A stretch of 64,000 bases of DNA, taken from IMG/VR virus record IMGVR_UViG_3300037454_000941, positions 138,063-202,062 of that record; one strand, 5' to 3'. This DNA comes from a virus. Taxonomy: Duplodnaviria; Heunggongvirae; Uroviricota; Caudoviricetes. The notes beneath the pieces were generated by a model. The model was not told the origin of the DNA, did no database searches, and worked only from the letters and a program-made list of their open reading frames with translations. This document shows, one piece after another, positions 1 through 64,000 of the stretch (position 1 is the first letter of the stretch; the number at the start of each line of letters is the position of its first letter). A program made the position numbers and the translations under genes.

Positions 1-445
1 GCCAAGTAAGTACCTTCGTGAGTTCCGTCTTCTTTGTATGGACTTCAATAGATTTAAGGTCGCCTTTCTTGTGTCCCTTGGCATTTATCTTGTAGAACGA
101 TGGAACAAGTTCTTCTACCTTCACGAATTCAATCTTTTTGCGAATTGCATCAAACCGTAGCTGGTATGCCCTCCATACATCTTCTACTGCCTTCTTCAAG
201 TAGTGGCTGGAAAGCCGGGTGTTGAATGTAGGATTGAAGAAGTTAAACGCCTCGAACTTGGACATGTCCTGAAAGGCGAGCATATTCGAAAAGAACACGT
301 CGGATATGCCGTTCCTTACTGCACGGATTTCCTCTGCCCTATGGATGATTTCTGCTCGCTTAGTGTCGGACAGCATGATAGGATAGAACGCAGCGGAGAA
401 CTGCGATTCGTACCTATCTTTCAATGTCCAACAGTGTTTACTCAT
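1..445 (-). CDS. hypothetical protein, partial (start codon about 443-445, runs off the window edge)
   Basis: Uninterrupted minus-strand reading frame from ATG (complement of 443-445) to position 1; not in ORF track because it is truncated by the window. Confidence 0.35.
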   Translation of the reverse strand, partial: MSKHCWTLKDRYESQFSAAFYPIMLSDTKRAEIIHRAEEIRAVRNGISDVFFSNMLAFQDMSKFEAFNFFNPTFNTRLSSHYLKKAVEDVWRAYQLRFDAIRKKIEFVKVEELVPSFYKINAKGHKKGDLKSIEVHTKKTELTKVLTW

Positions 446-600
446 TATCCATTTGCCTATACCATTCTAATCGTTCTCGCATAAACTTGGGTTCCCGTTC
501 ATTAACAGGAGTGCTACGCCACCAGTCCATAAATCGTTTAGGGCAACGAAGAATGCTGCCATCAGCAAGTTTCATACGACATACGAGCGGCTCCATACCA

Positions 601-966
601 TTATCCTTTCCCAAGAGATGCAATGACCTCATCTTCCAGCTGACTAATAGCAACTATGTCCTCGTGCTCAATGATGCGACCGGCACACAGATGAACTTCA
701 AACATCGAACTCATGCTATATCCCTTGTACCGTTCCGGGTGATTTTGCGAATCCAGCTTTGCCATTATGCCCACGGCGCAGCGATATGCTTCATTGTGCT
801 CTTCGCCAAAATGCTCTGCACAATAATCAACGAACTCACGGCATTCGTTGACCAAGTGCGATGCAATGTTCATCGCATTTTTGTCTTTCATAAGACGATT
901 ATATATCTGCGACCGTACTTCTGACTTAAATGCAGCTGATGCCATATTCATATCTCCTTTAGGCAA
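601..966 (-). CDS. hypothetical protein
   Basis: 121-aa ORF directly downstream of the recombinase gene on the same strand. Confidence 0.4.
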   Translation of the reverse strand: MPKGDMNMASAAFKSEVRSQIYNRLMKDKNAMNIASHLVNECREFVDYCAEHFGEEHNEAYRCAVGIMAKLDSQNHPERYKGYSMSSMFEVHLCAGRIIEHEDIVAISQLEDEVIASLGKG

Positions 967-1600
967 CGCCTATCTGTTTGAGTTCCTTCATCTTCAGCTT
1001 GTTTTCCTTGCTCCGCTTTCCGTACAGCTTGGCGGAGAACACCATAATGATTGACAGGATGTCCTTCACCAGGTCAGACTCGAACGATGTGCCGAGTACG
1101 GTGTCGAGGTATTCAACCTGCACACCATGCGACTCGAAGTATTCGACAAGGAACTCATAGTTGAACCTGGTGAGGCGGTCACACCGTTCGATGACCAGCT
1201 TACTGAACTTGTGCTCCCTAGCCAGTTTCATCAGCTTTCGGAGTTTCTTGCGCTTGTCGTTCATGCCGGAGCCAACTTCGTCCATGATATAGTCTACCCG
1301 ATAATGCTGGGTAGCGCAGTATTCCAACAGTCGCAACTTCTGTCGTTCAAGGTCACCATGCGACTTCTGGTCTGCCGATGATACTCTACAGTAGACCGCA
1401 ACGCCGAGGTCACTGGTTGTTTCCTCCTTGGCAATGCCTTGGTAGGCATCCAGTGCATCGGTATCATACCGGCGATGGCCACCTTTTTCCTTACGGATTG
1501 GCTTCAACCGACCTTCCTCGTCCCAACGGCGCAAGGTGCTCTTGGAAACGCCCAGTATCTCACTTGCCTTGCTGATGCTGACTTTCTTCCCCATCGTCAA
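959..1600 (-). CDS. serine recombinase (resolvase/invertase family) with N-terminal MerR-type HTH; IS607 TnpA-like
   Basis: 213 aa; N-terminal HTH (ISKASEILGVSKSTLRRW) followed by a YCRVSSADQ catalytic-serine motif typical of small serine recombinases. Confidence 0.7.
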   Translation of the reverse strand: MTMGKKVSISKASEILGVSKSTLRRWDEEGRLKPIRKEKGGHRRYDTDALDAYQGIAKEETTSDLGVAVYCRVSSADQKSHGDLERQKLRLLEYCATQHYRVDYIMDEVGSGMNDKRKKLRKLMKLAREHKFSKLVIERCDRLTRFNYEFLVEYFESHGVQVEYLDTVLGTSFESDLVKDILSIIMVFSAKLYGKRSKENKLKMKELKQIGVA

Positions 1601-1754
1601 CCTCGATACCTAGACAGTTGGCCGCATTGTCCCAGAGTTCCTGCATCTGCTCTACTGTAGGAACATAGTCCAGCTCGAACATCATCGGCTGGATGCTCCC
1701 GTCGTCGAACTCGACCTCGTCCTTTGTTACTCGCACTACTTTCATACGCTTCAT
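1560..1754 (-). CDS. hypothetical small protein
   Basis: 64-aa ORF overlapping the recombinase start; weak. Confidence 0.25.
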   Translation of the reverse strand: MKRMKVVRVTKDEVEFDDGSIQPMMFELDYVPTVEQMQELWDNAANCLGIEVDDGEESQHQQGK

Positions 1755-2415
1755 TGTGGTTGTCCTTAATAAAGTTTATAACTATGTGTGAGTAAATTTA
1801 GATAATTTTGGGGAAGAATGGTGAAAATTTTTATTTACAGTTGATAACCCATCCAGGTCCTTCATACAGAAAGGCGGGGCGGGATCGACTCAGATATACA
1901 GGGCTAATTTCAACATCGACAGGAACCACTATCTGTATATCGAGGTCAATCAGTGCCATGATGTCCCAGAAGGTGCGCCGGAGACTGTCGTCACGGTGTC
2001 CTGGACCAAACGGTTCGATGACAATGACGAAAACAAGCGGCAGACGCGGTATGACGGGACCTTCATAGAGTGGCTTACCGGCAAAATGGACGAGCTGGAA
2101 CCCGTGTATGCCGAGCGTTGCAAAGAAAGCATAGATAGGTTGTTGGTCTCGCTGGACAACATTCCCGCGAAGCGATAACTATTGTAAAAATCTTTTTACA
2201 TAAAAATGTGCATTTTACCCTTGAAACTTAGTGGAATTATTTCTATCATTGTATAAAACTTATGGCAAGGAAATAAAAAACCATGAAACAGCAACAGTCA
2301 CACTTGGGTTATTGTCTGATTAGTTTTGCCGCCGCGGCAGAACGTAATCTCGACTGGTCCAAGGAGGGGACCACGTTGCACCGGTAAAATTTCCTATCAA
2401 GGGTGGGTTTGAAAA

Positions 2416-2452
2416 CCAGGTTGCAACAAAAGAGCAACCTGGTTTTTTAATT
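2416..2452 (+). terminator. Rho-independent terminator
   Basis: CCAGGTTGC-loop-GCAACCTGG hairpin followed by TTTTTT. Confidence 0.6.
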
Positions 2453-2462
2453 AACCGCCGCA

Positions 2463-2755
2463 TATGGGGCCCCATGTTCCAAGGAGGCGATTGATCCTGG
2501 CAGGATCGATGTGTGGGATTCGATTTCCCAGGGTTCCATTATCGAAAAGCCCGTGAGGCTTTTCAGCAGATTGACATTTCGGATGACTTATAATTTTGGG
2601 CTCTCATGTTCCTTGGTGGCGACTTACCTTCGCAAGGTAGGTGTGACGAGATCGTTCCTCGTAGGGTCCAGTAACCACATGGGGCCGCATGTTCCAAGGA
2701 GGCGACCTGGCTTTGCAAGCCGGGTGGGTGGATTCGATTTCCACCGGTTCCACTA
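2463..2755 (+). repeat. three tandem structured repeat units (about 75-130 nt each) with T-arm-like hairpins
   Basis: Units begin ATGGGGCCCCATGTTCCAAGGAGGCGA / GGGCTCTCATGTTCCTTGGTGGCGA / ATGGGGCCGCATGTTCCAAGGAGGCGA. Each has a variable hairpin then a stem with loop ATTCGATTT / ATCGTTC. Stem pairs covary (TGGG/CCCA vs GTGG/CCAC). Confidence 0.55.
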
Positions 2756-2895
2756 ATAAAATGGTATAATTTAAGTAATGTATTAGAGATTACCAGGGGA
2801 CAGGTAACTGGCATTACTTGACTTGTCGTTCGAGTCTAACTCTGGTAATTCAAATTATTATAAACTACAATTAGAACATTGCCAGATGTTTTATT

Positions 2896-3570
2896 ATGAA
2901 TTATACTAGAATTTATGCAAGCATTGTATTGCGTGCTCAGTCTGAACGAACTGAACGGTTAGCCTTGAAAAAGCAAGGTAAGTATTTTGAAGACCATCAT
3001 ATTGTACCTCGGTCGTTGGGTGGTCGTGATGTTATTCAAAATATGGCATTATTAACTGGAAGAGAGCATTTCATATGTCACTGGTTATTGGTTAAAATAT
3101 ATCCAGTAAATAGTGATGAACGTGAGAAGATGTTGTATGCGCTGTGGCGAATGTCGACTAAAAATGAGTTTCACGTAGGTCGATATGTAAATTCGCATAT
3201 ATATGAATACTATAGAACTGAATTTGCTAAGCAAGTAAGCCAACGGATTTCATCTGTACAAACTGGAGAAAATAACTCTCAATATGGTACGCACTGGTAT
3301 ACTAACTGTTATACTGGTGAGACGATACGAACGCGGGACCAATTGATATATCCGTGGTATAAAGGCAAAAATTTGTTTCGTGGCGAGAGTCGTAAAATAA
3401 AATATTGGAATGCCAGTACACCATATAGGCACTCCGTTGCAAAGCGTAATCAAACCAGAAAGCGAATTCGTAAAGACGTTCACGGTAACTCATATATCGA
3501 ACGCACGTCTTTTGAAATTATGCAAGAATCAATATGCAAGGCAAAAAGATGGTGGGACGACAACAGATAA
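2896..3570 (+). CDS. HNH homing endonuclease
   Basis: 224 aa; HNH motif FEDHHIVPRSLGGRD...N...H; sits in an AT-rich island between mobile-element genes. Confidence 0.8.
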   Translation: MNYTRIYASIVLRAQSERTERLALKKQGKYFEDHHIVPRSLGGRDVIQNMALLTGREHFICHWLLVKIYPVNSDEREKMLYALWRMSTKNEFHVGRYVNSHIYEYYRTEFAKQVSQRISSVQTGENNSQYGTHWYTNCYTGETIRTRDQLIYPWYKGKNLFRGESRKIKYWNASTPYRHSVAKRNQTRKRIRKDVHGNSYIERTSFEIMQESICKAKRWWDDNR

Positions 3571-3776
3571 CATCGTTTCTACCAATAATTACCAAGTTTA
3601 ACCAGTATCCATTCACATTTTTCATGTAATAACATCTTGATTTTGAATAAAAATAATTGTAGATTGTTATAAACTTAAAGATGTATGCGAGTATGTGGTA
3701 GTTCTTGCATAACCCATTAGAACGGACTTTGAATGCCCGATGGACGCTAACTACCACAATAAGTGTTCATCGGGCA

Positions 3777-3788
3777 TTTGCTATATAG
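3777..3788 (+). promoter_or_regulatory. extended -10 promoter motif (TTTGCTATATAGG) upstream of tnpB
   Basis: variant of the recurrent TTTGCTATATTT motif 4 nt before the ATG. Confidence 0.4.
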
Positions 3789-3791
3789 GAT

Positions 3792-5183
3792 ATGGAACAG
3801 CATTGTGGAAGAAAGATATGCTTGAAACCGAGCAAGGCACAGGTACGGACGATGTACCGTATGTGTGCCGTTTCCCGCCGTGCCTACAACTGGAAACTGG
3901 CAGAACAGAACAAGGCTTACGAGGAGGCCAAGGCCAATACGCCGGAAGGCGAGAAGGTCAAGTGTACCCTTGGGACGCCGAGGGACTGGCATAAGGAATG
4001 GTGCATCTACAAGAAGCTCCCCGACAACAAGTGGATGACGGAAGTCTCCAAGTTCTGTGGCCAGGAGGCTTTAATCGACCTAGGCTCCGCATGGAAGCGG
4101 TTCTTCAAGGGTTTAGCCAAGCATCCCCGCTTCCACCGCTACAATCAGGACAATTCGTTCCGCTGCTCCGGTGGCGTATTCATTGGTCGAGATTTCGTCC
4201 AGCTTCCTACCCTCGGCAGAGTTAAGCTCCGTGAGAAGGACTATATAAAGATACCGAAGGATTCCGAGAAGATACCGCTTGCAATGGCGACGGTATCGGT
4301 CGATGCTGCTGGCAAGTGGTATGTATCATTCGCCTATGTAGCCGACATCGTTCCAGTCCACGAATCCATATCCTCGTTCGAGGAACAGGACATCGTAGGT
4401 GTCGATTTCGGTGTCAAGTACTTGGCAATCACGAGCGACGGTATCGTTTATGCCAATCCGAAAGCCTACCGTCATGCAAAGGCTAGGCTCCGCCGTGCCC
4501 AACGGGCACTATCCCGCAAGAAGAAACACTCCAAGAATAGGGAGCGCTGCCGTAGGCTGTTGGCTAGAATACATCGACGTATAACCAATATCCGTGTCAA
4601 TGCGGCACACCAGCTTACAGCTGACCTTACGAAGCACACCAAGCCGAAGGCCATCGTCCTAGAGGACTTGAAGCCGAAGAACATGTCCAAGAACCATAAA
4701 TTGGCTTCGGCTATCCTCGATGCCAACTTCGGTAGGATGAGACAGTTCCTCGAATACAAGTGTGCTTGGCTAGGCATCTTACTGTTCTTCGCACCGCAGT
4801 TCTATGCATCATCAAGATATTGCTCCCACTGCGGGCAATACTACAACACGGATTTGACCCTGGATGACAGGGAATGGGTATGCCCGGTATGTGGGCATAA
4901 GCATGATAGAGATTACAATGCAGCCAGGAACCTACAGTTCTATGGCCTGTGGCTACTAAACCTAGTAGTCCCGACTAATGACAATGCGGTGAGATACACC
5001 GTAAGTGGAGAAGTTCCCACGAATGCTTGCCCCCACGGCAACGCCCAGTGCGTTACCTATCGGGAAGGTATGGTTTACACCAACCCCAGAGACATGAGGT
5101 TGCAGTTCTTTGAAACACAAGAGCAGTGCATGGCGATGAAGCAAGAAATCACCAATACATATTTAATTGGTAAAAATGTGTAG
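3792..5183 (+). CDS. tnpB: IS605/IS1341-type transposase accessory protein TnpB (RuvC-like nuclease with Zn finger)
   Basis: 463 aa; OrfB/TnpB architecture: central GVDFGVKYLAITSDG RuvC motif, C-terminal CxxC...CxxC zinc finger, NAARN. Confidence 0.9.
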   Translation: MEQHCGRKICLKPSKAQVRTMYRMCAVSRRAYNWKLAEQNKAYEEAKANTPEGEKVKCTLGTPRDWHKEWCIYKKLPDNKWMTEVSKFCGQEALIDLGSAWKRFFKGLAKHPRFHRYNQDNSFRCSGGVFIGRDFVQLPTLGRVKLREKDYIKIPKDSEKIPLAMATVSVDAAGKWYVSFAYVADIVPVHESISSFEEQDIVGVDFGVKYLAITSDGIVYANPKAYRHAKARLRRAQRALSRKKKHSKNRERCRRLLARIHRRITNIRVNAAHQLTADLTKHTKPKAIVLEDLKPKNMSKNHKLASAILDANFGRMRQFLEYKCAWLGILLFFAPQFYASSRYCSHCGQYYNTDLTLDDREWVCPVCGHKHDRDYNAARNLQFYGLWLLNLVVPTNDNAVRYTVSGEVPTNACPHGNAQCVTYREGMVYTNPRDMRLQFFETQEQCMAMKQEITNTYLIGKNV

Positions 5184-5383
5184 AAATGATTTATCGGATG
5201 CGTTTCATGCCGGAAATTATAAAAACTTAGCAGAATTCGGACAAAATGTGAATCGAAGCAAAACATCTATATATCAATTGTTTAATTCATATATACCAGC
5301 ATTTAGTAGTGACCGAACTCATAGGCGCAGGCGTTTTTGTTCTAATATTGATTTGGTTGGTCAGTATGAATAATTAAATTTTT

Positions 5384-5455
5384 GCCCGTATAGCTTAACT
5401 GGAAGAGCCTCGGACTACGAATCCGACTATCGAGATTCGACTTCTCGTACGGGTA
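5384..5455 (+). tRNA. tRNA-Arg (anticodon ACG)
   Basis: hand-folded cloverleaf; acceptor GCCCGTA/TACGGGT, anticodon loop CTACGAA; no encoded CCA. Confidence 0.65.
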
Positions 5456-5463
5456 TTACTTTT

Positions 5464-5537
5464 GGCCTTGTCGACCACGTTGGCTAAGTCACCACCCTTT
5501 CACGGTGGAGAATCCGGATCGACACCGGACAAGGCTA
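5464..5537 (+). tRNA. tRNA-Glu (TTC)
   Basis: acceptor GGCCTTG/CAAGGCT, AC stem CCACC/GGTGG loop CTTTCAC, unusual T-loop ATCGACA. Confidence 0.6.
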
Positions 5538-5541
5538 CTAT

Positions 5542-5615
5542 ATTCGTCTAGCTCAATTGGTTAGAGTACCTGGCTGATATCCAGGCGGTTTCAAGTTCAA
5601 GTCTTGAGGCGAATA
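5542..5615 (+). tRNA. tRNA-Ile (GAT)
   Basis: AC stem CCTGG/CCAGG loop CTGATAT; T-arm TTGAGG... TTCAAGT. Confidence 0.65.
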
Positions 5616-5624
5616 CTAAATTAT

Positions 5625-5700
5625 GCACCATTAGCTCAGTTGGTTCTAGAGCAGTTGCCTCTTAAGCATCGGGTCCAAAGTTCAAGTCTTTGATGGTGCA
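5625..5700 (+). tRNA. tRNA-Lys (CTT)
   Basis: acceptor GCACCAT/ATGGTGC, AC loop CTCTTAA (one stem mismatch). Confidence 0.55.
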
Positions 5701-5712
5701 CTAACAAATTAT

Positions 5713-5788
5713 TGCGGTGTAGCTCAGTCCGGTTCAGAGCAGCGGAATCATAATCCGTTGGTCGAAGGTTCAAATCCTTCTTCCGCAA
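5713..5788 (+). tRNA. tRNA-Met/Ile2 (CAT)
   Basis: AC stem GCGGA/TCCGT loop ATCATAA; T-loop TTCAAAT. Confidence 0.6.
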
Positions 5789-5795
5789 CTATTGT

Positions 5796-5869
5796 GGGGC
5801 CATCGTCTAGTTGGCTAGGACACCAGCCTGTCACGCTGGAAATCACGGGTTCGAACCCCGTTGGTCCCG
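5796..5869 (+). tRNA. tRNA-Asp (GTC)
   Basis: acceptor GGGGCCA/TGGTCCC, AC loop CTGTCAC, T-loop TTCGAAC. Confidence 0.65.
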
Positions 5870-5873
5870 TTAC

Positions 5874-5946
5874 ACTCGGTTAGCTCAGTAGGGAGAGCGC
5901 CTGTTTTACACACAGATTGTCGGCAGTTCGATCCTGTCATCGAGTA
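5874..5946 (+). tRNA. tRNA-Val (TAC)
   Basis: AC loop TTTACAC, T-loop TTCGATC. Confidence 0.6.
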
Positions 5947-5950
5947 CTAT

Positions 5951-6022
5951 AGGGATTTAGGACAGTGGCTAGTCTAGCGCTCTCCAAAAGCGTCTACGGG
6001 AGTTCGAATCTCTCAGTCCCTG
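5951..6022 (+). tRNA. tRNA-Trp (CCA)
   Basis: acceptor AGGGATT/AGTCCCT, AC stem GCGCT/AGCGT loop CTCCAAA, T-loop TTCGAAT. Confidence 0.65.
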
Positions 6023-6029
6023 CTATCTT

Positions 6030-6106
6030 ATTCCACGGTCGGCAAGTGGTATGCCAGCGTGCTGTTAACGCGCCAGATTTTCGGTGGTTCGAGTCCCGGC
6101 AGAGCT
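6030..6106 (+). tRNA. tRNA-like, possibly Asn (GTT), irregular T-arm
   Basis: D-arm GGCA-AGTGGTA-TGCC, AC stem GCGTG/CGCGC loop CTGTTAA, GGTTCGAGTCC present but acceptor/T-stem pairing not resolved. Confidence 0.35.
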
Positions 6107-6113
6107 ACTAAGT

Positions 6114-6201
6114 AACGAGAACGAGATTGCGAGAAACCCGATGGTGACTCAGTTAGTGAGTATCTTGGCGGTTCTAAACCGCCCGCCATCTCGCTCTCGT
6201 T
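6114..6201. ncRNA. atypical cloverleaf-like element (three hairpins inside a 14-bp stem), not a canonical tRNA
   Basis: AACGAGAACGAGAT...ATCTCGCTCTCGTT long stem enclosing hairpins ACTCA-GTTAG-TGAGT and GGCGG-TTCTAAA-CCGCC; no T-arm on either strand. Confidence 0.4.
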
Positions 6202-6209
6202 ACAACATC

Positions 6210-6283
6210 CCCGCAGTAGTGTTAATTGGTTAGCACGCATGCTTGTGGCGCATGAAGTTCGGGTTCGAATCTCGGCTATGGGA
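6210..6283 (+). tRNA. tRNA-His (GTG)
   Basis: AC stem CATGC/GCATG loop TTGTGGC, T-loop TTCGAAT. Confidence 0.55.
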
Positions 6284-6305
6284 CTAACGAAGATAAATAA
6301 ATATG

Positions 6306-6422
6306 GGCTTCAAAGACAGTCGGGTTCTGTGTGACAAGAGACTGAATTTCTCAGCAAGTCTTCAACTGAGTCGATACTACTGAGACTCAAGCGCACGGGT
6401 CTGGTTCGAATCCAGGGAGGTC
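6306..6422 (+). tRNA. tRNA-like, over-long (about 117 nt), possibly interrupted
   Basis: canonical 3' half (TCTGG-TTCGAAT-CCAGG, acceptor GAGGTCC) but the only complementary 5' acceptor (GGGCTTC) is 117 nt upstream; internal hairpins with 11-nt loops. Confidence 0.3.
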
Positions 6423-6435
6423 CACTACTTTTTAA

Positions 6436-6509
6436 TCCACTTCAGTTCAATTGGTAGAACACACGCCTGTTAAGCGTTGAGGTTCTTGGTCCGAATCCAA
6501 GAGGTGGAG
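6436..6509 (+). tRNA. tRNA-Asn (GTT)
   Basis: acceptor TCCACTT/AGGTGGA, AC loop CTGTTAA, T-loop TCCGAAT. Confidence 0.6.
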
Positions 6510-6519
6510 CTATTTTTAT

Positions 6520-6603
6520 GCCGGTGCGCCGACGATGGCGAGTCGGGGGAGACTGTAAATCTCCTGCCTTCGGGCTTAGGGCGTTCGAATCGCTCCACCG
6601 GCA
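6520..6603 (+). tRNA. tRNA-Tyr (GTA), class II
   Basis: acceptor GCCGGTG/CACCGGC, AC stem GGAGA/TCTCC loop CTGTAAA, long variable arm, T-loop TTCGAAT. Confidence 0.7.
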
Positions 6604-6613
6604 CTAAAATTAT

Positions 6614-6686
6614 TCCACCTTAGCTCAGTAGGTAGAGCGGGCGACTGTTAATCGCCTGGTCCCACGTTCGAGTCGTGGAGGTGGAG
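6614..6686 (+). tRNA. tRNA-Asn (GTT), paralog of the gene at 6436
   Basis: acceptor TCCACCT/AGGTGGA, AC stem GGCGA/TCGCC loop CTGTTAA, T-loop TTCGAGT. Confidence 0.65.
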
Positions 6687-6693
6687 CTAATAT

Positions 6694-6769
6694 TGCCGAT
6701 TAGCCAAGCGGTAAGGCGCCGCGCTCTGAACGCGGGATTCTTTCGGTGGTTCGATCCCATCATCGGCAA
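6694..6769 (+). tRNA. tRNA-Gln (CTG)
   Basis: acceptor TGCCGAT/ATCGGCA, AC stem CCGCG/CGCGG loop CTCTGAA. Confidence 0.65.
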
Positions 6770-6779
6770 CTATTTATAT

Positions 6780-6850
6780 GCACCTATGTTGTAGTGGTAG
6801 CAAAACGCATTGCCTGTGCGTGAGCTCCGGTTCGAATCCGGATAGGTGCT
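6780..6850 (+). tRNA. tRNA-Gly (GCC)
   Basis: acceptor GCACCTA/TAGGTGC, AC stem ACGCA/TGCGT loop TTGCCTG, T-loop TTCGAAT. Confidence 0.6.
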
Positions 6851-6854
6851 CTAT

Positions 6855-6942
6855 CTCGATGTGATGGAACTGGTAGACATAACAGGTTGAGAGCCTGTGG
6901 CATATACAAACGTGCATGGCAGTCCGACTCTGCCCATCGAGA
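6855..6942 (+). tRNA. tRNA-Leu (GAG), class II
   Basis: acceptor CTCGATG/CATCGAG, AC stem ACAGG/CCTGT loop TTGAGAG, long variable arm. Confidence 0.65.
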
Positions 6943-6954
6943 CTAAACAACTTG

Positions 6955-7042
6955 CTCCCCGTGATGGAATGGGCATACATATGGGACTTAAAATCCCACG
7001 CGAAGAATAAATCGCATACCGGTTCGATGCCGGTCGGGGAGA
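6955..7042 (+). tRNA. tRNA-Leu (TAA), class II
   Basis: acceptor CTCCCCG/CGGGGAG, AC stem TGGGA/TCCCA loop CTTAAAA, T-arm ACCGG-TTCGATG-CCGGT. Confidence 0.65.
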
Positions 7043-7120
7043 CTATAGGAGAATCGAACATGAAGAAACTTAAATTGAAACGATTATAAAGGTGGCAGCT
7101 GCCTATCAGCTGTGATTTAT

Positions 7121-7213
7121 GCGGGTATAACTCAGCTGGTAGTGCGTTTTACGCCAAGAGTACGCGACTTTTAATCGCGGAGTCGGAATTGGGTTCGAAT
7201 CCCCCTACCCGCA
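7121..7213 (+). tRNA. tRNA-Lys (TTT) with about 15-nt insertion in the D-loop
   Basis: acceptor GCGGGTA/TACCCGC, AC stem CGCGA/TCGCG loop CTTTTAA; D-region carries extra TGCGTTTTACGCCAA. Confidence 0.5.
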
Positions 7214-7217
7214 CTAT

Positions 7218-7288
7218 GCATCATTGAGGTAATGGTAGCCCTGCAGAATTCCACTCTGCCTGTACGAGTTCGAGTCTCGTATGATGCT
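7218..7288 (+). tRNA. tRNA-Gly (TCC)
   Basis: acceptor GCATCAT/ATGATGC, AC stem GCAGA/TCTGC loop ATTCCAC. Confidence 0.6.
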
Positions 7289-7297
7289 CTATTTTAT

Positions 7298-7382
7298 CGC
7301 TCTGTGGCGGAATTGGCGATACGCGGCGCACTCAAAATGCGCTGTCCGAAAGGGCATGTGGGTTCGACTCCCACTTGAGCGA
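7298..7382 (+). tRNA. tRNA-Leu (CAA), class II
   Basis: AC stem GCGCA/TGCGC loop CTCAAAA, variable arm, T-loop TTCGACT. Confidence 0.6.
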
Positions 7383-7391
7383 CTAATCTAT

Positions 7392-7475
7392 CGGCATGTG
7401 GAGTAACTGGTAGCCTCGTCAGATTCAGGTTCTGATGGCCGCAAGGTCGTGAGGGTTCGATTCCCTCTGTGCCGA
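7392..7475 (+). tRNA. tRNA-Leu (CAG), class II
   Basis: acceptor CGGCATG/TGTGCCG, AC stem TCAGA/TCTGA loop TTCAGGT, T-loop TTCGATT. Confidence 0.55.
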
Positions 7476-7481
7476 CTATTT

Positions 7482-7553
7482 GGCCCTTTAGACCAGCGGT
7501 TAAGTCACGGGATTCTCAATCCCGGCACCCGAGTTCGAGCCTCGGAGGGGCTA
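7482..7553 (+). tRNA. tRNA-Glu (CTC)
   Basis: AC stem CGGGA/TCCCG loop TTCTCAA, T-loop TTCGAGC. Confidence 0.6.
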
Positions 7554-7557
7554 CTAT

Positions 7558-7631
7558 TGAGCCTTGGTGCAATTTGGTAGCACGCAAGATTTTGAGTCTT
7601 GATGTTGTTGGTTCGAGTCCAGCCGGCTCAA
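7558..7631 (+). tRNA. tRNA-Gln (TTG)
   Basis: AC stem CAAGA/TCTTG loop TTTTGAG, T-loop TTCGAGT. Confidence 0.6.
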
Positions 7632-7634
7632 TTA

Positions 7635-7724
7635 CCCGAGGTGGTGGAATTGGTAGACACCCCGGACTTAGGATCCGGCGCTGTATTCGCATGCAGCATG
7701 CAGGTTCGACGCCTGTCTTCGGGA
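7635..7724 (+). tRNA. tRNA-Leu (TAG), class II
   Basis: acceptor CCCGAGG/CTTCGGG, AC stem CCGGA/TCCGG loop CTTAGGA, long variable arm. Confidence 0.65.
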
Positions 7725-7739
7725 CTAACGGATTTTTAT

Positions 7740-7812
7740 GCACCCTTAGCCAAGCCTGGTAAGGCATGTGGTTGCAACCCACCGACCGGCGGTTCGAATC
7801 CGTCAGGGTGCT
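7740..7812 (+). tRNA. tRNA-Cys (GCA)
   Basis: acceptor GCACCCT/AGGGTGC, AC stem TGTGG/CCACC loop TTGCAAC, T-loop TTCGAAT. Confidence 0.7.
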
Positions 7813-7821
7813 CTAACTTTT

Positions 7822-7892
7822 ATCGCACTGATGTAATGGTAGCATGACTGTCTCCAAAACAGTTCGTAGGGGTCCGAATCCTTTGTGCGGTG
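7822..7892 (+). tRNA. tRNA-Trp (CCA), second copy
   Basis: AC stem ACTGT/ACAGT loop CTCCAAA, T-loop TCCGAAT. Confidence 0.55.
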
Positions 7893-7907
7893 TTATTTTT
7901 TCTTTAT

Positions 7908-7980
7908 GGGGCTCTGGCAGAGTTGGTCAATGCGCTGGACTGAAAATCCGGAGATTGGGGTTCGAATCCCCGGGGCCCCA
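7908..7980 (+). tRNA. tRNA-Phe (GAA)
   Basis: acceptor GGGGCTC/GGGCCCC, AC stem CTGGA/TCCGG loop CTGAAAA, T-loop TTCGAAT. Confidence 0.6.
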
Positions 7981-7986
7981 CTATTT

Positions 7987-8078
7987 GGAAGTGTCCCATA
8001 ATTGGTTATTGGCCCTCCTTGGAAAGGAGCGTGGTGGGGTAAATTCCCTGCATGGAGGTTCGAGCCCTCCCATTTCCG
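7987..8078 (+). tRNA. tRNA-Ser (GGA), class II
   Basis: acceptor GGAAGTG/CATTTCC, AC loop TTGGAAA, long variable arm, T-loop TTCGAGC. Confidence 0.65.
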
Positions 8079-8085
8079 CGAATTT

Positions 8086-8172
8086 GGAAGCGTAGACCTA
8101 ATTGGTAAGGCCCCCGGCTCGAACCCGGTGGTGAGGAAGTTCCTCATGTAGGTTCAAGTCCTGCCGCTTCCG
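8086..8172 (+). tRNA. tRNA-Ser (CGA), class II
   Basis: acceptor GGAAGCG/CGCTTCC, AC loop CTCGAAC, T-loop TTCAAGT. Confidence 0.65.
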
Positions 8173-8176
8173 CTAT

Positions 8177-8260
8177 GGAAGCGCACGAGATTGGTGACTC
8201 AAGCGGACTTGAAATCCGTGGTTCCGCAAGGGCTTGGGGGTTCGAATCCCTCCGCTTCCG
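8177..8260 (+). tRNA. tRNA-Ser (TGA), class II
   Basis: acceptor GGAAGCG/CGCTTCC, AC stem GCGGA/TCCGT loop CTTGAAA, T-loop TTCGAAT. Confidence 0.65.
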
Positions 8261-8266
8261 CGAAAT

Positions 8267-8339
8267 CAGTGTGTAGCTCAGCCGGTAGAGCGCATGCTTC
8301 GGGAGCATGAGGTCGGTGGATCGTTCCCACCCACGCTGA
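8267..8339 (+). tRNA. tRNA-Pro (CGG)
   Basis: AC stem CATGC/GCATG loop TTCGGGA. Confidence 0.6.
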
Positions 8340-8343
8340 CTAT

Positions 8344-8416
8344 TCCGACATAGCTCAATTGGCAGAGCAGTTCATTAGTAATGAACCGGTTACTCGTTCG
8401 ATGCGAGTTGTCGGAG
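8344..8416 (+). tRNA. tRNA-Thr (AGT)
   Basis: acceptor TCCGACA/TGTCGGA, AC stem GTTCA/TGAAC loop TTAGTAA; A34 anticodon is unusual for bacteria. Confidence 0.55.
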
Positions 8417-8422
8417 CTATTT

Positions 8423-8511
8423 GGAGAGGTAGCCTAATTGGTAAGGCAGGAGAGTGCTAATCTCCCGTGGCCCTCAAAAGCTGCTTGCAGGTTCAATCCC
8501 TGTCCTCTCCG
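8423..8511 (+). tRNA. tRNA-Ser (GCT), class II
   Basis: acceptor GGAGAGG/CCTCTCC, AC stem GGAGA/TCTCC loop GTGCTAA, T-loop TTCAATC. Confidence 0.65.
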
Positions 8512-8518
8512 CTATTAT

Positions 8519-8593
8519 GTTGAAGGTAGCTCAACTGGTAGAGTTCTGGCTTGTGACGCCAGAGGTTGCCGGATCATACCCGGTCCTTCAACC
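8519..8593 (+). tRNA. tRNA-His (GTG)-like, divergent T-loop
   Basis: acceptor GTTGAAG/CTTCAAC, AC stem CTGGC/GCCAG loop TTGTGAC, T-loop ATCATAC. Confidence 0.45.
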
Positions 8594-8640
8594 TATTAGT
8601 CATCCGAAATGTCGCGCTATTACCCAACAAAGGATACATT

Positions 8641-8970
8641 ATGGTGACCGTAGCCCAGATCAACGAATTGCGCAAGGCGACCCAAGTGAGCATGCTTCTT
8701 TGCAAGCAGGCTCTCGAAGCGACCGGCGGCGACTTCGATGCCGCCAGGGAATGGCTCCGAGGCCAGGGTCGCGAGGTCGCCGGGGAGGCCGGCGTGTTCG
8801 GGGTCACCCTGTTCGCTGACGGTGCAACGACCGGTTCCGAGGTGACATCGGGTTACGTGTACAATGACGGCCATACAGCAATCGACATCCGCGGATTCAG
8901 TGGAACCACCCCCACTTGCGTATGGGGCGATTTGAGACACCAAGTAATTTTGCGTCCTGCGAAAAATTGA
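8641..8970 (+). CDS. small protein with elongation factor Ts N-terminal (UBA-like) domain
   Basis: N-terminus VTVAQINELRKATQVSMLLCKQALEATGGDFDAAREWLRGQG matches the EF-Ts N-domain pattern (LRxxTGxxMxxCKKALxExxGDxExAxExLR); start preceded by AAAGGATACATT; embedded in tRNA array. Confidence 0.55.
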   Translation: MVTVAQINELRKATQVSMLLCKQALEATGGDFDAAREWLRGQGREVAGEAGVFGVTLFADGATTGSEVTSGYVYNDGHTAIDIRGFSGTTPTCVWGDLRHQVILRPAKN

Positions 8971-8975
8971 TCTTC

Positions 8976-9051
8976 GCCGGCGTAGCTCAATGGACTTTAG
9001 AGCAAGTGGCTTCTAACCACTAGGTTGCCAGTTCGACTCTGGCCGTCGGTA
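8976..9051 (+). tRNA. tRNA-Arg (TCT)
   Basis: AC stem AGTGG/CCACT loop CTTCTAA, T-loop TTCGACT. Confidence 0.6.
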
Positions 9052-9157
9052 TTTTTGTTATTAAAATGTTGGCAATGTTGACAAACTTTGAAAATAATGC
9101 TATATTATCGGCATCGGACAAGATGTCCATTATTAACAACCAACAAAAGGATACAAA

Positions 9158-9403
9158 ATGACAAAGACCACTGTTGCGTCTGCTCCCAAGATTACCGCCG
9201 CTGCGACCAAGTGCGTGTGTGACAAGGACACCAAGAAGCTCGTCGCCGAAAAGGCAAAGCTCGAAAAGGCCCTCGCCTCCGCCAACGCCAAGGCCGCGAA
9301 GGCTGCCAAGGTTTCCGCTGACAAGCTCGCCAAGGCCCAGGCAATGATCTCCAAGCTGAAGGGCACCGTGGCTGCCCTCAAGGCCGCCAAGAAGGCAAAG
9401 TAA
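9158..9403 (+). CDS. Ala/Lys-rich histone H1-like DNA-binding protein
   Basis: 81 aa, low-complexity AKKAAK repeats; same AAAGGATACA..ATG start context as the 8641 gene. Confidence 0.5.
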   Translation: MTKTTVASAPKITAAATKCVCDKDTKKLVAEKAKLEKALASANAKAAKAAKVSADKLAKAQAMISKLKGTVAALKAAKKAK

Positions 9404-9429
9404 TCCAAATTACTTTTGTTTACATCAGG

Positions 9430-9460
9430 CAACCGGGCGACCGGTTGCCATTGTTGTTTT
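9430..9460 (+). terminator. putative terminator hairpin
   Basis: CAACCGG-GCGA-CCGGTTG followed by a T-rich run. Confidence 0.4.
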
Positions 9461-9462
9461 CG

Positions 9463-9476
9463 GTTGCTATATTTTT
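9463..9476 (+). promoter_or_regulatory. extended -10 promoter motif (GTTGCTATATTTTT)
   Basis: recurrent motif 5 nt upstream of ATG 9481. Confidence 0.5.
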
Positions 9477-9480
9477 AAGC

Positions 9481-10455
9481 ATGAGAAAGATTACCACTAC
9501 ACATACTGGAATTATCGTGTCGGACACCGACATGGAACTGGAATACCTTTACGTGGGCGACTACGGCAAGGAAAACAATATCAAAGCTGATTTCCTGGGT
9601 TACACCAAGAAAATCAAAAAGGTAGAACATCGTCCGGTGGATATTACTGACAAGTTGGTTGTCACGGTATCTACACAGAAGGGATGCTTGGAAAAGTGCA
9701 AGTTTTGTGACTGTCCCAAGTATGGGTTCAAGGGGAACGTGCCGTATTTTCAACTCATGTCCGAGATTATAAATGGAGTGGCATTGTCCAAGATACAGCA
9801 GGGTCAACGTCTTAACGTGCATTTTGCCAGAATGGGTGAACCGACCTGGAATCCTGATGTAATCTCTGTAGCCCGTGACATCGGAACTATAATGAATGGT
9901 GCGCAGAAGTTTATCGAGTATCATCCGGTGGTATCGACCATGCTTCCGAAAAATAACAAGAAGCTTATTCAGTTCCTGCATGCCTGGTGTGAACTAGGAA
10001 ACATGAACTTGTGGAACGGCGGTATCGGCCTCCAATTCTCCATCAACACCCTGGATGAAGCCGACCGTAATGACATGTTCAACAATTGCTCCCTTTCACT
10101 TGCGGAAATTTCAGAAATCGGGAAGCAGCTCCCGATGCCGACGGGACGAAAGTATACACTGAACTTTGCAGTGACCGGTAAGTGCAATTTGGATCCGGAA
10201 ATAATGGGAAGGTATTTTGACAAGGATAAGTTTCTTGTCAAGATCACACCTATCCATGCGACCGAGGAAGCTATCAAGAACGATTTTGCAACTGAATTTG
10301 ACTTCGATGTGTACGAGAAGTTCGAACGTCCTCTGGTCGAGGCTGGGTGGGACGTAATCGTGTTCATCCCGTCATTTGAAGAGGATTCTGACAGGATTAC
10401 ATGTGGTAACTCGCTGATTGCGCTGGGGGCTGCCGATGAAGGTTCTGCTGGTTAA
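9481..10455 (+). CDS. radical SAM enzyme, RlmN/Cfr-like RNA methyltransferase family
   Basis: STQKGCLEKCKFCDC (compare RlmN SSQVGCALECKFCST), RMGEPTWN, C-terminal ITCGNS resembling the RlmN catalytic Cys region. Confidence 0.7.
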   Translation: MRKITTTHTGIIVSDTDMELEYLYVGDYGKENNIKADFLGYTKKIKKVEHRPVDITDKLVVTVSTQKGCLEKCKFCDCPKYGFKGNVPYFQLMSEIINGVALSKIQQGQRLNVHFARMGEPTWNPDVISVARDIGTIMNGAQKFIEYHPVVSTMLPKNNKKLIQFLHAWCELGNMNLWNGGIGLQFSINTLDEADRNDMFNNCSLSLAEISEIGKQLPMPTGRKYTLNFAVTGKCNLDPEIMGRYFDKDKFLVKITPIHATEEAIKNDFATEFDFDVYEKFERPLVEAGWDVIVFIPSFEEDSDRITCGNSLIALGAADEGSAG

Positions 10456-11071
10456 TGGAAGTCCAAGGCAGCATGGGTGTACCGAGCGTGCGCTCATTGA
10501 AGTGCGTGATGCGCTTTCCGGTCTATGTGATGATACCGAACTGATATGGCTGGGTACTCAGGTTTCCTGCTGTACCAACTGCAGGTGTTGCAAGGGTACA
10601 GATGCAACCCGACGGTGCGTCGAGGGCGGCATAGTGAACAAGTTTCTTGATATGCTACCGGGCACTGATGCGGTGGTGTTCGGTTCACCGGTGTATTACG
10701 GTGGCCTAAGTGGCCAGATGGTTAACTTTCTCACTTGGTGCTTCTATTCGTCCCCGAAATCGTTCGTGGGAAAATATGTGGCGGGTATAACTAGCTCACG
10801 CAGGGCCGGTGGGCCGTCGGCGTTGGCATCTTTCAACCAGTTTTTCCTGATGCATAGCATGGTGGTCGTGGGGAGCCAATATTGGAACGAGGTCCATGGG
10901 GATAACCCGGAAGAACTAAAATATGATGTCGAGGGAATGCAGTCGATGCGCAGGCTGGCATACAATATCCACAATGCTGTCCACGGCACTAATGTGGAGT
11001 TCCCGGAAAAGCATATTCACACCAATTTCATTAGCAGGGAATTTTTAAAATTGCAAGAGGAAGGAAAATGA
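10436..11071 (+). CDS. flavodoxin-like NAD(P)H-dependent FMN reductase / iron-sulfur flavoprotein
   Basis: MKVLLVNGSPRQHGCTERAL N-terminus typical of the NADPH-dependent FMN reductase family; overlaps radical SAM gene end. Confidence 0.7.
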   Translation: MKVLLVNGSPRQHGCTERALIEVRDALSGLCDDTELIWLGTQVSCCTNCRCCKGTDATRRCVEGGIVNKFLDMLPGTDAVVFGSPVYYGGLSGQMVNFLTWCFYSSPKSFVGKYVAGITSSRRAGGPSALASFNQFFLMHSMVVVGSQYWNEVHGDNPEELKYDVEGMQSMRRLAYNIHNAVHGTNVEFPEKHIHTNFISREFLKLQEEGK

Positions 11072-11778
11072 AAATCGACATACTCACTGGAAATATCGGT
11101 TCCGGCAAGAGCACCGTGGCCGAAGAGCTCCGCAATATGGGCATCCCGGTCATCAGTGCGGACTGCATGATGAAGGACATCTACCGCAATGACCCGAATA
11201 TTCGCGGCACAGTGACGGCGATTTGGGGTCCCGAGGCCCTGGATCCGGTCATCGGGCTGGGGGAGAAGGTGCGCAATGCGGCCCTCGATGACCCGTCGGT
11301 CTATGAATATCTCACGCGCATCCTCCATTATCCAATGTATGCGAACCTGTGCCAGATTTTACGTGCGCTGGAGATGCTGAGGCCGAAAGTGACCCATGCG
11401 GTAATCGAGTCGGCCACTATCGCCGAATGGATGTTTGCCTGGATAAACCCGGGCATCAAGGTCGGACACACATTCAGGGTGTCCACTTCTAACAAGGATG
11501 CACGCATTGACCGTGTGGTTGAACGGTACAAGAAGCGATTCAGCCTGCATACTGAACGTACGGGTTTCCCCCAATATCCGGAGGAAGTCTACGAAGGGAA
11601 CCGCAAGGTCCTCGCCAAGTATAGGGAGATGGTCATCCGCACGGACGATCTGCAGAACCATGTCAATGCGAAGTGGGAAGGTGATGACCGTATCGGAACG
11701 GTGCACGATTTCCTGAATGACAGCGAGAATGACCCGCTGAGCATCGCATGCAGCATCCGGGATTGTCTTATCGGCTAG
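11068..11778 (+). CDS. P-loop kinase, dephospho-CoA kinase (CoaE)-like; possible nucleotide kinase
   Basis: MKIDILTGNIGSGKSTVAEEL...VISADCMMKD matches CoaE N-terminal Walker A block. Confidence 0.65.
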   Translation: MKIDILTGNIGSGKSTVAEELRNMGIPVISADCMMKDIYRNDPNIRGTVTAIWGPEALDPVIGLGEKVRNAALDDPSVYEYLTRILHYPMYANLCQILRALEMLRPKVTHAVIESATIAEWMFAWINPGIKVGHTFRVSTSNKDARIDRVVERYKKRFSLHTERTGFPQYPEEVYEGNRKVLAKYREMVIRTDDLQNHVNAKWEGDDRIGTVHDFLNDSENDPLSIACSIRDCLIG

Positions 11779-11834
11779 TGTAAACATACGTTAACATTGA
11801 TGGGAATCCGGCACAGGTGCCAAAACATGACACC

Positions 11835-11846
11835 TTTGCTATATTT
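11835..11846 (+). promoter_or_regulatory. extended -10 promoter motif (TTTGCTATATTT)
   Basis: 5 nt upstream of ATG 11852. Confidence 0.55.
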
Positions 11847-11851
11847 AGAAC

Positions 11852-13012
11852 ATGATGGACAAAAAGAAGACAAATGCCAATAAGACTGTGCGACTCAGCC
11901 ACGTTACGGAATTCCGCCCCGAGAAGCCGGTGATGTTTGATCCTCCCAAGTTGATGTTTGTTTGGGACGAAGATGACGTTGTGGAAGGCGACAATGGAGC
12001 GGCCCCGTATTTTGCCAGCGTGATCTACGTTAACCCGCGGATGGTCGGGCATGGCGTTCTCGCAGAGGGTGACGGGGCTTCTGCCAAGAATTTCGGCACA
12101 ACGTGGGACCATTGCGCCCTTATTGAAGAATGTAACAAGGCGCCAAGTTTCGGTTCCACGCTGGGCAAGCGTGATAATTCTGATCCCCGCTACCGGTCAA
12201 TCGACCACATTCCGCTTGCGGTTTATGAATATCTGCAAAGCAGTGACGCTTGCCATGTATCTCATGATGAAATTGTCACCCATCGAGAACTGTCCCAATG
12301 GGTTGGCGAGGGAAAGGGTGAGGTCCTTTACTGCAAGCGTGGCGAGAGCGACGTGTTCCCGCAGTACAGCAATTCGTTCAAGTACAGGGCCGAACGGGAG
12401 AACCTGCCCGTCGTGTGGGCGCGTACCGTATGCGGGGAAGATCTCTACGTCATGGTCAGGAAGTATGGCGACAAGCAACCGTCCCACCCGACCTACAAGT
12501 ACATGGGCCTGGCTGCCGAGGAAACTCCCGATATCATGCCGGTACCCGAGAAAAAGATGGCCACCCTGTCCAACGTGGTCTACTGGATTTGTGACCGCAT
12601 CAGGCCACTCGGGTTCAGTGTCGCCTACGGTGACAGCGAGGTTCTGATTCAAGGGACTGCGGAATGTAACGACAAGAGCCTCAATCTGTGTCCGATGCTA
12701 TGCGAATTCCTGCCCAAGGTAGCTAATGGTACAATGGAGCTCACTGACCGCGAGTACATCCCGCAAGAAGATGATACGGGTGTCCTTGTATACAATCCGT
12801 CCATGGACATGGACACCTACATCAGGACAATGGACCGGATTTTCTTCATCGAGCATTTGATTGTCAGGATGACCGGTCTCGGTAAGGAAAATTTGGGGAA
12901 ATACAGGTTCCCCGTGGAAATCGCGGATTCGCTGTGCAAGGCGTTCCCGTACCTGCGTGAGCACTACCATGAACTGATCCGTACCCCGGACTGGAACGAT
13001 TACACAAAATGA
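11852..13012 (+). CDS. hypothetical protein
   Basis: 386-aa ORF immediately after promoter motif. Confidence 0.65.
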   Translation: MMDKKKTNANKTVRLSHVTEFRPEKPVMFDPPKLMFVWDEDDVVEGDNGAAPYFASVIYVNPRMVGHGVLAEGDGASAKNFGTTWDHCALIEECNKAPSFGSTLGKRDNSDPRYRSIDHIPLAVYEYLQSSDACHVSHDEIVTHRELSQWVGEGKGEVLYCKRGESDVFPQYSNSFKYRAERENLPVVWARTVCGEDLYVMVRKYGDKQPSHPTYKYMGLAAEETPDIMPVPEKKMATLSNVVYWICDRIRPLGFSVAYGDSEVLIQGTAECNDKSLNLCPMLCEFLPKVANGTMELTDREYIPQEDDTGVLVYNPSMDMDTYIRTMDRIFFIEHLIVRMTGLGKENLGKYRFPVEIADSLCKAFPYLREHYHELIRTPDWNDYTK

Positions 13013-13797
13013 GGCCAACAATGACGAAAAACGGAAAAAGAGCCGAAAAAGCCAAGCTAAGAGATCTATTCGCCCCTCATGAAGTCGATGTATCTGGCTT
13101 CTCGCCGGTGGTACAGGCGCGGTTCGCTGAAGCCATTGAGCGCATCAAGGCGGAAAAAGACAAGATGTACTTCCTGGATGACATGGAACGCGCCATGATA
13201 GGCACCGCAATGGTCCAGTATGTGCCGCCCCGTGAGTCGGGTGCGGACAATGAAAAAACGGAATCGCCCGCGCCAATAACCAAATTGGTGGCCGTGTACG
13301 AAAGGGAACTTGCCATCAAGTGCAAGATGGAGAGCTATGGGTCGGACTGGGCGGACAACATCGGAACATATACCGCCGAAGAAAGGGCTGACGAGGGCTT
13401 TATGCAGGGCGAGCTATATACCCTCGCGTGTGATGATTTTGGTTTCAACACGCTCAGGTCGTTGCCGTATAAGCATGAGTATGCGCCGGTTATCTTCGAG
13501 GCGTTCCATGAAGGCGATGAACGCAGTGACCTTGATCAGTTTGACGAACCTGTCGTGGCTCATGGCGATAGTCGGTTTGACGATGCGCTTATCGGGACCT
13601 ACGAGAATGGAGACGGGGATATTGCCGCCGTATATGACATCGGCCTCCTCGGCGACAGGTTGGACGACCTCCTCAAAACGTTGGGGGATGGCCCGAAGCC
13701 CCTGTTGCTTAATCACTTCAAGGTCGATGACGGGCAGTTCGAGACCTTCCGCAAGACCGTTAACGAAGAAGAAATGGAGAAGCTGATGTATGCCTAG
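13009..13797 (+). CDS. hypothetical protein
   Basis: 262-aa ORF, 4-nt overlap with upstream gene. Confidence 0.6.
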   Translation: MRPTMTKNGKRAEKAKLRDLFAPHEVDVSGFSPVVQARFAEAIERIKAEKDKMYFLDDMERAMIGTAMVQYVPPRESGADNEKTESPAPITKLVAVYERELAIKCKMESYGSDWADNIGTYTAEERADEGFMQGELYTLACDDFGFNTLRSLPYKHEYAPVIFEAFHEGDERSDLDQFDEPVVAHGDSRFDDALIGTYENGDGDIAAVYDIGLLGDRLDDLLKTLGDGPKPLLLNHFKVDDGQFETFRKTVNEEEMEKLMYA

Positions 13798-14413
13798 ATA
13801 TGAGAAGCCCGAGTACGAAGGCGATTCCCGCCCGGAGACACAGAAGCATATCGATACCGTGAATGAAAACGGCAGGAAGTTCTGTGACAAGCTAATGGAA
13901 CGCCTGGGACGCCATGATGCATCCAAGCTGGTTGCGCCCGAGCACAAGTATTTCGACAAGGGCACCCCGGAGCTCGAAAAAAGCACGTATGGGGAAAAGT
14001 CATACGACGATGCCAAGGGCAAAATCAAGGAGGGCCTCAAGCACCATTACGCCAACAACGATCACCATCCGGAGCATTTCGGCGAAGAGGGTATTTCGGG
14101 CATGAACCTGTACCAGCTTGTCGAAATGTGGCTCGACTGGACCGCCGCGGTCAGGCGTCACGCGGACGGGAACATCTTCAATAGCATCATGGTGAACCGG
14201 TTCAAGCGCCCGGAGTTCCATATGGATGACCAGATTTTCAAGATCTTCTTGAATACGGCGACCGAGGATTTTCCCGAGCAGATGGACGGGGCCAACGACG
14301 ATTTCCAGCGGTATCTCATGGAGGAGATGCACAAGAGCGGAACCGGTGACGGCGATGCCGACAAGAGCACGGAGAAGGAAAAATCCGATGAGGAACAGAA
14401 GCCCGAGGAATAG
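13790..14413 (+). CDS. hypothetical protein
   Basis: 207-aa ORF, acidic C-terminus. Confidence 0.6.
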   Translation: MPRYEKPEYEGDSRPETQKHIDTVNENGRKFCDKLMERLGRHDASKLVAPEHKYFDKGTPELEKSTYGEKSYDDAKGKIKEGLKHHYANNDHHPEHFGEEGISGMNLYQLVEMWLDWTAAVRRHADGNIFNSIMVNRFKRPEFHMDDQIFKIFLNTATEDFPEQMDGANDDFQRYLMEEMHKSGTGDGDADKSTEKEKSDEEQKPEE

Positions 14414-14699
14414 CCGGAAGTACATCGAGTTTGACAGCAAACCGGAACTGGTGACCGTGGGGGAACTGTCTGATACGTTGGGCAATCCCGGCGAGCCGGT
14501 CGTAATCCCGTTGCCGATTATCATCAATCTGGGAGGCACCGATCGAGTGGCTACGCATGTCACCATCGTAAAGGGCGATGACGGAAAATTCATCTCGGTA
14601 TTTGCACACGTGGAAAATGGAGTGATCGCCCTTATAACCGAGATCGGTGAATCGGAAGATTCGGGAAGAAAGCTGTCTGGCAATGAAATAATCAACTGA
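14388..14699 (+). CDS. hypothetical protein
   Basis: ATG at 14388 in-frame with track ORF 14346..14699. Confidence 0.45.
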   Translation: MRNRSPRNSRKYIEFDSKPELVTVGELSDTLGNPGEPVVIPLPIIINLGGTDRVATHVTIVKGDDGKFISVFAHVENGVIALITEIGESEDSGRKLSGNEIIN

Positions 14700-14708
14700 G
14701 GAATTTGC

Positions 14709-15290
14709 GTGAGTAATACTTGTACATGCCCATGCTGTAGACATGGCAGGGGAGAACTGACCGAATATGAATACGGGTGGTATCTGCGCGGCTGTATAGA
14801 GATAGCCGCGATGGTACCACAGTCCGTCCTTGACTATTGCAAGGATACGACCAGGTCGGCCAAGGAAGAACAGGATTTCGAGATGGACCTGTGGACCGAC
14901 GATTCGGGAAACCGGATTATCCTGAAGGAAATTGCCGAACAGTGCCGCAAGAACAAGCTGGAAGTCCCGGAAGCGTTCGAGAAGCCTGATGAGCCCATCA
15001 AGATTACCGTATTTAACGGGATGACACAGCGAGAGCGCGGGTGGTATCTGAAAGGTTGTATCCAGACGGGTGCTTTTATTCCCGCTGTAATACTGGACAG
15101 GTGCAAGCTCGAATCGTCTTCTAGTGAAGAACGGGATTTTGTCGGCAAGCTACTTGGGAAACTTGCATCCGTCCGTTTCCAGTTAAAGAACTTGGTTGCC
15201 GAAATTACGGAACACCCGGAGCCGGCATTCCTGCATCCGGAAGAATATACACTCCCAAAGGAGAATTTTAATGCCAAGACAGGTTGTTGA
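14709..15290 (+). CDS. hypothetical protein with internal duplication (GWYL[RK]GCI...ILD[YR]CK twice)
   Basis: 193-aa ORF with GTG start; two homologous halves. Confidence 0.45.
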   Translation: MSNTCTCPCCRHGRGELTEYEYGWYLRGCIEIAAMVPQSVLDYCKDTTRSAKEEQDFEMDLWTDDSGNRIILKEIAEQCRKNKLEVPEAFEKPDEPIKITVFNGMTQRERGWYLKGCIQTGAFIPAVILDRCKLESSSSEERDFVGKLLGKLASVRFQLKNLVAEITEHPEPAFLHPEEYTLPKENFNAKTGC

Positions 15291-15927
15291 GCACGGGATC
15301 TACCGCCATTTCAAGGGAAAATTCTATATCGTCGAAGGAATTGCTAAGCATTCCGAGACCGGCGAGCCGATGGTAGTCTACCGCCATCTATACGGTGACC
15401 GTTCCCTTTGCGTGCGCCCGATGGACATGTTCCTGTCGGAAGTGGACCGCGAGAAGTACCCGGATGCGGAACAGCAGCACCGCTTCGAGCTTGTCGACGA
15501 GTACGGCGTAATCGCAAAGCCTACCGAGGAGGAGAATGAGCTGGAGAAAACCATCAAGGACACTACCTACATCAGCTTGACTGACTGGCTAGTCCTGTAT
15601 TTCTACATGCTCGACAACCGGCTGTGTAAGGATGGCGAGTTCGTTGATACCCTGAATGAACTGAGCGGGTTCAGGGAGGCGTTCATGCGCATCGGTTGGT
15701 GCCGATTTAACAAGAACATTGTTCTCAGCTACGGCCCGGAACACCTGGCACGGCTCTCGAAACAGGTTTTCGAGGTGGATACCGATACCGGGTACGTCAC
15801 GTGTAACCTTGAACGTGAACAGATGCAGCATTTTATAAACAAGTTGCCCGGCATCGTGTTCGAAATCACCAATGACGCTTTCCACCATGTGGAACAGATG
15901 AGGATTATCCGCGGTACCACCAAGTAA
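15271..15927 (+). CDS. DUF1653 domain protein
   Basis: N-terminus GIYRHFKGKFYIVEGIAKHSETGEPMVVYRHLYGD matches the DUF1653 signature; AAAGGAG RBS. Confidence 0.7.
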   Translation: MPRQVVEHGIYRHFKGKFYIVEGIAKHSETGEPMVVYRHLYGDRSLCVRPMDMFLSEVDREKYPDAEQQHRFELVDEYGVIAKPTEEENELEKTIKDTTYISLTDWLVLYFYMLDNRLCKDGEFVDTLNELSGFREAFMRIGWCRFNKNIVLSYGPEHLARLSKQVFEVDTDTGYVTCNLEREQMQHFINKLPGIVFEITNDAFHHVEQMRIIRGTTK

Positions 15928-15974
15928 CAATGACCGGTTCCTGTGCGGAACCCATCTAAGTACCCGGTTTATCG

Positions 15975-16008
15975 GGGCTTCCGACGCGGAGAATTAAAAC
16001 TTAACGGG
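15975..16008 (+). repeat. intergenic motif copy 1 (GGGGCTTCCGACGCGGAGAATTAAAA)
   Basis: near-identical to the motif at about 16272-16305. Confidence 0.4.
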
Positions 16009-16029
16009 GCCTAGACCCAAAGGGGCACT

Positions 16030-16227
16030 ATGTTAAAAACCATGTTCTACAAGAAACTCAAGACCTATAAGGCGAAAGACCTGCACCCAAACTGCGAGGT
16101 TGTCAAGAAAAAGAAGGTGGATATAGCTGTCAAGGAAATCAACCGCATCCTGTTTGACTACAAGTGGGACCTTGAACAAATCATGAGCCGGGTGTCCCGT
16201 TCGCTCGCCAAGATGACCGAAAAATGA
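16030..16227 (+). CDS. hypothetical small protein
   Basis: 65-aa ORF between the two motif copies. Confidence 0.4.
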   Translation: MLKTMFYKKLKTYKAKDLHPNCEVVKKKKVDIAVKEINRILFDYKWDLEQIMSRVSRSLAKMTEK

Positions 16228-16271
16228 CAGAGGCCCCGCGCCATATCCGACACCAGGCAGCCCATCGTTGG

Positions 16272-16305
16272 CTTACCGGGGCTTCCGGGACGAAGAATTA
16301 AATCT
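16272..16305 (+). repeat. intergenic motif copy 2 (GGGGCTTCCGGGACGAAGAATTAAAT)
   Basis: direct repeat of the 15975 motif. Confidence 0.4.
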
Positions 16306-16338
16306 ACAAGTGCAAACCATTGAATATGCTAATAGGAA

Positions 16339-16977
16339 GTGGATGGAACAATGATTGGAAATGAAGAGCAGCACTATCCGATATTACCCGGAATGGAACT
16401 CCCGCACAATATCAAGGTGGAGGTTCACAAGGGCGAACTCGAACACCTGAGACAGACCATTTCTGACTTCGGGCATATAGTCGAGGAGAACGATCGTCTT
16501 AGGGAAAAGGTCGCCTCCTTGCAACGCCAGATTGCCACGGGCACTCCATGGAACCCGTGGATCCCGGTCGAGGACAACCCGCCGAAGGTTTCTGATGGGT
16601 TGTTCTATATCATGTGGGAGGATGGGTGCTTAGATACCGGTCTCGTGGCACCGAGCACTGGAGAAATTGTTCCACAGACGCCCAGGTCGCTCTATGAACT
16701 GACCGGTGACGAGGGACATTCGATTGAATGGTGGATGCCCGCGCCACCGCGTCCCGAAAAGATATCGCCACCGGCTGAAATGCCTACAAAAACTCCGGAA
16801 AAGGCATATGTGGTTGTCTTGAAGATGATGGACTCATGGTGCCTTGTTGGAAAGAAGGTTTTCACAAAATTCGAGGATGCCGAGAGGTTCCGTTTGCGGG
16901 CACAGGAAAAGACTCAGAAAATACTGGATACGGAAGAGGTCAAGCTCCTGGATAGTTACACCCCGCCACAGAAATGA
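16339..16977 (+). CDS. hypothetical protein
   Basis: 212-aa ORF. Confidence 0.6.
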   Translation: MDGTMIGNEEQHYPILPGMELPHNIKVEVHKGELEHLRQTISDFGHIVEENDRLREKVASLQRQIATGTPWNPWIPVEDNPPKVSDGLFYIMWEDGCLDTGLVAPSTGEIVPQTPRSLYELTGDEGHSIEWWMPAPPRPEKISPPAEMPTKTPEKAYVVVLKMMDSWCLVGKKVFTKFEDAERFRLRAQEKTQKILDTEEVKLLDSYTPPQK

Positions 16978-16983
16978 GCATGC

Positions 16984-17010
16984 AGGTTGCCGCAAGGCAA
17001 CCTTTTTGCT
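16984..17010 (+). terminator. Rho-independent terminator overlapping next promoter
   Basis: GGTTGCC-GCAA-GGCAACC + TTTTT. Confidence 0.55.
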
Positions 17011-17016
17011 ACATTT
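17005..17016 (+). promoter_or_regulatory. extended -10 promoter motif (TTTGCTACATTT)
   Basis: 5 nt upstream of ATG 17022. Confidence 0.55.
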
Positions 17017-17021
17017 GGGAC

Positions 17022-18257
17022 ATGAAGATTGAAGAAAAGTACATTTCCGAGACAGTCAAGAAGGGTATCGGCTTGCTCGCCGAAATCCATAAGCGCGGAC
17101 ACGAGGCATACATTGCCGGTGGCGCCGTGCGCGACCTCGTAATTCGCCAGTTGCACATGGTGCCGGGTTCCGAAAATGAAGTTCCCGTGCATGACGTGGA
17201 CATAGCGACCAACATGCCCATCGAGGACCTGAAACTTGCCTTCCGCTGCGACTCCAATAACGGGGAAGCGCATGGCACGATCCTGGTCCATTATGATGGC
17301 CTGGTGTTCGAGGTGACCCAGTTCCGCGTCGATGGCAACTATTCCGACGGTCGCCACCCGGATTCGGTGAATTTCACCAAGTCCTTCAAGGAAGACTGCG
17401 CCCGGCGTGACTTTACCATTAACGCTATGGGTCTGGACAAGGACCTCAATGTCATCGACTATTTCGGCGGTATCGACGACCTGGTATTCCGTCGTCTCCG
17501 TGCAGTGGGCAACCCGTATGACCGCATGACCGAGGATTCCCTCCGTATCATTCGCGGTATGCGATTTGCCGCCCGTTTCGGTTTCGTGATTGACGACCTT
17601 ACCAAGTTGGCCATGCGCAGCCGCCTGCACCACATCAAGAGCGTGGCGATGGAGCGCATCCATGACGAATTGCACAAGTGTGCCGAGTATGGCGTGCTGC
17701 CTTTCGCGAACATGATTGGGTACCTGTCCGAGTATGGCATCGGAACAATTTTCCAGGATGTCGGCTTCTGCTTTGACCGTCAGCGCATGCTCGTGGAATC
17801 CTTGGTACACGGAAACGTGGATGCCGATACAATCATGTCGGTATTCATCTGCATGCTGCCGAAGAAGAGCATGGAATGGCTCCGCTGCACCCGTAAGGAA
17901 ATCCGCATGGCCGAGCGCATCAGGGATGGTCTTATTGGCATCATGTCCGGGAAGTTCGGTCTTGCCGATGAGCAGTTGCTCTATTCCGTTGAACTGGCCG
18001 CTTCCCCGGAATTCAGGCTCATTACCAACCTGTACCGCGAACTGAACCCGTATGGTACCGCCCTGGGTGATGGTGCGGCGACGATATGCGATGTCATTGC
18101 GCGTTGCAGGAAGGGCGAACCCGAATACGGAAAGCAGGTTGCCGCGGAAGGTATCCAGGAAGGGCCTGAATTTGGCAAGCGCCTGCGGGAAGTCATCCTC
18201 GCCGATTACAAGCGCATCAAGGATGGCTGGGACAAATCATGCAATAGGATGTGGTAA
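17022..18257 (+). CDS. cca: tRNA nucleotidyltransferase (CCA-adding enzyme)
   Basis: GGAVRDLV...DVDIATN head domain, RRDFTINA, DRMTEDSLRIIRGMRFAARFGF motifs of class II CCA enzymes/poly(A) polymerases. Confidence 0.85.
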   Translation: MKIEEKYISETVKKGIGLLAEIHKRGHEAYIAGGAVRDLVIRQLHMVPGSENEVPVHDVDIATNMPIEDLKLAFRCDSNNGEAHGTILVHYDGLVFEVTQFRVDGNYSDGRHPDSVNFTKSFKEDCARRDFTINAMGLDKDLNVIDYFGGIDDLVFRRLRAVGNPYDRMTEDSLRIIRGMRFAARFGFVIDDLTKLAMRSRLHHIKSVAMERIHDELHKCAEYGVLPFANMIGYLSEYGIGTIFQDVGFCFDRQRMLVESLVHGNVDADTIMSVFICMLPKKSMEWLRCTRKEIRMAERIRDGLIGIMSGKFGLADEQLLYSVELAASPEFRLITNLYRELNPYGTALGDGAATICDVIARCRKGEPEYGKQVAAEGIQEGPEFGKRLREVILADYKRIKDGWDKSCNRMW

Positions 18258-18259
18258 TT

Positions 18260-18598
18260 ATGGCAAAACCCACATGGACAGAAATTAGTGAGTTCAAGGA
18301 CTGGATGGTCGAGCGCGGTTATGAAACCGACCGTGGCCGCAGACGCTTCAAGAAGGGAAAGGATGGGATTTCGTTGGAATTCTGGATTGGCGAGTGTGCC
18401 AACGGTTCATTCAAGTGCCTCAATGCGCAGGTTCAACTGAATTTCGTTGACACATGGTTTCATACTGCCGGCATATTCCGTACCGGGGCGTTCATGCCGT
18501 GCAAGACACTCTCGCATGAGTATGTGCTCATGTGCGAACTCCAGCACCGCAAGATTGAACTGGAACCGAATCCTTCTTCGCCAAGGCAAATAACCTGA
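18260..18598 (+). CDS. hypothetical protein
   Basis: 112-aa ORF. Confidence 0.5.
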   Translation: MAKPTWTEISEFKDWMVERGYETDRGRRRFKKGKDGISLEFWIGECANGSFKCLNAQVQLNFVDTWFHTAGIFRTGAFMPCKTLSHEYVLMCELQHRKIELEPNPSSPRQIT

Positions 18599-18613
18599 TT
18601 GCCGAAACGACCG

Positions 18614-19486
18614 ATGAAATCAAGAAAATTAACCGCGGAGCACAGAATGCCTAACGACATCAGAAAGTACAACATCGGCATCTTCGAGAACACGATGGGC
18701 AAGATTAACGATGACCCTATGCTCGGGGATATCATCAAGAAGTCCATCTTGAACCAGGTGTTCCACCTGAAACCGGTGGATATCAAGTCCATCGCCCCGA
18801 TTTACGACGAGGATTGCCCGGTTACGGTCTCCCGCGACCGTTCGATTGACAGTGCCTTGAGGTGGAAGAAGGCCATTCCAGGTGGCAAGGTGGCCGTCCT
18901 CAACTTTGCGAGCGCGACCCGTCCCGGTGGCGGTGTGGTTACTGGGTCCTCTGCCCAGGAAGAGTGCATCTGCCGTTGCACCACGCTCTACCCGTGCCTT
19001 ACGACCCAGGAAGCGGATATCCGTTTCTATGACCCACACCGCAAGAACGTGGGCCCGTTGCACAACGACGACATCATCTATACGCCGAATGTCGCAATTC
19101 TCCGTAACGATGATTACGACTGGCTCCCTGAGCCGGTGTTCATCGACGTGATTACCTGCGCCGCGCCCAACCTGCGCGAGAAGAACATTTCCAAGTACAA
19201 CCAGGAACGTGAACCCGCGCCGGATATTTCTCCCGAGGAATTGAAGGCACTCCATGTGTCCCGTGCCCGTCAGATTTTGAACTCCGCGGCGCAGCAGTTT
19301 GCGGATGTGGTCATCCTCGGCGCGTTCGGATGCGGTGCCTTCCGTAATGACCCGGAAGTTGTCGCGGCTGCCTACAAGGAAGTCGTGCCGGAATTCCGTA
19401 AGCGCTTCAAGGCAATCGAGTTTGCCGTATATTGCCGTGGAGCGGACACCGAAAACTTTGAAGCGTTCCAGAAGGTGTTCGGATGA
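18614..19486 (+). CDS. bacterial-type poly(ADP-ribose) glycohydrolase-like protein (DUF2263 / macrodomain family)
   Basis: PARG signature GGG-X7-QEE present as GGGVVTGSSAQEE, preceded by VLNFASA. Confidence 0.7.
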   Translation: MKSRKLTAEHRMPNDIRKYNIGIFENTMGKINDDPMLGDIIKKSILNQVFHLKPVDIKSIAPIYDEDCPVTVSRDRSIDSALRWKKAIPGGKVAVLNFASATRPGGGVVTGSSAQEECICRCTTLYPCLTTQEADIRFYDPHRKNVGPLHNDDIIYTPNVAILRNDDYDWLPEPVFIDVITCAAPNLREKNISKYNQEREPAPDISPEELKALHVSRARQILNSAAQQFADVVILGAFGCGAFRNDPEVVAAAYKEVVPEFRKRFKAIEFAVYCRGADTENFEAFQKVFG

Positions 19487-20013
19487 TCGATTGCAAAGGT
19501 AATACTCTCGAAGCAATTGAGAAGGACTGTTCCCAACCGGGGTGGTATGCTATCTATTCGGATGGGCGCCCCAATGAGGCCGTATCTCCTGCCGTAATCG
19601 CCCAGGCGCGGCTCATTCAGCCGTTTGTCCCCATCGAAATGGAGCTTTTCCCGTGTCCGGACGGTTCCGTACAGTGGGAAGATGCCGACCATACCCTCGA
19701 AGTGTATGCCGACAAGTTCAAGTACGATGACGAGGAAGTGTCCTTCGGGGATGCGGTTGAAAAATTGAATGCTCTTGATTACAATGAGCGCGAGTTCAAG
19801 CTGGAACTTACGTTTCCAAAGGAATTCCGCGAACATTTCCAGCGTGACCAGTTCAAGGACTCGCTTGGGAGGCTCGCGTTCGATGCACGGGAGCTCTTCA
19901 AGGAAAAGATGCTGCACAAGCCGAATACGCCGTGCACGTTGAGTGGTCTTGAAGAGGTTGAACTCATTGAGAAAATCAGGGATGCGGTCGCGTCCGGGAG
20001 GATAGTCAAGTGA
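19483..20013 (+). CDS. hypothetical protein
   Basis: 176-aa ORF. Confidence 0.55.
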   Translation: MIDCKGNTLEAIEKDCSQPGWYAIYSDGRPNEAVSPAVIAQARLIQPFVPIEMELFPCPDGSVQWEDADHTLEVYADKFKYDDEEVSFGDAVEKLNALDYNEREFKLELTFPKEFREHFQRDQFKDSLGRLAFDARELFKEKMLHKPNTPCTLSGLEEVELIEKIRDAVASGRIVK

Positions 20014-20255
20014 TTGAATGGATCCAGGATAACAAGTGGCGCATCGTAATCCCGGAAGGGACGATGCACAAGTTCCGCGTTGACAACAAGCCGTATGTTG
20101 TGAACCTCATGTGCAACAGTTTCAATGCGTTCCGCAACTATCTGCAGACAGGACGCCTTGGCTTGTTCGATGGCCTGTCCGCAAAGGATTGGGAAACTGT
20201 AAGGAAGATAGCCATCGGCAGGCGGGACATTCCGTTGAAAGTCAACCTTGCGTAA
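20010..20255 (+). CDS. hypothetical protein
   Basis: 81-aa ORF. Confidence 0.45.
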   Translation: MIEWIQDNKWRIVIPEGTMHKFRVDNKPYVVNLMCNSFNAFRNYLQTGRLGLFDGLSAKDWETVRKIAIGRRDIPLKVNLA

Positions 20256-20290
20256 GATTTAACATAATGCGGTTTCCAAATGACCGCATT

Positions 20291-20303
20291 TTTGCTATAT
20301 TTT
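20291..20303 (+). promoter_or_regulatory. extended -10 promoter motif (TTTGCTATATTTT)
   Basis: 4 nt upstream of ATG 20308. Confidence 0.55.
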
Positions 20304-20307
20304 GAAC

Positions 20308-21654
20308 ATGAACGATAATAGCGAAATTTTCAAGAACAACATACCCGAACTCCCGCCATTCTCGAAGGAACTCGAACACTACTGGGAAGAACAGGTGACC
20401 AACGGTGCCATGTCCGAAACCGAGAAGAGGGTCCATGAAAAGGGTATCCTCCTCATCAAGGTGGCCGCGGGTTCGCAGTCGTTCGGTCTTGCCACCGAGA
20501 CTTCCGATGTGGACATTCACGGTGTGTATATCCTGAAATGGAGCGAGCGCATCAAGCACGATGCCCCGAGCCAGATTGCCGACGAGAAGAACAACGAGGT
20601 CTACTGGGACATCACGAAGTTCCTTACCGAGTTGAACTCCGCCAATCCCCAGGCCCTCGAAATGCTCTATGCTCCGAAGCATTGCGTATTTGTGGGCCAG
20701 TCTATCCTCGAAATCCTCCGAAAGAAATTTGACTTCCTCACCATGCGTTGTGACAAGTCGTTCTGCGAGTATGCCCGTGGCCAGGTTGACCGTGCGAAGG
20801 GCCTGAACAAGAAGGTATTCGATCCGCAGCCGGAGAGGCGCCCGCGTTTCGTCGATTTCATCTATGTCCTCGATGGCAACCTCGCCACTCCCCTCATGGA
20901 ATGGATTAAGGCCAATTATCGCGGCAAGCCGGAAGAAGTCCAGCGTTGGTTCTCCATCGCCCGGATCGACCATGGCGATTGCATCTACGCGGTGTATTTC
21001 CAGAAGAAGTCGCTGTCCATCAGTATCCGCGAATTCGTCCGGAAATGCCTCTCCAAGGTATTCAAGGGTGTCCGTCAGCTTCCCGAGCACAAGTGGCGTT
21101 GGGGCTATGGTGTCGTCCGTGACATCGAGCGCAGCGATGATATTCAACTCAACTCCATCCCGAAGGGTTTGAGCCCTGTTGCCCATATCTTTGTGAACCG
21201 CAACGACTTTGCGCGTAAGTGCAAGAAGTGGCACGAGTATTGGGACTGGGTCAAGGCCCGTAACGAGGAACGCTACAACACCACCTTGAAGCATGGCCAG
21301 GGCTACGATGCGAAGAACATCATGCACTGTGTCCGTCTGCTCCTTACCGCCTACGGTATCGCCACCGAGCATACCGTCCCGGTCTACCGTGCCGACAGGG
21401 ACCTCTGCAACAAGGTCTGCATGGATTACAACAAGCATCCGTACAGCAATGACCGTGACTTCCTCCTGGCAATCAAGAACGGTGACTGGACGTTCGATGA
21501 CATCATCGACTACATCGGCGAGCTTGGCAAGGAAGTGAACAAGGCGTTTGCCGCATCCGGATTGAAGGAAAGGGCATATACACCGGAAGAAATCGACAAG
21601 TTCTCCGTGGAACTTGCCGAGAAGTTGCTTCCGATGGATTGGGCTAATTTCTAA
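20308..21654 (+). CDS. pol-beta superfamily nucleotidyltransferase (predicted nucleotidyltransferase, PF10127-like)
   Basis: GSQSFGLATETSDVDIHGVYI = GS...SDxD nucleotidyltransferase motif. Confidence 0.65.
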   Translation: MNDNSEIFKNNIPELPPFSKELEHYWEEQVTNGAMSETEKRVHEKGILLIKVAAGSQSFGLATETSDVDIHGVYILKWSERIKHDAPSQIADEKNNEVYWDITKFLTELNSANPQALEMLYAPKHCVFVGQSILEILRKKFDFLTMRCDKSFCEYARGQVDRAKGLNKKVFDPQPERRPRFVDFIYVLDGNLATPLMEWIKANYRGKPEEVQRWFSIARIDHGDCIYAVYFQKKSLSISIREFVRKCLSKVFKGVRQLPEHKWRWGYGVVRDIERSDDIQLNSIPKGLSPVAHIFVNRNDFARKCKKWHEYWDWVKARNEERYNTTLKHGQGYDAKNIMHCVRLLLTAYGIATEHTVPVYRADRDLCNKVCMDYNKHPYSNDRDFLLAIKNGDWTFDDIIDYIGELGKEVNKAFAASGLKERAYTPEEIDKFSVELAEKLLPMDWANF

Positions 21655-21670
21655 CAAAAAAGGAAACAAT

Positions 21671-22384
21671 ATGAGAAACAATGATAATGCAGATATCAAT
21701 GAACGTGTTGGTGAAGTGCTTTCCAAGTATGGCATAGCACTAATCTGTGACGATCAGACCATGGTGTCCAAGTTGATCCGCGGCAACCAGACGGTGGGTG
21801 AACTCGACTACACCACGGATGTCGCCAGTGGGGCGAGGAAGATGGTGATCAATTTCGAAGATGCCGGTCTCTTTTACATTGCGGAGGGTGGCTCGGACAT
21901 GGAAGCGGACCTGGCGTATCTCGAAGACAAGCTCCCCGAGATGTTCGTGGGCGGTGGCTTGAAAGTCAAGGTACAGTACCTCAACGACCGGGTGAAGCGC
22001 CTCAGCATGAACGCCAAGGGTGACTGGGTGGACATGTACGCAGCCGAGACGGTTGAACTGAAGCAGGGCGAACACAAGCTCATCCACCTCGGCGTGGCCA
22101 TGAAGCTCCCGGAAGGCTACGAGGCCCATCTTGTGCCGCGTTCCTCCACCTTCAAGAAGTGGGGTATCATCCAGGCCAACCATGTCGGCATCATCGACAA
22201 CTCCTATTCCGGTCCGGAAGACTGGTGGAAGATGTCCGTCATCGCCATGCGCGACACCGTCATCAACAAGGATGACAAGATTTGCCAGTTCCGCATCGTG
22301 GAACGCCAACCGAAGCTCTCCTTCGTTGAAGGCAAGATGGAAGGCGAGTCTCGCGGTGGGTTCGGTTCAACGGGTTCCAAGTAG
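21671..22384 (+). CDS. dut: dUTP diphosphatase (dUTPase) with N-terminal extension
   Basis: dUTPase motif 3 GIIDNSYSG and motif 5 RGGFGSTG at C-terminus; RBS AAAAAGGAAAC. Confidence 0.75.
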   Translation: MRNNDNADINERVGEVLSKYGIALICDDQTMVSKLIRGNQTVGELDYTTDVASGARKMVINFEDAGLFYIAEGGSDMEADLAYLEDKLPEMFVGGGLKVKVQYLNDRVKRLSMNAKGDWVDMYAAETVELKQGEHKLIHLGVAMKLPEGYEAHLVPRSSTFKKWGIIQANHVGIIDNSYSGPEDWWKMSVIAMRDTVINKDDKICQFRIVERQPKLSFVEGKMEGESRGGFGSTGSK

Positions 22385-22387
22385 CCG

Positions 22388-22672
22388 ATGTATCTGTATC
22401 GTCACAGGGTAATCCACCTAAATGAATTCTACAGGGTCTTGGGGGACCGGGTGGTGAAATTCACCCTGGTCCGTGACTCGTACCGGTTCTTCAACGGGCT
22501 TATAGTGTATGAGACCAATTCCCTGCGTGACGATTTGGACCTGGATACGGTTCCAATGAAAAAGAGGTATGAGATGGCGATGCTGCTCAATGAGGCACGA
22601 TATGCTATCCTGTCCACGCATTGGAAAGCAATGGTATACAACCCTGATAGGTTCATCAGAACTTGTCGATAA
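22388..22672 (+). CDS. hypothetical protein
   Basis: 94-aa ORF. Confidence 0.35.
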   Translation: MYLYRHRVIHLNEFYRVLGDRVVKFTLVRDSYRFFNGLIVYETNSLRDDLDLDTVPMKKRYEMAMLLNEARYAILSTHWKAMVYNPDRFIRTCR

Positions 22673-22692
22673 CTAAACCCGGAGAGGAAACC

Positions 22693-23094
22693 ATGAAGTT
22701 CACTAAACTATCAACCGAAAAACAGATTGCTATATTTGAGAAGGTAAAAGCCATTTTTGGTGAATTCAAGGGGTTGGTCTGTAGGACGGCTGAACCATGT
22801 GATGGCATGGTTGGTGAATACAATATCGCCGCGTGCATTAAGCATCCGGCATTTATGGACGGGTCGGCGCTAATTGCAGTCTACGATGGCATTAGTGGAA
22901 AGCTATCGGTATATGATTACCTAAAAGTATGCTATGGCGGTCTGGGTTTCGGGTCGTGCGGAAAGGATCTTGATGTCGTTCGTGATCATGATGAGATCGT
23001 GAATAGAATCAATCAGGCCCTGTTAATTGCGTCCGCGCTTAAAGAAATTCCCATGGACATCAAATCCGTGGAAGCCCGGAATGCTGCGCGTTGA
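22693..23094 (+). CDS. hypothetical protein
   Basis: GGAGAGG RBS then ATG. Confidence 0.55.
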   Translation: MKFTKLSTEKQIAIFEKVKAIFGEFKGLVCRTAEPCDGMVGEYNIAACIKHPAFMDGSALIAVYDGISGKLSVYDYLKVCYGGLGFGSCGKDLDVVRDHDEIVNRINQALLIASALKEIPMDIKSVEARNAAR

Positions 23095-23105
23095 TAAGGT
23101 AAAAC

Positions 23106-23339
23106 ATGGATAACTCTGAATTATATAGGTCCATATGCAAACTACGGATAGCGCATGCCAAACTGAAAAAACACCTGGCATTTGAAAATTCTGACTATAA
23201 AAAATATGACGATTATATGCGGGAGCATTATTTCTGGAAGCATGCAGAAGAATACTGGCGCGCTAAATTATTAAGTTCTTGTAGTGTGCTGTCCATGAAA
23301 TCAAGTTTGCAAAAGGATGTCCAGCAACTATCCGCATAA
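23106..23339 (+). CDS. hypothetical protein
   Basis: 77-aa ORF. Confidence 0.4.
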   Translation: MDNSELYRSICKLRIAHAKLKKHLAFENSDYKKYDDYMREHYFWKHAEEYWRAKLLSSCSVLSMKSSLQKDVQQLSA

Positions 23340-23514
23340 TGTGGATCCGGAAGGTGTGCACATGCTGAAGAAGCGTGTAATGCGTTCGGCTCCGTTCACC
23401 TGCCCACGCGGCGCGAACCGGTATCTCGCAATGGACCACGCGACACACCTGACCGTGGAAGATATGCGTTTCGTTTTGTTCCCGGTGCGAGGCTAGTTGC
23501 CATATGGTTCCCGG

Positions 23515-23526
23515 TTTGCTACATTT
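23515..23526 (+). promoter_or_regulatory. extended -10 promoter motif (TTTGCTACATTT)
   Basis: 5 nt upstream of ATG 23532. Confidence 0.5.
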
Positions 23527-23531
23527 GCGGC

Positions 23532-24257
23532 ATGAATAGTATGCATACGATGAGTGACAAAGCCGACAGGTTGATTGATATCCTTGGAGCCGAGGATCCG
23601 GTACAGTCCATTCTCGACAATGGGGACCTGTTCCCGTTTGTCGAAAAGGAAATGATGGGGGTGGCTCATCCGAAGGTGCACTGCGAAGGGGACGTGTGGG
23701 AACACACTGCCCTCGTGATCCGCAGTTTGCGCCCAGGCCACGACTGGGTGGATGTCCTCATCGCCCTTTTCCACGATGCCGGCAAGAAGCGTGCGCTGGA
23801 AAGGAACCAGGGCAAGAACATGGCCGGGCATGAACTTTTTAGCCTGGACATATTCAACGAATGGATCCTGAAGGAAGTCGGGATGATGCTCCCGCCGATT
23901 GCACCGCTCAGGTGGGTAATCGAGAACCACATGAACGTGATTAACCTTGGCCAGGTGAAGTCGGAATACAAGGTCATGAAGATCGTGACCGACCAGAGTT
24001 TCCCCAGGCTCTGCACGCTCGGGTATGCGGATACCGCGGCCACTCTCGGGCCGGACATGAAGCCCATCCATGATTTCAAGAAGGAAGTGCTGGATGTGCC
24101 GAAGGTATCCGCTGGCTCGGCATGTACCAGCCGGCACCCATCGCGGTGGAAGAGGATTTCTACATCAATGGTGTCCCGGCGGTCTTCCTCAGGGAAGCGG
24201 TGGAGTTCGGGCTCAAACTGCAGATTAACGGAAGGATTACCGACCGTCAGTCGATAA
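23532..24257 (+). CDS. HD-domain phosphohydrolase (possible frameshift near 24100)
   Basis: AHPKVHCEGDVWEHT...ALFHDAGK HD motif; C-terminal 50 aa look like out-of-frame junk while overlapping ORF 24122..24352 continues plausibly. Confidence 0.6.
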   Translation: MNSMHTMSDKADRLIDILGAEDPVQSILDNGDLFPFVEKEMMGVAHPKVHCEGDVWEHTALVIRSLRPGHDWVDVLIALFHDAGKKRALERNQGKNMAGHELFSLDIFNEWILKEVGMMLPPIAPLRWVIENHMNVINLGQVKSEYKVMKIVTDQSFPRLCTLGYADTAATLGPDMKPIHDFKKEVLDVPKVSAGSACTSRHPSRWKRISTSMVSRRSSSGKRWSSGSNCRLTEGLPTVSR

Positions 24258-24351
24258 TCAACGGCGTACTCGGCGACAAGGCTTTCCGCAAGAGGATCGA
24301 CGAGTGGTGCAATATCAATGTCAAGATTGCCGAAGAAAGGAAGATGCACTG

Positions 24352-24633
24352 ATGGAAACGATTTACCTTGACAAGAAACACCGCGCAAAGAAAGATGGGT
24401 TTGTCTGGATTCCCCAGTGGAAGGGCCTGTTCTTCTGGCATCCGTACACCCTGTGGACTGCCGACACGTGGATGGGGGATGTCGTCATGTACAGCAAGAG
24501 GGCGACCCCGCCGTCATTCGACACCGGGGAGAACGCCATCAGGTTCATCGAGCGAGTGCTTGCTACAGGGAAGGACAGGGTTTTCCACCTTGATGATGAG
24601 AACGAATATTTACCTGGATTAAGGAGCTGGTAA
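24352..24633 (+). CDS. hypothetical protein
   Basis: ATG 24352 in-frame with track ORF 24304..24633. Confidence 0.45.
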   Translation: METIYLDKKHRAKKDGFVWIPQWKGLFFWHPYTLWTADTWMGDVVMYSKRATPPSFDTGENAIRFIERVLATGKDRVFHLDDENEYLPGLRSW

Positions 24634-25862
24634 TGAAACTCAAAAAGATTGCAGTATTCGGCGGTGCATTCGACCCGCTGACCGTCGGCCACGAAGCCAT
24701 CATCAATTCCCTTCTCGAACAGTACGAGACGGTACATCTCTATATCACCAACAACGACGAGAAGCACTATTCTGCTTCCTGGGAAGACCGACGTGGCATG
24801 GTCTCCGCCGCTTTCGGAAACGCGGTCGGTCGCACGCTCGAAGTGTTCCCCCAGAACACGCGGACATACGAGCTTCTTCAGTCCGGCTACAAGCCCGAGG
24901 ATATCGACCTTATTCTCGGGTACGACGAAATTGTCGCCCTGACGAACAAGACCTGGAAGAATTCCGATGAACTCCTGGGCACATACACCATCCGCGTGGT
25001 TCCGCGCGATTTCAATATGGTAAGGGAAGGCGAGTTTGCCAAGTTCGGGAATATTACGGGACTGACCCTCTGTGTGCCCGACGTGGCATCCACGGAGGTA
25101 CGCAACAAAATGTACATGAACCCCATGTACAATGGCAGCGACGTGTCCCTGTCGGTCGAGAAATATATCCGTATTAAGGGTCTATATCACCAGGTGCAGC
25201 CGCTCCGCCACTGGTTTGATGAATGGGCCGAACTGGCCAAGTACGAACCGGGCGACTACCCGAAACCATCGGTTACCGTGACCATGGTTGTCATCAACGC
25301 TCTCCGCGATGACCGCCTGGGTCGGCAGGACCAGGTGCTTCTTGTGCGCCGCAAGAAGTTCCCGTTTGCCAACTTCTGGTGTCTTCCGGGCGGGTTCACC
25401 AATCCCCATGAGAGTGTGGAGGAAAGCGCTGCCCGCGAACTGAAGGAGGAGACCGGTATTTCGATTGATGACCGGGCGTTCCACCAGTTGAAGGTGTATC
25501 TCCCGGATGACCCGCGAGCCGATCTCCGATACAGGGCCGAGCTTGAACAGAAGGTTCTTGATGCAAAGCGCCAGAAGCTGTATGACGACATCGCCAATGC
25601 AATTCCCGGATTGATCGATCCTGTCGTCAAGAAGATGAAACAGGACGAAATCGTGGCGGAACAGACCAAAATCGACACCATCCGCAACCACTGGGTGTAC
25701 GACGTGGCCCTCTATGTCAAGGGTTCTCTGTTCCCGCACGTATACGGCGCGGACGATGCGCTTGAAGCCACCTGGGTACCGCTGGAAGATGCCAGGAAGA
25801 CCAAGCTGGCCTTCCACCACAACAAGATTCTCGAAGACTATATCGCGGCTGTAGGGGGGTAG
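24633..25862 (+). CDS. bifunctional nicotinamide-nucleotide adenylyltransferase / Nudix hydrolase (NadM-Nudix-like)
   Basis: N-terminal IAVFGGAFDPLTVGH (GxFxPxHxGH) adenylyltransferase; C-terminal Nudix box LPGGFTNPHESVEESAARELKEETGI. Confidence 0.85.
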   Translation: MKLKKIAVFGGAFDPLTVGHEAIINSLLEQYETVHLYITNNDEKHYSASWEDRRGMVSAAFGNAVGRTLEVFPQNTRTYELLQSGYKPEDIDLILGYDEIVALTNKTWKNSDELLGTYTIRVVPRDFNMVREGEFAKFGNITGLTLCVPDVASTEVRNKMYMNPMYNGSDVSLSVEKYIRIKGLYHQVQPLRHWFDEWAELAKYEPGDYPKPSVTVTMVVINALRDDRLGRQDQVLLVRRKKFPFANFWCLPGGFTNPHESVEESAARELKEETGISIDDRAFHQLKVYLPDDPRADLRYRAELEQKVLDAKRQKLYDDIANAIPGLIDPVVKKMKQDEIVAEQTKIDTIRNHWVYDVALYVKGSLFPHVYGADDALEATWVPLEDARKTKLAFHHNKILEDYIAAVGG

Positions 25863-25863
25863 T

Positions 25864-26139
25864 ATGGTATACGAAGGTGGCGTCGACACGTTAGAAAAGA
25901 GGATTGTTGCCACTGACGGTGTCGAATATGCCGAATATTACCTTCCGGACGGGCTGTCCAAGGTTTGCCTTTTCAGGATTGAAGCCAAGGTGCCTTCCTG
26001 GGTCAAGATGAGCCAGGAAGAATGGACCAACGGCCAAAAGCTGTGTCTTGAATCCAGGATCCGCGGGAAGTGCTGGTTAGATGAACTGAAAGGAAAGGTA
26101 TGGGGCGGCGATATCATGAAGCCGACGCTTGTGGAGTGA
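25864..26139 (+). CDS. hypothetical protein
   Basis: 91-aa ORF. Confidence 0.45.
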   Translation: MVYEGGVDTLEKRIVATDGVEYAEYYLPDGLSKVCLFRIEAKVPSWVKMSQEEWTNGQKLCLESRIRGKCWLDELKGKVWGGDIMKPTLVE

Positions 26140-26142
26140 ACA

Positions 26143-26349
26143 ATGGCAGCGGAAACGAACGAAATCCCATTGAAGTCAATCAAGGCGAAGTATGATCCGG
26201 AACCCGGTTCCATACTGTATGCCCGTGGTTCCATGGATACTGATGTTGTTCTGGAAACGGACTTCTACTTCAAGGCCGACGTGGACCAGTACGTTGGAGG
26301 CCTGCTGAAACATATTGCCGAACTTGAAGCAAGGTTGGGGGAGAAGTGA
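26143..26349 (+). CDS. hypothetical protein
   Basis: 68-aa ORF. Confidence 0.4.
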   Translation: MAAETNEIPLKSIKAKYDPEPGSILYARGSMDTDVVLETDFYFKADVDQYVGGLLKHIAELEARLGEK

Positions 26350-26666
26350 CCGAAGAAACCTTCAAGATATGCGTAAGGGCGTATTTTCCTGATGCCGAGT
26401 TCGCGAAGTTGCCCGGTGGCAATGGATATCCCGTTGTTGAGGTGATGGTTGACGGGGAGTGGTTCCACACGATACACTGGGAAGACGGCAAGGCCCGCAA
26501 GTTCGGCTATGAATACATGGGCGAAAAGAAACTCCTGGGCTACCTGAAACAGGTGAATAAAACCAAACAGATGTATGACAGGTCACGTATCGTGCTTCCG
26601 CTGGATGCGTATGGCAGTCGTCACATCGCAATGATGCATTTTATCATGCAGCGAGGTAGAGAATGA
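26346..26666 (+). CDS. hypothetical protein
   Basis: 106-aa ORF, overlapping stops/starts. Confidence 0.45.
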   Translation: MTEETFKICVRAYFPDAEFAKLPGGNGYPVVEVMVDGEWFHTIHWEDGKARKFGYEYMGEKKLLGYLKQVNKTKQMYDRSRIVLPLDAYGSRHIAMMHFIMQRGRE

Positions 26667-27040
26667 GTGAACTTACTGAACTGACTGTATCCGGAAACGG
26701 TACTTGCATCCTGAGCTTCCAGGACGGGTTCATGTGCGGTACGATGGGTACGATTACCCGAGAGAAGATTCTCAATTACATCGAGAATGATGTGTATGAC
26801 AACGACAACCCCAGGAGCAAGAGGGTAAAGTTCGTCAAGGCTCGGTGGCAGAAGGTGCTGGATGATTTCGAGGCCGGCACTTTGAAGGACGGTCATTATC
26901 CTCTGTTCTTCGAGGACAAGCCCAAGCTCGAAAAGCTGATTACCAAGTTCCGCGGCGACCTGTTTAAACTGGGGTACCGGCTGGATGGCGGGTTCTCCGG
27001 ATGCATTGTCGAGGCGGAAAATGACATTCAGGGAATATAA
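26663..27040 (+). CDS. hypothetical protein
   Basis: 125-aa ORF. Confidence 0.5.
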   Translation: MSELTELTVSGNGTCILSFQDGFMCGTMGTITREKILNYIENDVYDNDNPRSKRVKFVKARWQKVLDDFEAGTLKDGHYPLFFEDKPKLEKLITKFRGDLFKLGYRLDGGFSGCIVEAENDIQGI

Positions 27041-27341
27041 GACAAGGCTGACGGGAATTTGGCGGGAATTCTTCGGTGATATGTCTATCCAGACAACTGA
27101 CATCGCGAAGGAACTCCGGATGATGGGTAAATTCGTGTGGTCACTGTGGGTTGGAGTATTCCTCATTCTTGTTTATTGTGCCGTACTATCCACGCCAATC
27201 ATCATAATGGCAGCGGTCTTTGACATGGGGAAATTCATGACATCACTGATTGGAATACCATGCATGATGGGATTGCTTGTCCTCACCGCGCCGTTCCTGG
27301 AACCGGTGCTCGACTGGTACTGTGACCACATACTGAATTAG
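26985..27341 (+). CDS. hypothetical membrane protein
   Basis: hydrophobic segments. Confidence 0.4.
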   Translation: MAGSPDALSRRKMTFREYKTRLTGIWREFFGDMSIQTTDIAKELRMMGKFVWSLWVGVFLILVYCAVLSTPIIIMAAVFDMGKFMTSLIGIPCMMGLLVLTAPFLEPVLDWYCDHILN

Positions 27342-27366
27342 CAAGTAGTTGCCGTTATCGTCGCCC

Positions 27367-27378
27367 TTTGCTATATTT
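27367..27378 (+). promoter_or_regulatory. extended -10 promoter motif (TTTGCTATATTT)
   Basis: 5 nt upstream of ATG 27384. Confidence 0.55.
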
Positions 27379-27383
27379 ATGGC

Positions 27384-27923
27384 ATGACGGAAATTTTCAT
27401 CGACATCGAAAATACGCTTATTGACGACCTGTGCAGCTGTAACCTGCTGCAGGAAAATACCAAGCGTATCGCCGACTTCATTGAGGCGAGGATCGAAATC
27501 CATCCGGCGGATCTGACCGCTAAGGTGAACCTGTTCACTTGGGGATGGAAGACCAAGGATGAAATCCGTGACTACATAGTCAACTGGCTTTTCGATGCAC
27601 TGGGCGTGCCCCAGGAAAACCGTGGGTTCGTATGGACCAAGGACGATTCCATCGAATGCGCTTACAGGAATGGATGGGTAAACACCAAGGACGAAGTTGA
27701 AATCGAGGACCTTCATGTTCCGGGAGCAATGAAGCGCTACGGGCTGGACAAGCAGACGTGCTTCATCAAGCAGGCGATGGAATATGCGGAATTTCCGGGT
27801 GGTGGGGGCAACGATGCCTACATTCTGATTGACGATACCAATCCCCCGTGGAATGAAACCCGGACATATTCTACCAATGACAGTGACCTTTCAATAACAT
27901 TCTATCACCCGGAGAAGTTTTGA
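27384..27923 (+). CDS. hypothetical protein
   Basis: 179-aa ORF. Confidence 0.6.
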   Translation: MTEIFIDIENTLIDDLCSCNLLQENTKRIADFIEARIEIHPADLTAKVNLFTWGWKTKDEIRDYIVNWLFDALGVPQENRGFVWTKDDSIECAYRNGWVNTKDEVEIEDLHVPGAMKRYGLDKQTCFIKQAMEYAEFPGGGGNDAYILIDDTNPPWNETRTYSTNDSDLSITFYHPEKF

Positions 27924-28318
27924 TGAACAGTTTAATCGGAAAGATGAACGAGAATTTCAGACCATTGAAATTCACCGCGGAAGAAATTGCCGAGGCAATT
28001 TCCCGCGCAAATGATAAGTACGGCGTGGAAGTATCCTACTGCCCCTCCGAAATCAAGTTTTACCCCAAGGACAAGAATTCCCTGAAAGATTCGGTGAAAC
28101 TGACCGTCGAGGAGTTCATCAAGGATCCGGGGAAAATCTGGCACATGGAATTGATGCCGGACATCACGTCGGAATCGGAATCGGAATGTCTGGAACTGCG
28201 CAACCACGTGCGTTGGGCGGGTATCCCGTTCACCGTGATGCTCGACAAGGTAATAGAATGCCTGGACTATGAGCCGGTTTTATTGTCGGCAGGAAAGAGC
28301 CTGGAGGAAAAATGTTAA
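27920..28318 (+). CDS. hypothetical protein
   Basis: 132-aa ORF. Confidence 0.5.
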   Translation: MMNSLIGKMNENFRPLKFTAEEIAEAISRANDKYGVEVSYCPSEIKFYPKDKNSLKDSVKLTVEEFIKDPGKIWHMELMPDITSESESECLELRNHVRWAGIPFTVMLDKVIECLDYEPVLLSAGKSLEEKC

Positions 28319-28695
28319 AGAAAATTGTCAATAAGCTGACTACCATCTGCGCCAACATCGCTAGTGATACCGTTAGGGTGAATGGAAAGACCTACAAGGT
28401 TCCTTCTGGATCCAGCATCACCATTGAAGGTGACAATGTCCACATCGGTGACCAGGTAGTATCCATCCACGACAAGATCATCAACATTTCCATCCAGGGG
28501 AATGTTGGTGCTGCGATGACCACGTCGGGTGACATCCACGTGACCGGCAATTCCGGCACCATCCAGAGTACAAGCGGTGACATTTCGGTCGGTCACGACT
28601 CAATGGACATCCAAACCACGTCGGGGGACGTGGAAGTGGGTGGAAAGGTCGAAGGAAACGTAACCACCGTATCCGGCTGTATCACACATCACTAA
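28312..28695 (+). CDS. hypothetical protein with beta-helix-like TSGD(I/V) repeats (bactofilin-like)
   Basis: repeats TTSGDIHVTG / STSGDISVGH / TTSGDVEVGG. Confidence 0.5.
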   Translation: MLKKIVNKLTTICANIASDTVRVNGKTYKVPSGSSITIEGDNVHIGDQVVSIHDKIINISIQGNVGAAMTTSGDIHVTGNSGTIQSTSGDISVGHDSMDIQTTSGDVEVGGKVEGNVTTVSGCITHH

Positions 28696-28770
28696 ACATG
28701 TGTATTTGGGGAGTCACGATTAAACCCCAATGCGAACACCCACATTTAAACTCAAATGAGTATAGGACGC

Positions 28771-29235
28771 ATGATGAACAAAAAGATTGTAATTGTTGAT
28801 GTTGACGGAACGATTGCTGACTGCACCGAACGCGCGGAGAAATTTCTTGGAGACAATCCAGACTGGGATGCCTTCTATGACGCGTGTGATCAGGACAAGC
28901 CCATACAAGTCATCTGTGATCTTGTTGCGCTTTTAAGTACGCATTTCCACATCCTCTTTGTCACTGGCCGCAGGGAATCCACGGACAAAAAGTCGCGCGA
29001 TTTTATCCAGAAGTACATATTTGGCGATGGCCGCCACGTAAACATTCTTTATCGCAAGAATGATGACGAGCGGCACGATATGTACGTGAAGCCTGAATTG
29101 CTGGATGCGTACTTGAAGGAAAATTGTCTCGAGAAGAGTATCGTGGAGTTCATTCTTGAAGATAGAAACTCTATGGTAGCCAAGTGGCGCGAACTTGGCT
29201 TCACGTGCCTCCAGACGCAGGAAGGGAACTTCTAA
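28771..29235 (+). CDS. HAD-superfamily phosphatase (polynucleotide 3'-phosphatase / nucleotidase-like)
   Basis: IVIVDVDGTIAD motif I near N-terminus. Confidence 0.65.
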   Translation: MMNKKIVIVDVDGTIADCTERAEKFLGDNPDWDAFYDACDQDKPIQVICDLVALLSTHFHILFVTGRRESTDKKSRDFIQKYIFGDGRHVNILYRKNDDERHDMYVKPELLDAYLKENCLEKSIVEFILEDRNSMVAKWRELGFTCLQTQEGNF

Positions 29236-29255
29236 CCATTAATTCAGGGGGCAAT

Positions 29256-29702
29256 ATGCCATGTGGAAGAAAGAAAGATGACAAGAAGACACAAGATGGA
29301 CTTTTCCGCATCTTTCCGGAACCGCTTCCGGAAATTGGACCGGAACATCACGTATTCTTCTTGAAGGTGTCCGAATCCATCACCGGGGATGGATTCCAGA
29401 GGGTGAACAATGTTGAACATATCGTTGGGGTATTCATAGGCAGGGATGCCCTTGAAGAATATGTCCAAAAGAAATGGAACATCTTTCTCGGGATGGACTG
29501 GGAACTGTACAAGCGTCAGCTGCATTATGTAGCTGGATTGACCCTGGAGATGCATTATGGATTTGATTCGTCAATGCCGTTTGACACCGTCGATGCGTAT
29601 GTCGGAATGGAGTACGAGAATCATCGGCCCGCTGTAACGCCACGCGAGCTCGGACAGATGTTATCCGGGCGGAGTCTCGAGGAAATTCACTGGAATGTTT
29701 AA
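29256..29702 (+). CDS. hypothetical protein
   Basis: ATG 29256 in-frame with track ORF. Confidence 0.5.
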   Translation: MPCGRKKDDKKTQDGLFRIFPEPLPEIGPEHHVFFLKVSESITGDGFQRVNNVEHIVGVFIGRDALEEYVQKKWNIFLGMDWELYKRQLHYVAGLTLEMHYGFDSSMPFDTVDAYVGMEYENHRPAVTPRELGQMLSGRSLEEIHWNV

Positions 29703-29715
29703 CGTAGGATGGAAA

Positions 29716-30153
29716 ATGAAACGTCGATTAATGAAGTTCTTCAAGTGGTTAGATTTGTCCGTCAGGCCAATATTAAATCCGGACCACGTAGCGTCGGTGT
29801 GTGCCTTTCTTATCTATGCGTCCCTGCTGTTGTTCACCGCTTGTTGTTTAGGCGCATTGTATAAATACAGTGTATTACCCATTACGGTTGACTACGTGAT
29901 CGGAATAGGGAACGCGCTTTTCAACGTAATCGGTTGCTACTTTTTGTACCTGAGCTATAAGAAAGGACCAAGCAAAACTGGGCGACTGGATGTCGGCGTA
30001 TGGTGCGCGGTAGCAATGGTATTATCGATACAGATCGGTCTTGCTATCTGTATTATGGGAATACTAAACAAGATCATTGGCGGCATTTCATGCTTGGTTG
30101 CCAAATTCATGAAATGGCTTTCAACGGCGGAACCCGGCAAAGGAAAATACTAG
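29716..30153 (+). CDS. hypothetical integral membrane protein
   Basis: multiple hydrophobic helices. Confidence 0.5.
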   Translation: MKRRLMKFFKWLDLSVRPILNPDHVASVCAFLIYASLLLFTACCLGALYKYSVLPITVDYVIGIGNALFNVIGCYFLYLSYKKGPSKTGRLDVGVWCAVAMVLSIQIGLAICIMGILNKIIGGISCLVAKFMKWLSTAEPGKGKY

Positions 30154-30264
30154 CACCCAAGCCCCCATACGTTGACGGTATGGAGGCATCACTTTTGTAA
30201 TGTTTCGGCTGAACTTGTGCCCATGCGTCGTTAAGTGCGAATGCCGGTTGCCAGGTTCCGCTTT

Positions 30265-30276
30265 ATTGCTATATTT
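30265..30276 (+). promoter_or_regulatory. extended -10 promoter motif (ATTGCTATATTT)
   Basis: about 75 nt upstream of the GGAGGA-led gene at 30351. Confidence 0.45.
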
Positions 30277-30350
30277 CACTAGTCTGGCCCATGTAGTGGC
30301 CATAACCCACACCAAGGTATCACTTGGGTGGACAATCCAGGAGGAAAACA

Positions 30351-30755
30351 ATGGATATCATCACAATCATCGCAATCGTATTGTTCATTCTCGGAGTAAT
30401 CTGCAAGATTCTTGCCAACCGCACGCCTGACTACAAGATTATCGGCGACCTTGCTAAGCTCATCGCATGCGGCCAGTACGAAGCTACAGTTAAGTTCGCC
30501 AAGTCAAGCGACAAGAAGCGGCTCGCCAAGGAACTGAAGCGGCTCATGAAGGATGCCGAAAAGAAGGACCGCAAGGGCGTAAAGATCAAATATGCCGGCA
30601 ATATGACACAGAAGAACCGTTTCCGCTTCGCATATGAACTTTATCTGCTCTTTGTTGGCGAATTGAAGGTGAATAAGGAATTTCTCGACAAGTGCGAACT
30701 TTCCGAAAGCCACAAGTATGACATCGACCACTTGAAGGAATGTATCCGTGATTAA
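30351..30755 (+). CDS. membrane-anchored hypothetical protein
   Basis: N-terminal TM helix, GGAGGA RBS. Confidence 0.55.
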   Translation: MDIITIIAIVLFILGVICKILANRTPDYKIIGDLAKLIACGQYEATVKFAKSSDKKRLAKELKRLMKDAEKKDRKGVKIKYAGNMTQKNRFRFAYELYLLFVGELKVNKEFLDKCELSESHKYDIDHLKECIRD

Positions 30756-31602
30756 GTCGGTAAAATTCCGTGACGGCTACCCGGTCGAGATTCGTGGGCA
30801 GGAAGGTGAGAACCATGAGCCCGGGGAGTGTCTCCTGAAGGGCCGCACCTTCAAGTTCACCCCCGGCCTCAATGTCCTCTTCGGACCCAACATGACCGGG
30901 AAGAGCACGATCTTGAAGACCATCGCGATCCACGGGCTCACGAGGTCCGCCTGGTCAAACCTGGACTTCATGGGTTACGAGGTCGGGAAGACCTTCGAGA
31001 CCCGCAACATGCAGGGATACTTTGACAAGCAGCTCAAATTCAACGCCAAGGTGGACATCGACGGACCGGTGTACTGGATGAATGATGAGGATGTCACCAG
31101 GCACCAGGACGGGAAGGGCAAAGGGTGCGGCTATGGACATGGCATGTTCGACTATGCGACCGAAAGCGTGATGACCATGGAGGGTTTCCGCCAGTCAGCT
31201 GGCGAGAAGGAAATGGTCCGGCAGTACAACACTCTCGCCAACATCTACGAGGGCAAGTGGGCTTTTTCCCTGGAAAAGTTCATGGAAGTCTACGAACAGC
31301 GCAAGGGTGCCGGGTTGAAGTATGTCAACACGATGCTCCGTTACGCGAAGCGCACTGTGCTGAAGGGCGGGCGACCGACAATCCTCCTGGATGAGCCGGA
31401 GCGACACCTCGGGTTCGAAAATGCGGACAGTGTATTCTCCGGGTTCCTTCCCCAGCTGGCCAACGAGTGCGGCTACCAGATTATCGTCGCCAGTCACTAC
31501 ATGATGCTGCCCTTCATGAAGGATTACAACATCATCTGGCTAGACCGTGACGAGAAGGCCTACAAGTCCCGTATTGCTGGTTTGGTTGCCAACGGGAAGT
31601 AG
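30748..31602 (+). CDS. P-loop ATPase (ABC/AAA_21-like ATPase domain only)
   Basis: Walker A GPNMTGKST, Walker B ILLDEPERHLG. Confidence 0.75.
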   Translation: MIKSVKFRDGYPVEIRGQEGENHEPGECLLKGRTFKFTPGLNVLFGPNMTGKSTILKTIAIHGLTRSAWSNLDFMGYEVGKTFETRNMQGYFDKQLKFNAKVDIDGPVYWMNDEDVTRHQDGKGKGCGYGHGMFDYATESVMTMEGFRQSAGEKEMVRQYNTLANIYEGKWAFSLEKFMEVYEQRKGAGLKYVNTMLRYAKRTVLKGGRPTILLDEPERHLGFENADSVFSGFLPQLANECGYQIIVASHYMMLPFMKDYNIIWLDRDEKAYKSRIAGLVANGK

Positions 31603-31646
31603 GAATGCTACATTTTGGGTATCAAAAACAAAAAAGGAAAAACACA

Positions 31647-32453
31647 ATGAAAAAAATCATCTCCATCTTCGCCCTGCTCATTCTCGTAATGTTCACGGGC
31701 TGCGCAAAAATCGACCAGACTGAACGCGGCGTCGTTCTTCACGGCGGTTCCGTATCCGGTACGGTTGAACCGGGCTACACGGCATACATTCCGATCTACA
31801 CCGAAATCGTGCACATGCCAGTCAAGGTACAGCTTGAATCCATGCGCATTGAGGCCGGCTCCCAGGACATGCAGCAGGTCACTGTCGGCGTGAACGTCAA
31901 CTATCATATCGATCCGGTCAAGGTTGCCGAAACATATTCCAAGTATGGTCGTGATGTTGTCGTGACGGCTCTTCAACCGAAAATGCGTGAAACCATTACC
32001 GGAGTGACCCCCCAATACAAGCCTGAGGAAATGTTGCAGAAGCGCGAAGAAGTTCGCCTCCGTATGGAAAACGCACTGCGCTCCAAGCTCGATTCGGCTG
32101 AATCGCACATCATTCTTGATGGTTTCACCATTTATGAATTCAAGTTCCTCGATAAGTTCAACCAGGCAATCGAAGACAAGCAGGTTGCTGAGCAGAATGC
32201 TGAAAAGGAGAAGAATGTTAAGCGGATGGTCGAATATCAGCGCGACCAGAAGGTTATTGCCGCACAAGCTGACTCATCAATCAAGGTCATGAATGCACAG
32301 GCTGACTCGATTGCAATCACCAAGGTATTGAAAGCACTCAATAACCCGAATGCGAGGATCTATATCGCCAAGCAGTGGATTGATGCATGGAACGGCGAAC
32401 TGCCGAAGGTCGGTGGCATTGACAAGATCATGCCCATTGTCGACATGAAATGA
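31647..32453 (+). CDS. SPFH/band-7 (prohibitin/stomatin-like) lipoprotein
   Basis: signal peptide with lipobox FTGC; coiled-coil C-terminal region typical of SPFH proteins. Confidence 0.75.
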   Translation: MKKIISIFALLILVMFTGCAKIDQTERGVVLHGGSVSGTVEPGYTAYIPIYTEIVHMPVKVQLESMRIEAGSQDMQQVTVGVNVNYHIDPVKVAETYSKYGRDVVVTALQPKMRETITGVTPQYKPEEMLQKREEVRLRMENALRSKLDSAESHIILDGFTIYEFKFLDKFNQAIEDKQVAEQNAEKEKNVKRMVEYQRDQKVIAAQADSSIKVMNAQADSIAITKVLKALNNPNARIYIAKQWIDAWNGELPKVGGIDKIMPIVDMK

Positions 32454-32488
32454 AAAAATTCTGAAAAATCATCAAATGTAGCTGAAAA

Positions 32489-32500
32489 TTTGCTACATTT
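32489..32500 (+). promoter_or_regulatory. extended -10 promoter motif (TTTGCTACATTT)
   Basis: heads an ORF-free GC-rich segment followed by tRNA-Gly. Confidence 0.5.
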
Positions 32501-32505
32501 GGATT

Positions 32506-32790
32506 GTAGTCGGTCGTTCTGCCCCAAGAATCAGGGGATACCTGGCAGGGATCATGACTCAGCCATGGTTGAGCGGCACGGAGCCATTCCGCGAAGTGGT
32601 ACTGCGCCATCGCAGTCGTACCGATGGCCGAGCACGCCTAGCTCGCCCCTCGTATACCGCGAATAGGACATTGCCAGCGGACCGGTGACGCACCGGTGCG
32701 CGGGGAGGGGAACATAGCGGCGCCCGCCCTGGGGTAAAGGGAAAACGGTTGAACCGCCCGTTATCGTGGAAGTGATTCTCCACGAAGGTT
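32506..32790 (+). ncRNA. candidate structured ncRNA (class unknown), co-transcribed with tRNA-Gly
   Basis: about 285 nt GC-rich, no ORF over 40 codons, long-range complementarity (ACCGGTGACGCACCGGTG hairpin, GGGG...CCCC blocks); lies between a promoter motif and a tRNA. Confidence 0.4.
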
Positions 32791-32793
32791 TAT

Positions 32794-32868
32794 GCGGGAG
32801 TAGCTCAGTTGGTAGAGCGCGGCATTCCCATTGCCGAGATTTCGAGGGTTCGAGTCCCTTCTCCCGCT
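32794..32868 (+). tRNA. tRNA-Gly (CCC)
   Basis: acceptor GCGGGAG/CTCCCGC, AC stem CGGCA/TGCCG loop TTCCCAT, T-loop TTCGAGT. Confidence 0.65.
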
Positions 32869-32887
32869 CGAATACGTGGAGATAACT

Positions 32888-33148
32888 ATGGCGTTGATTA
32901 AAACACCGGAAAAGAAGACCTGGACGGAGTTCCGCGAAAGCGGTCTTCTTCTTTTTGTAAATACATTTTTACACATCTTCGGATGGGTAATTGTCATCGA
33001 GATGGATGATGATGGAAACGAGAGCGCGTATCCGGCCCGCACGTCCTGGCGAGGGTTCCCCGAGGATGCGATGGACCGGGCGTACAAGCGAGTGACCAAG
33101 ACGATGGAGGACAACCTCCCTCAACTGCTCGAAGATACCAAGGAGTAG
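32888..33148 (+). CDS. hypothetical protein
   Basis: 86-aa ORF after GAGATAACT RBS-like. Confidence 0.45.
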   Translation: MALIKTPEKKTWTEFRESGLLLFVNTFLHIFGWVIVIEMDDDGNESAYPARTSWRGFPEDAMDRAYKRVTKTMEDNLPQLLEDTKE

Positions 33149-33151
33149 GTC

Positions 33152-33964
33152 ATGGCCGTAGATTTCGATGAACTCAATTTCAGCGACGTTGGCGAGAACC
33201 GCAAGGATGCCTTCTATAGATGGGCATTGTCCTATGATTTTTCACATACGCCTTGGTCTTCATTCCCTGATTCTTTCAAGGATGTCAAGTACCTGCGTTT
33301 CCGTTGGAATCCGCAGACCGAGAAGGGTTTCGAGGTTGCCGTTATAGCCGAACCGGACAAAGGTACCTACAGGGTATGCAACGTGACCCCTACCGTGATG
33401 TCCAAGTTTACCCCCACCGAATACAATGCCTGCCTTGCAATGTTCATTGACAATGTACTCGACAGGTACAATGCCGAGGAAGGTAACCATCTCCTGATCA
33501 ACCACGAAAAATTCGGCGGCAAGCTGACATACACGCACGGTGGTGACATCAAGGACAATTGGACGCATCAGGACGACCTGAACATGCTGAATGCCATGAT
33601 GCGAGAACTGTGCTATGGCCGACTCGAACTCATGGTCGATGTATATAACCGTCATTCACATGAAATCATGTCAATGGAAAGTTTCTCGCATATCGTTGAC
33701 CAGATTGTCGATATCATCACCGGGCAACTTCTGCGCCCCGGGGACTGCGACCTGGTCATGGCAACTCAGTGCTTTGTGGCCACGTGCATGAAGAAGCAGG
33801 TGCCGGATTCCAACCGGTTCGACGTGTTCCTTAGTGACGGGTTCCAGACTCAGCTCTCGACACTGCTTAACGTGGACTATGCCGCATTGGATGCAGCAAT
33901 TCGGGTTGGTAGCATTCACGTGGATCTCAAAACACTGTTCACCGAATCGAAGAAGGATGGGTGA
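33152..33964 (+). CDS. hypothetical protein
   Basis: 270-aa ORF. Confidence 0.6.
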   Translation: MAVDFDELNFSDVGENRKDAFYRWALSYDFSHTPWSSFPDSFKDVKYLRFRWNPQTEKGFEVAVIAEPDKGTYRVCNVTPTVMSKFTPTEYNACLAMFIDNVLDRYNAEEGNHLLINHEKFGGKLTYTHGGDIKDNWTHQDDLNMLNAMMRELCYGRLELMVDVYNRHSHEIMSMESFSHIVDQIVDIITGQLLRPGDCDLVMATQCFVATCMKKQVPDSNRFDVFLSDGFQTQLSTLLNVDYAALDAAIRVGSIHVDLKTLFTESKKDG

Positions 33965-34194
33965 CGATGAATTTAGAGGAGTTTCCCAAATTACCAAAAT
34001 TTAAAGTCGTAGACGGGTTTGGGTGTGAATGGACCGAGCACCAATTACGCATCGGTATATGGGCATTCGCAGTGATCGTCTTGATGGTCCTCCTGGTTTT
34101 GGGACTCTCAGCCATCACGACAAACATATTCGACCCATCGAACTTTGAGCGCATAGGGGATACAGACACATGGAAATTAAAGTTAGAGAAGTAG
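33961..34194 (+). CDS. hypothetical membrane protein
   Basis: 77 aa with TM helix. Confidence 0.4.
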   Translation: MTMNLEEFPKLPKFKVVDGFGCEWTEHQLRIGIWAFAVIVLMVLLVLGLSAITTNIFDPSNFERIGDTDTWKLKLEK

Positions 34195-34718
34195 AGAAGA
34201 TCCTCGAATTCATTGCCCTAAATGGCTATGATGCCGTCACCAAGGCAAATGAGGGAATTGATTCCATCAAGAAGTGGCAGCAAGTATCCATTGACGAGAT
34301 TCACCAGTTTGCATCCGTAATCAAGCGAATTGAGGAACCCGCCGTCAGGAAGATGTTGAAATCCGAGCTGCATTCCAGAAAGTTGCTTTACAAGAATTCC
34401 CTGCGGGCTATGATGAAGCGGCGCAGATTCTACAAGGCCGTGAAGGACTTCTTCTCATGGCAGCAGTATACCTATTATAGGCAATGCTTCAATATTGCTC
34501 AACCTGACCGGGCAGAACTTGCCGATACGATAGGATGGGAGGAAATATATGGTGATCTCAGGATGTTCATCCTTACCACTCCGTTCAAGCTGTATGGCAA
34601 ACCCATGCAGTTCATTGGACACCGCCTACCGCCTTGGATGGAGACTGCCCTGAAGCTCGATGCGGGATATGAGATCCATGCGGTAAAGTTTATTCCTAAG
34701 GACGAAAATAAGGCATAA
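34170..34718 (+). CDS. hypothetical protein
   Basis: 182-aa ORF. Confidence 0.55.
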   Translation: MEIKVREVEKILEFIALNGYDAVTKANEGIDSIKKWQQVSIDEIHQFASVIKRIEEPAVRKMLKSELHSRKLLYKNSLRAMMKRRRFYKAVKDFFSWQQYTYYRQCFNIAQPDRAELADTIGWEEIYGDLRMFILTTPFKLYGKPMQFIGHRLPPWMETALKLDAGYEIHAVKFIPKDENKA

Positions 34719-34719
34719 C

Positions 34720-35166
34720 ATGGGAATTAACTACTACCTGAAAAAGAAGAACCACCTGGCCGATGCAGCCGCCCGGCATGGCACCGGCCTCCATATCGGA
34801 CAGTCGGCCTACGGATGGGCATTTTCCCTCCACGTGGTACCCGGTATCGCGGAGAACCTGGAAGACTGGAAGGACCTGTGGTCCTCCCGTCCCTTTGTCA
34901 TCGTGGATGAATACGGGAACAAGGTTTCCAAGGAAGAAATGCTGTCCATCGTGACCGAGCGCGGAACCCTGTCACCCGAGCACGAGTATTCCAGCCATAA
35001 ACGTAGGAGCCCGGAAATCCCCAAGGACGAATGGGACAAGGATACGCACCTGCGACGGCATATTCCCGAGGTCAGGGCCGATGAAAGGGGATGCGTGGAA
35101 TATAAGGAATTGAACAAGATCAATTGGGGGTTGGGATATGACCTCCTGGTTGGGGAGTGGAGTTGA
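34720..35166 (+). CDS. hypothetical protein
   Basis: 148-aa ORF. Confidence 0.5.
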   Translation: MGINYYLKKKNHLADAAARHGTGLHIGQSAYGWAFSLHVVPGIAENLEDWKDLWSSRPFVIVDEYGNKVSKEEMLSIVTERGTLSPEHEYSSHKRRSPEIPKDEWDKDTHLRRHIPEVRADERGCVEYKELNKINWGLGYDLLVGEWS

Positions 35167-35168
35167 TT

Positions 35169-35330
35169 ATGGGATATACTGCGAAAGATTTGTATGAAGC
35201 GCTCGGGAAGATGATTGCCGACGGTCATGGCGACAGTTCGGTAAAGACAACGGACCAGGGCGGCAATGAGGGCGATGTTCTTGGGGTGTTCGTCAACGAC
35301 CTCGGCATCGTGGAAATTGAAATTGCATAA
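35169..35330 (+). CDS. hypothetical small protein (53 aa)
   Basis: fills the gap between genes, start 3 nt after previous stop. Confidence 0.3.
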   Translation: MGYTAKDLYEALGKMIADGHGDSSVKTTDQGGNEGDVLGVFVNDLGIVEIEIA

Positions 35331-35342
35331 CAGAGGTACAAC

Positions 35343-36716
35343 ATGGCACAGAAAGTAACCGAAAAGAAGAAACTCTCCCTTGCAATGCCGAACCGCAAGG
35401 GTCGTCGTAAGCCGAGCGCGAAGCTCATCACTCCTGCGGCGGCGAAACAGTATCGCCGCAATGATCCGAATAAATGGTGTGTCGATTACCTCACTAAGAC
35501 CGACACGTATAAATTCGGTATGGCCCAGCTTGTGTTCCACAAGCGCCGCAACGAGCGTTCCTACTGGGAATTCAAGCTCCGCTCCACCGGCGTGGACCTG
35601 ACCCCGTATTTCGACGAAATCAACCGTGAACTCGACCACCTCTGTACCCTCCGGTTTACCGAATGGGAAATCGAGGGCATTCGCAGGGTCATGCCGTGGC
35701 TTTCCGACGATTTTATCGAAAGTCTTAAAGATTTCCAGTTGAAGCGCGAGTATATCCATTGCGAGAAGAACCCGGCATATAACGGTGGGCTCCATATTTG
35801 GGCAGGCACCGCAGACCACAAGTGCATCCCGGCCATTCAGGCGACGTGGTTTGAAATCTATGTCCTCAAAATTATCCAGAACCTCTATTTCGATGACCTC
35901 GAAATTGACTGGGATGCCTCCAAGACGGCCCTGCGCGAAGCGGTCGCCAAGTGGAATGCCGCTCTCCGCCGGGGTGTGAAGTTTACCATTTCCGATTTCG
36001 GTGTCCGTCGTTCCATCGACGATGACTGGAACGAGTACATGGTGAAGTACATGATTGACTGCTGCCCGGCTTTCGTTGGCACATCCAACGTGTACCTGGC
36101 CATCAAGTGCGGCTGCAAGGCAATCGGGACATTTGCTCACGAACTCTATGCACTGTACCAGGGTATCGACACAATCCCCCTGCACCTGACCCAGGCTGCC
36201 GTTCTGAACGACTGGGCCGACGAGTTCCGCGGCAACCTCGGTATCGCGTTGTCCGACAACTTCGGATTCAAGGCGTTCCTCCGCGACTTTGACCGTTACC
36301 TGGCCAAGCTCTATGACGGATGCCGTCATGACTCCGGCGATCCGTTCGTGTGGGGACACATGCTCATCAACCATTACCGCCAGAACAACATCCCGTCCAA
36401 TACGAAGTGCGGATGCTGGTCCGATAGCCTCGACGTTGACCACTCCATCGCGATTGCTACCGAGTTCCACGAGGACATCAATGTCGCGTTCGGTATCGGC
36501 GGTTTTCTCGCTTGCAAGCTCGTACGTTTCAAGGGTGGCAAGACGCGGGATGCCCTCCGCATGATCATGAAGCTCATCATGTCCAATGGCAGATACTCGG
36601 TGAAACTCTCCGACTCTCCGGGCAAGGTGAACTGTCCCGATCCTAAGGTGGTCGAACGTGCGAAGGAAGCCTTCCACTACGAGCCCATTCCAGAAAACAA
36701 GGATGCCCTGGATTAG
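35343..36716 (+). CDS. nicotinate/nicotinamide phosphoribosyltransferase family protein (NadV/PncB-like)
   Basis: NAPRTase-family motifs TDTYKF, FTISDFGVRR (FxxFGxRR), AFVGTSNVYLA (GTSN). Confidence 0.75.
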   Translation: MAQKVTEKKKLSLAMPNRKGRRKPSAKLITPAAAKQYRRNDPNKWCVDYLTKTDTYKFGMAQLVFHKRRNERSYWEFKLRSTGVDLTPYFDEINRELDHLCTLRFTEWEIEGIRRVMPWLSDDFIESLKDFQLKREYIHCEKNPAYNGGLHIWAGTADHKCIPAIQATWFEIYVLKIIQNLYFDDLEIDWDASKTALREAVAKWNAALRRGVKFTISDFGVRRSIDDDWNEYMVKYMIDCCPAFVGTSNVYLAIKCGCKAIGTFAHELYALYQGIDTIPLHLTQAAVLNDWADEFRGNLGIALSDNFGFKAFLRDFDRYLAKLYDGCRHDSGDPFVWGHMLINHYRQNNIPSNTKCGCWSDSLDVDHSIAIATEFHEDINVAFGIGGFLACKLVRFKGGKTRDALRMIMKLIMSNGRYSVKLSDSPGKVNCPDPKVVERAKEAFHYEPIPENKDALD

Positions 36717-36718
36717 CG

Positions 36719-37297
36719 ATGGATATGAAGATGAGCAAGCTCGGGCCGCTGAACGATCTGTTCAGCAAGGACACCGTTACAATCACCTCTCCAGACGGAG
36801 AGGTTGTCCCCATTAAGTCGAACCGTCTCGCCAAGGTTAACCCGGAGAAGGTGGAGGCCCGCAAGGCCCTCGACCGTGCCCGCGAGGCACTGCGCGAAGC
36901 CGAGGAGCACTACCGTTCAGTGTCGAAGGATGACGAGGCTGCCCGCATCAAGGAGCTCGATGACTTCTACCATGGCAAGTGGGCCCTGGAATATGACCGC
37001 ATGTCCATGATGATTGGTGAAGGGCCGATAATCAAGGAAAATTTCACCATTACTAAGGTGGAGAAGGTCACCGGCATCGGCAACGGGTTCGTCTCGGTAA
37101 AGGGCAAGATGCTCCGGGTGGCCGAAAGTGACAAGTGCGATGTCCTTAGCGGTAAGAAGCAACTGGCCCTCTATACGAAGACAGGGAATGACCTCCGTAT
37201 TACCCGTGTTGACCAGGTTCTCACCGAGAACCAGCTCGACAAGACGCTCGACAAGGTACGGAATAACTTCTTCGGCAAGTTGGGTTCTATATGGTAG
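36719..37297 (+). CDS. hypothetical protein
   Basis: 192-aa ORF. Confidence 0.55.
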   Translation: MDMKMSKLGPLNDLFSKDTVTITSPDGEVVPIKSNRLAKVNPEKVEARKALDRAREALREAEEHYRSVSKDDEAARIKELDDFYHGKWALEYDRMSMMIGEGPIIKENFTITKVEKVTGIGNGFVSVKGKMLRVAESDKCDVLSGKKQLALYTKTGNDLRITRVDQVLTENQLDKTLDKVRNNFFGKLGSIW

Positions 37298-37608
37298 ACG
37301 AGGTATCCCTGTGTCCAATCAACTGGTCCGAATACCAGGGCAAGGTGGACGAAGCACTTGGAATCATATATGATTCCGGTCTCGACAAGGATACCAAGGA
37401 GAAAATCCGGGAACTCATCGAGGTGGAACGGATATGTGGACATCCGGATCCCGATCCGGCAACGGGCTGCCTGGTCGCCAGGAACGTTACCTGGGCCGAC
37501 GCACTCAACTACGTGGATGCGCTTGCGCCATCAACGGCATCCATTCCGGAAGTTGACTGGCTTCGTGCGCAGGTAAGGAAGCTAGTTGATGGAACTGTGC
37601 TGGAGTAG
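37291..37608 (+). CDS. hypothetical protein
   Basis: 105-aa ORF. Confidence 0.45.
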   Translation: MVDEVSLCPINWSEYQGKVDEALGIIYDSGLDKDTKEKIRELIEVERICGHPDPDPATGCLVARNVTWADALNYVDALAPSTASIPEVDWLRAQVRKLVDGTVLE

Positions 37609-37692
37609 AATCATACAGCTATTTGAATTCCTAATTCAACTGCATAACGTACAATACCGCAAGCCGCCCTTTTCGGGGCGGCTTTCTGCTCA

Positions 37693-38103
37693 TTATGCGG
37701 ATAGGCAGGCTACCGAATCTTTCCGGTTGGTTACCGGACGTACTCGGACGAATCCGGTGGATGTGTTGGCGCTCGTGCATTTGCTGCCGCCACCGCCGGC
37801 CTCCAGCATGAGTCCATTGCCCAGGGCAACCGCGACGTGAGTTATTTTCTTGGTCGATTGCCCAAAGAACAGCAGGTCACCGTCCTTGGCTTTCGATACA
37901 GGGATGGATTTCCACTTGGCTTTTTTGGTGAAATGATCGTAAATTCCTTGGGATGTGACATCCGGGCCGGAATAGATTCCTAGTGCCCAGAGACCTTCCA
38001 GTACCAGGCCAGAACAGTCGAATCCGGCGGAGCCTCCGCTTCCGTTCCCGCACCAGATATACGGTCGCCCAATGAAGTGTGTCAAGTATTCGGTAAGTGT
38101 CAT
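37693..38103 (-). CDS. NlpC/P60-family cell-wall peptidase (endolysin candidate)
   Basis: Cys-His catalytic pattern GFDCSGLV ... ITHVAVALG. Confidence 0.7.
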   Translation of the reverse strand: MTLTEYLTHFIGRPYIWCGNGSGGSAGFDCSGLVLEGLWALGIYSGPDVTSQGIYDHFTKKAKWKSIPVSKAKDGDLLFFGQSTKKITHVAVALGNGLMLEAGGGGSKCTSANTSTGFVRVRPVTNRKDSVACLSA

Positions 38104-38170
38104 TTTAACTCCGCGTTTCGCGAAGTTTTATAAGAACGGCGCACCCCGGTAGAGGGGTGCGCCGAGGATG

Positions 38171-38401
38171 CTATTCGGCAGTTTCCATCACCTTGACGGC
38201 CTTCGGGGATTGCTCCCCGTCGGCAACCTCGGTAATGGGGCCGAACATGGCCAGTGTCTCTATGGTCTTATGAACCCCATCGAGGAGGCGACGGGAGGAA
38301 ATCCTGCCCTCCGCCTGGTCAATTTCGTCCATGAGGTCCTCGAGATGCCTGGTCAGCGCGCACTTGGCGCGTTCCAACGCTGCTTTCATGGTATCCGTCA
38401 T
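38171..38401 (-). CDS. hypothetical protein (lysis cluster)
   Basis: 76-aa ORF in minus-strand cluster. Confidence 0.4.
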   Translation of the reverse strand: MTDTMKAALERAKCALTRHLEDLMDEIDQAEGRISSRRLLDGVHKTIETLAMFGPITEVADGEQSPKAVKVMETAE

Positions 38402-38730
38402 TGTACCACCTCCGAACCCTGCATCTTCGCGACCAGCGCGGCGGCATCATCGGAAGTGAACGTGAATCCGAAGTAGGAGATTTTGGGCACGTTCCGGAAC
38501 GCTTCGTCGAGCGCGAGCCTGAGGAGGTCGACGTTGACTTCGCCATTACTCACGATGCCCGCCATTTCGAGCCACGGCTTCACCTTGTTCACCAGGACAG
38601 CCGGATTGTTCTTCAGGGCGCCGAGGGCCGCGAAACCGAGGAAACGGTCGCCCATTTTCTGGATAGAAGACACGTTGTCGGCCATGAACCCGATGAACCC
38701 GTCAACCGCCTTGTCAATCGTTATATGCAT
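38398..38730 (-). CDS. hypothetical protein (lysis cluster)
   Basis: 110-aa ORF. Confidence 0.45.
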   Translation of the reverse strand: MHITIDKAVDGFIGFMADNVSSIQKMGDRFLGFAALGALKNNPAVLVNKVKPWLEMAGIVSNGEVNVDLLRLALDEAFRNVPKISYFGFTFTSDDAAALVAKMQGSEVVQ

Positions 38731-38740
38731 GGGTTACTCC

Positions 38741-39232
38741 TTAGCCATTGCTGGACGTGCTGGAAGTTGGAGTGGTTACCGTGCCGCCCTGCGTGGTGAC
38801 CGCTGCAGGAGGGAACGGGCTGACGAAAGCCGGTCCCCAACCGGGGGCGACGTTGCCATTCGGGATCATAGGCTGGACCAACCTGTTGACGGTGTTGCTC
38901 ACACAGCCGATCTGCTGCATGAGGATCTGCTCGCGGAGGGGTTCCGCAACCTCGATGGCCGCGACGCGCTGCTTCAGGTCCCCGACCTCGCGGGAGAGGA
39001 CCTTGATCTCGCCATCAGCGTAGCGTTCAGCCTTCAACTGGGCAATTTCGGTGTCCTTGGCGGAAAGCTGGTAACCGGCGGTGGCCGTCGGGTTGGAATT
39101 CCCGAATATGCCGCCGAGGTTGCCGCCACCGAGGATACCCGATGCCAGCGTGGTGCCGATGATGCCGAGCGTGAGCCCGGCGTTTCCTACACCCTTGGAA
39201 GTGAAGGAGTCGTTGTCATTGTATGTTGCCAT
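38741..39232 (-). CDS. hypothetical Gly-rich / coiled-coil protein (possible holin or spanin-like)
   Basis: Gly-rich N-terminal segment then coiled coil; first in the minus-strand cluster. Confidence 0.45.
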   Translation of the reverse strand: MATYNDNDSFTSKGVGNAGLTLGIIGTTLASGILGGGNLGGIFGNSNPTATAGYQLSAKDTEIAQLKAERYADGEIKVLSREVGDLKQRVAAIEVAEPLREQILMQQIGCVSNTVNRLVQPMIPNGNVAPGWGPAFVSPFPPAAVTTQGGTVTTPTSSTSSNG

Positions 39233-39436
39233 ATCGTACCTCTTGGTAAATGGTGAGCTGAAGTGCCCACACGTTAACTTGTTTATAAATGGCATTGCAT
39301 ACAACGTAATCAATTTTTGTTATCTTGTATGTAACTGAGTGGAGAAATGGCGTTAATTTGTTTAAAATGCCCATTTTTAGTATTTTTGTTAAATTATATT
39401 TACATTGTATTTTCGGTCCTTCCCTACAAAAAATGT

Positions 39437-39673
39437 ATGAAAAGAGCTAATTTTAATGTCGCTGTGGCAATCCAGTCACAGTATAACCCGAGGCCACCTA
39501 TGGTAAAGATGACCTTTTTAAATGCAGATGTCTATCCACCGGTCCCCGAGACAGTGGATGTTCCCGACCACCTTGTAGAATCGCTGCGTGACGTAGTGTA
39601 CATATGCGACGATCCGAGTGACTACATCGAGCCGTACCCTTATGACTGGATTGACTACGACGATAACGTCTAA
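39437..39673 (+). CDS. hypothetical protein
   Basis: 78-aa ORF after AT-rich divergent region. Confidence 0.4.
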   Translation: MKRANFNVAVAIQSQYNPRPPMVKMTFLNADVYPPVPETVDVPDHLVESLRDVVYICDDPSDYIEPYPYDWIDYDDNV

Positions 39674-39680
39674 TCAAGCG

Positions 39681-39706
39681 GCCCGGGTTCCAACCCGGGC
39701 TTTTTT
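39681..39706 (+). terminator. Rho-independent terminator
   Basis: GCCCGGG-TTCCAA-CCCGGGC + TTTTTT. Confidence 0.7.
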
Positions 39707-39732
39707 GTGCCCGGTTGCCGGTGCCGTAATTT

Positions 39733-39744
39733 TTTGCTATATTC
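39733..39744 (+). promoter_or_regulatory. extended -10 promoter motif (TTTGCTATATTC)
   Basis: precedes small ORF 39784. Confidence 0.5.
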
Positions 39745-39783
39745 GGAGCCGTAGATTACAGTGAGCCCAACGGAGGTAATGGC

Positions 39784-39957
39784 ATGAGGCGAATCGCAGT
39801 GAAACTGGTATACATTGGGTCGGACGGCAAGAATCGTTCCCATCGTTATGGGATACCCATGGCCAAAGTCAATCGCTCGAGTGAGCTGATGAAGGAACAT
39901 TGCTCTAAGATGGGCTGGACATTCGTATCCTGTACGGTCGCAGGTTCGGAAAATTAG
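39784..39957 (+). CDS. hypothetical small protein (57 aa)
   Basis: ORF between promoter motif and the next SD-led gene. Confidence 0.3.
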   Translation: MRRIAVKLVYIGSDGKNRSHRYGIPMAKVNRSSELMKEHCSKMGWTFVSCTVAGSEN

Positions 39958-39966
39958 GAGGAAGAT

Positions 39967-40236
39967 ATGAAGAAAATTATTCTGACCATTGCAATCATGG
40001 CTGCGTGTGCCTTCGCTGACACTAAGGGTGAGTTCGAGCTGAAGGTTGAACAGCATAACTGCCGTGTTGAACGGTGGCTTGAAAACGACTACGAAAGCGG
40101 GGTGAAATGGCGATATTATGCAAAAGTGGCCTGCGCGGATACTGCCCGTATGCCCATGCGCATCGCCGGCTTGAAGTTCCTGGATGTGTCCATGAACCTG
40201 AAGGGCGAATACATCTACACTTATGGAGATGAATAA
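39967..40236 (+). CDS. small secreted protein (signal peptide)
   Basis: AGGAGGAAGATATG RBS; N-terminal MKKIILTIAIMAACAFA signal peptide; paralog at 49283. Confidence 0.55.
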   Translation: MKKIILTIAIMAACAFADTKGEFELKVEQHNCRVERWLENDYESGVKWRYYAKVACADTARMPMRIAGLKFLDVSMNLKGEYIYTYGDE

Positions 40237-40832
40237 TGCGCCGCCTCTTCATTATCAGGAAGGACCTGAACCTGGCGCCGGGCAAGCTGGCTGCCATGGT
40301 CGCCCATTGCGCCGAGGGGTACTGGATTAACCTGCTCATGACATATGCTCGCCTGGGAGGTATCCAGGACAACGAGTTTGACACGTTGCCGGTCGGAACG
40401 GATGATGATCCGAACTACTGGATGCTCTACCGCCACCCGGCTCTGAGCAAGGCTGCCCGGGAAGCGCATGAACGTGGCGAGAAGGAGTTCAGGTGGAGGA
40501 GAATGGATGCAAGGCCGAGCGTGACGGTGGCGATGGAGATCCCGAAGGACATTTGGAATGACTATGTGAACGGCATCTTCACCAAGACCATATGCGAGGC
40601 CAGGAACCTGAATCACCTGATGAAGGTGGTGGACCTTGCCAAGCAGGCCGGCATGGTTGAAGGGATTGATTACGGTTTCATCGACGATGCCTGCAAGACT
40701 GACCTTACGCCGGAGTTTACCGACGAGAACGGTCAGGGACGTTGCAGGGTAGGCATCTGGTTCAAACCGCTGTCCGACGAGACCAGCCACGTCCTGAGCA
40801 AGAAGTATCAGTTGTACAAGGGGCGCGAATGA
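40236..40832 (+). CDS. peptidyl-tRNA hydrolase, PTH2-like
   Basis: N-terminal IIRKDLNLAPGKLAAMVAHCAEG resembles PTH2 signature (DLxxGxGKxAAQxxHA). Confidence 0.55.
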   Translation: MRRLFIIRKDLNLAPGKLAAMVAHCAEGYWINLLMTYARLGGIQDNEFDTLPVGTDDDPNYWMLYRHPALSKAAREAHERGEKEFRWRRMDARPSVTVAMEIPKDIWNDYVNGIFTKTICEARNLNHLMKVVDLAKQAGMVEGIDYGFIDDACKTDLTPEFTDENGQGRCRVGIWFKPLSDETSHVLSKKYQLYKGRE

Positions 40833-41023
40833 TGTTCCCCTGTATTGGTATGACGCTGTCCATAATAGATTGCATACTGTTGGGAATCGCCGCGGTGCTG
40901 GGTTACCAGTACGATATTCCGCAGTTGAGTGCCGTCATCGCGGTGCCATTCGTCGCATCGGCCATATGTCTGTGGCGAAACGCTAAGGACTTACGCGACG
41001 AAATCCGAAGAAGGAAGTGTTAG
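40829..41023 (+). CDS. small hydrophobic protein
   Basis: MMFPCIGMTLSIIDCILLGIAAVLG, in-frame with track ORF 40742. Confidence 0.4.
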   Translation: MMFPCIGMTLSIIDCILLGIAAVLGYQYDIPQLSAVIAVPFVASAICLWRNAKDLRDEIRRRKC

Positions 41024-41024
41024 C

Positions 41025-41540
41025 ATGGGCGAAACGGTTGATTTCGAGAAGATTTTCAACATCCTCCGCGATGAATATGGAACATTCATTGGGCTGGCTG
41101 AAGACGGAGGCGAAACGATAAAGATTCGCCGGGACCCGGACGAACCGAGTAAGTGGACATGTACCTTGGTCGCAGACGGGGAGGCGTACGTTAACGGGCA
41201 CTGGATTCCGTTGGATACTGTTACCGGGGCCGACATTGAGTCCATGAAGGCATATGTGTTTGAATGGCTTATCGGGCCGGGCGGTATTCCGAGCGATCGG
41301 GTGTATGAAAACCGGGTGTTCACTGAACAGATTGATACGTGCGACTGCCCGTATATCCCTAGCTTCACTCATATTGCACTTAAGGAACTGCGTCATGACG
41401 CTGCATACCTACTGAAAAATCGCGAATACTTGTCCAAGTTTTTCAGTAACGCGGAGTTAATGCACGCGGCCAGGTTCATGGAAAAACTGGACAAGATACC
41501 CATGGCGCCATTTGTTGAAAAGTTTGCCCGGACCAAGTAA
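41025..41540 (+). CDS. hypothetical protein
   Basis: ATG in-frame with track ORF 40929. Confidence 0.55.
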   Translation: MGETVDFEKIFNILRDEYGTFIGLAEDGGETIKIRRDPDEPSKWTCTLVADGEAYVNGHWIPLDTVTGADIESMKAYVFEWLIGPGGIPSDRVYENRVFTEQIDTCDCPYIPSFTHIALKELRHDAAYLLKNREYLSKFFSNAELMHAARFMEKLDKIPMAPFVEKFARTK

Positions 41541-41564
41541 TTTGGTTGCCAGGCGCCGCATCAT

Positions 41565-41576
41565 TTGCTACATTCG
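41565..41576 (+). promoter_or_regulatory. extended -10 promoter motif (TTTGCTACATTC)
   Basis: about 55 nt upstream of AGGGAGG-led ATG 41633. Confidence 0.45.
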
Positions 41577-41632
41577 GTTAAACGAGATTTCAGGCGAACT
41601 ACGATGTATGATGGTTCGCGCAGGGAGGAAAT

Positions 41633-42163
41633 ATGTCTGAAATGACGAGCAACGAAGAAAAACTCAAGACGCTTGCTAAACGTAAGGATGAGCTGGAAAA
41701 TATGCTGGATATCAGGGAGATTGCGCTAACCAAGGGTATTCCTGATGCAATTCGTCGTCTTACCGAGGTGAGTAAGGAATTGGAGGAACTCGATAGCGAG
41801 TTCAAGGTGATCGCGGCCAAGGAAAAATATGACGGGAAGTGGATCAAGGTTGACGATCGGTCATACGGACACGTTGAAACGGTGTTGAGGTATTGCCCTC
41901 GCGTCGGGAACATGGAATTTGGGAAATACGAAGTGAAGTTCTCCCATTACATCGAACTTTCCAGGCAGCAGTGTTATCTTGCGCTTGACCGAGGCGGGTC
42001 AACATGGCCGATTTCTCTTGATGAAAGTACGGAGACTGTTTCGGTCGGCACAATTCGTCGCATTCTTTCCGAATGGGAAGCCGTGTATGATGAACAGCGT
42101 AAGAAGTTCAAAGCCTCTCTCGACCTGGACATGGGCGATGGGTTGGATGATAACGAGGAATGA
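41633..42163 (+). CDS. hypothetical protein
   Basis: 176-aa ORF. Confidence 0.6.
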   Translation: MSEMTSNEEKLKTLAKRKDELENMLDIREIALTKGIPDAIRRLTEVSKELEELDSEFKVIAAKEKYDGKWIKVDDRSYGHVETVLRYCPRVGNMEFGKYEVKFSHYIELSRQQCYLALDRGGSTWPISLDESTETVSVGTIRRILSEWEAVYDEQRKKFKASLDLDMGDGLDDNEE

Positions 42164-42169
42164 TCACGC

Positions 42170-42616
42170 ATGATTCAAGTATGGGGTTTCGGAAAGGAAG
42201 AACTTGATTCGGTCGAGCAGTTTCGGCACCGGCTGCCTGAGATTGGACGGAAACACATCAAGGTGAACGCATCCATATCGTCCGTGCCTGCTGCGACAGG
42301 GGAGATCAGGCGAATGTTTTGTCGTCCGTTCGAGGATTCGGATGAGTGTGAGCGGTATTACGAATATTCAGTTAGCCTTGGCGAGAGACGGATCGTAGTT
42401 GAAACCGAGGATATCCTGACCCCCAATGGTGCCGGCACATTGCCATCGTTCACCAAGCGCTGCATGGACGCGGTCGACGGGCTGGCAATGCTCGCAACCG
42501 GTGGCGATGAAGAAAAGGCGTTCATCCTACTCGAAGCCGATCGCGAGGCGACTCGGTCATACATTAGGAAAGCCGTTGCATCCATAGTAGGACATGCTAC
42601 GGGCGACAAGACATAA
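42170..42616 (+). CDS. hypothetical protein
   Basis: 148-aa ORF. Confidence 0.5.
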   Translation: MIQVWGFGKEELDSVEQFRHRLPEIGRKHIKVNASISSVPAATGEIRRMFCRPFEDSDECERYYEYSVSLGERRIVVETEDILTPNGAGTLPSFTKRCMDAVDGLAMLATGGDEEKAFILLEADREATRSYIRKAVASIVGHATGDKT

Positions 42617-42685
42617 TAAGCCGTTCGGGAAGTGGCGGCATTCATCGGGTTGCCGCCCGAGCGGCAAAAATTCTATATATTGGAT

Positions 42686-43156
42686 ATGAAGAACATCGCA
42701 AATCATATTTTCCGGAACAAAGTCAGGCTATTCAAGGCAGCGGGCCAGGAACAGCTCGAAGATGCCATTAACGATTTTGGCAAGGAACATGACATCGTGT
42801 CTGTCAATGTGAACGCCAGTGACCACTGTCTGGTTGGAAGCGGCTTCATCCGCCCGTCTGACTACGTATTGGTTTGGTACGCTGCGGTAGTATACCGCTT
42901 TGATGTGACTGAGAAGGAAATCCAGCGGGACATCCAGAAGCATCTCAATGACAAGGTCAGTATCTTAAAGAAAAAACTTGACTCCATGGCCGGGGATTAT
43001 TCCGCCCGTATCGTTATCTTGGGTGGGCGGAGCGAGACTGCTTATATCAAAGAGCAGATTGATGCATATCTGCTTTCCGACGAATACAAGAATACGTGCG
43101 CAATGATTCGCAAGAAGCACGAGGCCGGTATTGATCTCGTGACGAGGGAGGAATAG
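42686..43156 (+). CDS. hypothetical protein
   Basis: ATG in-frame with track ORF 42632. Confidence 0.5.
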   Translation: MKNIANHIFRNKVRLFKAAGQEQLEDAINDFGKEHDIVSVNVNASDHCLVGSGFIRPSDYVLVWYAAVVYRFDVTEKEIQRDIQKHLNDKVSILKKKLDSMAGDYSARIVILGGRSETAYIKEQIDAYLLSDEYKNTCAMIRKKHEAGIDLVTREE

Positions 43157-44245
43157 ATGTTATCGTTTGGAGAATGCAAGAAAATCTCTGAAAGTGGTGA
43201 ACCATGTCAGATGCTCACCCCGGATGGAAAGTGGGTCAAGTTTGATGAATCTCAGGTCATCACTAAGTTCCGCAGAGCCCCGAGATTATTTAGCAATAGC
43301 GGCCCCAGGGTCCTCATGTACGCTTTGCACCGCCTCGAAGAGCTGGTTGAGGGACATTTCCGTAACCGCAGCAACTGGATCGATCTTCCAGCCGTCGGAT
43401 ACAAGACTGACTGGACTGTCACCGGTGGTTCTAAAGGAAAATTGGGTGGATATGTTCCCCGCGATTATCCGAGTCTCGAGGACCAGGTATACCAGGCCAG
43501 GGGACACACATTGCCGGATGGTGTCAATATGACGGATGTCCGTCTCCGCGACATCTTCAGGACGTATTTCCGTATCGTGAAGGATGGCAAAGACTACGTT
43601 GTTGAAATGCGCAATCTTGAATATGCCCTCAATAGATGGATTGAGGTATTTCGGGTCACTAAAGATTACTTCAAGCCGAACGACAACTTCAACTGTACTA
43701 CCGATAAGGCCGGCAATGGATGGAGCTGGTGCATTGACTGCGATGGACTGAGATTGAATTACCATGTGCCAAAAGCATGGAAATCGAAGATTGCACAGTA
43801 CCTGGATACCTTCTCTAACTTCTCATGGGAACATTGTAAGCGCATGGTCACGAAACAACGAATCCAGACCGTTTCACGTATCCATCCATCCGGCACCGAG
43901 GTTCTTAACAACATCGCCCTTTATGTGTGCAACTATCTGTCCATTATCAGCCAGGTGGATATGCATATGAAGGAGTTCAGCGACTTTATTGAGACCAATA
44001 TGGCAAAAAGTGATGACCCGACTCACCACGTGTCCAAGCCGGAGTGGGTACCCGACAATCGTAGTCTGGTCATATACAATCAGTTCGATGAATTCGCTAA
44101 TTATCGAGATGCTTCGCTCGGAAAGCGAAAACATGATGCGGAAGGGAGACTTGACCATACGCAGGCGAAGATGATTCTTCTCCGGTATTTCAATCAAAAA
44201 TATCATGGCACTATCTATGCAGTGCGTGACGGCGAGGGGAATTAA
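43157..44245 (+). CDS. hypothetical protein
   Basis: 362-aa ORF. Confidence 0.65.
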   Translation: MLSFGECKKISESGEPCQMLTPDGKWVKFDESQVITKFRRAPRLFSNSGPRVLMYALHRLEELVEGHFRNRSNWIDLPAVGYKTDWTVTGGSKGKLGGYVPRDYPSLEDQVYQARGHTLPDGVNMTDVRLRDIFRTYFRIVKDGKDYVVEMRNLEYALNRWIEVFRVTKDYFKPNDNFNCTTDKAGNGWSWCIDCDGLRLNYHVPKAWKSKIAQYLDTFSNFSWEHCKRMVTKQRIQTVSRIHPSGTEVLNNIALYVCNYLSIISQVDMHMKEFSDFIETNMAKSDDPTHHVSKPEWVPDNRSLVIYNQFDEFANYRDASLGKRKHDAEGRLDHTQAKMILLRYFNQKYHGTIYAVRDGEGN

Positions 44246-44248
44246 AAC

Positions 44249-44572
44249 ATGACCATCCAATCATTCATCATCCGTAATGCGGCCAACCTCCGGTGCCGGT
44301 TCAAGACGCGCCAGCGTGACGCCAAGGAGGCCAAGCACAACGTGCGCATGGAGTTCTACCGTGTTGTACAGATCGAACTCAAGAAATTCGTGAACTGGGC
44401 GTACTCCAAGGCGAGCGAGGAAACGAGGCGTGAATTGGACACGCTGTATCGACCGGAGGGTGACTGCACGATCCGATGGATCGGCGGTCCGTCGGGTTGG
44501 ATGAACGACATCCATGCCAGGACCAGACAGGTACCTAACGGCGGTAGCGGCTGCACAATCAAGGAGGCCTAG
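44249..44572 (+). CDS. hypothetical protein
   Basis: 107-aa ORF. Confidence 0.45.
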   Translation: MTIQSFIIRNAANLRCRFKTRQRDAKEAKHNVRMEFYRVVQIELKKFVNWAYSKASEETRRELDTLYRPEGDCTIRWIGGPSGWMNDIHARTRQVPNGGSGCTIKEA

Positions 44573-44573
44573 T

Positions 44574-44915
44574 ATGGACGGAAAGCAATTCCTCAAAGAA
44601 GCCAAGGAAGCATACTCGGAAAACTACCAGGTGGACTTTTCCAATTTTACCGTGGAGGAGTTTAAGCGGTCAATCTACCATTATACCGGAAGGTGTGATA
44701 CGGCCATTAACTACATGATTGCTCTCCTTCGTCAGAAAAACAGGGAAGAACGTAAGCAATATGAAGTCCTCACTCTCCATGGTGGCCGACAGGCTGACGT
44801 GGACAATGCATTGAAAAGGGCAAAGGAAGAAACGGATTCATGGGATGTAGTGCGGTGTCTCGATTTGCCAGTAGTTGCCTTCTTCGTCGTAATATTCTCT
44901 GCCGATGCTCATTGA
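44574..44915 (+). CDS. hypothetical protein
   Basis: ATG in-frame with track ORF 44514. Confidence 0.45.
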   Translation: MDGKQFLKEAKEAYSENYQVDFSNFTVEEFKRSIYHYTGRCDTAINYMIALLRQKNREERKQYEVLTLHGGRQADVDNALKRAKEETDSWDVVRCLDLPVVAFFVVIFSADAH

Positions 44916-44945
44916 TGGCCTCCTTTGTGCATGAAATATAGTAAA

Positions 44946-44957
44946 GTTGCTATATTT
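44946..44957 (+). promoter_or_regulatory. extended -10 promoter motif (GTTGCTATATTT)
   Basis: upstream of AAAGGAG-led ATG 44975. Confidence 0.5.
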
Positions 44958-44974
44958 CAGCCAAAGGAGTTATC

Positions 44975-45169
44975 ATGAAAGGATCCGAACTTGTTGCCGA
45001 GATACAGGAACTGATTAAGAAGCATGGCGATTTCGACGTCGCCAGGGCCGTGCGCGAGGAAGGTGCGCTGTATGATACGTTCGAGCCCATCAGCGGTGTG
45101 GACGTAGGACAGGAATATAACGCCTACCGCGGGGAGAATGTGGGCCCGAAATACATCGTAATCGGTTAG
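44975..45169 (+). CDS. hypothetical small protein
   Basis: 64 aa. Confidence 0.5.
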   Translation: MKGSELVAEIQELIKKHGDFDVARAVREEGALYDTFEPISGVDVGQEYNAYRGENVGPKYIVIG

Positions 45170-45409
45170 TTTCTTACGTGGAGCTTACAGAAAACTTATT
45201 TAATTCTTATTTCTTCAAAAAGCGGTCAAAAACCCTTTACAGCCGGAAATAAATTTGCTAAACTTATAGTCACAAGGAATACTTATGAACCAGAGAATTA
45301 CGACAATCATTACGAAGAAGCCCACCGGCTGGATGAAACCAGGCCGCGGTTTCGATGGTATTGATGGAATGATTCAATGTGTTCACCGGTAGTCCAAGTA
45401 CCCAGTTTT

Positions 45410-45460
45410 CTGCAGAAGAAAGGGGTCCCGGTGAAAACACCGGGACCCCTTCTGCATTCG
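45410..45460. other. long near-perfect hairpin (about 20-bp stem)
   Basis: TGCAGAAG(AAA)GGGGTCCCGGTG-AAAA-CACCGGGACCCCTTCTGCA. Confidence 0.6.
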
Positions 45461-45552
45461 CTGGTAAGCGCCGGGAGCCGTCGGACGGACAACTCGAGTA
45501 AGGTCGCCCGCTCCTCCCGGCGCCGGGACAGTCAGCACATGTCCCACCCCCT

Positions 45553-45624
45553 AGCCCTCGGGTGTGACTGGTAGCATCGCAGACTCCAAATCTGCAGGAT
45601 GGCGTTCGAAGCGTCAGGGGGCTG
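45553..45624 (+). tRNA. tRNA-Trp (CCA)-like, third copy
   Basis: acceptor AGCCCTC/GGGGGCT, AC stem GCAGA/TCTGC loop CTCCAAA, T-loop TTCGAAG. Confidence 0.45.
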
Positions 45625-45628
45625 TTAC

Positions 45629-45701
45629 GCATCTGTAGCTCAGTTGGTAGAGCGCATCCTTGCCATGGATGAGGTCACCGGATCGAAGCCGGCCAGATGC
45701 T
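45629..45701 (+). tRNA. tRNA-Gly (GCC)
   Basis: acceptor GCATCTG/CAGATGC, AC stem CATCC/GGATG loop TTGCCAT, T-loop ATCGAAG. Confidence 0.6.
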
Positions 45702-45710
45702 CGAAATTAC

Positions 45711-45781
45711 GCGCCTATGGTGTATTGGCTGCATCGCTGCCTTCCAAGCAGCGGGATCCGTTTCGACTACGGATAGGCGCT
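45711..45781 (+). tRNA. tRNA-Gly (TCC)
   Basis: acceptor GCGCCTA/TAGGCGC, AC stem GCTGC/GCAGC loop CTTCCAA. Confidence 0.6.
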
Positions 45782-45788
45782 TTAAAAT

Positions 45789-45859
45789 GCTTCTATATGC
45801 TAATGGTAGACGAGCGGACTCTTAATCCGTGGGTTCTGGTTCGAGTCCAGATAGGAGCA
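45789..45859 (+). tRNA. tRNA-Lys (CTT)
   Basis: AC stem GCGGA/TCCGT loop CTCTTAA, T-loop TTCGAGT. Confidence 0.55.
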
Positions 45860-45866
45860 CTAACAT

Positions 45867-45938
45867 TCCGGCGTAGCTCAGTTGGTAGAGCGGCCCCTTC
45901 ATACGGGGTTGGTCGCAGGTTCGAGCCCTGCCACCGGG
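45867..45938 (+). tRNA. tRNA-Met (CAT)
   Basis: AC stem GCCCC/GGGGT loop TTCATAC, T-loop TTCGAGC. Confidence 0.6.
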
Positions 45939-45951
45939 ACTAACAATCAAC

Positions 45952-46027
45952 TTCGATGCGTGGTGTAATTGGTTAGCACGCCGCTCTGATAAGGCGGTAG
46001 TTGTTGGTTCGAGTCCAGCCGTATCGA
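45952..46027 (+). tRNA. tRNA-Ile (GAT)
   Basis: acceptor TCGATGC/GTATCGA, AC stem CCGCT/GGCGG loop CTGATAA. Confidence 0.55.
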
Positions 46028-46041
46028 CTAAGGAGTAAGAA

Positions 46042-46076
46042 TATGAACAGACGAAAACGTAATACCTCGCGAATTT
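46042..46076 (+). other. tiny SD-led ORF (MNRRKRNTSRI, 11 codons) inside tRNA array
   Basis: AAGGAG 6 nt upstream of ATG; similar tiny basic ORF (MKKLKLKRL) at 7058-7087. Confidence 0.25.
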
Positions 46077-46081
46077 GACTT

Positions 46082-46154
46082 CACGGGTGTGGCGAAATTG
46101 GTATCGCAATAGACTTTTAATCTATGGGCTGCGGGTTCGATCCCCGTCACCCGT
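46082..46154 (+). tRNA. tRNA-Lys (TTT)
   Basis: acceptor ACGGGTG/CACCCGT, AC stem ATAGA/TCTAT loop CTTTTAA, T-loop TTCGATC. Confidence 0.65.
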
Positions 46155-46159
46155 ATAAC

Positions 46160-46234
46160 TGGGGCCATAGTTCAGTTGGCTAGAACGCCGGCTTGTCACG
46201 CCGGAAATCGCGGGTTCGAGCCCCGCTGGTCCCG
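46160..46234 (+). tRNA. tRNA-Asp (GTC), paralog of 5796
   Basis: acceptor GGGGCCA/TGGTCCC, AC stem CCGGC/GCCGG loop TTGTCAC. Confidence 0.65.
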
Positions 46235-46238
46235 CTAC

Positions 46239-46312
46239 GGTGCCGTAGCTCAGTTGGACAGAGCAGCCGTCTTCTAAACGGCCGGTCGAATGTTCGACTC
46301 ATTCCGGCATCA
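46239..46312 (+). tRNA. tRNA-Arg (TCT)
   Basis: AC stem GCCGT/ACGGC loop CTTCTAA, T-loop TTCGACT. Confidence 0.65.
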
Positions 46313-46321
46313 CGAATTTTT

Positions 46322-46394
46322 CGGCGTATAGCGCAGTTGGTAGCGCACATGCTTCGGGAGCATGGGGTCGCTGGTTCGAGTCCAGCTACGCCGA
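46322..46394 (+). tRNA. tRNA-Pro (CGG)
   Basis: acceptor CGGCGTA/TACGCCG, AC stem CATGC/GCATG loop TTCGGGA. Confidence 0.65.
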
Positions 46395-46404
46395 CTAGAC
46401 TTTC

Positions 46405-46477
46405 CGGGGTGTAGCTCAGATGGTAGAGCGCCTGCTTTGGGAGCAGGATGTCGCAGGTTCGAGCCCTGCTACCCCGA
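46405..46477 (+). tRNA. tRNA-Pro (TGG)
   Basis: acceptor CGGGGTG/TACCCCG, AC stem CCTGC/GCAGG loop TTTGGGA. Confidence 0.65.
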
Positions 46478-46480
46478 TAT

Positions 46481-46553
46481 GCCGTCGTAGCTCAGTTGGT
46501 AGAGCAGCGCACCTGTAATGCGCCGGTCGCTGGTTCGATGCCGGCCGACGGCT
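46481..46553 (+). tRNA. tRNA-Thr (TGT)
   Basis: acceptor GCCGTCG/CGACGGC, AC stem GCGCA/TGCGC loop CCTGTAA. Confidence 0.6.
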
Positions 46554-46556
46554 TAT

Positions 46557-46629
46557 GCCGGGTTAGCTCACTTGGCAGAGCGGCGCATTCGTAATGCGCA
46601 GGTCGCAGGTTCGAGCCCTGCACCCGGCT
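46557..46629 (+). tRNA. tRNA-Thr (CGT)
   Basis: acceptor GCCGGGT/ACCCGGC, AC stem GCGCA/TGCGC loop TTCGTAA. Confidence 0.65.
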
Positions 46630-46637
46630 CTCGCTTT

Positions 46638-46649
46638 TTTGCTATATTT
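46638..46649 (+). promoter_or_regulatory. extended -10 promoter motif (TTTGCTATATTT)
   Basis: 5 nt upstream of ATG 46655. Confidence 0.55.
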
Positions 46650-46654
46650 CAGGC

Positions 46655-47494
46655 ATGAAGCAATCCGAATTTACCAGACTACTTGACTGTTTTGTCGTGC
46701 ACGAAGGTTCGTCCGACAAGAAACCCCTCGAAGACTACTGCCATACCGGCCTCCTCGTCGACGCAAAGGGCGACCCGGATGCCGAAATCAGGCATGTCGT
46801 CACCGGCGTCAGCCTCCGCAAGGAACTCATCCTCCGCGCCATCGAACAGAAGGCCGACGCAATCATCGTCCATCACCCGAACGGCTTCTGGAAATCCGAG
46901 AAGGACAAGCGCCTCATCGGTACCCACGGCGAATACATGCGCCTCCTCATCCAGAACGGCATCAACCTCTACGGCTACCACCTCCACCTCGACCGCCATT
47001 ACCTGGTGGGCAACAACTTCACCATTGGCCGTCTCATCCAGTGCGAAGATCCGCAGCACCGCATGACGTTCACCCCGTTCCTCGACGGCATCGGCGTGAT
47101 GTTCGACGGTTGCCCGGCGAAGGAAACAATCGACAACGTGTTCCCGAACGGCTGGAACGTGGCGGGGGACCCTGAAGCTGTGAAACGCTTGCTCGATCCG
47201 TCCGTCGACAAGAAGTTCGCCGTATGCTCCGGCAGCTGCGGCCCGTCCGGCCTCGAAGAGGCCGAAATGCTCGGCGCCGACGTGCTCGTCACCGGGGAAA
47301 TCCGCGAATCCATGCCGATCTACGCCGAAGAGCACGGCATGGCGATTATCTACGCCGGCCACCACCGTTCCGAAATCTTCTGTGTCCAGTTCCTCGCCGA
47401 CTACATCATGGGCGCTGGCCAGTTCGAGGGCATGGGTGACAAGCGCTTCGAAGGCGTCACCGCGGAATTCATCGACATCGACAATCCTGTATAA
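46655..47494 (+). CDS. Nif3-family dinuclear metal center protein (YqfO/YbgI-like; GTP cyclohydrolase I type 2 homolog)
   Basis: RAIEQKADAIIVHHP ... GHHRSE motifs of the Nif3/DUF34 family. Confidence 0.7.
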   Translation: MKQSEFTRLLDCFVVHEGSSDKKPLEDYCHTGLLVDAKGDPDAEIRHVVTGVSLRKELILRAIEQKADAIIVHHPNGFWKSEKDKRLIGTHGEYMRLLIQNGINLYGYHLHLDRHYLVGNNFTIGRLIQCEDPQHRMTFTPFLDGIGVMFDGCPAKETIDNVFPNGWNVAGDPEAVKRLLDPSVDKKFAVCSGSCGPSGLEEAEMLGADVLVTGEIRESMPIYAEEHGMAIIYAGHHRSEIFCVQFLADYIMGAGQFEGMGDKRFEGVTAEFIDIDNPV

Positions 47495-47985
47495 TGACCG
47501 AAGAACAGTTCATCGCCATCCTCCCGCTGTTCCGCGGGACGCCCAAGCAGGTAAAGGCTGCGCTTGCGCCATACCCGGAAATCCACCGTATCGACATCGG
47601 CGTGATTCGCAAGATTCTGGGTTACACCGGCGAGCCGACCAAGACCAACGGGACGCCCGAAGTCCTTGCCGAGATGGTGGACAGGTACCGCAACGGGGAG
47701 GGGACGCTGCGCGGCCTCGCCGTCGAGTACCACGTCGCGCCCAAGACGTTCCAGCGGGCCTTGCACAAGGCGGGGTTCGACACCTCCAGGCAGGATACGT
47801 GGACCACCATAAAGGAAAAGCGCTTCCTGAAATACATTTCCGACGGGATGAGCTATACCGCGATCGCAAAACTGTTCAACATTAGCGTCTCGGCGGTGTC
47901 CCAGAAGGCCCACCGTCTCGGGGTTCCCAATGTCAAGCCGGGCCATCCCTGCAAGTTCAAGGGTGTGCGGCTGAGCAAGAAATAA
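47494..47985 (+). CDS. HTH DNA-binding protein
   Basis: C-terminal MSYTAIAKLFNISVSAVSQKAHRLG helix-turn-helix. Confidence 0.5.
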   Translation: MTEEQFIAILPLFRGTPKQVKAALAPYPEIHRIDIGVIRKILGYTGEPTKTNGTPEVLAEMVDRYRNGEGTLRGLAVEYHVAPKTFQRALHKAGFDTSRQDTWTTIKEKRFLKYISDGMSYTAIAKLFNISVSAVSQKAHRLGVPNVKPGHPCKFKGVRLSKK

Positions 47986-48033
47986 CTATTCACTCTCTAA
48001 CGGGCTGCTCGGAAGGCAGCAAAGGATAACAAA

Positions 48034-48861
48034 ATGGATATTCAGCTCCAAAAGCACAACGAAAAGGTTCCTGACAGCATCATGGAACATGTCCGCCGGG
48101 TCCCGACAAAGAACCTTTCCGAGCTCAACGCGGAACTCGCTCCGCTCGGCTTCGCCGCAATCGAAGTCGTCCAGGGCAAGGTTGACTGGAAGAACGACAC
48201 CACCCCGTATCCGAAGCCGGACCACTACATGGAAATCTTCGAAATCCATGACTATGTTGACCGCATGGTCGGCATCGCGCTCGAAAAGCCGGACGACGCC
48301 CGCGACCTTGTCACCAAGCTCCGCGGACTTCGCGAAACGCTCAAAAGCTGGGGTGCGAACGAAGGGGTCATCCGTTATGCACTTCCTTCCGCATGCAGGG
48401 AACGCGTCGCAAGCGATGCCGGCTTCATCAACAATATCACGGTCAAGGACATCCTGGTCAAGATTGAAGAGCTCCGCAAGGTCGCGGTACAGCTCCGCGC
48501 TCTCGACGGCGTGAAGGCTGCCGATGAAATGGCGTTAAAGTTCGCCGGCAAGTGGATCAAGCTCCATGAAAACTGCTATGGCAAGGTAAAGGACGTGGTG
48601 TCGTGCAACAACGACACTTTCGCCCAGGTTACCGGCGAAAAGTATGGCGTCGAACTCGATCTCGTTGTCGAACGGAGCAATACGGACAATTATCTCTCCC
48701 TCGACGACAAGAACGACATGGCATATCCGGTCTGCCTTGAAGATGCAGTGGAAGTCGCCCCGCACGACGTCCGCCAGATGGTGTGGGAATGGGAATCCCG
48801 TTTCGACCAGCACCGCAAGGATTTCCGCGACAAGTTCGATGCGGCCTGCGTGGGGAGGTAG
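48034..48861 (+). CDS. hypothetical protein
   Basis: 275-aa ORF. Confidence 0.6.
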   Translation: MDIQLQKHNEKVPDSIMEHVRRVPTKNLSELNAELAPLGFAAIEVVQGKVDWKNDTTPYPKPDHYMEIFEIHDYVDRMVGIALEKPDDARDLVTKLRGLRETLKSWGANEGVIRYALPSACRERVASDAGFINNITVKDILVKIEELRKVAVQLRALDGVKAADEMALKFAGKWIKLHENCYGKVKDVVSCNNDTFAQVTGEKYGVELDLVVERSNTDNYLSLDDKNDMAYPVCLEDAVEVAPHDVRQMVWEWESRFDQHRKDFRDKFDAACVGR

Positions 48862-48863
48862 TC

Positions 48864-49316
48864 ATGCTTAAGTCGAAGCTCGGCGTCATGGACACGCAGT
48901 CCGGCGAAATCAAGTGGACCGGCGAGCAGGACGTCGCGGAAACGGTCGAGTTCCTGGTCGAGAAGGGCGAGATGAAGGCTACATTCTGGCCCGACAAGGG
49001 TCCGATGTCGTCGGTCAAGGAGTTGCTTGACGCCTTGAAACCGTTGCGCGAACGCGTCCTTTCCCCGCGAGGGACGATCGAAGTCCTTACCAAGGGCAAG
49101 ATGACGTGCTACAAGTACGGCGTCCCCCGCAAGGAAGACGGCAGGGAAGTGCAGGACCTGACCATGACGGTGATTACGGGCAAGGTGGTAATCAGTGTCG
49201 GGGACCGCATCCGCCCGATCCGCGCAATCGAAAAGAAACAATTAAAGGCCGCCATGCGGCAAAGGATAGCAAGGAGAGAACCATGCTTAAGAATACCATT
49301 ATCATCTGTGCGCTAG
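48864..49316 (+). CDS. hypothetical protein
   Basis: ATG in-frame with track ORF 48783. Confidence 0.5.
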   Translation: MLKSKLGVMDTQSGEIKWTGEQDVAETVEFLVEKGEMKATFWPDKGPMSSVKELLDALKPLRERVLSPRGTIEVLTKGKMTCYKYGVPRKEDGREVQDLTMTVITGKVVISVGDRIRPIRAIEKKQLKAAMRQRIARREPCLRIPLSSVR

Positions 49317-49591
49317 TCGCAGCATCGGCATTTGCCGACCTTTGTGCCGATTTCGTCGTGGTCAACATCGCCACGAACGATACGACCCTCCACTTCTCCC
49401 AGAAGGGCCTCAACAAGGGCGACGTTACCAACGGCGACTGCCATTACGAAACCGACTGGTTCGGTAGCGGCGTGCAGTGGCGATGCGAGAACATGTACCT
49501 TATCAAGGACGGCCAGTCCCTCTACATCCCCAAGCGCAACGGGGAGTTCTCGCAGAAGCAGTTCACGTTCGCCTGCGAAAGCATCTGGTAG
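49283..49591 (+). CDS. small secreted protein (paralog of 39967)
   Basis: AAGGAGAGAACCATG; signal peptide ...CALVAASAFAD. Confidence 0.5.
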   Translation: MLKNTIIICALVAASAFADLCADFVVVNIATNDTTLHFSQKGLNKGDVTNGDCHYETDWFGSGVQWRCENMYLIKDGQSLYIPKRNGEFSQKQFTFACESIW

Positions 49592-49611
49592 GACTTATCC
49601 GATAGAGAGAG

Positions 49612-49636
49612 AAACAACAAGCCCCGGCTTCTGCCG
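49612..49636. terminator. bidirectional Rho-independent terminator between convergent genes
   Basis: AGCCCCGGC-TTCT-GCCGGGGCT flanked by A/T runs. Confidence 0.6.
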
Positions 49637-49647
49637 GGGCTTTCATG

Positions 49648-50463
49648 TTATTTGACGCGCTTGATGAACTTTTCCTCGTATTTGTCGAGCAGTGCCCGTT
49701 TCTTGTCGTCGATGGGGTAGCGTTCGCAGCCCTTGGGCTTCATGAACCTGACCAACGCGCGGATGAAATCGGGCGTCACCGTCTCGTAGTGCCTGAACGG
49801 GGATTTGAACCTATCCAGGAGCCTCTCGAAGGCGTCCACGGTATACTTGCTGTCCTCGGAAGCGGCTTTCCATACAGTCTGCATTTCCCCGAGGACGTTG
49901 TTGGTGTCGTGGTAGCCGTACATGAAGCCGAGGTCTTTCAGCTTGCCTTCGTAGGGGTCGTCGAGCACGCAGTTGGTGTCGTCGACGATGTAGCGGACGC
50001 AGTCGCGGTATTTCCCCTTCGTGTCGAACGCCATGCCCTGGATTTCGACGAACTCGATGCGCCTGACACGGACGGTGTGGTCCTCGCGGTCAATCTCGAC
50101 GTCGGGGAAGAAGTTCTCTCCCCACCCGTCCGAAATCTGCCCGTTGAGGTACTTGACGACTTCCTGGGTGAACGAGTAGAAGTTCGCCATCTCGTCCGCG
50201 GTGACGGTGAAGCATACGTAGAGCTGCTTGTCGCGGGCGCTGACGTGGGTCGTGATTTCCCTGATTACGTTGCCCTTGCTGGTGTCCCCTTCGTGGAGGC
50301 AGTCGGCGAGCGAGGGTGCGCAGGAGAACGCGATGACTTCCTTGTCGCATTCGAGCTCCTCGATTATTTCGAGCAGTTTCCAGTGGGGCGGGTCGATTTC
50401 ATCGTCGTCGGACCTGCGGGTGAACGTGAGCGGGGCGAAAAATTTGAGTTGGTGCTGTATCAT
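49648..50463 (-). CDS. hypothetical protein
   Basis: minus-strand ORF; its ATG lies about 20 nt downstream of a minus-strand TTTGCTATATTTT motif (complement of 50481-50493). Confidence 0.6.
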   Translation of the reverse strand: MIQHQLKFFAPLTFTRRSDDDEIDPPHWKLLEIIEELECDKEVIAFSCAPSLADCLHEGDTSKGNVIREITTHVSARDKQLYVCFTVTADEMANFYSFTQEVVKYLNGQISDGWGENFFPDVEIDREDHTVRVRRIEFVEIQGMAFDTKGKYRDCVRYIVDDTNCVLDDPYEGKLKDLGFMYGYHDTNNVLGEMQTVWKAASEDSKYTVDAFERLLDRFKSPFRHYETVTPDFIRALVRFMKPKGCERYPIDDKKRALLDKYEEKFIKRVK

Positions 50464-50480
50464 TGTAAAACCTCTGCAAT

Positions 50481-50514
50481 AAAATATAGCAAACTCGCGC
50501 ATTTTGCTATATTT
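50481..50514. promoter_or_regulatory. back-to-back divergent promoter motifs (minus-strand TTTGCTATATTTT; plus-strand TTTGCTATATTT at 50503-50514)
   Basis: two copies of the motif in opposite orientation 10 nt apart. Confidence 0.5.
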
Positions 50515-50580
50515 CATGGCATGGATATTTACTTAATTACGGCGAGTGCGCACTGATGCTCGAACCGGCATGAGGCATAT

Positions 50581-50994
50581 ATGGAAGCACACAACATTCT
50601 TGTCACTGTCCATGGCCATGAATACAGCGTCAAGCAGAAAAACGGTGGTTGGTGCGTATTTCCGACCCCGTTGCATGCGGACGATGAAATCGAAGTCCTG
50701 CGCAAGGCCAACCGGACGGTCAACGGCTATTACGAATCCCTCCAGGGTTCCATCATTTACATGGAAGGACTTGGCTCGGCAACCCGCATCACGATGCAGG
50801 TCGCCAAGCTGATCGGGGATCTCCTTGCCAACATCGTCATCGACGAGGACCCGACCCGGTCCGGGTACGACACTGCATATTCCCCGAAAATCGTGTTCCA
50901 TAATCGGGAAGATTTGCTTGTGTATGTGGAAAAATATGCTCCATTTGCGATGGAACTGATAAAGCAGCTTGGAAAAGATTATAAGCTGCAATAA
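50581..50994 (+). CDS. hypothetical protein
   Basis: 137-aa ORF. Confidence 0.55.
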   Translation: MEAHNILVTVHGHEYSVKQKNGGWCVFPTPLHADDEIEVLRKANRTVNGYYESLQGSIIYMEGLGSATRITMQVAKLIGDLLANIVIDEDPTRSGYDTAYSPKIVFHNREDLLVYVEKYAPFAMELIKQLGKDYKLQ

Positions 50995-51010
50995 ATTTCG
51001 CTCTTTTTGG

Positions 51011-51040
51011 TTGACATTCGTAGTTTAAATTGCTACATTT
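51011..51040 (+). promoter_or_regulatory. sigma70-like promoter (TTGACA-18nt-TACATT) overlapping the phage motif AATTGCTACATTT
   Basis: heads the ORF-free 51050-53810 region. Confidence 0.5.
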
Positions 51041-51049
51041 AGGTCAGCC

Positions 51050-51465
51050 GGAAAGACCGGTGGTTTGGCCGTGAGCCATATCGGAAGATTGACATTCTGG
51101 AAGTGTTTTAAATTTGCAGCGGTGGTACGGGTATTTAACCGGGTTAACTCCCCTATGATTTTACCTGCCCGTACCGCCGAAAAGTTTGAAAGTGGCCGCC
51201 TGCAGCGGCATCGTAGTTCCTCGTCGTACCAAAACATGGCATGGTCTTGATAGTAAAGAGTGCAGGGTTGCATGCGACCCGGGTATTCTCCCATGTACTG
51301 GGCGTGCAAACTGTACGCCGACGTAACGACCTAAGCCCCTCGGCTGGGGGCGTTGTTCCTGGACTGACCGTAGTACGTTGGAAAGGGGACGATCGTAGAA
51401 GTAGGAAGAGTCAGCCCCCTCTGGGAGATCTTGCCGTCAAAGGCGCCGTGAGGCAAAGGGGCACC
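51050..51465 (+). ncRNA. candidate structured ncRNA segment A (unknown class)
   Basis: no ORF over 65 codons; 11-bp long-range helix GGTGGTACGGG...CCCGTACCGCC; GC-rich; ends at tRNA-Pro. Confidence 0.4.
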
Positions 51466-51467
51466 TA

Positions 51468-51543
51468 CGGGATGTAGTTCAGCCTGATTTAGAACGCTCG
51501 CTTTGGGAGCGAGAAGTCCCTGGTTTAAATCCAGGTATCCCGA
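51468..51543 (+). tRNA. tRNA-Pro (TGG)
   Basis: acceptor CGGGATG/TATCCCG, AC stem CTCGC/GCGAG loop TTTGGGA, T-arm CCTGG-TTTAAAT-CCAGG. Confidence 0.6.
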
Positions 51544-51554
51544 TATATAACGCC

Positions 51555-52025
51555 GATGGGACGATTGAGTTTCCTGGATACTCGTTCGACCGGTTCCTTG
51601 CGGCGATAGGAAACTAGTCGCATGTTTGGTGAGATGTTTAGTTTCGACTGGGCATCGGACCATCAGCTACCCAACGGGGAAACCCGTTGAAATTGAAGGA
51701 AACTTTGATTTCATAGTTGATTAGACTCAGTAATGCATAGCAATATGCTGAACTACGTTAGGAAGGTCATGGCACCCTGGGATGTACGGTCAAGTCCCCC
51801 GCCCTGCCGTCCGTGGTTAAACAGTCCTGATGGGTAGGGACAGTGCTGCGGGCATGACAAGCCTTCCTAACATTGTCGATGACCACCCACAGGGGCAACC
51901 CCTGCATTACCCGATTAAGTTCGGGTTCCCGTAAAGGGCCAACGCCGGGACGCCGCTCACACATCTTCAGTGGGTGAGTTCCCGCCCCGGCAAAGGTTTT
52001 CTATATTGAAACAGGTGGACTATGT
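51555..52025 (+). ncRNA. candidate structured ncRNA segment B with tmRNA-like 5' motif
   Basis: contains GGTGAGATGTTTAGTTTCGACTGGGCATCGGACC, similar to the tmRNA 5' end GGGGGTGCTTGGTTTCGACTGGACATCTGACC; GNRA loops (GGGAAACCC); no canonical tmRNA 3' end found. Confidence 0.35.
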
Positions 52026-52028
52026 ATT

Positions 52029-52387
52029 TGGGGGTGCTTGGTTTCGACTGGACATCTGACCTCATAGACCTCGCCCGAAGTTGGTCTGTGGCTTCGTAAA
52101 AACGGACTGAAAAAATAAATGCTAACGATGCATTCGCCTGCCGCATGGCTGCCTAATCGGTAGTTATGCTGCTGCCTGGGACAAGCGAGAGGAATAAATC
52201 CTGGGACCAAGTGCATATCTCTCAAATCTAGGTCGGAGTTATGGATTGGATGGCCTACCTTACCTTAATCCAGACCCCTCACTGGTTAGATCACCTTGGG
52301 CAACAGGTCAGGGCCCGAATAGATTGATGGCGATATGGTTGAACTGGAATGGCGTTTAGGACAGGGGTTCGACTCCCCTCACCTCCA
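52029..52387 (+). ncRNA. ssrA: tmRNA (ssrA), one-piece; tag reading frame GCU AAC GAU GCA UUC GCC UGC CGC AUG GCU GCC UAA (ANDAFACRMAA)
   Basis: 5' GGGGGTG..GGTTTCGACTGG and 3' GGGGTTCGACTCCCCTCACCTCCAC give a tRNA-like domain with a 7-bp acceptor (GGGGGTG/CACCTCC, one GU); internal short ORF ending in AA-stop. Confidence 0.75.
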
Positions 52388-52389
52388 CG

Positions 52390-53808
52390 AATTTATGTCC
52401 TTCCACCGGTAGGACCGCCCTTCAGCACGGGGTAGAGTGCGCATACGGTTTCGAGTGTTGCCGATGCTGCATGAAGGTGGTGGACCAAAGTATGACCTGA
52501 GGACCCATCCAGGTGGGATGGGCGTGGCAAGATGCTTCGTAACAGATTCGCAAGGTCAGAGGCTCCCGTAAGGGTTACCGTCGAATATAGGTTAATGAAG
52601 ACGGGTAAAATCGAGAATATCCGGATTATTCCAGCCCAGGATATGCCTAATAATTTCTCTCCTGCCCCCTTCGAGGGTACGGTTGCGCCGTGGGCTGCGT
52701 ACCAGTCACGGCTGCGTAAAGCGGTAGGCCGGCGCTATATCCGGCAGTGTGTTTGAAAAATGGATACTGAGCATGGTTTCTCGTAGCATTACGCCCGAGG
52801 GTCGCGCCCTCTAAGGTATCCGCAGTTTCCGAAATTCGCAGACCAGTGCAGGATGCGCATCCGGCTGGCCGGGACACGTAGGGGACGGAAGAAAATGCTA
52901 CTATCCATTGAACGCGGTCGTCTAAATGAGCAGGCGTTAATATCGCCTGTGCTTAGGACTCCGGCGCCATCGTGGCCACCAGGCATTAACAGGTGTGGCA
53001 AACAGCGCGGGCAATATAGGGACAGATCCTATCCGCGAAACCTATGGAACGCCTTATTATTAAGTACGGTGAGAGTCCGGGCGGCGGGGCAACCCGCAGC
53101 CGAAGTAGGAAATTTTAAGATTCCGGGATGTTCTATAAAACGTCATCGGTGAAGATTGTTGGGGAACATCGTCTGGTCGAGGGCGAAAGCCTGTGGAGAC
53201 CCACGCCTAACCGCGCCGATGGCAAACTTTTAACGCCGCAGACCAAGATACGCCACCGTGTATGCATTTTACGCGTTTCCTTTATCACACGGAAGTATCG
53301 CCCCACCGGGCTACGGTCGCGGTATCAGTTTAGCACCGTATGGCCAAGTTGCTCATGGGCATCTCGAGAAGACCCATGGGTGACGCCCCGACTAGGAGCT
53401 GGGCCGCGGCCACAGTCGCATGCCGACTAGCACCCTCGGGGGAGCGATCCGAAACGAGGCGCCTCTGTGAGCGAAAAATGTGTGAAAAAGCATGCGGCAA
53501 GGGGCGAGACCTCCACTGGTAAAAACCTTGGCCTCGCCCCGGCGCTTTTGTTGCTTCCCGTTGCCAGCGGGGGGAACAGACGGTACCTGGCTCCGTGAAA
53601 ACCAGGTTATGCCCGGCACCAGGCAAACCGGACGGTGCCCATTGGCGATGTCCCTGCCGGAATAAGGGATGGCGGTGAAGGCAAGATATCCGCACGCTGT
53701 GGTAAATCCTTCTCGTACAGAGGGACGAGGGGTAATACACGGCAACCGAGGTGGCATCTCGGTTTCTTCCATGTGGGGGCTATCCGATGGCCATCGGATG
53801 CTCCTTTC
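52390..53808 (+). ncRNA. candidate large structured ncRNA segment C (about 1.4 kb, unknown class)
   Basis: GC-rich, many GNRA tetraloop hairpins (GGGCGAAAGCC, CCGTAAAGGG, GCGTAAAGC, CCGTGAAAACCAGG); only short ORFs in all frames; flanked by tmRNA and tRNA-Thr. Confidence 0.4.
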
Positions 53809-53810
53809 CT

Positions 53811-53883
53811 TCCGGGGTAGCTCAGTTGGCAGAGCAGTTGCTTTGTAAGCAAACTGTCGGGAGTTCGAGCCTCTCCCCCGGAG
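53811..53883 (+). tRNA. tRNA-Thr (TGT)
   Basis: acceptor TCCGGGG/CCCCGGA, AC stem GTTGC/GCAAA loop TTTGTAA, T-loop TTCGAGC. Confidence 0.65.
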
Positions 53884-53960
53884 CTAGTAGAGAGGAATGG
53901 TAAAAACTTGCTGGCCTTCCTATAAACTGCATATATGAATGATAAAACACATATATGTAA

Positions 53961-54194
53961 GATTTCTTAGATTTTGCATGGCCGGCACGTAAAATTGATA
54001 TTGAAGTTGATGGCGAACAGCATTACACTACTAAAGGACTGGAACACGATAAGATAAGAACCGAACGCCTTATGCAAAGTGGATGGAGGCTTGTTAAACG
54101 CATAAGATGGTCACAGTTCCAAAAGTTAAATAAAGATGAGCGAAAACAATTTATAAATGAAATTTTTACACTTCTAAATAATGATGCGAGTTGA
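53961..54194 (+). pseudogene. DUF559 (Vsr-like) endonuclease-domain gene remnant, lacks start
   Basis: frame translates ...IDIEVDGEQHYTTKGLEHDKIRTERLMQSGWRLVKRIRW... (DUF559 core) but opens right after a TAA with no in-frame ATG; AT-rich. Confidence 0.45.
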
Positions 54195-54257
54195 TGCAGT
54201 GGTTAGCAAGCAAGGCCCATAACCTTGAAGTCGGGAGTTCGAATCTCTCACTCGCTA
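54186..54257 (+). tRNA. tRNA-Met/Ile2 (CAT)
   Basis: acceptor GCGAGTT/ACTCGCT, AC stem CAAGG/CCTTG loop CCCATAA, T-loop TTCGAAT. Confidence 0.6.
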
Positions 54258-54450
54258 TAGTATTGATTTTTGAGATAGAACAAGGTCTAAGCAGAAAGTC
54301 GCGGGTCTTTAGTTCCAAATGACTAGAACACCGACCGGGGCAACCCTCGTTGGAGGTTCTGGGTTCAAGTCCCAGTTGATCCGAATAGCGGCGCGAGCTG
54401 TCGAACGAGTAGGCTAGGTCACAGTGAGAAAGGACTGTTTGAAAGTGTAA

Positions 54451-54524
54451 GGACGAGTAGCTCAATTGGTGAGAGCGGCGGACTCATAACCCGTAGGTTA
54501 CTGGATCATGCCCAGTCTCGTCCA
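54451..54524 (+). tRNA. tRNA-Met (CAT)-like, divergent
   Basis: acceptor GGACGAG/CTCGTCC, D-arm GCTCAATTGGTGAGAGC, AC loop CTCATAA with imperfect stem, T-loop ATCATGC. Confidence 0.4.
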
Positions 54525-54535
54525 TTAGTCCCCAT

Positions 54536-54945
54536 GGAGATGAAGCAGGTGCCCGTGTCAAGGTAGATCCTGTTGGGCCATCCCGTAGCATAAGTGGGCA
54601 ATAAGTAACCGGAAGCGACAGGGCAAGCCGGGTAATGCGCCATGTGGACATGCAGTTTAATATGAAACATATTCGGTATATCGTACCTGAGGTGACGTAA
54701 ACAAGCCAGCCACGAGAGGTGGATAGATTCCTCGGTACTCCGGGCTGTCGTATTGTTCGGAGGGAAGGCCATTTGCTTGTTAGTCGCAGGTACGGTATAC
54801 CGGAATGAAAAACTCTGGTATCGGCGGAGATGATGTAAGGGAACTCCCGCAGGTAGATCCTTTGGGGAGCGTGCAGTAGCATAAGTTGCGGAATAAGTGC
54901 TTGGGTACCGTTCGGGGAAGCCAAGTAATGCGCCGCCGATGCCTT
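54536..54945 (+). repeat. two tandem copies of a structured element of about 110 nt upstream of the tnpB element
   Basis: shared blocks GGAGATGA, CAGGTAGATCCT, GTAGCATAAGT, AATAAGT, AAGCC, GTAATGCGCC with divergent intervening segments; copies at about 54536-54650 and 54825-54945. Confidence 0.5.
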
Positions 54946-54949
54946 TTGA

Positions 54950-56430
54950 AATTGGTGACAAATAGGCGGTCGCAAGCTCACGCCCTTTAGGGCGTGGGTA
55001 AGACCCGCCGATAGTAAATGTAAGAAATAAATAACATTTGAAAGCCTCATAATTATTGTATATTTGAGTTAAGATACTATAAACTTTAATTGAAGTCAAG
55101 AAATTTATTATGGAAGCAGTAAGAAGCGAAAATACGAAGGCCAAGATACGGGCAAGCATGTCCGCGACGAAGGCCAGACGACAGGCACAGGTCTGTCGCG
55201 TATTTGAGCTTAAAGTATCCATAAGGCATAATCCGAAGGAAACCTTCAAAAAATTAGCCCAATGTTTCAAGGAAGCTAAATGGGTAATCAACGACATGCT
55301 GTCATTATCCAAGGACAATCCCGACAATAGCATGTTCGACTACAAGTACACAGAGCACAAAGATGTAGTCCACTACGACAAGGACAAGAACCCGATAACG
55401 GATACGGTCACATTGCCATCGGTGCTTCATCGTGCTACAGTAGCTCAGAAGAAGACGGATATTGTCAACCTTGCCAAGGCCAAGAAGAAAGGCATCAAGG
55501 TCGGTGCGTTGAAGTTCAAGTCGGAAGTCAACTGCCTACCAATTATTACCGGATTTACGCAGATTCTGGACGGATGTCGAATAACCATTCCTGGCTTTCG
55601 TAAGCTCCGTGTACACGGCCTTAATCAATTACATCAATTCGAGAAGTGTGAACTTGCCGATGCCAAGCTGATTAGGAAGGCATCCGGCTACTACGTGAAG
55701 ATTAGCGTAATGCTACCGAAGGAGAAGAGGATTCCTACCAACCGCAACGTTGGTCTCGACTTCGGAATAAAGGATTCCATAACGACATCGTACGGTGACA
55801 AGTACAAGTGTAATGTGCGAGAAACAGACCGCCTAAAATTCCTGTCGCGGAAACTTAATCGTAGAGGGAAGAAAAAGAACGAGAAGGGGTCGAAGCTGTA
55901 TTACAAGTGTCTTCGTCAACTGAATCGTGAGTATGAACATATTGCCAATGTCCGCAAGGACATTGCCAATAAAATCTACCACAAACTGGTAACCGATTAT
56001 GATGTTATCTACTTTCAAGACGAGCAGATAAAGAACTGGCATAAGGGCTTGTTCGGAAAACAGGTGCAGTCATCGTGTCTTGGCACATTGAAGCAGAGGC
56101 TAGTTGCATTGGAAACAAGTGGCCGTAGCTTCAAGATTTCCAAGTGGGAACCGACTACCAAGCTATGTCCAGTATGCGGTACTATCAACCATCCTACTCT
56201 TGCCGACCGTATCTATAAGTGTGAATGTGGTTATACGATGGATAAGGATGTTCATTCTGCCCGTGTAGTCTTGATGATTGGCTCATCAAAAAGAGCTGAG
56301 TGCTTGGAACAAGCCTCGCCGGAGCTGAGTCCGCTACCGACTTGCAATCCGATTGCAACTAGGCAAGACTTGGCGTCGATGACACAACACGAAGCTCACC
56401 GCCTTTAGGCGGTGGGTAGTTCACAAGGAA
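54950..56430 (+). mobile_element. IS200/IS605-family tnpB-only element with subterminal hairpins
   Basis: LE-like hairpin GCAAGCTCACGCCCTTTAGGGCGTGGG (about 54972-54998), tnpB, RE-like hairpin AAGCTCACCGCCTTTAGGCGGTGGGTAGTTC (about 56391-56422). Confidence 0.55.
55110..56408 (+). CDS. tnpB: TnpB (IS605/IS1341-type RuvC-like nuclease with Zn finger)
   Basis: 432 aa; GLDFGIKD RuvC motif, CPVCG...CECG zinc finger, HSARVVL. Confidence 0.9.
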   Translation: MEAVRSENTKAKIRASMSATKARRQAQVCRVFELKVSIRHNPKETFKKLAQCFKEAKWVINDMLSLSKDNPDNSMFDYKYTEHKDVVHYDKDKNPITDTVTLPSVLHRATVAQKKTDIVNLAKAKKKGIKVGALKFKSEVNCLPIITGFTQILDGCRITIPGFRKLRVHGLNQLHQFEKCELADAKLIRKASGYYVKISVMLPKEKRIPTNRNVGLDFGIKDSITTSYGDKYKCNVRETDRLKFLSRKLNRRGKKKNEKGSKLYYKCLRQLNREYEHIANVRKDIANKIYHKLVTDYDVIYFQDEQIKNWHKGLFGKQVQSSCLGTLKQRLVALETSGRSFKISKWEPTTKLCPVCGTINHPTLADRIYKCECGYTMDKDVHSARVVLMIGSSKRAECLEQASPELSPLPTCNPIATRQDLASMTQHEAHRL

Positions 56431-56915
56431 CGGATGGGCAAACGTGATATACACATGAATAGTCGCAGAAAGAATGGGAGCAAATCATCTCGCCGCAAGG
56501 GGGACACCCGCTCACCTGGCTACCCGTCAGGCGCTTTGGAGTAATAGCCTAAGAGCATAAATGCACAGCCCAGATGCAAGGTCGAACCTTGTCGTCACTT
56601 TTTCAGACGATTGATATCGAATCAGACGGTTGACATCGACTGGAAATTCCGGTACCGGGACAGCCATCCCTTTGGCCGGAATCGGTTTCGGCATACGTTA
56701 GCCGACGTACACACCTGACAGGCGTGGCCCGGACGAGAACGGGGTGGGGCAATCCGGATTGTACGATCCGGTAAGGATGGCGAACCTTAAGTTGCGTACC
56801 GTCCTGTCAACAGCATGCACAATCGTCTAACTACCACAGGATACCCGGGGAATCCTCCGGGAGACGCGGTCCGGAATCCGCATTGTATGCTGTTCACAAG
56901 TTTGGTGTAATAGCA
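56410..56915 (+). ncRNA. candidate TnpB-associated omega/right-end RNA region (unverified)
   Basis: about 500 nt ORF-free GC-rich sequence from the RE hairpin to the next tRNA; TnpB guide RNAs derive from this position. Confidence 0.3.
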
Positions 56916-56919
56916 GTCT

Positions 56920-56992
56920 TCCGGGGTAGCTCAGTTGGTAGAGCGGCTGCATCGTAAGCAGCGGGTCGGGGGTTCGAGTCCCTCTCCCGGAG
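56920..56992 (+). tRNA. tRNA-Thr (CGT)
   Basis: acceptor TCCGGGG/TCCCGGA, AC stem GCTGC/GCAGC loop ATCGTAA, T-loop TTCGAGT. Confidence 0.6.
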
Positions 56993-57000
56993 CTAAACTC

Positions 57001-57073
57001 GTCCTGTTAGTTAAGGTGGATATAACGGGTCCCTCCTAAGGACCAGTCTCACGTTCAAGTCGTGAACGGGATA
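57001..57073 (+). tRNA. tRNA-Arg (CCT)
   Basis: acceptor GTCCTGT/ACGGGAT, AC stem GGTCC/GGACC loop CTCCTAA, T-loop TTCAAGT. Confidence 0.6.
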
Positions 57074-57094
57074 CTAATTTCATAGGAGAATGCA

Positions 57095-57307
57095 ATGCAA
57101 GGAAATCAAGTGAACAATGGGAATGCGAGCCAGATAAAACCGGAGCGCAAAGTCGAGACAATGGAGGAGAAGTGTGCTCGGTGGGAAAAACAGGCCAAGA
57201 TGGCAAAGAAGTTCGCGATTAATAGTGGGCTTGATCTGAAGAAGATTGCCCGTGAGCGCACTACAAACGAACTGGTGAAACGACGGAACCATGAGTTTTA
57301 TGTCTGA
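57095..57307 (+). CDS. hypothetical protein
   Basis: 70 aa, TAGGAGAATGCAATG RBS. Confidence 0.5.
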   Translation: MQGNQVNNGNASQIKPERKVETMEEKCARWEKQAKMAKKFAINSGLDLKKIARERTTNELVKRRNHEFYV

Positions 57308-57347
57308 TCGGAAACGCTTCCAGGAATGCAAAATTAAGTGTCCATGA

Positions 57348-57380
57348 AAAGGCATCCCGTTGCCACGGGATGCCTTTTTT
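57348..57380 (+). terminator. Rho-independent terminator fused to next promoter
   Basis: AAAGGCATCCCGT-TGCC-ACGGGATGCCTTT + TTTT. Confidence 0.65.
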
Positions 57381-57390
57381 GCTATATATT
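57378..57390 (+). promoter_or_regulatory. extended -10 promoter motif (TTTGCTATATATT)
   Basis: 4 nt upstream of ATG 57395. Confidence 0.5.
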
Positions 57391-57394
57391 GTAC

Positions 57395-58078
57395 ATGAAA
57401 TACGACATGTTACAAAGGTCTGTGGCCAAACGTATCCTCGATGCTTTCTATGGGCGTTCCTTTTTCATAAATAAAAAGTATGAGGGGTACCGTAAGGTCA
57501 ACAAGTATTGGAACTCTGACCGCGAACGTTTCGCTGGCCGGTTCTTCAAGCAACTTGAGGGGAAATACTTTGCCTTGATGGACATCGAGATCGTCGCCTT
57601 TACGGATGGCAACTATGCAACATGGTTGGATACTCCGCAATCCGTATTCGGTGATGATTCGCAGGTGTACTATTTTCCTAACGGAGGGACCCCCGTCAAA
57701 AAAGCCGTCAAGAAGTTCCTCAGGGTAGACTATGTACATGCGGAGAACGAAGCAAGCGGTGACGGGTATGTCGCAGTTGGGTGCCATGATCATCTAGGGA
57801 ATAATTTCCGCCTGCGCATTAACAAATGGACCCTGCCTAAGTTCCAGTTCAAGGAAATAACGCAGGATGAATTCGACGCCGTTGCCGCGGTGTTCCAGGA
57901 TGATCGCGATACCAGGCCGTTCAAGGTTACCCGTTACCTTACCGTTGAGGAAATGAAGGAACGGGGCCTGTTCGAAGGCAGCTCGGGCGCGATTAAGGAA
58001 ACCGTCATTGTTGACGCGAAGGACGCGGATGACGCATACACCAAGCTCAGCAACACCATAGAGGTCGAAACATGCTGA
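57395..58078 (+). CDS. hypothetical protein
   Basis: ATG in-frame with track ORF 57338. Confidence 0.6.
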   Translation: MKYDMLQRSVAKRILDAFYGRSFFINKKYEGYRKVNKYWNSDRERFAGRFFKQLEGKYFALMDIEIVAFTDGNYATWLDTPQSVFGDDSQVYYFPNGGTPVKKAVKKFLRVDYVHAENEASGDGYVAVGCHDHLGNNFRLRINKWTLPKFQFKEITQDEFDAVAAVFQDDRDTRPFKVTRYLTVEEMKERGLFEGSSGAIKETVIVDAKDADDAYTKLSNTIEVETC

Positions 58079-58302
58079 AGTACCTTGTGGGAACATTTAA
58101 TGAATCCGAGGCGGCATTCACCCCGCCGTTCCGAATAGTCCATGCGGTCGATCGCGACGCGGCGTGTTCTCAGTATAACGAACGGTTCGAGAATGGCCGC
58201 GTCCTGGCACTGATGTCATTATGCGGGCCGGTGTGTAGGGATAAATACTGCACCCATGCTGCGGCAGTTGCTGCCGTAGCCGAGGCGGAGGAAATGACGT
58301 AA
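58072..58302 (+). CDS. hypothetical protein
   Basis: 76-aa ORF. Confidence 0.4.
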   Translation: MLKYLVGTFNESEAAFTPPFRIVHAVDRDAACSQYNERFENGRVLALMSLCGPVCRDKYCTHAAAVAAVAEAEEMT

Positions 58303-58562
58303 TGCCCTATTTAGCATCAATAGTATACAAGGCCGAGAACGACGGGCAGAAGTACATCACGTTCCTCGGTTTGCCCGGAAACGATTCGGACGACCACGAC
58401 GAATATTTTGCCAAGCAAGTCTGCATGCGCCATGGATGGGTGCACATCTCGTCGAGAAAGGAATCCCATTCTTCGCGAGCCCTTACCAAGGACGAGCGGG
58501 AAGCCGGAATCATACGAAAGCCGCATGCATTCTTTGTTGCCGGCACCGACATCGATTTGTAG
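58302..58562 (+). CDS. hypothetical protein
   Basis: 86-aa ORF. Confidence 0.4.
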   Translation: MPYLASIVYKAENDGQKYITFLGLPGNDSDDHDEYFAKQVCMRHGWVHISSRKESHSSRALTKDEREAGIIRKPHAFFVAGTDIDL

Positions 58563-58572
58563 GAGGATGACG

Positions 58573-60024
58573 ATGCTCGACCAGGCGGCGATACAGGACA
58601 AGTTGTCCCGGGCTGCATTGGACATGTCCAGGAAGACACCTGAGCTTCTCGGGCTGTATGTCACTTTGGAGAAGAAGATGACATCGGATACCAGTATCAC
58701 GATGCGTGTCGGGTGTAGGGACGGGAAGCCGTTTCTGGTATATGGGGACTGGTTTGTCAACATGTTGGAGCCTACCTTGCTTGGCATGGTGCTTCACATG
58801 AACTGTCTGAGGATAGCGCTCCATCACTGTGACAAGAGGGTGCGCCAGCCGGAGGCCCTGTATCGCCTGGCAAGCGATCTGGTGGTACGTGAATATTCCC
58901 AGTCGATTGCCGACGTGGACGCGGGGGACAATTCGGCCATATTGTCGCAGGTGATGCCTAGCATATGGGCGTATTCGGGTGTTTTCGATAAGTTTGACTT
59001 TGATCCGGCCAGGGACCTTACCTTGGAGAAAGTGTTCGACATGTTGTGCCAGGCCGACGTGGAATCCGAGAATGAAACCGACAGGGAATCGGAGAATGGT
59101 CCTGCAAATGGTGACGGGGAGGGGACCGGAGATCCGGGGAGCGACACCGGCGAGGACGGGAATGATGATGCCGATAGACCCGGCGGTGATTCCGACCCAT
59201 GGGACGATGACGCCGATGGGGGTGAAGGCGGAGAAGGGGACAATCCATTCGGGGAGTCATTGGACGAGGGGAACGGCCACGGGGAAACCGCCGAGCCGAG
59301 CCCAAGTTACATGGCGATGCAGCAGATGTTCAGCCCGGAAACTGCAGCGGCTGACCTTGCCGAGTGGGGTAGGGATGACGAGGCGAGCGCCGAAATACGG
59401 AACGCGATCCCCATGCAGTCCACCGGGGGGCACGCGGGAACCCCCGGAAGGGTACAGCTCGCCATCCGGACCGCGAACAGGGTGAGGGTCGATGCCGCTC
59501 GGGTGTTCAGGATGTTCATATCGAGTAATTTCAGTCCGTCGTTCACCGCCTCATGGTCTATGCCGAACCTGATGCTTCGCCGGTTTGGACCGATTGCCCC
59601 TGGACATGTCAGGAAGAGGGACCGCCCGCATATTCTCTTTGCCATAGACGTGTCCATGTCGATGGTTGCCGAGGGTCTGATTGAACAGTGCATATCTGCG
59701 GTCGGCGGGTTCATAGGGAAGTCAAAAATGGACCTGTGTTCATGGGACGGGGAGTGCAGCGAGATAGCTAGGGACGTGAAGGACATCGATACGAGCCGGC
59801 TGTATGGAGGCGGCTGTACGGATCCGCAGTGCGTCTTGAAGCGGGTTGAACGCGAGCACCTATCATATGACGGCATGGTGTTCCTTACCGACTGTGAGTT
59901 CGACTGGCCTGCCCCGGTACATCCCGAGAGGATTTGTATAATTCGTACCCGGGGAAGCAGTGGCACGATACCGGCATGGTGTAAGTGGAAGATGGAAATG
60001 GATGACCTTTTGCGGGCCGTCTAG
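58573..60024 (+). CDS. DUF2201-type protein: N-terminal putative metallopeptidase-like domain, acidic linker, C-terminal VWA-like domain
   Basis: GGAGG RBS; long D/E/G-rich linker; C-terminal ILFAIDVSMSM (VWA MIDAS-like); partner of downstream MoxR ATPase. Confidence 0.6.
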   Translation: MLDQAAIQDKLSRAALDMSRKTPELLGLYVTLEKKMTSDTSITMRVGCRDGKPFLVYGDWFVNMLEPTLLGMVLHMNCLRIALHHCDKRVRQPEALYRLASDLVVREYSQSIADVDAGDNSAILSQVMPSIWAYSGVFDKFDFDPARDLTLEKVFDMLCQADVESENETDRESENGPANGDGEGTGDPGSDTGEDGNDDADRPGGDSDPWDDDADGGEGGEGDNPFGESLDEGNGHGETAEPSPSYMAMQQMFSPETAAADLAEWGRDDEASAEIRNAIPMQSTGGHAGTPGRVQLAIRTANRVRVDAARVFRMFISSNFSPSFTASWSMPNLMLRRFGPIAPGHVRKRDRPHILFAIDVSMSMVAEGLIEQCISAVGGFIGKSKMDLCSWDGECSEIARDVKDIDTSRLYGGGCTDPQCVLKRVEREHLSYDGMVFLTDCEFDWPAPVHPERICIIRTRGSSGTIPAWCKWKMEMDDLLRAV

Positions 60025-60041
60025 GACAAAAGTGGAAAACA

Positions 60042-60053
60042 TTTGCTATATTT
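60042..60053 (+). promoter_or_regulatory. extended -10 promoter motif (TTTGCTATATTT)
   Basis: 5 nt upstream of ATG 60059. Confidence 0.55.
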
Positions 60054-60058
60054 GAATT

Positions 60059-61315
60059 ATGATTCGTTGTACGATAGCCGAATTTAAGAAATTCCTGAAG
60101 ATTGTCCCGACCGACAAGCCCATATTGCTGATAGGCGACACTGGCATCGGGAAGACCACGATATGCCGGCGCGCCGCGGAAGAGGCCGGCGTCCACTACG
60201 CGTATGTCCCCTGCATGTCCATATCGGATACGGTGCTCCTGTCCGGCATACCGGATGTTTCCGGGACGCATACCGTGTACAAGCCGATGGAATGGTATGA
60301 ACCCGGTGTCGTCACCTTGCTCCTCATTGATGAAATCAACCGCAGCGAGGCCATCATCAATTCGCTGATGGAGCTCGCCACCGATCAGCACATAGGCAGT
60401 GTCAAGCTGGCACCGGGTTCCCGGGTCATCGCCGCGATGAACCCGTCAACTGAGAACTACCAGATGGTGAAGGAACTTGAACTGTCCCACATGTCCAGGT
60501 TTTTTGTCATCGAGCTTGCCCCTACGGTCGACGAATTCCTCGACGTGGCCGAGGAGGAAAAGATCCATCCGGTAATCTTGAAGTACATCAGGATGCATCG
60601 TGAGGCCGCGCTCGATCCGAATCCGGATGGCGCAAAGCGCAGGGAGAGGCGCTTCTACACCAACCTGGATGCGACCCGCCGTGGCTGGTACACCATGTCG
60701 GCGACGATTTACAACGGCGAAAAGGCTAACGAATTCGACCCGAACTCGGAGGAAGGCCGTAGGATGCTTGCCTTGACTGTCGCCGGCTATGTCGGCCCGG
60801 AATTTTCCGACTCCTTCTCCGAGATGTACTATGCCACCAAATATTCGCTGAGCGTGGAGGATATGAGCAGGCGTTCCGACCCTGACATCACCCCGTACAT
60901 GCTGATGGAAGCCGGCGATGACAGATGGAAAAGCGAGCTGCCCAACAAGGTAGCCGATTTGTGCAGGAATCGACCGTTGGAGGCCGCCCGGTTGGTCACG
61001 TCCGTGGCGCAGTACATCGCAAGTAAGTTGACCGTCCTGGTGAATACGACAACGAACCGTATATCTAAGATAGGGATACGTTACGCGATAAATTTTTATA
61101 AGTTCGTCCATTCGTGTACCCCGGAGATGGCCGCTCAGATGTATTTTTCCCACGTCAAGCCGTTGATGGCGAACCGAAAGGATGACTCCGAGGTGCTATG
61201 GGTAGACGTGATGGTGGCCGGGTGTCCGGAATTGCGGAAATTGTTCGAGGAGATCAGGAAGCCCCCAAAGAAATGTTCACAAAAAAGCGTGGGCAGGAAG
61301 ATGCCGTCCCTTTAG
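60059..61315 (+). CDS. MoxR-like AAA+ ATPase (AAA_5 family)
   Basis: Walker A GDTGIGKTT, Walker B LLLIDEINRS, sensor AAMNP. Confidence 0.75.
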   Translation: MIRCTIAEFKKFLKIVPTDKPILLIGDTGIGKTTICRRAAEEAGVHYAYVPCMSISDTVLLSGIPDVSGTHTVYKPMEWYEPGVVTLLLIDEINRSEAIINSLMELATDQHIGSVKLAPGSRVIAAMNPSTENYQMVKELELSHMSRFFVIELAPTVDEFLDVAEEEKIHPVILKYIRMHREAALDPNPDGAKRRERRFYTNLDATRRGWYTMSATIYNGEKANEFDPNSEEGRRMLALTVAGYVGPEFSDSFSEMYYATKYSLSVEDMSRRSDPDITPYMLMEAGDDRWKSELPNKVADLCRNRPLEAARLVTSVAQYIASKLTVLVNTTTNRISKIGIRYAINFYKFVHSCTPEMAAQMYFSHVKPLMANRKDDSEVLWVDVMVAGCPELRKLFEEIRKPPKKCSQKSVGRKMPSL

Positions 61316-61635
61316 GGCGGCATAGGAATGCCCACGAAAGCACTTGCATTTTGAAAAGATATAAACTATATTGTACATGACGCTGAAAGTCTTGCTGAAA
61401 TAAAAGGCACTCATCTAAAAGTCCAAAAGAGGCTCGTGGCTTGGTGAGGAAACAGTTTGATTGGATTCGGTAGCCACATACATAACGAGTTCAAGATGCA
61501 TTATGAGTATAGCGGATTGCTGAAATGCAGTCTAACCATCCCGACTCGTATGCCTATGCATACTTGACGGGCAGGCCGCAAGTCAACCGGCCAATCGTAT
61601 GTAAGTCTCCTACGTGGAAACGCGCTGGAGCTTTA

Positions 61636-61670
61636 CAAGCTCACCGCATTTAGGCGGTGCGTAGTTGACA
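61636..61670 (+). repeat. solo copy of IS605-type subterminal hairpin (CAAGCTCACCGCATTTAGGCGGTGCGTAGTTGACA)
   Basis: near-identical to the RE hairpin at 56391-56422. Confidence 0.55.
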
Positions 61671-61696
61671 TACAAATCAACAAGAGGATAACAATC

Positions 61697-61993
61697 ATGA
61701 AAAATCCATTTAAGGCAGTATTGTCCAACAACACAGCACGTTCCGCGGCCATTGTCGTGGGGTCCGCGGTGGCCTACATCGCGCTCGCCAAGGGATTTGG
61801 CGTATTCCGCAAGAAGTTCGGCAAGTCCCCGAAGCTCAAGCCGCTCTTCGATGCATTCGGTGGTCCTCGCGGCGAAGAAAATGCTCAGTCCAATGCCGTG
61901 CATGGCATTCGCCGCGCCGCCGAGAATGCTTGCGAGGTGACCGACTGTGCTCGTCCGAAGGCCGAAGGTACTTGCGAGTGCGCCGGCTATTAG
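61697..61993 (+). CDS. hypothetical protein
   Basis: 98 aa; lies between two IS-end hairpin copies. Confidence 0.5.
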   Translation: MKNPFKAVLSNNTARSAAIVVGSAVAYIALAKGFGVFRKKFGKSPKLKPLFDAFGGPRGEENAQSNAVHGIRRAAENACEVTDCARPKAEGTCECAGY

Positions 61994-62011
61994 TTGCCGG
62001 ACTCCTGAGTG

Positions 62012-62023
62012 TTTGCTATATTA
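62012..62023 (+). promoter_or_regulatory. extended -10 promoter motif (TTTGCTATATTA)
   Basis: upstream of AGGAG-led ATG 62049. Confidence 0.45.
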
Positions 62024-62048
62024 ACGGCAAACAACCAGGAGAAACTCT

Positions 62049-62672
62049 ATGTTAAATTTATTCAAGCGCCAGTGGTTACCGACATACGTGAGGGACATGC
62101 TGAATAGCACGTTCCCTTCTTCTGTATTCAAGGTCGAATTCCGCATTGATGGCAAGATGGTTGACCTGGACGACGTGAAGGGAAACGAACGTCACATTGA
62201 CGAGGGTACGGTTACTTACACTGACACGAACGGGGACAAGACGGTGGCCCGCCTCATGCTGTACAACGGTAAGGTGACGGAGGGCACAATTCGTTGCGCG
62301 AATGACACGTTCATACTACTGGGCATCGAACCCGGTGTCCGCGAATTGCCGACGGTGGGTAAGCCCGGGGATGTTGAGAAATATCGGGAAAAGCTGAAAC
62401 GGAAACTATCGGATGCGATTGGTTACTGTCCGGGGTCCTTCCTGGACCGCAACCAACAGTATCCGGTCACCGATATACCCAGGTGGGGTCGCGGTCGACT
62501 GTTGAACCTGTTGGCCAACATGGGTACGGAGGGTATCACCGCGTTCGTGTCCTTTGACCTGGATGATGCATCATTGAGCCAGCTGGAAAAGTTTAATGAC
62601 GAACTGGAGCTGGCCATGCTGGTGGAAGACTCGCCGAAGCCTGAGCTGATTGATGCCGCAGGCACGGTATAA
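62049..62672 (+). CDS. hypothetical protein
   Basis: 207-aa ORF. Confidence 0.55.
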   Translation: MLNLFKRQWLPTYVRDMLNSTFPSSVFKVEFRIDGKMVDLDDVKGNERHIDEGTVTYTDTNGDKTVARLMLYNGKVTEGTIRCANDTFILLGIEPGVRELPTVGKPGDVEKYREKLKRKLSDAIGYCPGSFLDRNQQYPVTDIPRWGRGRLLNLLANMGTEGITAFVSFDLDDASLSQLEKFNDELELAMLVEDSPKPELIDAAGTV

Positions 62673-62680
62673 TGACGTGA

Positions 62681-62725
62681 TGCATTTGTGAACTACCCAC
62701 GCCCTAAAGGGCGTGAGCTTGCGAC
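62681..62725 (-). repeat. inverted copy of IS605-type LE-like hairpin (complement reads GGCGGTCGCAAGCTCACGCCCTTTAGGGCGTGGGTAGTTC)
   Basis: matches 54966-54998 in reverse orientation. Confidence 0.55.
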
Positions 62726-62789
62726 CGCCTCTTTGTCAAATTTGTACAAAAAACACCGGGAACTCCCGGTGTTTTCTGTGTGAAGTCAT

Positions 62790-63686
62790 CTAGCGGGTGA
62801 GACGATCTACCGAATTGAAGCAGATTGCTTTGATGGAATCGTCGGAGAGGTGAGAGGAGTCCCCGAACACGCTCTCGAAGCAGGCTCGGAGGTCAGACGT
62901 GGTAACTGATTCCTCGGCCACCTTGCCGCTCATCATGAAGTCCTTCACCGCACCGGCTGCTTTCTTGAGGCCGGCCTTGAGACCGCTCAGTTTGCCCTTC
63001 TTCGGTTCAGCGGACTTGGTTTCCGGCTTGGTGTCCGGTTTCTTCTCGTCTTTCTTGTCCTCTTTTTTGTCATCCTTCGGGGCATTCTTTGCGCTGTCGG
63101 CATCTTTCTTGCCCTGCTTGTCGCCCTTGAACTTCTCGCCGAAATTCTTGCGATCTTCATCGTACTGCGCCCTCTTCATGGCCGGGGTAATGAACCCGCC
63201 CGGTCCGCGGCGGCGCTTGACTTTCCCCTGGTTCTGGTCGTCCCACATGAGACCGCCATCCTCGCTGGCCAGGTATTCTTCGATAGTGGGGCGGAGAACG
63301 TTCTCGACCCAGGCATCCAGTTCACCCGGGGCAATCTCCGCATAGCGTTCAAGGGTGTGCTCAGCCGACTTTACGCTGCGCTTGAGGGTGCCAACCTGGC
63401 GCCTCCACTGTTTCTCCATGGAATGGATATCCGCGTTGTGGGCGGACAGTTCCTCCGGGGTCATCGTCTTGGCTTTAGGACCGGCGTGGGTCCCGCCGAA
63501 GGTGTTCTGGCCGAGCGATGCCGATGTCCCGTTGGGAATCCTTACATCCATAGTTGCGCCAGTGCCTTCCAGCTTGGCGAACATGCCCCTGGCCGAGTTG
63601 ATCAGGTCGCGTTCCTTGTCGGTAGTGGCCACGCTTTCCAGCTGGGCCGTAAATTCTAGGAGTCGCTTGTAGTTTTCGAGTTGCAT
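62790..63686 (-). CDS. hypothetical protein with Lys/Asp-rich low-complexity C-terminal half
   Basis: 298-aa minus-strand ORF. Confidence 0.55.
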   Translation of the reverse strand: MQLENYKRLLEFTAQLESVATTDKERDLINSARGMFAKLEGTGATMDVRIPNGTSASLGQNTFGGTHAGPKAKTMTPEELSAHNADIHSMEKQWRRQVGTLKRSVKSAEHTLERYAEIAPGELDAWVENVLRPTIEEYLASEDGGLMWDDQNQGKVKRRRGPGGFITPAMKRAQYDEDRKNFGEKFKGDKQGKKDADSAKNAPKDDKKEDKKDEKKPDTKPETKSAEPKKGKLSGLKAGLKKAAGAVKDFMMSGKVAEESVTTSDLRACFESVFGDSSHLSDDSIKAICFNSVDRLTR

Positions 63687-63755
63687 GGATTACTCCGTAA
63701 AAGTCATGTTCCGCTATAGCTTATATGGGTGGCGTAATTGCCATTCGGGGCATTT

Positions 63756-63767
63756 TTTGCTATATTC
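63756..63767 (+). promoter_or_regulatory. extended -10 promoter motif (TTTGCTATATTC)
   Basis: 5 nt upstream of ATG 63773. Confidence 0.5.
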
Positions 63768-63772
63768 ATCGC

Positions 63773-64000
63773 ATGGAAAAGAACAAGAAAGACCGCAGGA
63801 TGGCCAAGACGAACGCCAAACTGCTGAACGAGGTCGGCGAACTGTCCAGGGCGCTGAGCGAGGTTAAGCGGGGGCGATGTTTCTATATGCTCACTAGCGA
63901 GAACACCCGCAAGCTGGGTGGGGTGCATACGATCACGGGACTGAGGAAATTCTTTTGCCGCAAGGCAGATGCGCTGTCGTACATGAATTCCCTAATTGCC
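63773..64000 (+). CDS. hypothetical protein, 3'-partial at window end
   Basis: open frame MEKNKKDRRMAKTNAKLLNEVGELSRAL... continues past 64000. Confidence 0.4.
   Translation, partial: MEKNKKDRRMAKTNAKLLNEVGELSRALSEVKRGRCFYMLTSENTRKLGGVHTITGLRKFFCRKADALSYMNSLIA

Follow-up and report, generated by a model that had tools for sequence, protein, structure and literature searches.

Two overlapping genes at positions 9481-11071 of a giant phage's genome form an accessory cassette that occupies a variable slot between a conserved promoter-like element and a kinase gene of the phage backbone. The first encodes a radical SAM enzyme of a separate sister family of RlmN/Cfr, which does not group with SPASM or twitch enzymes, and the second a flavoprotein of the FMN reductase fold. 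The best explanation of the whole, held tentatively and with somewhat less than even confidence, is that the cassette would direct RlmN-type radical chemistry to a small, vitamin-like N-heteroaromatic metabolite with the help of a dedicated reductase.

Organization of the locus

The window, meaning the whole 64-kb stretch of DNA that was analysed, contains 53 tRNAs and a tmRNA. A protein identical to the 324-aa radical SAM enzyme is already on record (P0001) on a contig of 223,861 bp, and 528 related viral stretches occur in IMG/VR; on these grounds a phage origin of the cassette is credible. The features considered here are the following.

9428-9449, + strand: terminator-like hairpin (9-bp stem with 7 GC, then a T-rich tail)
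9445-9473, + strand: promoter-like site (TTGCCA, 17 nt, TATATT, with TG; a match to the consensus only)
9481-10455, + strand: radical SAM gene (324 aa, PHROG 24834 family, truncated RlmN/Cfr-like core)
10436-11071, + strand: FMN reductase-fold flavoprotein gene (211 aa, ATG start; proposed electron donor)
11068-11778, + strand: CoaE-like P-loop kinase gene (236 aa; phage backbone)
13790-14413, + strand: DUF5662 protein gene (backbone gene in this phage; possible partner)
24633-25862, + strand: NadD-like nucleotide adenylyltransferase-Nudix fusion gene

The three consecutive genes described in the initial annotation are all present as open reading frames on the plus strand. The first 20 nt of the flavoprotein gene lie within the radical SAM gene, and the kinase start shares 4 nt (ATGA) with the stop of the flavoprotein gene. 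One promoter-like site, 7 nt ahead of the ATG of the radical SAM gene, is common to the three overlapping genes at 9481-11778 and would act as their promoter. The ATG at 9481 is the correct start of the radical SAM gene, and no Shine-Dalgarno sequence was found upstream of it. An upstream TTG at 9445 was considered as an alternative start and rejected because it falls within the terminator-like hairpin. This hairpin ends the preceding 81-aa gene and is kept in related phages, as seen in the alignment with L172 and L174.

A functional trio of the kinase with the other two proteins finds no support. The kinase is co-transcribed with the cassette but belongs to the phage backbone: the related phage L172 has no cassette, and its copies of the terminator and promoter element stand directly ahead of the kinase gene. 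In the related phage L174 the slot is occupied by unrelated radical SAM genes. The kinase shares with CoaE the P-loop GNIGSGKST and the N-terminal half (PDB 2IF2, E 3e-7), to which its match to Pfam CoaE is confined (40.4 bits, cut-off 27; profile positions 5-99 of 180). Its C-terminal half is divergent, it scores 36.3 on the NCBIfam dephospho-CoA kinase model TIGR00152 (cut-off 65.55), and it falls in a phage-specific group of 22 proteins.

A sister family of RlmN and Cfr

RlmN and Cfr employ a methyl-cysteine and a radical addition whose target is an electron-poor heteroaromatic carbon, with a second cysteine for resolution; to our knowledge this chemistry has been described on RNA only. The phage enzyme matches the PHROG 24834 profile with 304 bits (E 2.1e-90; residues 16-314 on profile positions 21-323 of 336), and its best PDB sequence matches are RlmN (E 6.5e-5). 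Alignment of the family profile with E. coli RlmN by hhalign gave 98.8% probability and an E-value of 1e-16, family positions 50-316 corresponding to RlmN 108-366, that is, a core homology of about 250 residues. The AlphaFold model (pLDDT 87.9) folds as a radical SAM barrel like that of RlmN, with RlmN structures and 6FZ6 as top PDB fold matches (E about 3e-11). The family has in common with RlmN/Cfr the pattern S-x-Q-x-G-C-x3-C-x-F-C, represented in the phage protein by the cluster motif G68-C69-LEK-C73-KF-C76, together with MGEPxxN and a C-terminal CGQ/CGN cysteine; the latter is C308 in the phage protein, located in the motif ITCGN and paired by hhalign with C355, the methyl-carrier of RlmN. 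In an alignment of 22 diverse sequences C69, C73, C76 and C308 are the sole invariant cysteines. By profile alignment and by fold, the protein is genuinely homologous to the catalytic core of RlmN/Cfr.

The resemblance ends outside this core. Residues 1-107 of RlmN have no counterpart in the phage protein, in which NCBIfam matches begin at model position ~92-98; the AlphaFold model shows a small beta-sheet (residues 1-36) where RlmN has its N-terminal region. Published work assigns RNA binding to the N-terminal ~100 residues of RlmN. The resolving cysteine of RlmN, Cys118, located seven residues ahead of the first cluster cysteine, is replaced by Thr (T62 in the hhalign alignment), and of 42 diverse members 41 have a residue other than Cys at the corresponding position, the exception being a homologue from Salmonella phage Arash. 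A near-invariant Asp right after the third cluster cysteine also distinguishes the family from RlmN/Cfr. On the curated NCBIfam models the phage protein reaches 33.2 bits for RlmN (TIGR00048, cut-off 290) and 20.7 and 17.7 bits for Cfr (NF000424 and TIGR04432, cut-offs 530 and 550), and RlmN/Cfr scores lie at 20-80 bits, with cut-offs of 290-633. Curated family thresholds and the defining features of the group (these scores, the missing N-terminal domain and the lack of a Cys118 equivalent) place the protein outside RlmN/Cfr. The likeness to RlmN/Cfr pointed out in the initial annotation therefore stands for the core, including the C-terminal cysteine, but does not extend to membership of that clade.

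The PHROG 24834-type family comprises more than 7,500 proteins distributed in gut phages, bacteria and Asgard archaea; only 514 clusters among 1.84 billion representatives reached E<=1e-3. A viral scan with P0129 as query gave no match, and no relevant publication on RlmN-like enzymes of phages, or on a role of radical SAM enzymes in NAD salvage, came up in literature searches.

The flavoprotein and the recurrent partners of the family

The product of the second gene matches Pfam FMN_red (PF03358) over residues 1-151 with 88.8 bits (cut-off 24), has WrbA-type PDB matches and carries an N-terminal GSPR motif. It differs from the known NAD(P)H:FMN reductases (WrbA/SsuE-like) in that it stays under every NCBIfam equivalog cut-off (WrbA, 36 vs 141 bits). 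A second motif, C46-x2-C49-x2-C52-x8-C61, is kept in the phage orthologues of L092 and L094 and may correspond to the compact [4Fe-4S] motif of Isf. The protein is probably of the Isf [4Fe-4S] type, with predicted binding of both FMN and an Fe-S cluster. We know of no prior description of an FMN_red/Isf-type flavoprotein paired with a radical SAM enzyme. Its most likely role would be that of a dedicated donor of electrons to the radical SAM cluster, a plausible proposal of the initial annotation that is backed by the family-wide pairing with non-orthologous flavoprotein reductases.

Unlike RlmN and Cfr, members of this family are partnered with flavoprotein reductases, isochorismatase-like hydrolases and, as fusions, with a transporter subunit and a nucleosidase. 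The latter proteins (P0136, P0139, L044, L045, L047 and L048) join QueT, an ECF S-component, to the radical SAM domain and an MTA/SAH nucleosidase domain (224 bits), and their identity to the phage protein is 36-42% (L044-L048, 37-42%; P0136 and P0139, 36-37%); P0138 consists of QueT and the radical SAM domain only. Scores on QueT PF06177 (cut-off 33.7) are 40-50 bits for P0136 and L045, 37 for P0139 and 30.4, below the cut-off, for P0138. With nothing but the QueT domain as query, only 2 matches were obtained, and the bacterial context of the fusion genes is incoherent (amidohydrolases, MatE, FAD proteins). Other fusions link the radical SAM domain to an isochorismatase (P0225, P0256) or to a TrxR-like protein (P0250). 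The same components recur in a distant clade as a three-gene unit of an isochorismatase-like hydrolase, a TrxR-like flavoprotein without CxxC and the radical SAM enzyme: of 39 distant loci from bacteria and archaea, 34 have the TrxR-like gene immediately upstream, and the hydrolase, confirmed in 3 loci, stands at its place in the unit in 6 of the 8 inspected.

Among phages, the closest relatives (L092-L095, 78-80% identity) show the order radical SAM, FMN_red, PncA-like hydrolase, two small genes and NAPRTase. A second lineage (L012, L015, L017 and L051) has NAPRTase, PncA-like, radical SAM, NadE, DUF5662 and NrtR, its NAPRTase being of a different subfamily from that of L092-L095. No nicotinamidase or NAPRTase was detected in the 64-kb window; this phage carries its own NAD-salvage enzyme, the NadD-like-Nudix fusion at 24633-25862. 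Clustering of the neighbourhoods of 128 + 45 phage and MAG loci revealed no universal neighbour, the top families being present in 10-13 of the 128, and about 100 of the 128 phage loci as well as 44 of 45 in another clade have no NAD or hydrolase partners. In 11/128 loci, spread over several unrelated lineages, the DUF5662 gene adjoins the radical SAM gene, which makes its product a possible partner of the enzyme; a PDB sequence search with DUF5662 gave no match.

Proposed substrate and alternative explanations

The radical SAM enzyme keeps the class A core, namely the CxxxCxxC cluster, GEPxxN, the other core motifs and the C-terminal Cys. It would perform an RlmN-type radical addition, most likely a C-methylation, and its target would be a small metabolite or nucleotide with an electron-poor N-heteroaromatic ring and not, as we see it, rRNA or tRNA. 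A small-molecule substrate is suggested by the fusions to QueT/nucleosidase, isochorismatase and TrxR-like domains and by the recurrent three-gene unit. Its most likely source would be the niacin/NAD salvage network, with a 7-deazapurine as the alternative; the NAD link is drawn from the PncA-like, NAPRTase, NadE and NrtR neighbours in two lineages and from the NadD-like-Nudix fusion of this phage. It comes from a minority of lineages, and the clues are at odds with each other, the transporter fusion pointing to QueT and queuosine precursors and the neighbourhoods to niacin. Besides feeding the cluster, the flavoprotein may also supply the two electrons for product release that in RlmN are obtained from Cys118; release in the absence of a resolving cysteine is hypothetical. 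A more specific version of the proposal, which we regard as quite improbable in this detail, is a phage counter-defence or auxiliary-metabolism module in which the cysteine-poor class A enzyme, recycled by its own iron-sulfur flavoprotein, would C-methylate a metabolite of the NAD pathway (nicotinamide, nicotinate or an adenine nucleotide), or change it by other radical chemistry, and could thereby make or rescue an NAD precursor or analogue when bacterial immunity depletes NAD+.

The alternative put forward in the initial annotation is a phage RNA methyltransferase acting on adenine carbons at tRNA A37 or 23S rRNA A2503, which would perhaps tune or protect the many tRNAs of the phage and, if Cfr-like, confer antibiotic resistance. 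The RlmN-homologous core with its methyl-carrier Cys agrees with this proposal, as do the position of the gene 430 bp downstream of a 33-tRNA array, the tRNA-related functions encoded in the region (CCA-adding enzyme, PNKP-type phosphatase, Pth2 and tmRNA) and the tRNAs near the gene in some MAG loci. The suggested connection with tRNA arrays does not hold across the group, however, as a tRNA lies within 6 kb in only 2 of 60 related phage loci. RNA methylation is further opposed by the absence of the RlmN N-terminal ~100 residues (the alignment begins at RlmN 108, and a small beta-sheet stands there in the model), by scores far under the curated RlmN and Cfr cut-offs, by transporter-subunit and amidohydrolase fusions that are ill-suited to an RNA substrate, and by Thr at the Cys118 position; the C118A mutant of RlmN was trapped cross-linked to tRNA (PDB 5HR7). 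RNA methylation and Cfr-type antibiotic resistance are thus unlikely for this enzyme, and the resistance claim finds no support. In the Arash homologue neither of the catalytic cysteines is lost and the RlmN model gives 118 bits, so part of the wider phage group may still methylate RNA. Equally doubtful is that the RlmN scaffold has been turned from methylation to ring cleavage or a lyase reaction on a heterocyclic amide, the isochorismatase-like partner hydrolysing the product, as an anaerobic counterpart of Rut-like flavin-dependent pathways. The loss of the resolving cysteine, which the methyl-transfer cycle of RlmN requires, would fit such a change, and Asgard archaea and anaerobic bacteria repeatedly have three genes together, for a cysteine hydrolase like RutB/BiuH/YcaC, an NAD(P)H flavoprotein and the radical SAM enzyme; against it, the invariant C308 in CG[NQ] sits at the exact methyl-carrier position of RlmN, and fusion to an MTA/SAH nucleosidase suits an enzyme that, like the class A methylases, produces both SAH and 5'-deoxyadenosine.

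The presence of QueT fused to the radical SAM domain, usually with a C-terminal nucleosidase (except P0138), raises the question of 7-deazapurine salvage or modification, in which the enzyme would act on imported preQ0, preQ1 or queuine in a role analogous to that of QueL and feed Q34 of GUN-anticodon tRNAs or DNA 7-deazaguanine. The layout resembles the QueK-QrtT-QueL operon of C. difficile (bioRxiv 10.1101/2023.12.05.570228; PMC11130926), where a radical SAM enzyme (the queuine lyase QueL, CD1684, Q186P0) is likewise tied to a queuosine-precursor ECF S-component and a nucleosidase, and the phage tRNAs for His, Asn, Asp and Tyr carry GUN anticodons. The transporter of that operon is QrtT (IPR024529), as opposed to QueT, and its nucleosidase QueK belongs to the IunH family (IPR023186), as opposed to MTAN. 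Identity with QueL itself, suspected from the QueT fusions, is made less likely by a comparison of InterPro labels (supplementary table), QueL being filed under IPR006638, an Elp3/MiaB-type signature and not that of RlmN/Cfr. An MTA/SAH nucleosidase equally fits the removal of SAH and 5'-deoxyadenosine, a search upstream of the fusion genes and the NAD-type operons found only tRNAs and no riboswitch, preQ1 or other, and the 58 scanned ORFs of the window include no TGT, DpdA or QueC/D/E/F. Such a salvage role is accordingly held to be rather improbable. Modification of deoxynucleotides or DNA within the nucleotide metabolism of the phage appears very unlikely: L006-L008 have the order DUF5662, radical SAM, ThyX, guanylate kinase, NrdD, NrdG and dUTPase, a ThyX homologue is near the gene in L176 too and DNA methylases adjoin it in several loci, but this kind of context occurs in one or two lineages only, no DNA-binding or base-flipping domain is detectable and the transporter and amidohydrolase fusions favour a free metabolite.

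Thousands of members of the family keep the methyl-carrier cysteine without the N-terminal ~100 residues or the resolving cysteine of RlmN, and the family consistently recruits a flavoprotein and an amidohydrolase. The label '23S rRNA (adenine2503-C2)-methyltransferase', which annotation pipelines have already given to proteins of this family, is probably wrong for it and could cause false resistance-gene calls. Once the substrate is identified, metabolites would join the targets of class A radical SAM chemistry; if the cassette does act on an NAD-pathway metabolite, this would be the first small-molecule substrate of RlmN-type chemistry, with a new way of releasing the product when no resolving cysteine is present. 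Knowledge of the substrate could also bring to light a new step of niacin/NAD or 7-deazapurine salvage, carried by phages as a mobile cassette.

Gene organization of the window

The radical SAM gene lies within a set of closely packed genes. The features on which the analysis draws are listed below.

5383-9051, 45552-46630 and 51468-57074, + strand: tRNA genes
8641-8970 (ORF 8566-8970): EF-Ts N-terminal (UBA-like) domain, Pfam EF-Ts_N, E 1.2e-5
9158-9403: 81-aa Lys/Ala-rich basic protein, with a strong terminator hairpin after it
9428-9449: terminator-like hairpin closing the 81-aa gene, upstream of the radical SAM gene
9445-9473: promoter-like site, 7 nt ahead of ATG 9481
9481-10455, + strand: radical SAM gene, 324 aa, G68-C69-LEK-C73-KF-C76, C-terminal C308 in ITCGN
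10436-11071, + strand: flavoprotein gene, Pfam FMN_red 88.8 bits (cut-off 24)
11068-11778, + strand: kinase gene, Pfam CoaE 40.4 bits (cut-off 27), N-terminal half only
16974-18257, 18599-19486, 28756-29235 and one ORF in 39347-63686: CCA-adding enzyme (PolyA_pol head domain), microbial-type PARG, PNKP-type HAD phosphatase, Pth2 peptidyl-tRNA hydrolase and NIF3 protein
20242-22309, - strand: serine resolvase and TnpB/OrfB_IS605 gene
24633-25862: NadD-like nucleotide adenylyltransferase fused to a Nudix domain (NatV/NadM-Nudix type)
52030-52388: tmRNA, tag ANDAFACRMAA

ORF and Pfam evidence confirms the three genes of the initial annotation, tightly packed on the + strand. A longer, TTG-initiated radical SAM ORF was ruled out by the hairpin and the promoter-like site, and the database entry of an identical 324-aa protein comes from a contig of 223,861 bp. 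The flavoprotein, which carries a conserved C-x2-C-x2-C-x8-C motif, starts 20 nt ahead of the radical SAM stop codon and is translationally coupled to that gene. The kinase start overlaps the flavoprotein stop codon (ATGA), and its product falls below the NCBIfam threshold for dephospho-CoA kinase.

The 53 tRNA genes, which all lie on the + strand and include arrays of 33 and 13, form with the tmRNA a translation toolkit unusually complete for a phage; together with hundreds of related IMG/VR viral loci, they make a large phage a reasonable assignment. The set from CCA-adding enzyme to NIF3, of whose Pfam matches only some were placed on specific ORFs, by motif or synteny, suggests a tRNA-repair and ADP-ribose theme. 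The resolvase and TnpB pair resembles an IS607-type element inserted into the phage genome, and a second, weaker TnpB-like match occurs downstream, in the 39-64 kb half.

Relationship to RlmN and Cfr

The proposed homology of the radical SAM protein to RlmN/Cfr was confirmed by sequence and fold. RlmN gave the only matches in a PDB sequence search (E 6.5e-5, residues 52-131), and a profile built from 22 diverse members of the family matched E. coli RlmN with 98.8% probability (E 1e-16), family positions 50-316 corresponding to RlmN 108-366 and C308 to the methyl-carrier Cys355. The AlphaFold model (pLDDT 87.9, pTM 0.89) had as its ten best PDB fold matches RlmN structures and the Sphaerobacter methyltransferase 6FZ6 (E about 3e-11, TM about 0.6), headed by 5HR7, the cross-linked C118A complex of RlmN; the next fold, SuiB, was five orders of magnitude behind.

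Membership in the RlmN/Cfr family itself, however, did not withstand comparison. The protein scored 33 bits against the curated RlmN model (cut-off 290) and 20.7 and 17.7 bits against the Cfr models (cut-offs 530 and 550). It retains a class A-type core, that of the RlmN/Cfr-type methylases, with the methyl-carrier cysteine, but lacks both the resolving cysteine and a counterpart of RlmN residues 1-107, the accessory domain that contacts RNA; a small three-stranded sheet is predicted at its N-terminus instead. T62 aligns with the resolving Cys118, a column in which cysteine was found only in the Salmonella phage Arash homologue (family-wide sample, n=42), and in the 22-sequence alignment no cysteine is invariant except C308 and the three ligands of the cluster.

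Over its whole length the protein matches PHROG 24834, a family of unknown function, with 304 bits. At E<=1e-3, word-indexed searching found 7,507 proteins, and exhaustive HMMER searching of 1.84 billion representatives gave only 514 clusters, which argues that no family of RlmN's size lies inside that threshold. More distant members align along the RlmN model (positions ~98-352, 45-80 bits), and the family is thus a sister of RlmN/Cfr rather than a chance match of the cluster motif. Source pipelines label its members '23S rRNA (adenine2503-C2)-methyltransferase' or 'Fe-S-cluster redox enzyme'. The radical SAM protein is accordingly a member of a large, uncharacterised RlmN/Cfr sister family with unusual features.

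A second group of short RlmN-like phage proteins includes Arash gp133 (L002, 5887-6816) and, by fold similarity only (BFVD), B3FJU2 of Pseudomonas phage 201phi2-1. Arash gp133 retains both catalytic cysteines (MCVSTQAGC and GGGCGQ), scores 118 bits with the RlmN model and is a stronger candidate for a true RNA methylase of phage origin.

Gene partners and the variable slot

Across the family, an association with reductases, amidohydrolases, a transporter subunit and a nucleosidase was found. Proteins and loci including P0136, P0139, L044, L045, L047 and L048 carry fusions of a QueT-type ECF S-component, the radical SAM domain and a true MTA/SAH nucleosidase (224 bits, cut-off 169); identity to the phage protein is 37-42% for L044-L048 and 36-37% for P0136/P0139. 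Two further fusions join an ECF S-component to the radical SAM domain without the nucleosidase: P0138 (QueT 30.4 bits, under the 33.7 cut-off) and P0161 (weak, non-specific S-component matches). Others combine radical SAM with isochorismatase (P0225, P0256) or with a TrxR-like flavoprotein (P0250).

A TrxR-like flavoprotein gene lies directly upstream of the radical SAM gene in 34 of the 39 most distant loci (Asgard archaea, Elusimicrobia, Chloroflexi, Thermotogae and others), preceded in most of those inspected by a ~220-aa isochorismatase-family cysteine hydrolase. This flavoprotein has no CxxC redox disulfide and would therefore be an electron-transfer, not a disulfide, reductase. The compact hydrolase, flavoprotein and RlmN-like enzyme operon (L053, L066, L067, L075, L088, L089 and others, about 4350-6950 per locus) occurs in Asgard archaea, Chloroflexi, Thermotogae and Elusimicrobia and appears to encode an uncharacterised three-enzyme pathway.

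Among phages, the closest relatives (L092-L095, 78-80% identity) have the order radical SAM, FMN_red orthologous to the window's flavoprotein, PncA-like isochorismatase, two small genes and NAPRTase. In a second lineage (L012, L015, L017 and L051) the order is NAPRTase of another subfamily, PncA-like, radical SAM, NadE, DUF5662 and NrtR-like Nudix regulator; an unrelated clade of environmental phages (L193) again shows an isochorismatase gene. These recurrent neighbours define a module of radical SAM enzyme, flavoprotein reductase (FMN_red or TrxR-like, by clade) and amidohydrolase. None of these partners was found in about 100 of 128 loci, nor in 44 of 45 of another clade. An SPFH/Band_7 gene follows the radical SAM gene directly in most of 11 phage loci (L127, 6990-7868, and 10 others), and a Band_7 gene lies within window 1-39 kb.

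The kinase, which had been grouped with the radical SAM and flavoprotein genes, is a backbone gene outside the module. Its few homologues (n=22) occur in a conserved order: EF-Ts_N-domain protein, 81-aa protein, variable slot, kinase, two unknown genes and DUF5662, then DUF1653, the CCA-adding enzyme and PARG with other genes between. The slot is empty in the related phage L172, with conserved terminator and promoter element directly ahead of the kinase ATG; in L174 (4323-6999) it holds three unrelated radical SAM genes of the viperin/MoaA-like type. Since slot contents differ among phages, the radical SAM and flavoprotein pair is a mobile cassette inserted between the conserved promoter and the kinase, its co-transcription with the latter is incidental, and the slot is a hot spot for radical SAM accessory genes. 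The EF-Ts_N protein, with little beyond that domain, keeps its position in L172, L174 and L009, and the 81-aa protein, 83% identical in L174, may be an abundant nucleic-acid-binding protein.

Proposed chemistry and substrate

RNA methylation, suggested by the RlmN-like core, is unlikely for this enzyme: RlmN without Cys118 becomes trapped covalently on its RNA, and the tRNA arrays, to which meaning had been attached, are incidental neighbours, a tRNA gene lying within 6 kb in only 2 of 60 related viral loci. Cfr-type antibiotic resistance is not expected. Salvage of 7-deazapurines, to which the QueT fusions point, unlike the niacin contexts, is rather improbable. These fusions also suggested QueL, the radical SAM queuine lyase of C. 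difficile; a supplementary table places QueL (Q186P0) under IPR006638, an Elp3/MiaB-type signature, and not under RlmN/Cfr signatures, no preQ1 riboswitch was found upstream of the QueT fusion genes, and no TGT, DpdA or Que genes were found among 58 scanned ORFs of the window. On this evidence, identity with QueL is unproven and unlikely. Non-methylase radical chemistry is likewise unlikely, and nucleotide or DNA modification very improbable.

Class A chemistry on a small molecule is tentatively favoured as a possible function. MTA/SAH nucleosidase degrades SAH and 5'-deoxyadenosine, the two by-products of class A methylation. SAM would methylate Cys308 and a second SAM would generate a thiomethylene radical there, which would add to an electron-poor carbon in the ring of a small N-heteroaromatic metabolite. 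The suggested role of the flavoprotein as electron donor holds up, as reductases recur as family partners; it would reduce the radical SAM cluster and may supply two electrons for product release, in place of Cys118. The best supported source of the substrate would be the niacin/NAD network, given the PncA-like, NAPRTase, NadE and NrtR neighbours, and the NadD-like-Nudix fusion at 24633-25862 gives this phage an NAD-salvage step of its own.

What the first reader, a model, noticed from the sequence alone, without database searches (positions are those of the whole stretch)
18614..36716. Dispersed NAD/ADP-ribose module: NadV-like NAPRTase, NMNAT-Nudix fusion, PARG-like hydrolase
Three genes span this range. 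A NAPRTase-family protein (35343-36716; TDTYKF, FxxFGxRR, GTSN motifs) could make NMN. An NMN adenylyltransferase fused to a Nudix ADP-ribose pyrophosphatase (24633-25862) could make NAD and clear ADP-ribose. A bacterial-type PARG (18614-19486, GGG-X7-QEE) could remove ADP-ribose from proteins. Together they resemble the phage NAD-reconstitution strategies that counter NAD-depleting defence systems (Thoeris, DSR, SIR2/TIR effectors). An HD phosphohydrolase (23532) sits next to the NMNAT-Nudix gene.
Basis: partly seen in the sequence, partly recalled or inferred. Interest (0 to 1): 0.7.

Follow-up and report, generated by a model that had tools for sequence, protein, structure and literature searches.

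The report
Jumbo-phage Preiss-Handler NAD synthesis genes

Summary
All three ORFs are real and their domain calls hold, but two labels are wrong. The phosphoribosyltransferase (35343-36716) is a PncB-type nicotinate PRTase, not NadV/Nampt. The fusion (24633-25862) is a NadD-type adenylyltransferase joined to an ADP-ribose-clade Nudix domain. In 17 of 17 related IMG/VR viral loci the fusion lies within 10 kb of PncB, usually in the operon PncB-fusion-PncA-NadE. That is the deamidated route nicotinamide -> nicotinate -> NaMN -> NaAD -> NAD+. The window's lineage has scattered these genes. No PncA or NadE lies in the 64 kb. A 203-kb proxy contig carries NadE about 27 kb upstream and no detectable PncA. 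Preiss-Handler clusters in gut jumbo phages of Bacteroidota were described in silico by Li et al. 2024, so this is a new member of a known kind. The PARG (18614-19486) is catalytically intact but absent from every compact NAD operon examined. It sits in a 5-kb block with a CCA-adding enzyme and RlaP that is 95.6% identical to the proxy phage, against about 70% for the backbone. Bacterial-type PARGs reverse RNA ADP-ribosylation, so an RNA-repair role fits better. The HD gene tracks the CCA enzyme and looks frameshifted.

The parts
35343..36716 (+). PncB-type nicotinate phosphoribosyltransferase (nicotinate + PRPP + ATP -> NaMN), with a ~45-aa Lys/Arg-rich N-terminal extension
   Evidence: PF04095 + PF17767. 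TIGR01514 at 294.6 bits, above the 269.55 cutoff. PDB matches are PncB only, 1yir at 2.4e-56. H266, R222/R223, G246-T-S248 and R328-H-D-S331 are conserved in 100% of 120 homologues. 76.6% identical to the PncB of the compact operon in L006.
24633..25862 (+). Bifunctional NadD-type NaMN adenylyltransferase (residues ~1-195) fused to an ADP-ribose-clade Nudix hydrolase (~200-409), with a lineage-specific helical-hairpin insert (residues ~296-352)
   Evidence: Pfam. Best NCBIfam hit is NadD NF000842, covering 4-188 of the protein and 2-187/191 of the model. NadD motifs are conserved across the family. The profile matches NadD structures over positions 1-194 and NadM-Nudix/NrtR only over the Nudix half. 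AF2 pLDDT 89.9. Foldseek: NadD TMt 0.75-0.77, NrtR Nudix+ADPR TMt 0.73.
18614..19486 (+). Bacterial-type PARG (macrodomain ADP-ribosyl glycohydrolase). Not a conserved member of the NAD module; probably an RNA de-ADP-ribosylation/repair enzyme
   Evidence: PF10021, TIGR02452. DrPARG 5zde at 7e-32. QEE and GAFGCGAF motifs ~100% conserved. Context. Activity of homologues from PMC11833690.
16702..21669 (+). 5-kb block (CCA-adding enzyme 16974-18257, 115-aa ORF, PARG, 176-aa ORF, 81-aa ORF, RlaP nucleotidyltransferase 20302-21654) shared at 95.6% nucleotide identity with IMGVR_UViG_3300028797_000098
   Evidence: blastn of window vs L014. Pfam, PHROG and NCBIfam hits for CCA and RlaP. Synteny in L011.
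23532..24307 (+). HD-motif phosphohydrolase-like gene, apparently frameshifted near 24110. It co-occurs with the CCA-adding enzyme rather than with the NAD genes
   Evidence: H...HD motif and a Ser/Arg-rich out-of-frame-looking tail. The L008 homologue aligns in two frames, 23550-24110 and 24110-24307. Homologues carry PF01966. Co-occurrence table.

Best explanation
The window is part of a large tRNA-rich phage, probably a gut or rumen jumbo phage of Bacteroidota. It encodes two enzymes of the deamidated (Preiss-Handler) NAD+ pathway. PncB converts nicotinate + PRPP (+ATP) to NaMN. The NadD domain of the fusion adenylylates NaMN to NaAD. The fused Nudix domain most likely hydrolyses ADP-ribose to AMP + ribose-5-phosphate, which removes the NADase product and returns ribose-5-P toward PRPP. 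The final amidation (NaAD -> NAD+) needs NadE, and use of nicotinamide needs PncA. Neither is in the window. In most related phages all four genes form one operon, PncB-NadD_Nudix-PncA-NadE. In this lineage the operon has been dispersed: NadE probably lies about 10 kb beyond the left edge, as on the proxy contig, and PncA appears lost, so host PncA would be required. The pathway raises or restores NAD+ during infection. That would supply phage NAD-dependent enzymes and, by analogy with NARP1-3, blunt NAD-depleting defences. The PARG and the HD gene are separate from this. They belong to a tRNA/RNA-repair neighbourhood (CCA-adding enzyme, RlaP, PNKP-type phosphatase, 53 tRNAs), where PARG plausibly removes ADP-ribose from RNA 2'-OH or phosphate ends. 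Shown here: gene identities, catalytic motifs, fold, co-occurrence. Inferred: substrates, direction of flux, defence role, PARG substrate.
For: PncB identity. NadD-type N-domain and ADPR-clade Nudix. Compact PncB-fusion-PncA-NadE operons in divergent relatives: L001, L004/L005, L006/L007. Among 17 IMG/VR loci with a full-length fusion, PncB lies within 10 kb in 17, PncA in 16 and NadE in 13. NadE sits on the near-identical proxy contig 27 kb upstream of its CCA/PARG block, and no PncA was found on that contig. Published precedent: pncB-nadD-nadE clusters in 'Kuafu' gut jumbo phages with Bacteroidota hosts (PMC11662467). The PARG's nearest cellular relatives are Bacteroidales MAG proteins (~53% identity). 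Cultured jumbo phages Phosso and Atu_ph07 carry NadE, PncB, Nudix and NMNAT gene sets. PARG/RNA-repair reading.
Against: No enzyme was assayed. The NadD domain scores below NCBIfam's curated NadD cutoffs (67 vs 167 bits), so it is divergent, and NadD-family enzymes can accept NMN. No PncA or NadE lies in the 64-kb window, and the parent genome could not be retrieved, so pathway completeness in this phage is inferred from a proxy. The Nudix substrate is inferred from clade membership only, and the ~55-aa helical insert could alter it. PncB and the fusion are 9.5 kb apart here with unrelated genes between them, so co-regulation is not shown. A defence-countering role is by analogy only. The PARG's link to RNA repair rests on synteny within one phage clade plus a literature analogy.
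Confidence: 0.7

Rival explanations
1. One reading: a NARP2-like amidated salvage route. A NadV/Nampt-like enzyme makes NMN from nicotinamide, and an NMNAT-Nudix fusion converts NMN to NAD+.
For: The two-domain adenylyltransferase+Nudix architecture mirrors KVP40 NatV and bacterial NadM-Nudix; the top whole-chain Foldseek hits are 2r5w, 2qjt and 2qjo. There is a weak PHROG hit to 'nicotinamide phosphoribosyl transferase' phrog_448 at 1.2e-11. NadD/NMNAT-family enzymes can use NMN; eukaryotic NMNAT1 also matches the profile.
Against: The PncB equivalog is passed and PF17767 is present. The NAMPT_N domain PF18127 that defines NARP2 Nampt is absent. No Nampt structure matches at E<=1e-3. The N-domain has NadD motifs, not NadM motifs. 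Orthologous operons include PncA and NadE, which the amidated route does not need.
Confidence: 0.06
2. The genes are general auxiliary metabolic genes. They boost NAD+ supply for phage NAD-dependent enzymes (DNA ligase, dehydrogenases, RNA-repair reactions) or complement hosts that lack salvage, with no specific role against NAD-depleting defence.
For: Li et al. report NAD-dependent ligases in 90/174 NAD-jumbo phages and pathway complementarity with hosts. Osterman et al. found that NARP2 raises NAD+ even without a defence system. The genes sit among nucleotide- and tRNA-metabolism genes. No defence or anti-defence signature was found nearby (PADLOC).
Against: This does not exclude the counter-defence role. 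The fused ADPR-clade Nudix and the PncA in the ancestral operon are suited to recycling the two NADase products, ADP-ribose and nicotinamide. All three experimentally tested phage NAD pathways counter NAD depletion.
Confidence: 0.35
3. PARG, the Nudix fusion and PncB form one integrated ADP-ribose handling module. PARG releases ADP-ribose from modified targets, or cleaves ribose-ribose-linked signals such as 1''-2' gcADPR. Nudix then degrades the ADP-ribose, and PncB/NadD rebuild NAD+.
For: All three lie within 18 kb, and the same order is kept in close relatives L011 and L014. PARG chemistry yields free ADP-ribose, the presumed Nudix substrate (established PARG biochemistry).
Against: PARG is absent within 10 kb of every compact NAD operon examined (L001, L004, L006, L015-L029, L034). 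The PARG-bearing 268-kb phage L012 has no NAD genes within 10 kb. The PARG is exchanged together with the CCA and RlaP genes as a 95.6%-identical block, independently of the fusion (49% aa) and PncB (73% aa).
Confidence: 0.1

Closest known systems
Preiss-Handler gene clusters of 'NAD-jumbo phages' (Li et al., Microbiome 2024, PMC11662467; e.g. Kuafu_71 pncB-nadD-nadE)
   Same: Large tRNA-rich gut or rumen phages with a Bacteroidota host signal. They encode pncB + nadD (+ nadE) and are proposed to synthesise NAD+ independently and possibly counter NAD depletion.
   Different: Here the genes are dispersed (9.5 kb apart) rather than clustered, and NadE and PncA are not in the window. The paper does not mention that the nadD product is fused to a Nudix domain. 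It describes the BGC as pncB-nadD-nadE only and mentions phage-encoded pncA just once in its Discussion, whereas most related loci here have PncA inside the operon. Everything in that paper is in silico.
NARP2 (Vibrio phage KVP40 Nampt/NadV + NatV NMNAT-Nudix; Osterman et al. 2024)
   Same: A two-gene phage set of a phosphoribosyltransferase plus an adenylyltransferase-Nudix bifunctional enzyme that builds NAD+ from a pyridine base and PRPP. The ADPR-clade Nudix domain is also shared.
   Different: The PRTase is PncB (nicotinate, PF17767), not Nampt (nicotinamide, PF18127). The adenylyltransferase is NadD-type, not NadM-type. The route passes through NaMN/NaAD and needs NadE, plus PncA if starting from nicotinamide. 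No experimental evidence exists for this version.
Bacterial NadM-Nudix bifunctional enzymes (Synechocystis slr0787, PDB 2qjo; Francisella, PDB 2qjt/2r5w)
   Same: Same domain order and a closely related ADP-ribose pyrophosphatase Nudix domain. They are the best whole-chain structural matches.
   Different: The N-terminal domain belongs to a different adenylyltransferase subfamily. Profile positions 1-194 match NadD structures, while NadM chains match only through the Nudix half. An extra helical hairpin is inserted after the DPR motif.
Deinococcus radiodurans PARG DRB0099 and its RNA/DNA-repair operon (DRB0100 ligase, DRB0098 HD-phosphatase/PNK); S. coelicolor SCO0909
   Same: Best solved homologue of the window PARG (7e-32) with the same catalytic motifs. 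Both are embedded among nucleic-acid end-repair genes. DRB0099 and SCO0909 remove ADP-ribose from RNA 2'-OH and 5'-phosphate ends.
   Different: The phage neighbours are a CCA-adding enzyme and RlaP rather than a ligase and a kinase. No RNA ligase homologue was detected in the window. The activity of the phage enzyme is untested.
NARP1 (Adps + Namat) and NARP3 (PnuC + NadR)
   Same: Phage-encoded NAD+ restoration.
   Different: The enzymes and substrates are unrelated (ADPR-PP; nicotinamide riboside). No Prs/Adps-, NadR- or PnuC-like gene was found in the window.

Membership tests
PncB nicotinate phosphoribosyltransferase (TIGR01514 / PF04095+PF17767) | Scores above the curated equivalog cutoff and has the PncB-type N-terminal domain | tested here: met
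   TIGR01514 at 294.6 bits vs a 269.55 cutoff. PF17767 at 72.6 bits vs 32.6. NF003704 at 350.9 bits falls just below its 379 cutoff.
PncB nicotinate phosphoribosyltransferase (TIGR01514 / PF04095+PF17767) | Autophosphorylated histidine (GT-x-AHE) and PRPP-binding motifs (R-R, R-x-DSGD, GIG) | tested here: met
   G262-T-F-A-H266-E, R222/R223, R328-H-D-S-G-D and F383-G-I-G are present. H266, R222, R223, R328, D330 and S331 are conserved in 100% of 120 homologues.
PncB nicotinate phosphoribosyltransferase (TIGR01514 / PF04095+PF17767) | Prefers nicotinate over nicotinamide | not testable with these tools
   Supported only indirectly: orthologues sit in operons with PncA and NadE.
Nampt/NadV (the NARP2 phosphoribosyltransferase) | NAMPT_N domain PF18127 together with PF04095 (Osterman et al.) | tested here: not met
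   No PF18127 hit at E<=0.01. No Nampt chain among PDB matches at E<=1e-3. Only a weak partial PHROG hit at 1.2e-11.
NadD (NaMN adenylyltransferase) | GGxFDPx(H/T)xGH and SxTxxR signature motifs, with full-length homology to NadD structures | tested here: met
   G10-G-A-F-D-P-L-T-V-G-H20 and A152-S-T-E-V-R157. The first motif was found by pattern in most of the 120 homologues, and G10, F13, D14, P15, T17, S153 and R157 are invariant in the 52-sequence alignment. The profile matches 2h29 at 1.3e-17, plus 1yul, 1kam and 1k4k, over positions 1-194. Foldseek TMt 0.75-0.77, rmsd 3.2-3.5 A.
NadD (NaMN adenylyltransferase) | Reaches curated NCBIfam equivalog cutoffs | tested here: not met
   NF000842 at 67.3 bits vs 167, and TIGR00482 at 57.3 vs 112.45. 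It is a divergent member, so substrate preference cannot be assumed.
NadM-type NMN adenylyltransferase (as in NadM-Nudix and KVP40 NatV) | GRFQPxHxGH motif and homology of the N-domain to NadM | tested here: not met
   The motif is absent. 2qjo and 2qjt align significantly only over the Nudix half in sequence and profile searches.
Nudix hydrolase, ADP-ribose pyrophosphatase/NrtR clade | Complete Nudix box GX5EX7REUXEEXGU | tested here: met
   G254-FTNPH-E260-SVEESAA-R268-E-LK-E272-E273-T-G-I. G253, G254, R268, E269, E272 and E273 are invariant and E260 nearly invariant in 52 sequences.
Nudix hydrolase, ADP-ribose pyrophosphatase/NrtR clade | Closer to ADPR-binding Nudix proteins than to MutT/NudC types; ADP-ribose is the substrate | tested here: inconclusive
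   Clade membership is clear. NadM-Nudix models score 6e-17 and NtrR 2e-14, against MutT at 2e-5 and NudC at 3e-6. PDB matches are 2fml, 2qjt, 2qjo and 3gz8, and the DPR and LAFHH motifs are shared. The substrate itself is not testable, and the helical insert is unique to this lineage.
Bacterial-type PARG (PF10021 / TIGR02452 / DUF2263) | Family HMM above cutoff, GGG-X6-8-QEE catalytic loop and diphosphate-binding loop | tested here: met
   PF10021 at 107.9 bits vs 23.5, TIGR02452 at 182.5 vs 50. GGG105-107...Q115-E-E117 and G236-AFGCGAF are ~99-100% conserved.
Complete phage Preiss-Handler pathway (PncA-PncB-NadD-NadE) | All steps encoded by the phage | tested here: inconclusive
   Within the window only PncB and NadD are present. 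PncA and NadE are absent by Pfam and by tblastn with three phage orthologues each. The proxy contig has NadE but no detectable PncA. The parent genome could not be retrieved.
NARP-type counter-defence pathway | Restores NAD+ and rescues phage from NAD-depleting defence systems | not testable with these tools
   By analogy only. Li et al. also state that it needs experimental verification.

The most novel reading that the evidence does not exclude
The four-gene operon PncB-NadD_Nudix-PncA-NadE, recurrent in rumen and gut jumbo phages, may be a fourth, deamidated NAD+ reconstitution pathway (a would-be 'NARP4'). It would recycle both products of defence NADases: nicotinamide via PncA/PncB, and ADP-ribose via the fused Nudix toward ribose-5-P/PRPP. 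The NadD-Nudix fusion would then be a virus-associated architecture convergent with NadM-Nudix. In the window's lineage the pathway is being dismantled and shuffled by recombination. Independently, the phage PARG may be a tRNA-protecting enzyme that reverses RNA ADP-ribosylation by host or competitor toxins.
Probability: 0.4. Interest if true: 0.55.

Novelty: new member of a known kind. Interest (0 to 1): 0.3.

Why it matters
Phage restoration of NAD+ is an active topic (NARP1, NARP2, NARP3), but the deamidated Preiss-Handler version has so far been described only by annotation of metagenomic jumbo phages. This window corrects a tempting misannotation (NadV/NMN versus PncB/NaMN). It shows that the adenylyltransferase of this phage family is a NadD-Nudix fusion. 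It also shows that the ancestral unit is a four-gene operon that includes nicotinamidase. Together these give concrete constructs for testing whether a fourth route counters Thoeris, DSR or SIR2 defences. The PARG observation offers a candidate viral example of the RNA de-ADP-ribosylation activity recently shown for bacterial PARGs. None of this changes the overall picture, so the finding is a useful refinement rather than a surprise.

Tried and rejected
1. Megablast of 18000-37500 against INPHARED phages found no match. Protein-level relatives there are distant: PncB <=36% identity in 13 records, fusion <=25%.
2. I tried to recover the parent genome. An exact 40-mer was not in IMG/VR. An exact-protein lookup of 60059-61315 returned only a 5-kb Logan contig. 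I therefore used IMGVR_UViG_3300028797_000098 as a proxy.
3. I looked for PncA, NadE, Prs, NadR, PnuC and Nampt in the window. Pfam on all + strand ORFs of >=137 aa and tblastn with phage PncA/NadE from L001, L004 and L006 at E<=10 found nothing. The 192-aa ORF right after PncB (36719-37297) is not a degenerate PncA.
4. The Rfam scan found no NAD+ riboswitches.
5. PADLOC on ten ORFs gave only P-loop-level hits.
6. I tested whether the 176-aa ORF translationally coupled to PARG is a conserved partner, such as an ART. It is conserved only in the close clade (L011, L014) and not next to PARG in L012/L013, and it has no Pfam or PHROG hit.
7. A PDB sequence search with the HD homologue was uninformative (E >= 0.03).
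8. tblastn for RNA ligase, Thg1 and Metallophos homologues of L001/L004 found none in the window.
9. I considered that the HD gene belongs to the NAD module because it neighbours the operon in L004 and L006. I rejected this because HD appears only in loci that also contain the CCA-adding enzyme and is absent from most NAD-operon loci.

Full report
OBSERVATION. They lie in a tightly packed array of + strand genes with frequent 1-4 nt overlaps. Pfam gives NAPRTase + NAPRTase_N for 35343-36716 (1.7e-51 and 4.6e-20). It gives CTP_transf_like + NUDIX for 24633-25862 (3.9e-10 and 3.1e-18), and microbial PARG for 18599/18614-19486 (7.6e-31). The window also holds 53 tRNA genes and a tmRNA, a CCA-adding enzyme, an RlaP nucleotidyltransferase, a dUTPase, a PNKP-type phosphatase and two TnpB-like genes. 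It has no megablast match among 50,697 deposited phages. It is, however, 70-96% identical at the nucleotide level to a 203-kb IMG/VR viral contig. It is therefore part of a large, previously undeposited phage genome.

THE PHOSPHORIBOSYLTRANSFERASE IS PncB, NOT NadV. The protein passes NCBI's curated equivalog for nicotinate phosphoribosyltransferase (TIGR01514, 294.6 bits against a 269.55 cutoff). It carries the PncB-type N-terminal domain PF17767 rather than the NAMPT_N domain PF18127, which Osterman et al. used, together with PF04095, to recognise the Nampt of NARP1/NARP2. Every solved structure it matches by sequence is a nicotinate PRTase (1yir 2.4e-56, 3os4, 4hl7, 1vlp, 1ybe, 2im5). The phospho-histidine motif GT-x-AHE (H266) and the PRPP-binding arginines and RHDSGD motif are present, and they are invariant across 120 homologues. 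The enzyme looks active, but on nicotinate, giving NaMN and not NMN.

THE FUSION IS NadD + AN ADPR-CLADE NUDIX. The N-terminal domain has the NadD signatures GGAFDPLTVGH and ASTEVR. These are conserved throughout the family. NadM's GRFQPxHxGH motif is absent. A profile of the family matches NadD structures over positions 1-194 (S. aureus 2h29 at 1.3e-17, plus P. aeruginosa 1yul, B. subtilis 1kam and E. coli 1k4k). NadM-Nudix chains match only through the Nudix half. An AlphaFold model (pLDDT 89.9, pTM 0.81) superposes on NadD structures at TM 0.75-0.77 and rmsd 3.2-3.5 A. Its Nudix half superposes on the ADP-ribose-bound NrtR Nudix domain at TM 0.73. The Nudix box is complete. The nearest families are NadM-Nudix ADPRases and the ADPR sensor NrtR (6e-17 and 2e-14), whereas MutT and NudC models score only 2e-5 and 3e-6. 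A ~55-aa helical hairpin (residues ~296-352) is inserted after the conserved DPR motif only in the window's closest lineage. The NadD domain falls below NCBIfam's curated cutoffs, so it is divergent and its substrate preference needs an assay.

THE TWO GENES ARE FUNCTIONALLY LINKED, AND THE ANCESTRAL UNIT HAS FOUR GENES. Metagenomic relatives of the fusion sit in compact operons of PncB, fusion, isochorismatase-family PncA and NAD synthase NadE. These are L001 on a 112.7-kb contig, L004/L005 on a 52.3-kb contig, and L006/L007 with overlapping stop and start codons. A scan of IMG/VR found 17 viral loci with a full-length fusion, on contigs of 20-355 kb. PncB lies within 10 kb in all 17, PncA in 16 and NadE in 13, most often in the order PncB-fusion-PncA-NadE. 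This gene set only makes sense for the deamidated route: nicotinamide -> (PncA) nicotinate -> (PncB) NaMN -> (NadD) NaAD -> (NadE) NAD+. It independently supports the PncB and NadD assignments.

THE WINDOW'S LINEAGE IS A DISPERSED, INCOMPLETE VERSION. Here PncB lies 9.5 kb downstream of the fusion. The genes between them include a PNKP-type phosphatase, an AAA ATPase, a Band-7 protein and a tRNA. The close relatives L008 and L014 share this layout; L011 is syntenic over the CCA-PARG-RlaP-fusion stretch but ends before the PncB position. No PncA or NadE is detectable in the 64 kb, by Pfam on every + ORF of >=137 aa or by tblastn with three phage orthologues of each. The parent contig could not be recovered. 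On the proxy contig IMGVR_UViG_3300028797_000098, the best viral NadE hit lies about 27 kb upstream of the CCA/PARG block. That would place NadE roughly 10 kb left of the window if the genomes are collinear. No PncA was found on that contig. The NAD genes are also unusually mosaic. The window's PncB is 77% identical to the operon-type PncB of L006 but only 56% identical to that of syntenic L008. The fusion is 70% identical to L008's but only 49% to that of L014 and 29% to that of L006, while flanking genes are 70-99% identical. L008 has a GIY-YIG homing-endonuclease-like gene directly upstream of its PncB.

PARG AND HD BELONG ELSEWHERE. The PARG has all the catalytic hallmarks, but it is not a conserved neighbour of the NAD genes. 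None of the compact operons has one within 10 kb. A 268-kb phage with a 64%-identical PARG has no NAD genes within 10 kb. In the window it lies in a ~5-kb block (16702-21669) containing the CCA-adding enzyme, a 115-aa ORF, PARG, a 176-aa ORF, an 81-aa ORF and RlaP. That block is 95.6% identical in DNA to the proxy contig, while the remaining backbone is ~70% identical. So it was recently exchanged, or is maintained, as a unit with tRNA-repair genes. Lu et al. (NAR 2025, PMC11833690) showed that the bacterial-type PARGs SCO0909 and DRB0099 remove ADP-ribose from RNA 2'-OH (RhsP2 adducts) and from 5'-phosphate ends and protect cells from RhsP2. DRB0099 is the window PARG's best solved homologue. 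It sits in an operon with an RNA/DNA ligase and an HD-phosphatase/polynucleotide kinase. An RNA (tRNA) de-ADP-ribosylation role therefore fits the context better than a role in NAD salvage, although it remains an inference. Its nearest cellular relatives (~53% identity) are from Bacteroidales MAGs, which fits a Bacteroidota host. The HD-motif gene occurs only in loci that also contain the CCA-adding enzyme and is missing from most NAD-operon loci. In the window it appears frameshifted near 24110.

COMPARISON WITH WHAT IS KNOWN. NARP1 is Adps + Namat and NARP2 is Nampt + Nmnat. NARP3 is PnuC + NadR. None of these uses PncB. Li et al. (Microbiome 2024, PMC11662467) reported that 174 of 668 gut jumbo phages encode a complete salvage or Preiss-Handler pathway. 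Their examples include pncB-nadD-nadE clusters in the Bacteroidota-infecting 'Kuafu' clade, and they proposed a counter-defence role pending experiments. Cultured jumbo phages also carry such genes: Sinorhizobium phage Phosso has NadE, PncB, a MutT-like Nudix, an NMNAT and a 'hydrolase' as separate genes, and Atu_ph07 has an ADPR pyrophosphatase near PncB. The phenomenon is thus published, although only in silico. Three details appear not to be spelled out in the papers I could search. The adenylyltransferase is a NadD-Nudix fusion. Nicotinamidase is a regular operon member. The operon can be dispersed and partly lost.

VERDICT. This is a new, dispersed and apparently incomplete member of a known kind, the jumbo-phage Preiss-Handler NAD+ synthesis genes. 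It is not a NadV/NARP2-like system, and PARG and HD are better assigned to an adjacent tRNA/RNA-repair neighbourhood. Interest is modest (0.3). The most novel reading still open is a deamidated 'NARP4' counter-defence pathway, together with a viral RNA-de-ADP-ribosylating PARG. I give that reading a probability of about 0.4, and it would be of moderate interest if shown.

Noticed in passing
window 5383-9051, 45552-46630, 51468-57074, plus 32794-32869: 53 tRNA genes (ARAGORN) in three arrays plus a tmRNA at 52030-52390 (tag ANDAFACRMAA). Rfam adds one more tRNA-like hit at 7121-7213. This is an exceptionally dense translation-related region for 64 kb.
   Followed up: partly
window 51662-51890 (+): A full-length, strong HEARO RNA hit (RF02033, the IscB-associated omega-RNA family; 121.6 bits, E 1.3e-24) lies 140 nt upstream of the tmRNA, with no IscB-sized ORF next to it. 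It may be an orphan omega-RNA or the remnant of an IscB element.
   Followed up: no
window 3792-5183 and 55110-56408 (+): Two TnpB/Cas12f-like genes (OrfB_IS605 + Cas12f1-like TNB domains), each bordering a tRNA array. An HNH endonuclease gene lies at 2896-3570.
   Followed up: no
window 23532-24307: The HD-motif gene appears frameshifted near 24110. The L008 homologue (273 aa) aligns in one frame to 23550-24110 and in another to 24110-24307, and the annotated ORF ends in a Ser/Arg-rich tail. This is either a pseudogene or an assembly error.
   Followed up: partly
window 16702-21669 vs L014 260-5228: A 5-kb block (CCA-adding enzyme to RlaP, including PARG) is 95.6% identical in DNA to IMGVR_UViG_3300028797_000098, while the rest of the shared backbone is ~67-74% identical. 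This suggests a recent recombination tract between related jumbo phages.
   Followed up: partly
window 35343-35500 (PncB residues 1-52); P0121-P0147: Phage-clade PncBs carry a 35-65-aa Lys/Arg-rich N-terminal extension with a conserved 'KQYRRKNPxKW'-like motif. It is absent from bacterial PncBs, which start near TDxYK. Its function is unknown.
   Followed up: partly
window ~25518-25688 (fusion residues ~296-352): A lineage-specific insertion in the Nudix domain is predicted with good confidence as a two-helix hairpin. It is present only in the window and its closest relatives, such as P0006, and absent from the 358-376-aa relatives.
   Followed up: partly
L008 14680-15585; window 35157-35330: In the syntenic relative L008, a SegE-like GIY-YIG homing endonuclease gene sits directly upstream of PncB, and that PncB is only 56% identical to the window's. 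The NAD genes are more divergent between related phages than their flanks are, which suggests cassette-like allele exchange.
   Followed up: partly
window 9445-11778, 13790-14413, 15196-15927: A radical-SAM-like protein, an NADPH-dependent FMN reductase and a CoaE-like kinase are followed by DUF5662 and DUF1653 proteins. The same order occurs in L011. This cluster, conserved among close relatives, may be a modification or cofactor cluster of unknown role.
   Followed up: no
window 28756-29235, 40236-40832, 46655-47494: Further RNA/translation-related genes are a PNKP-type HAD phosphatase, a weak PTH2 peptidyl-tRNA hydrolase-like N-terminus and a NIF3/DUF34 protein. Together with CCA and RlaP they suggest an extended tRNA maintenance repertoire, but no RNA ligase was detected.
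   Followed up: no
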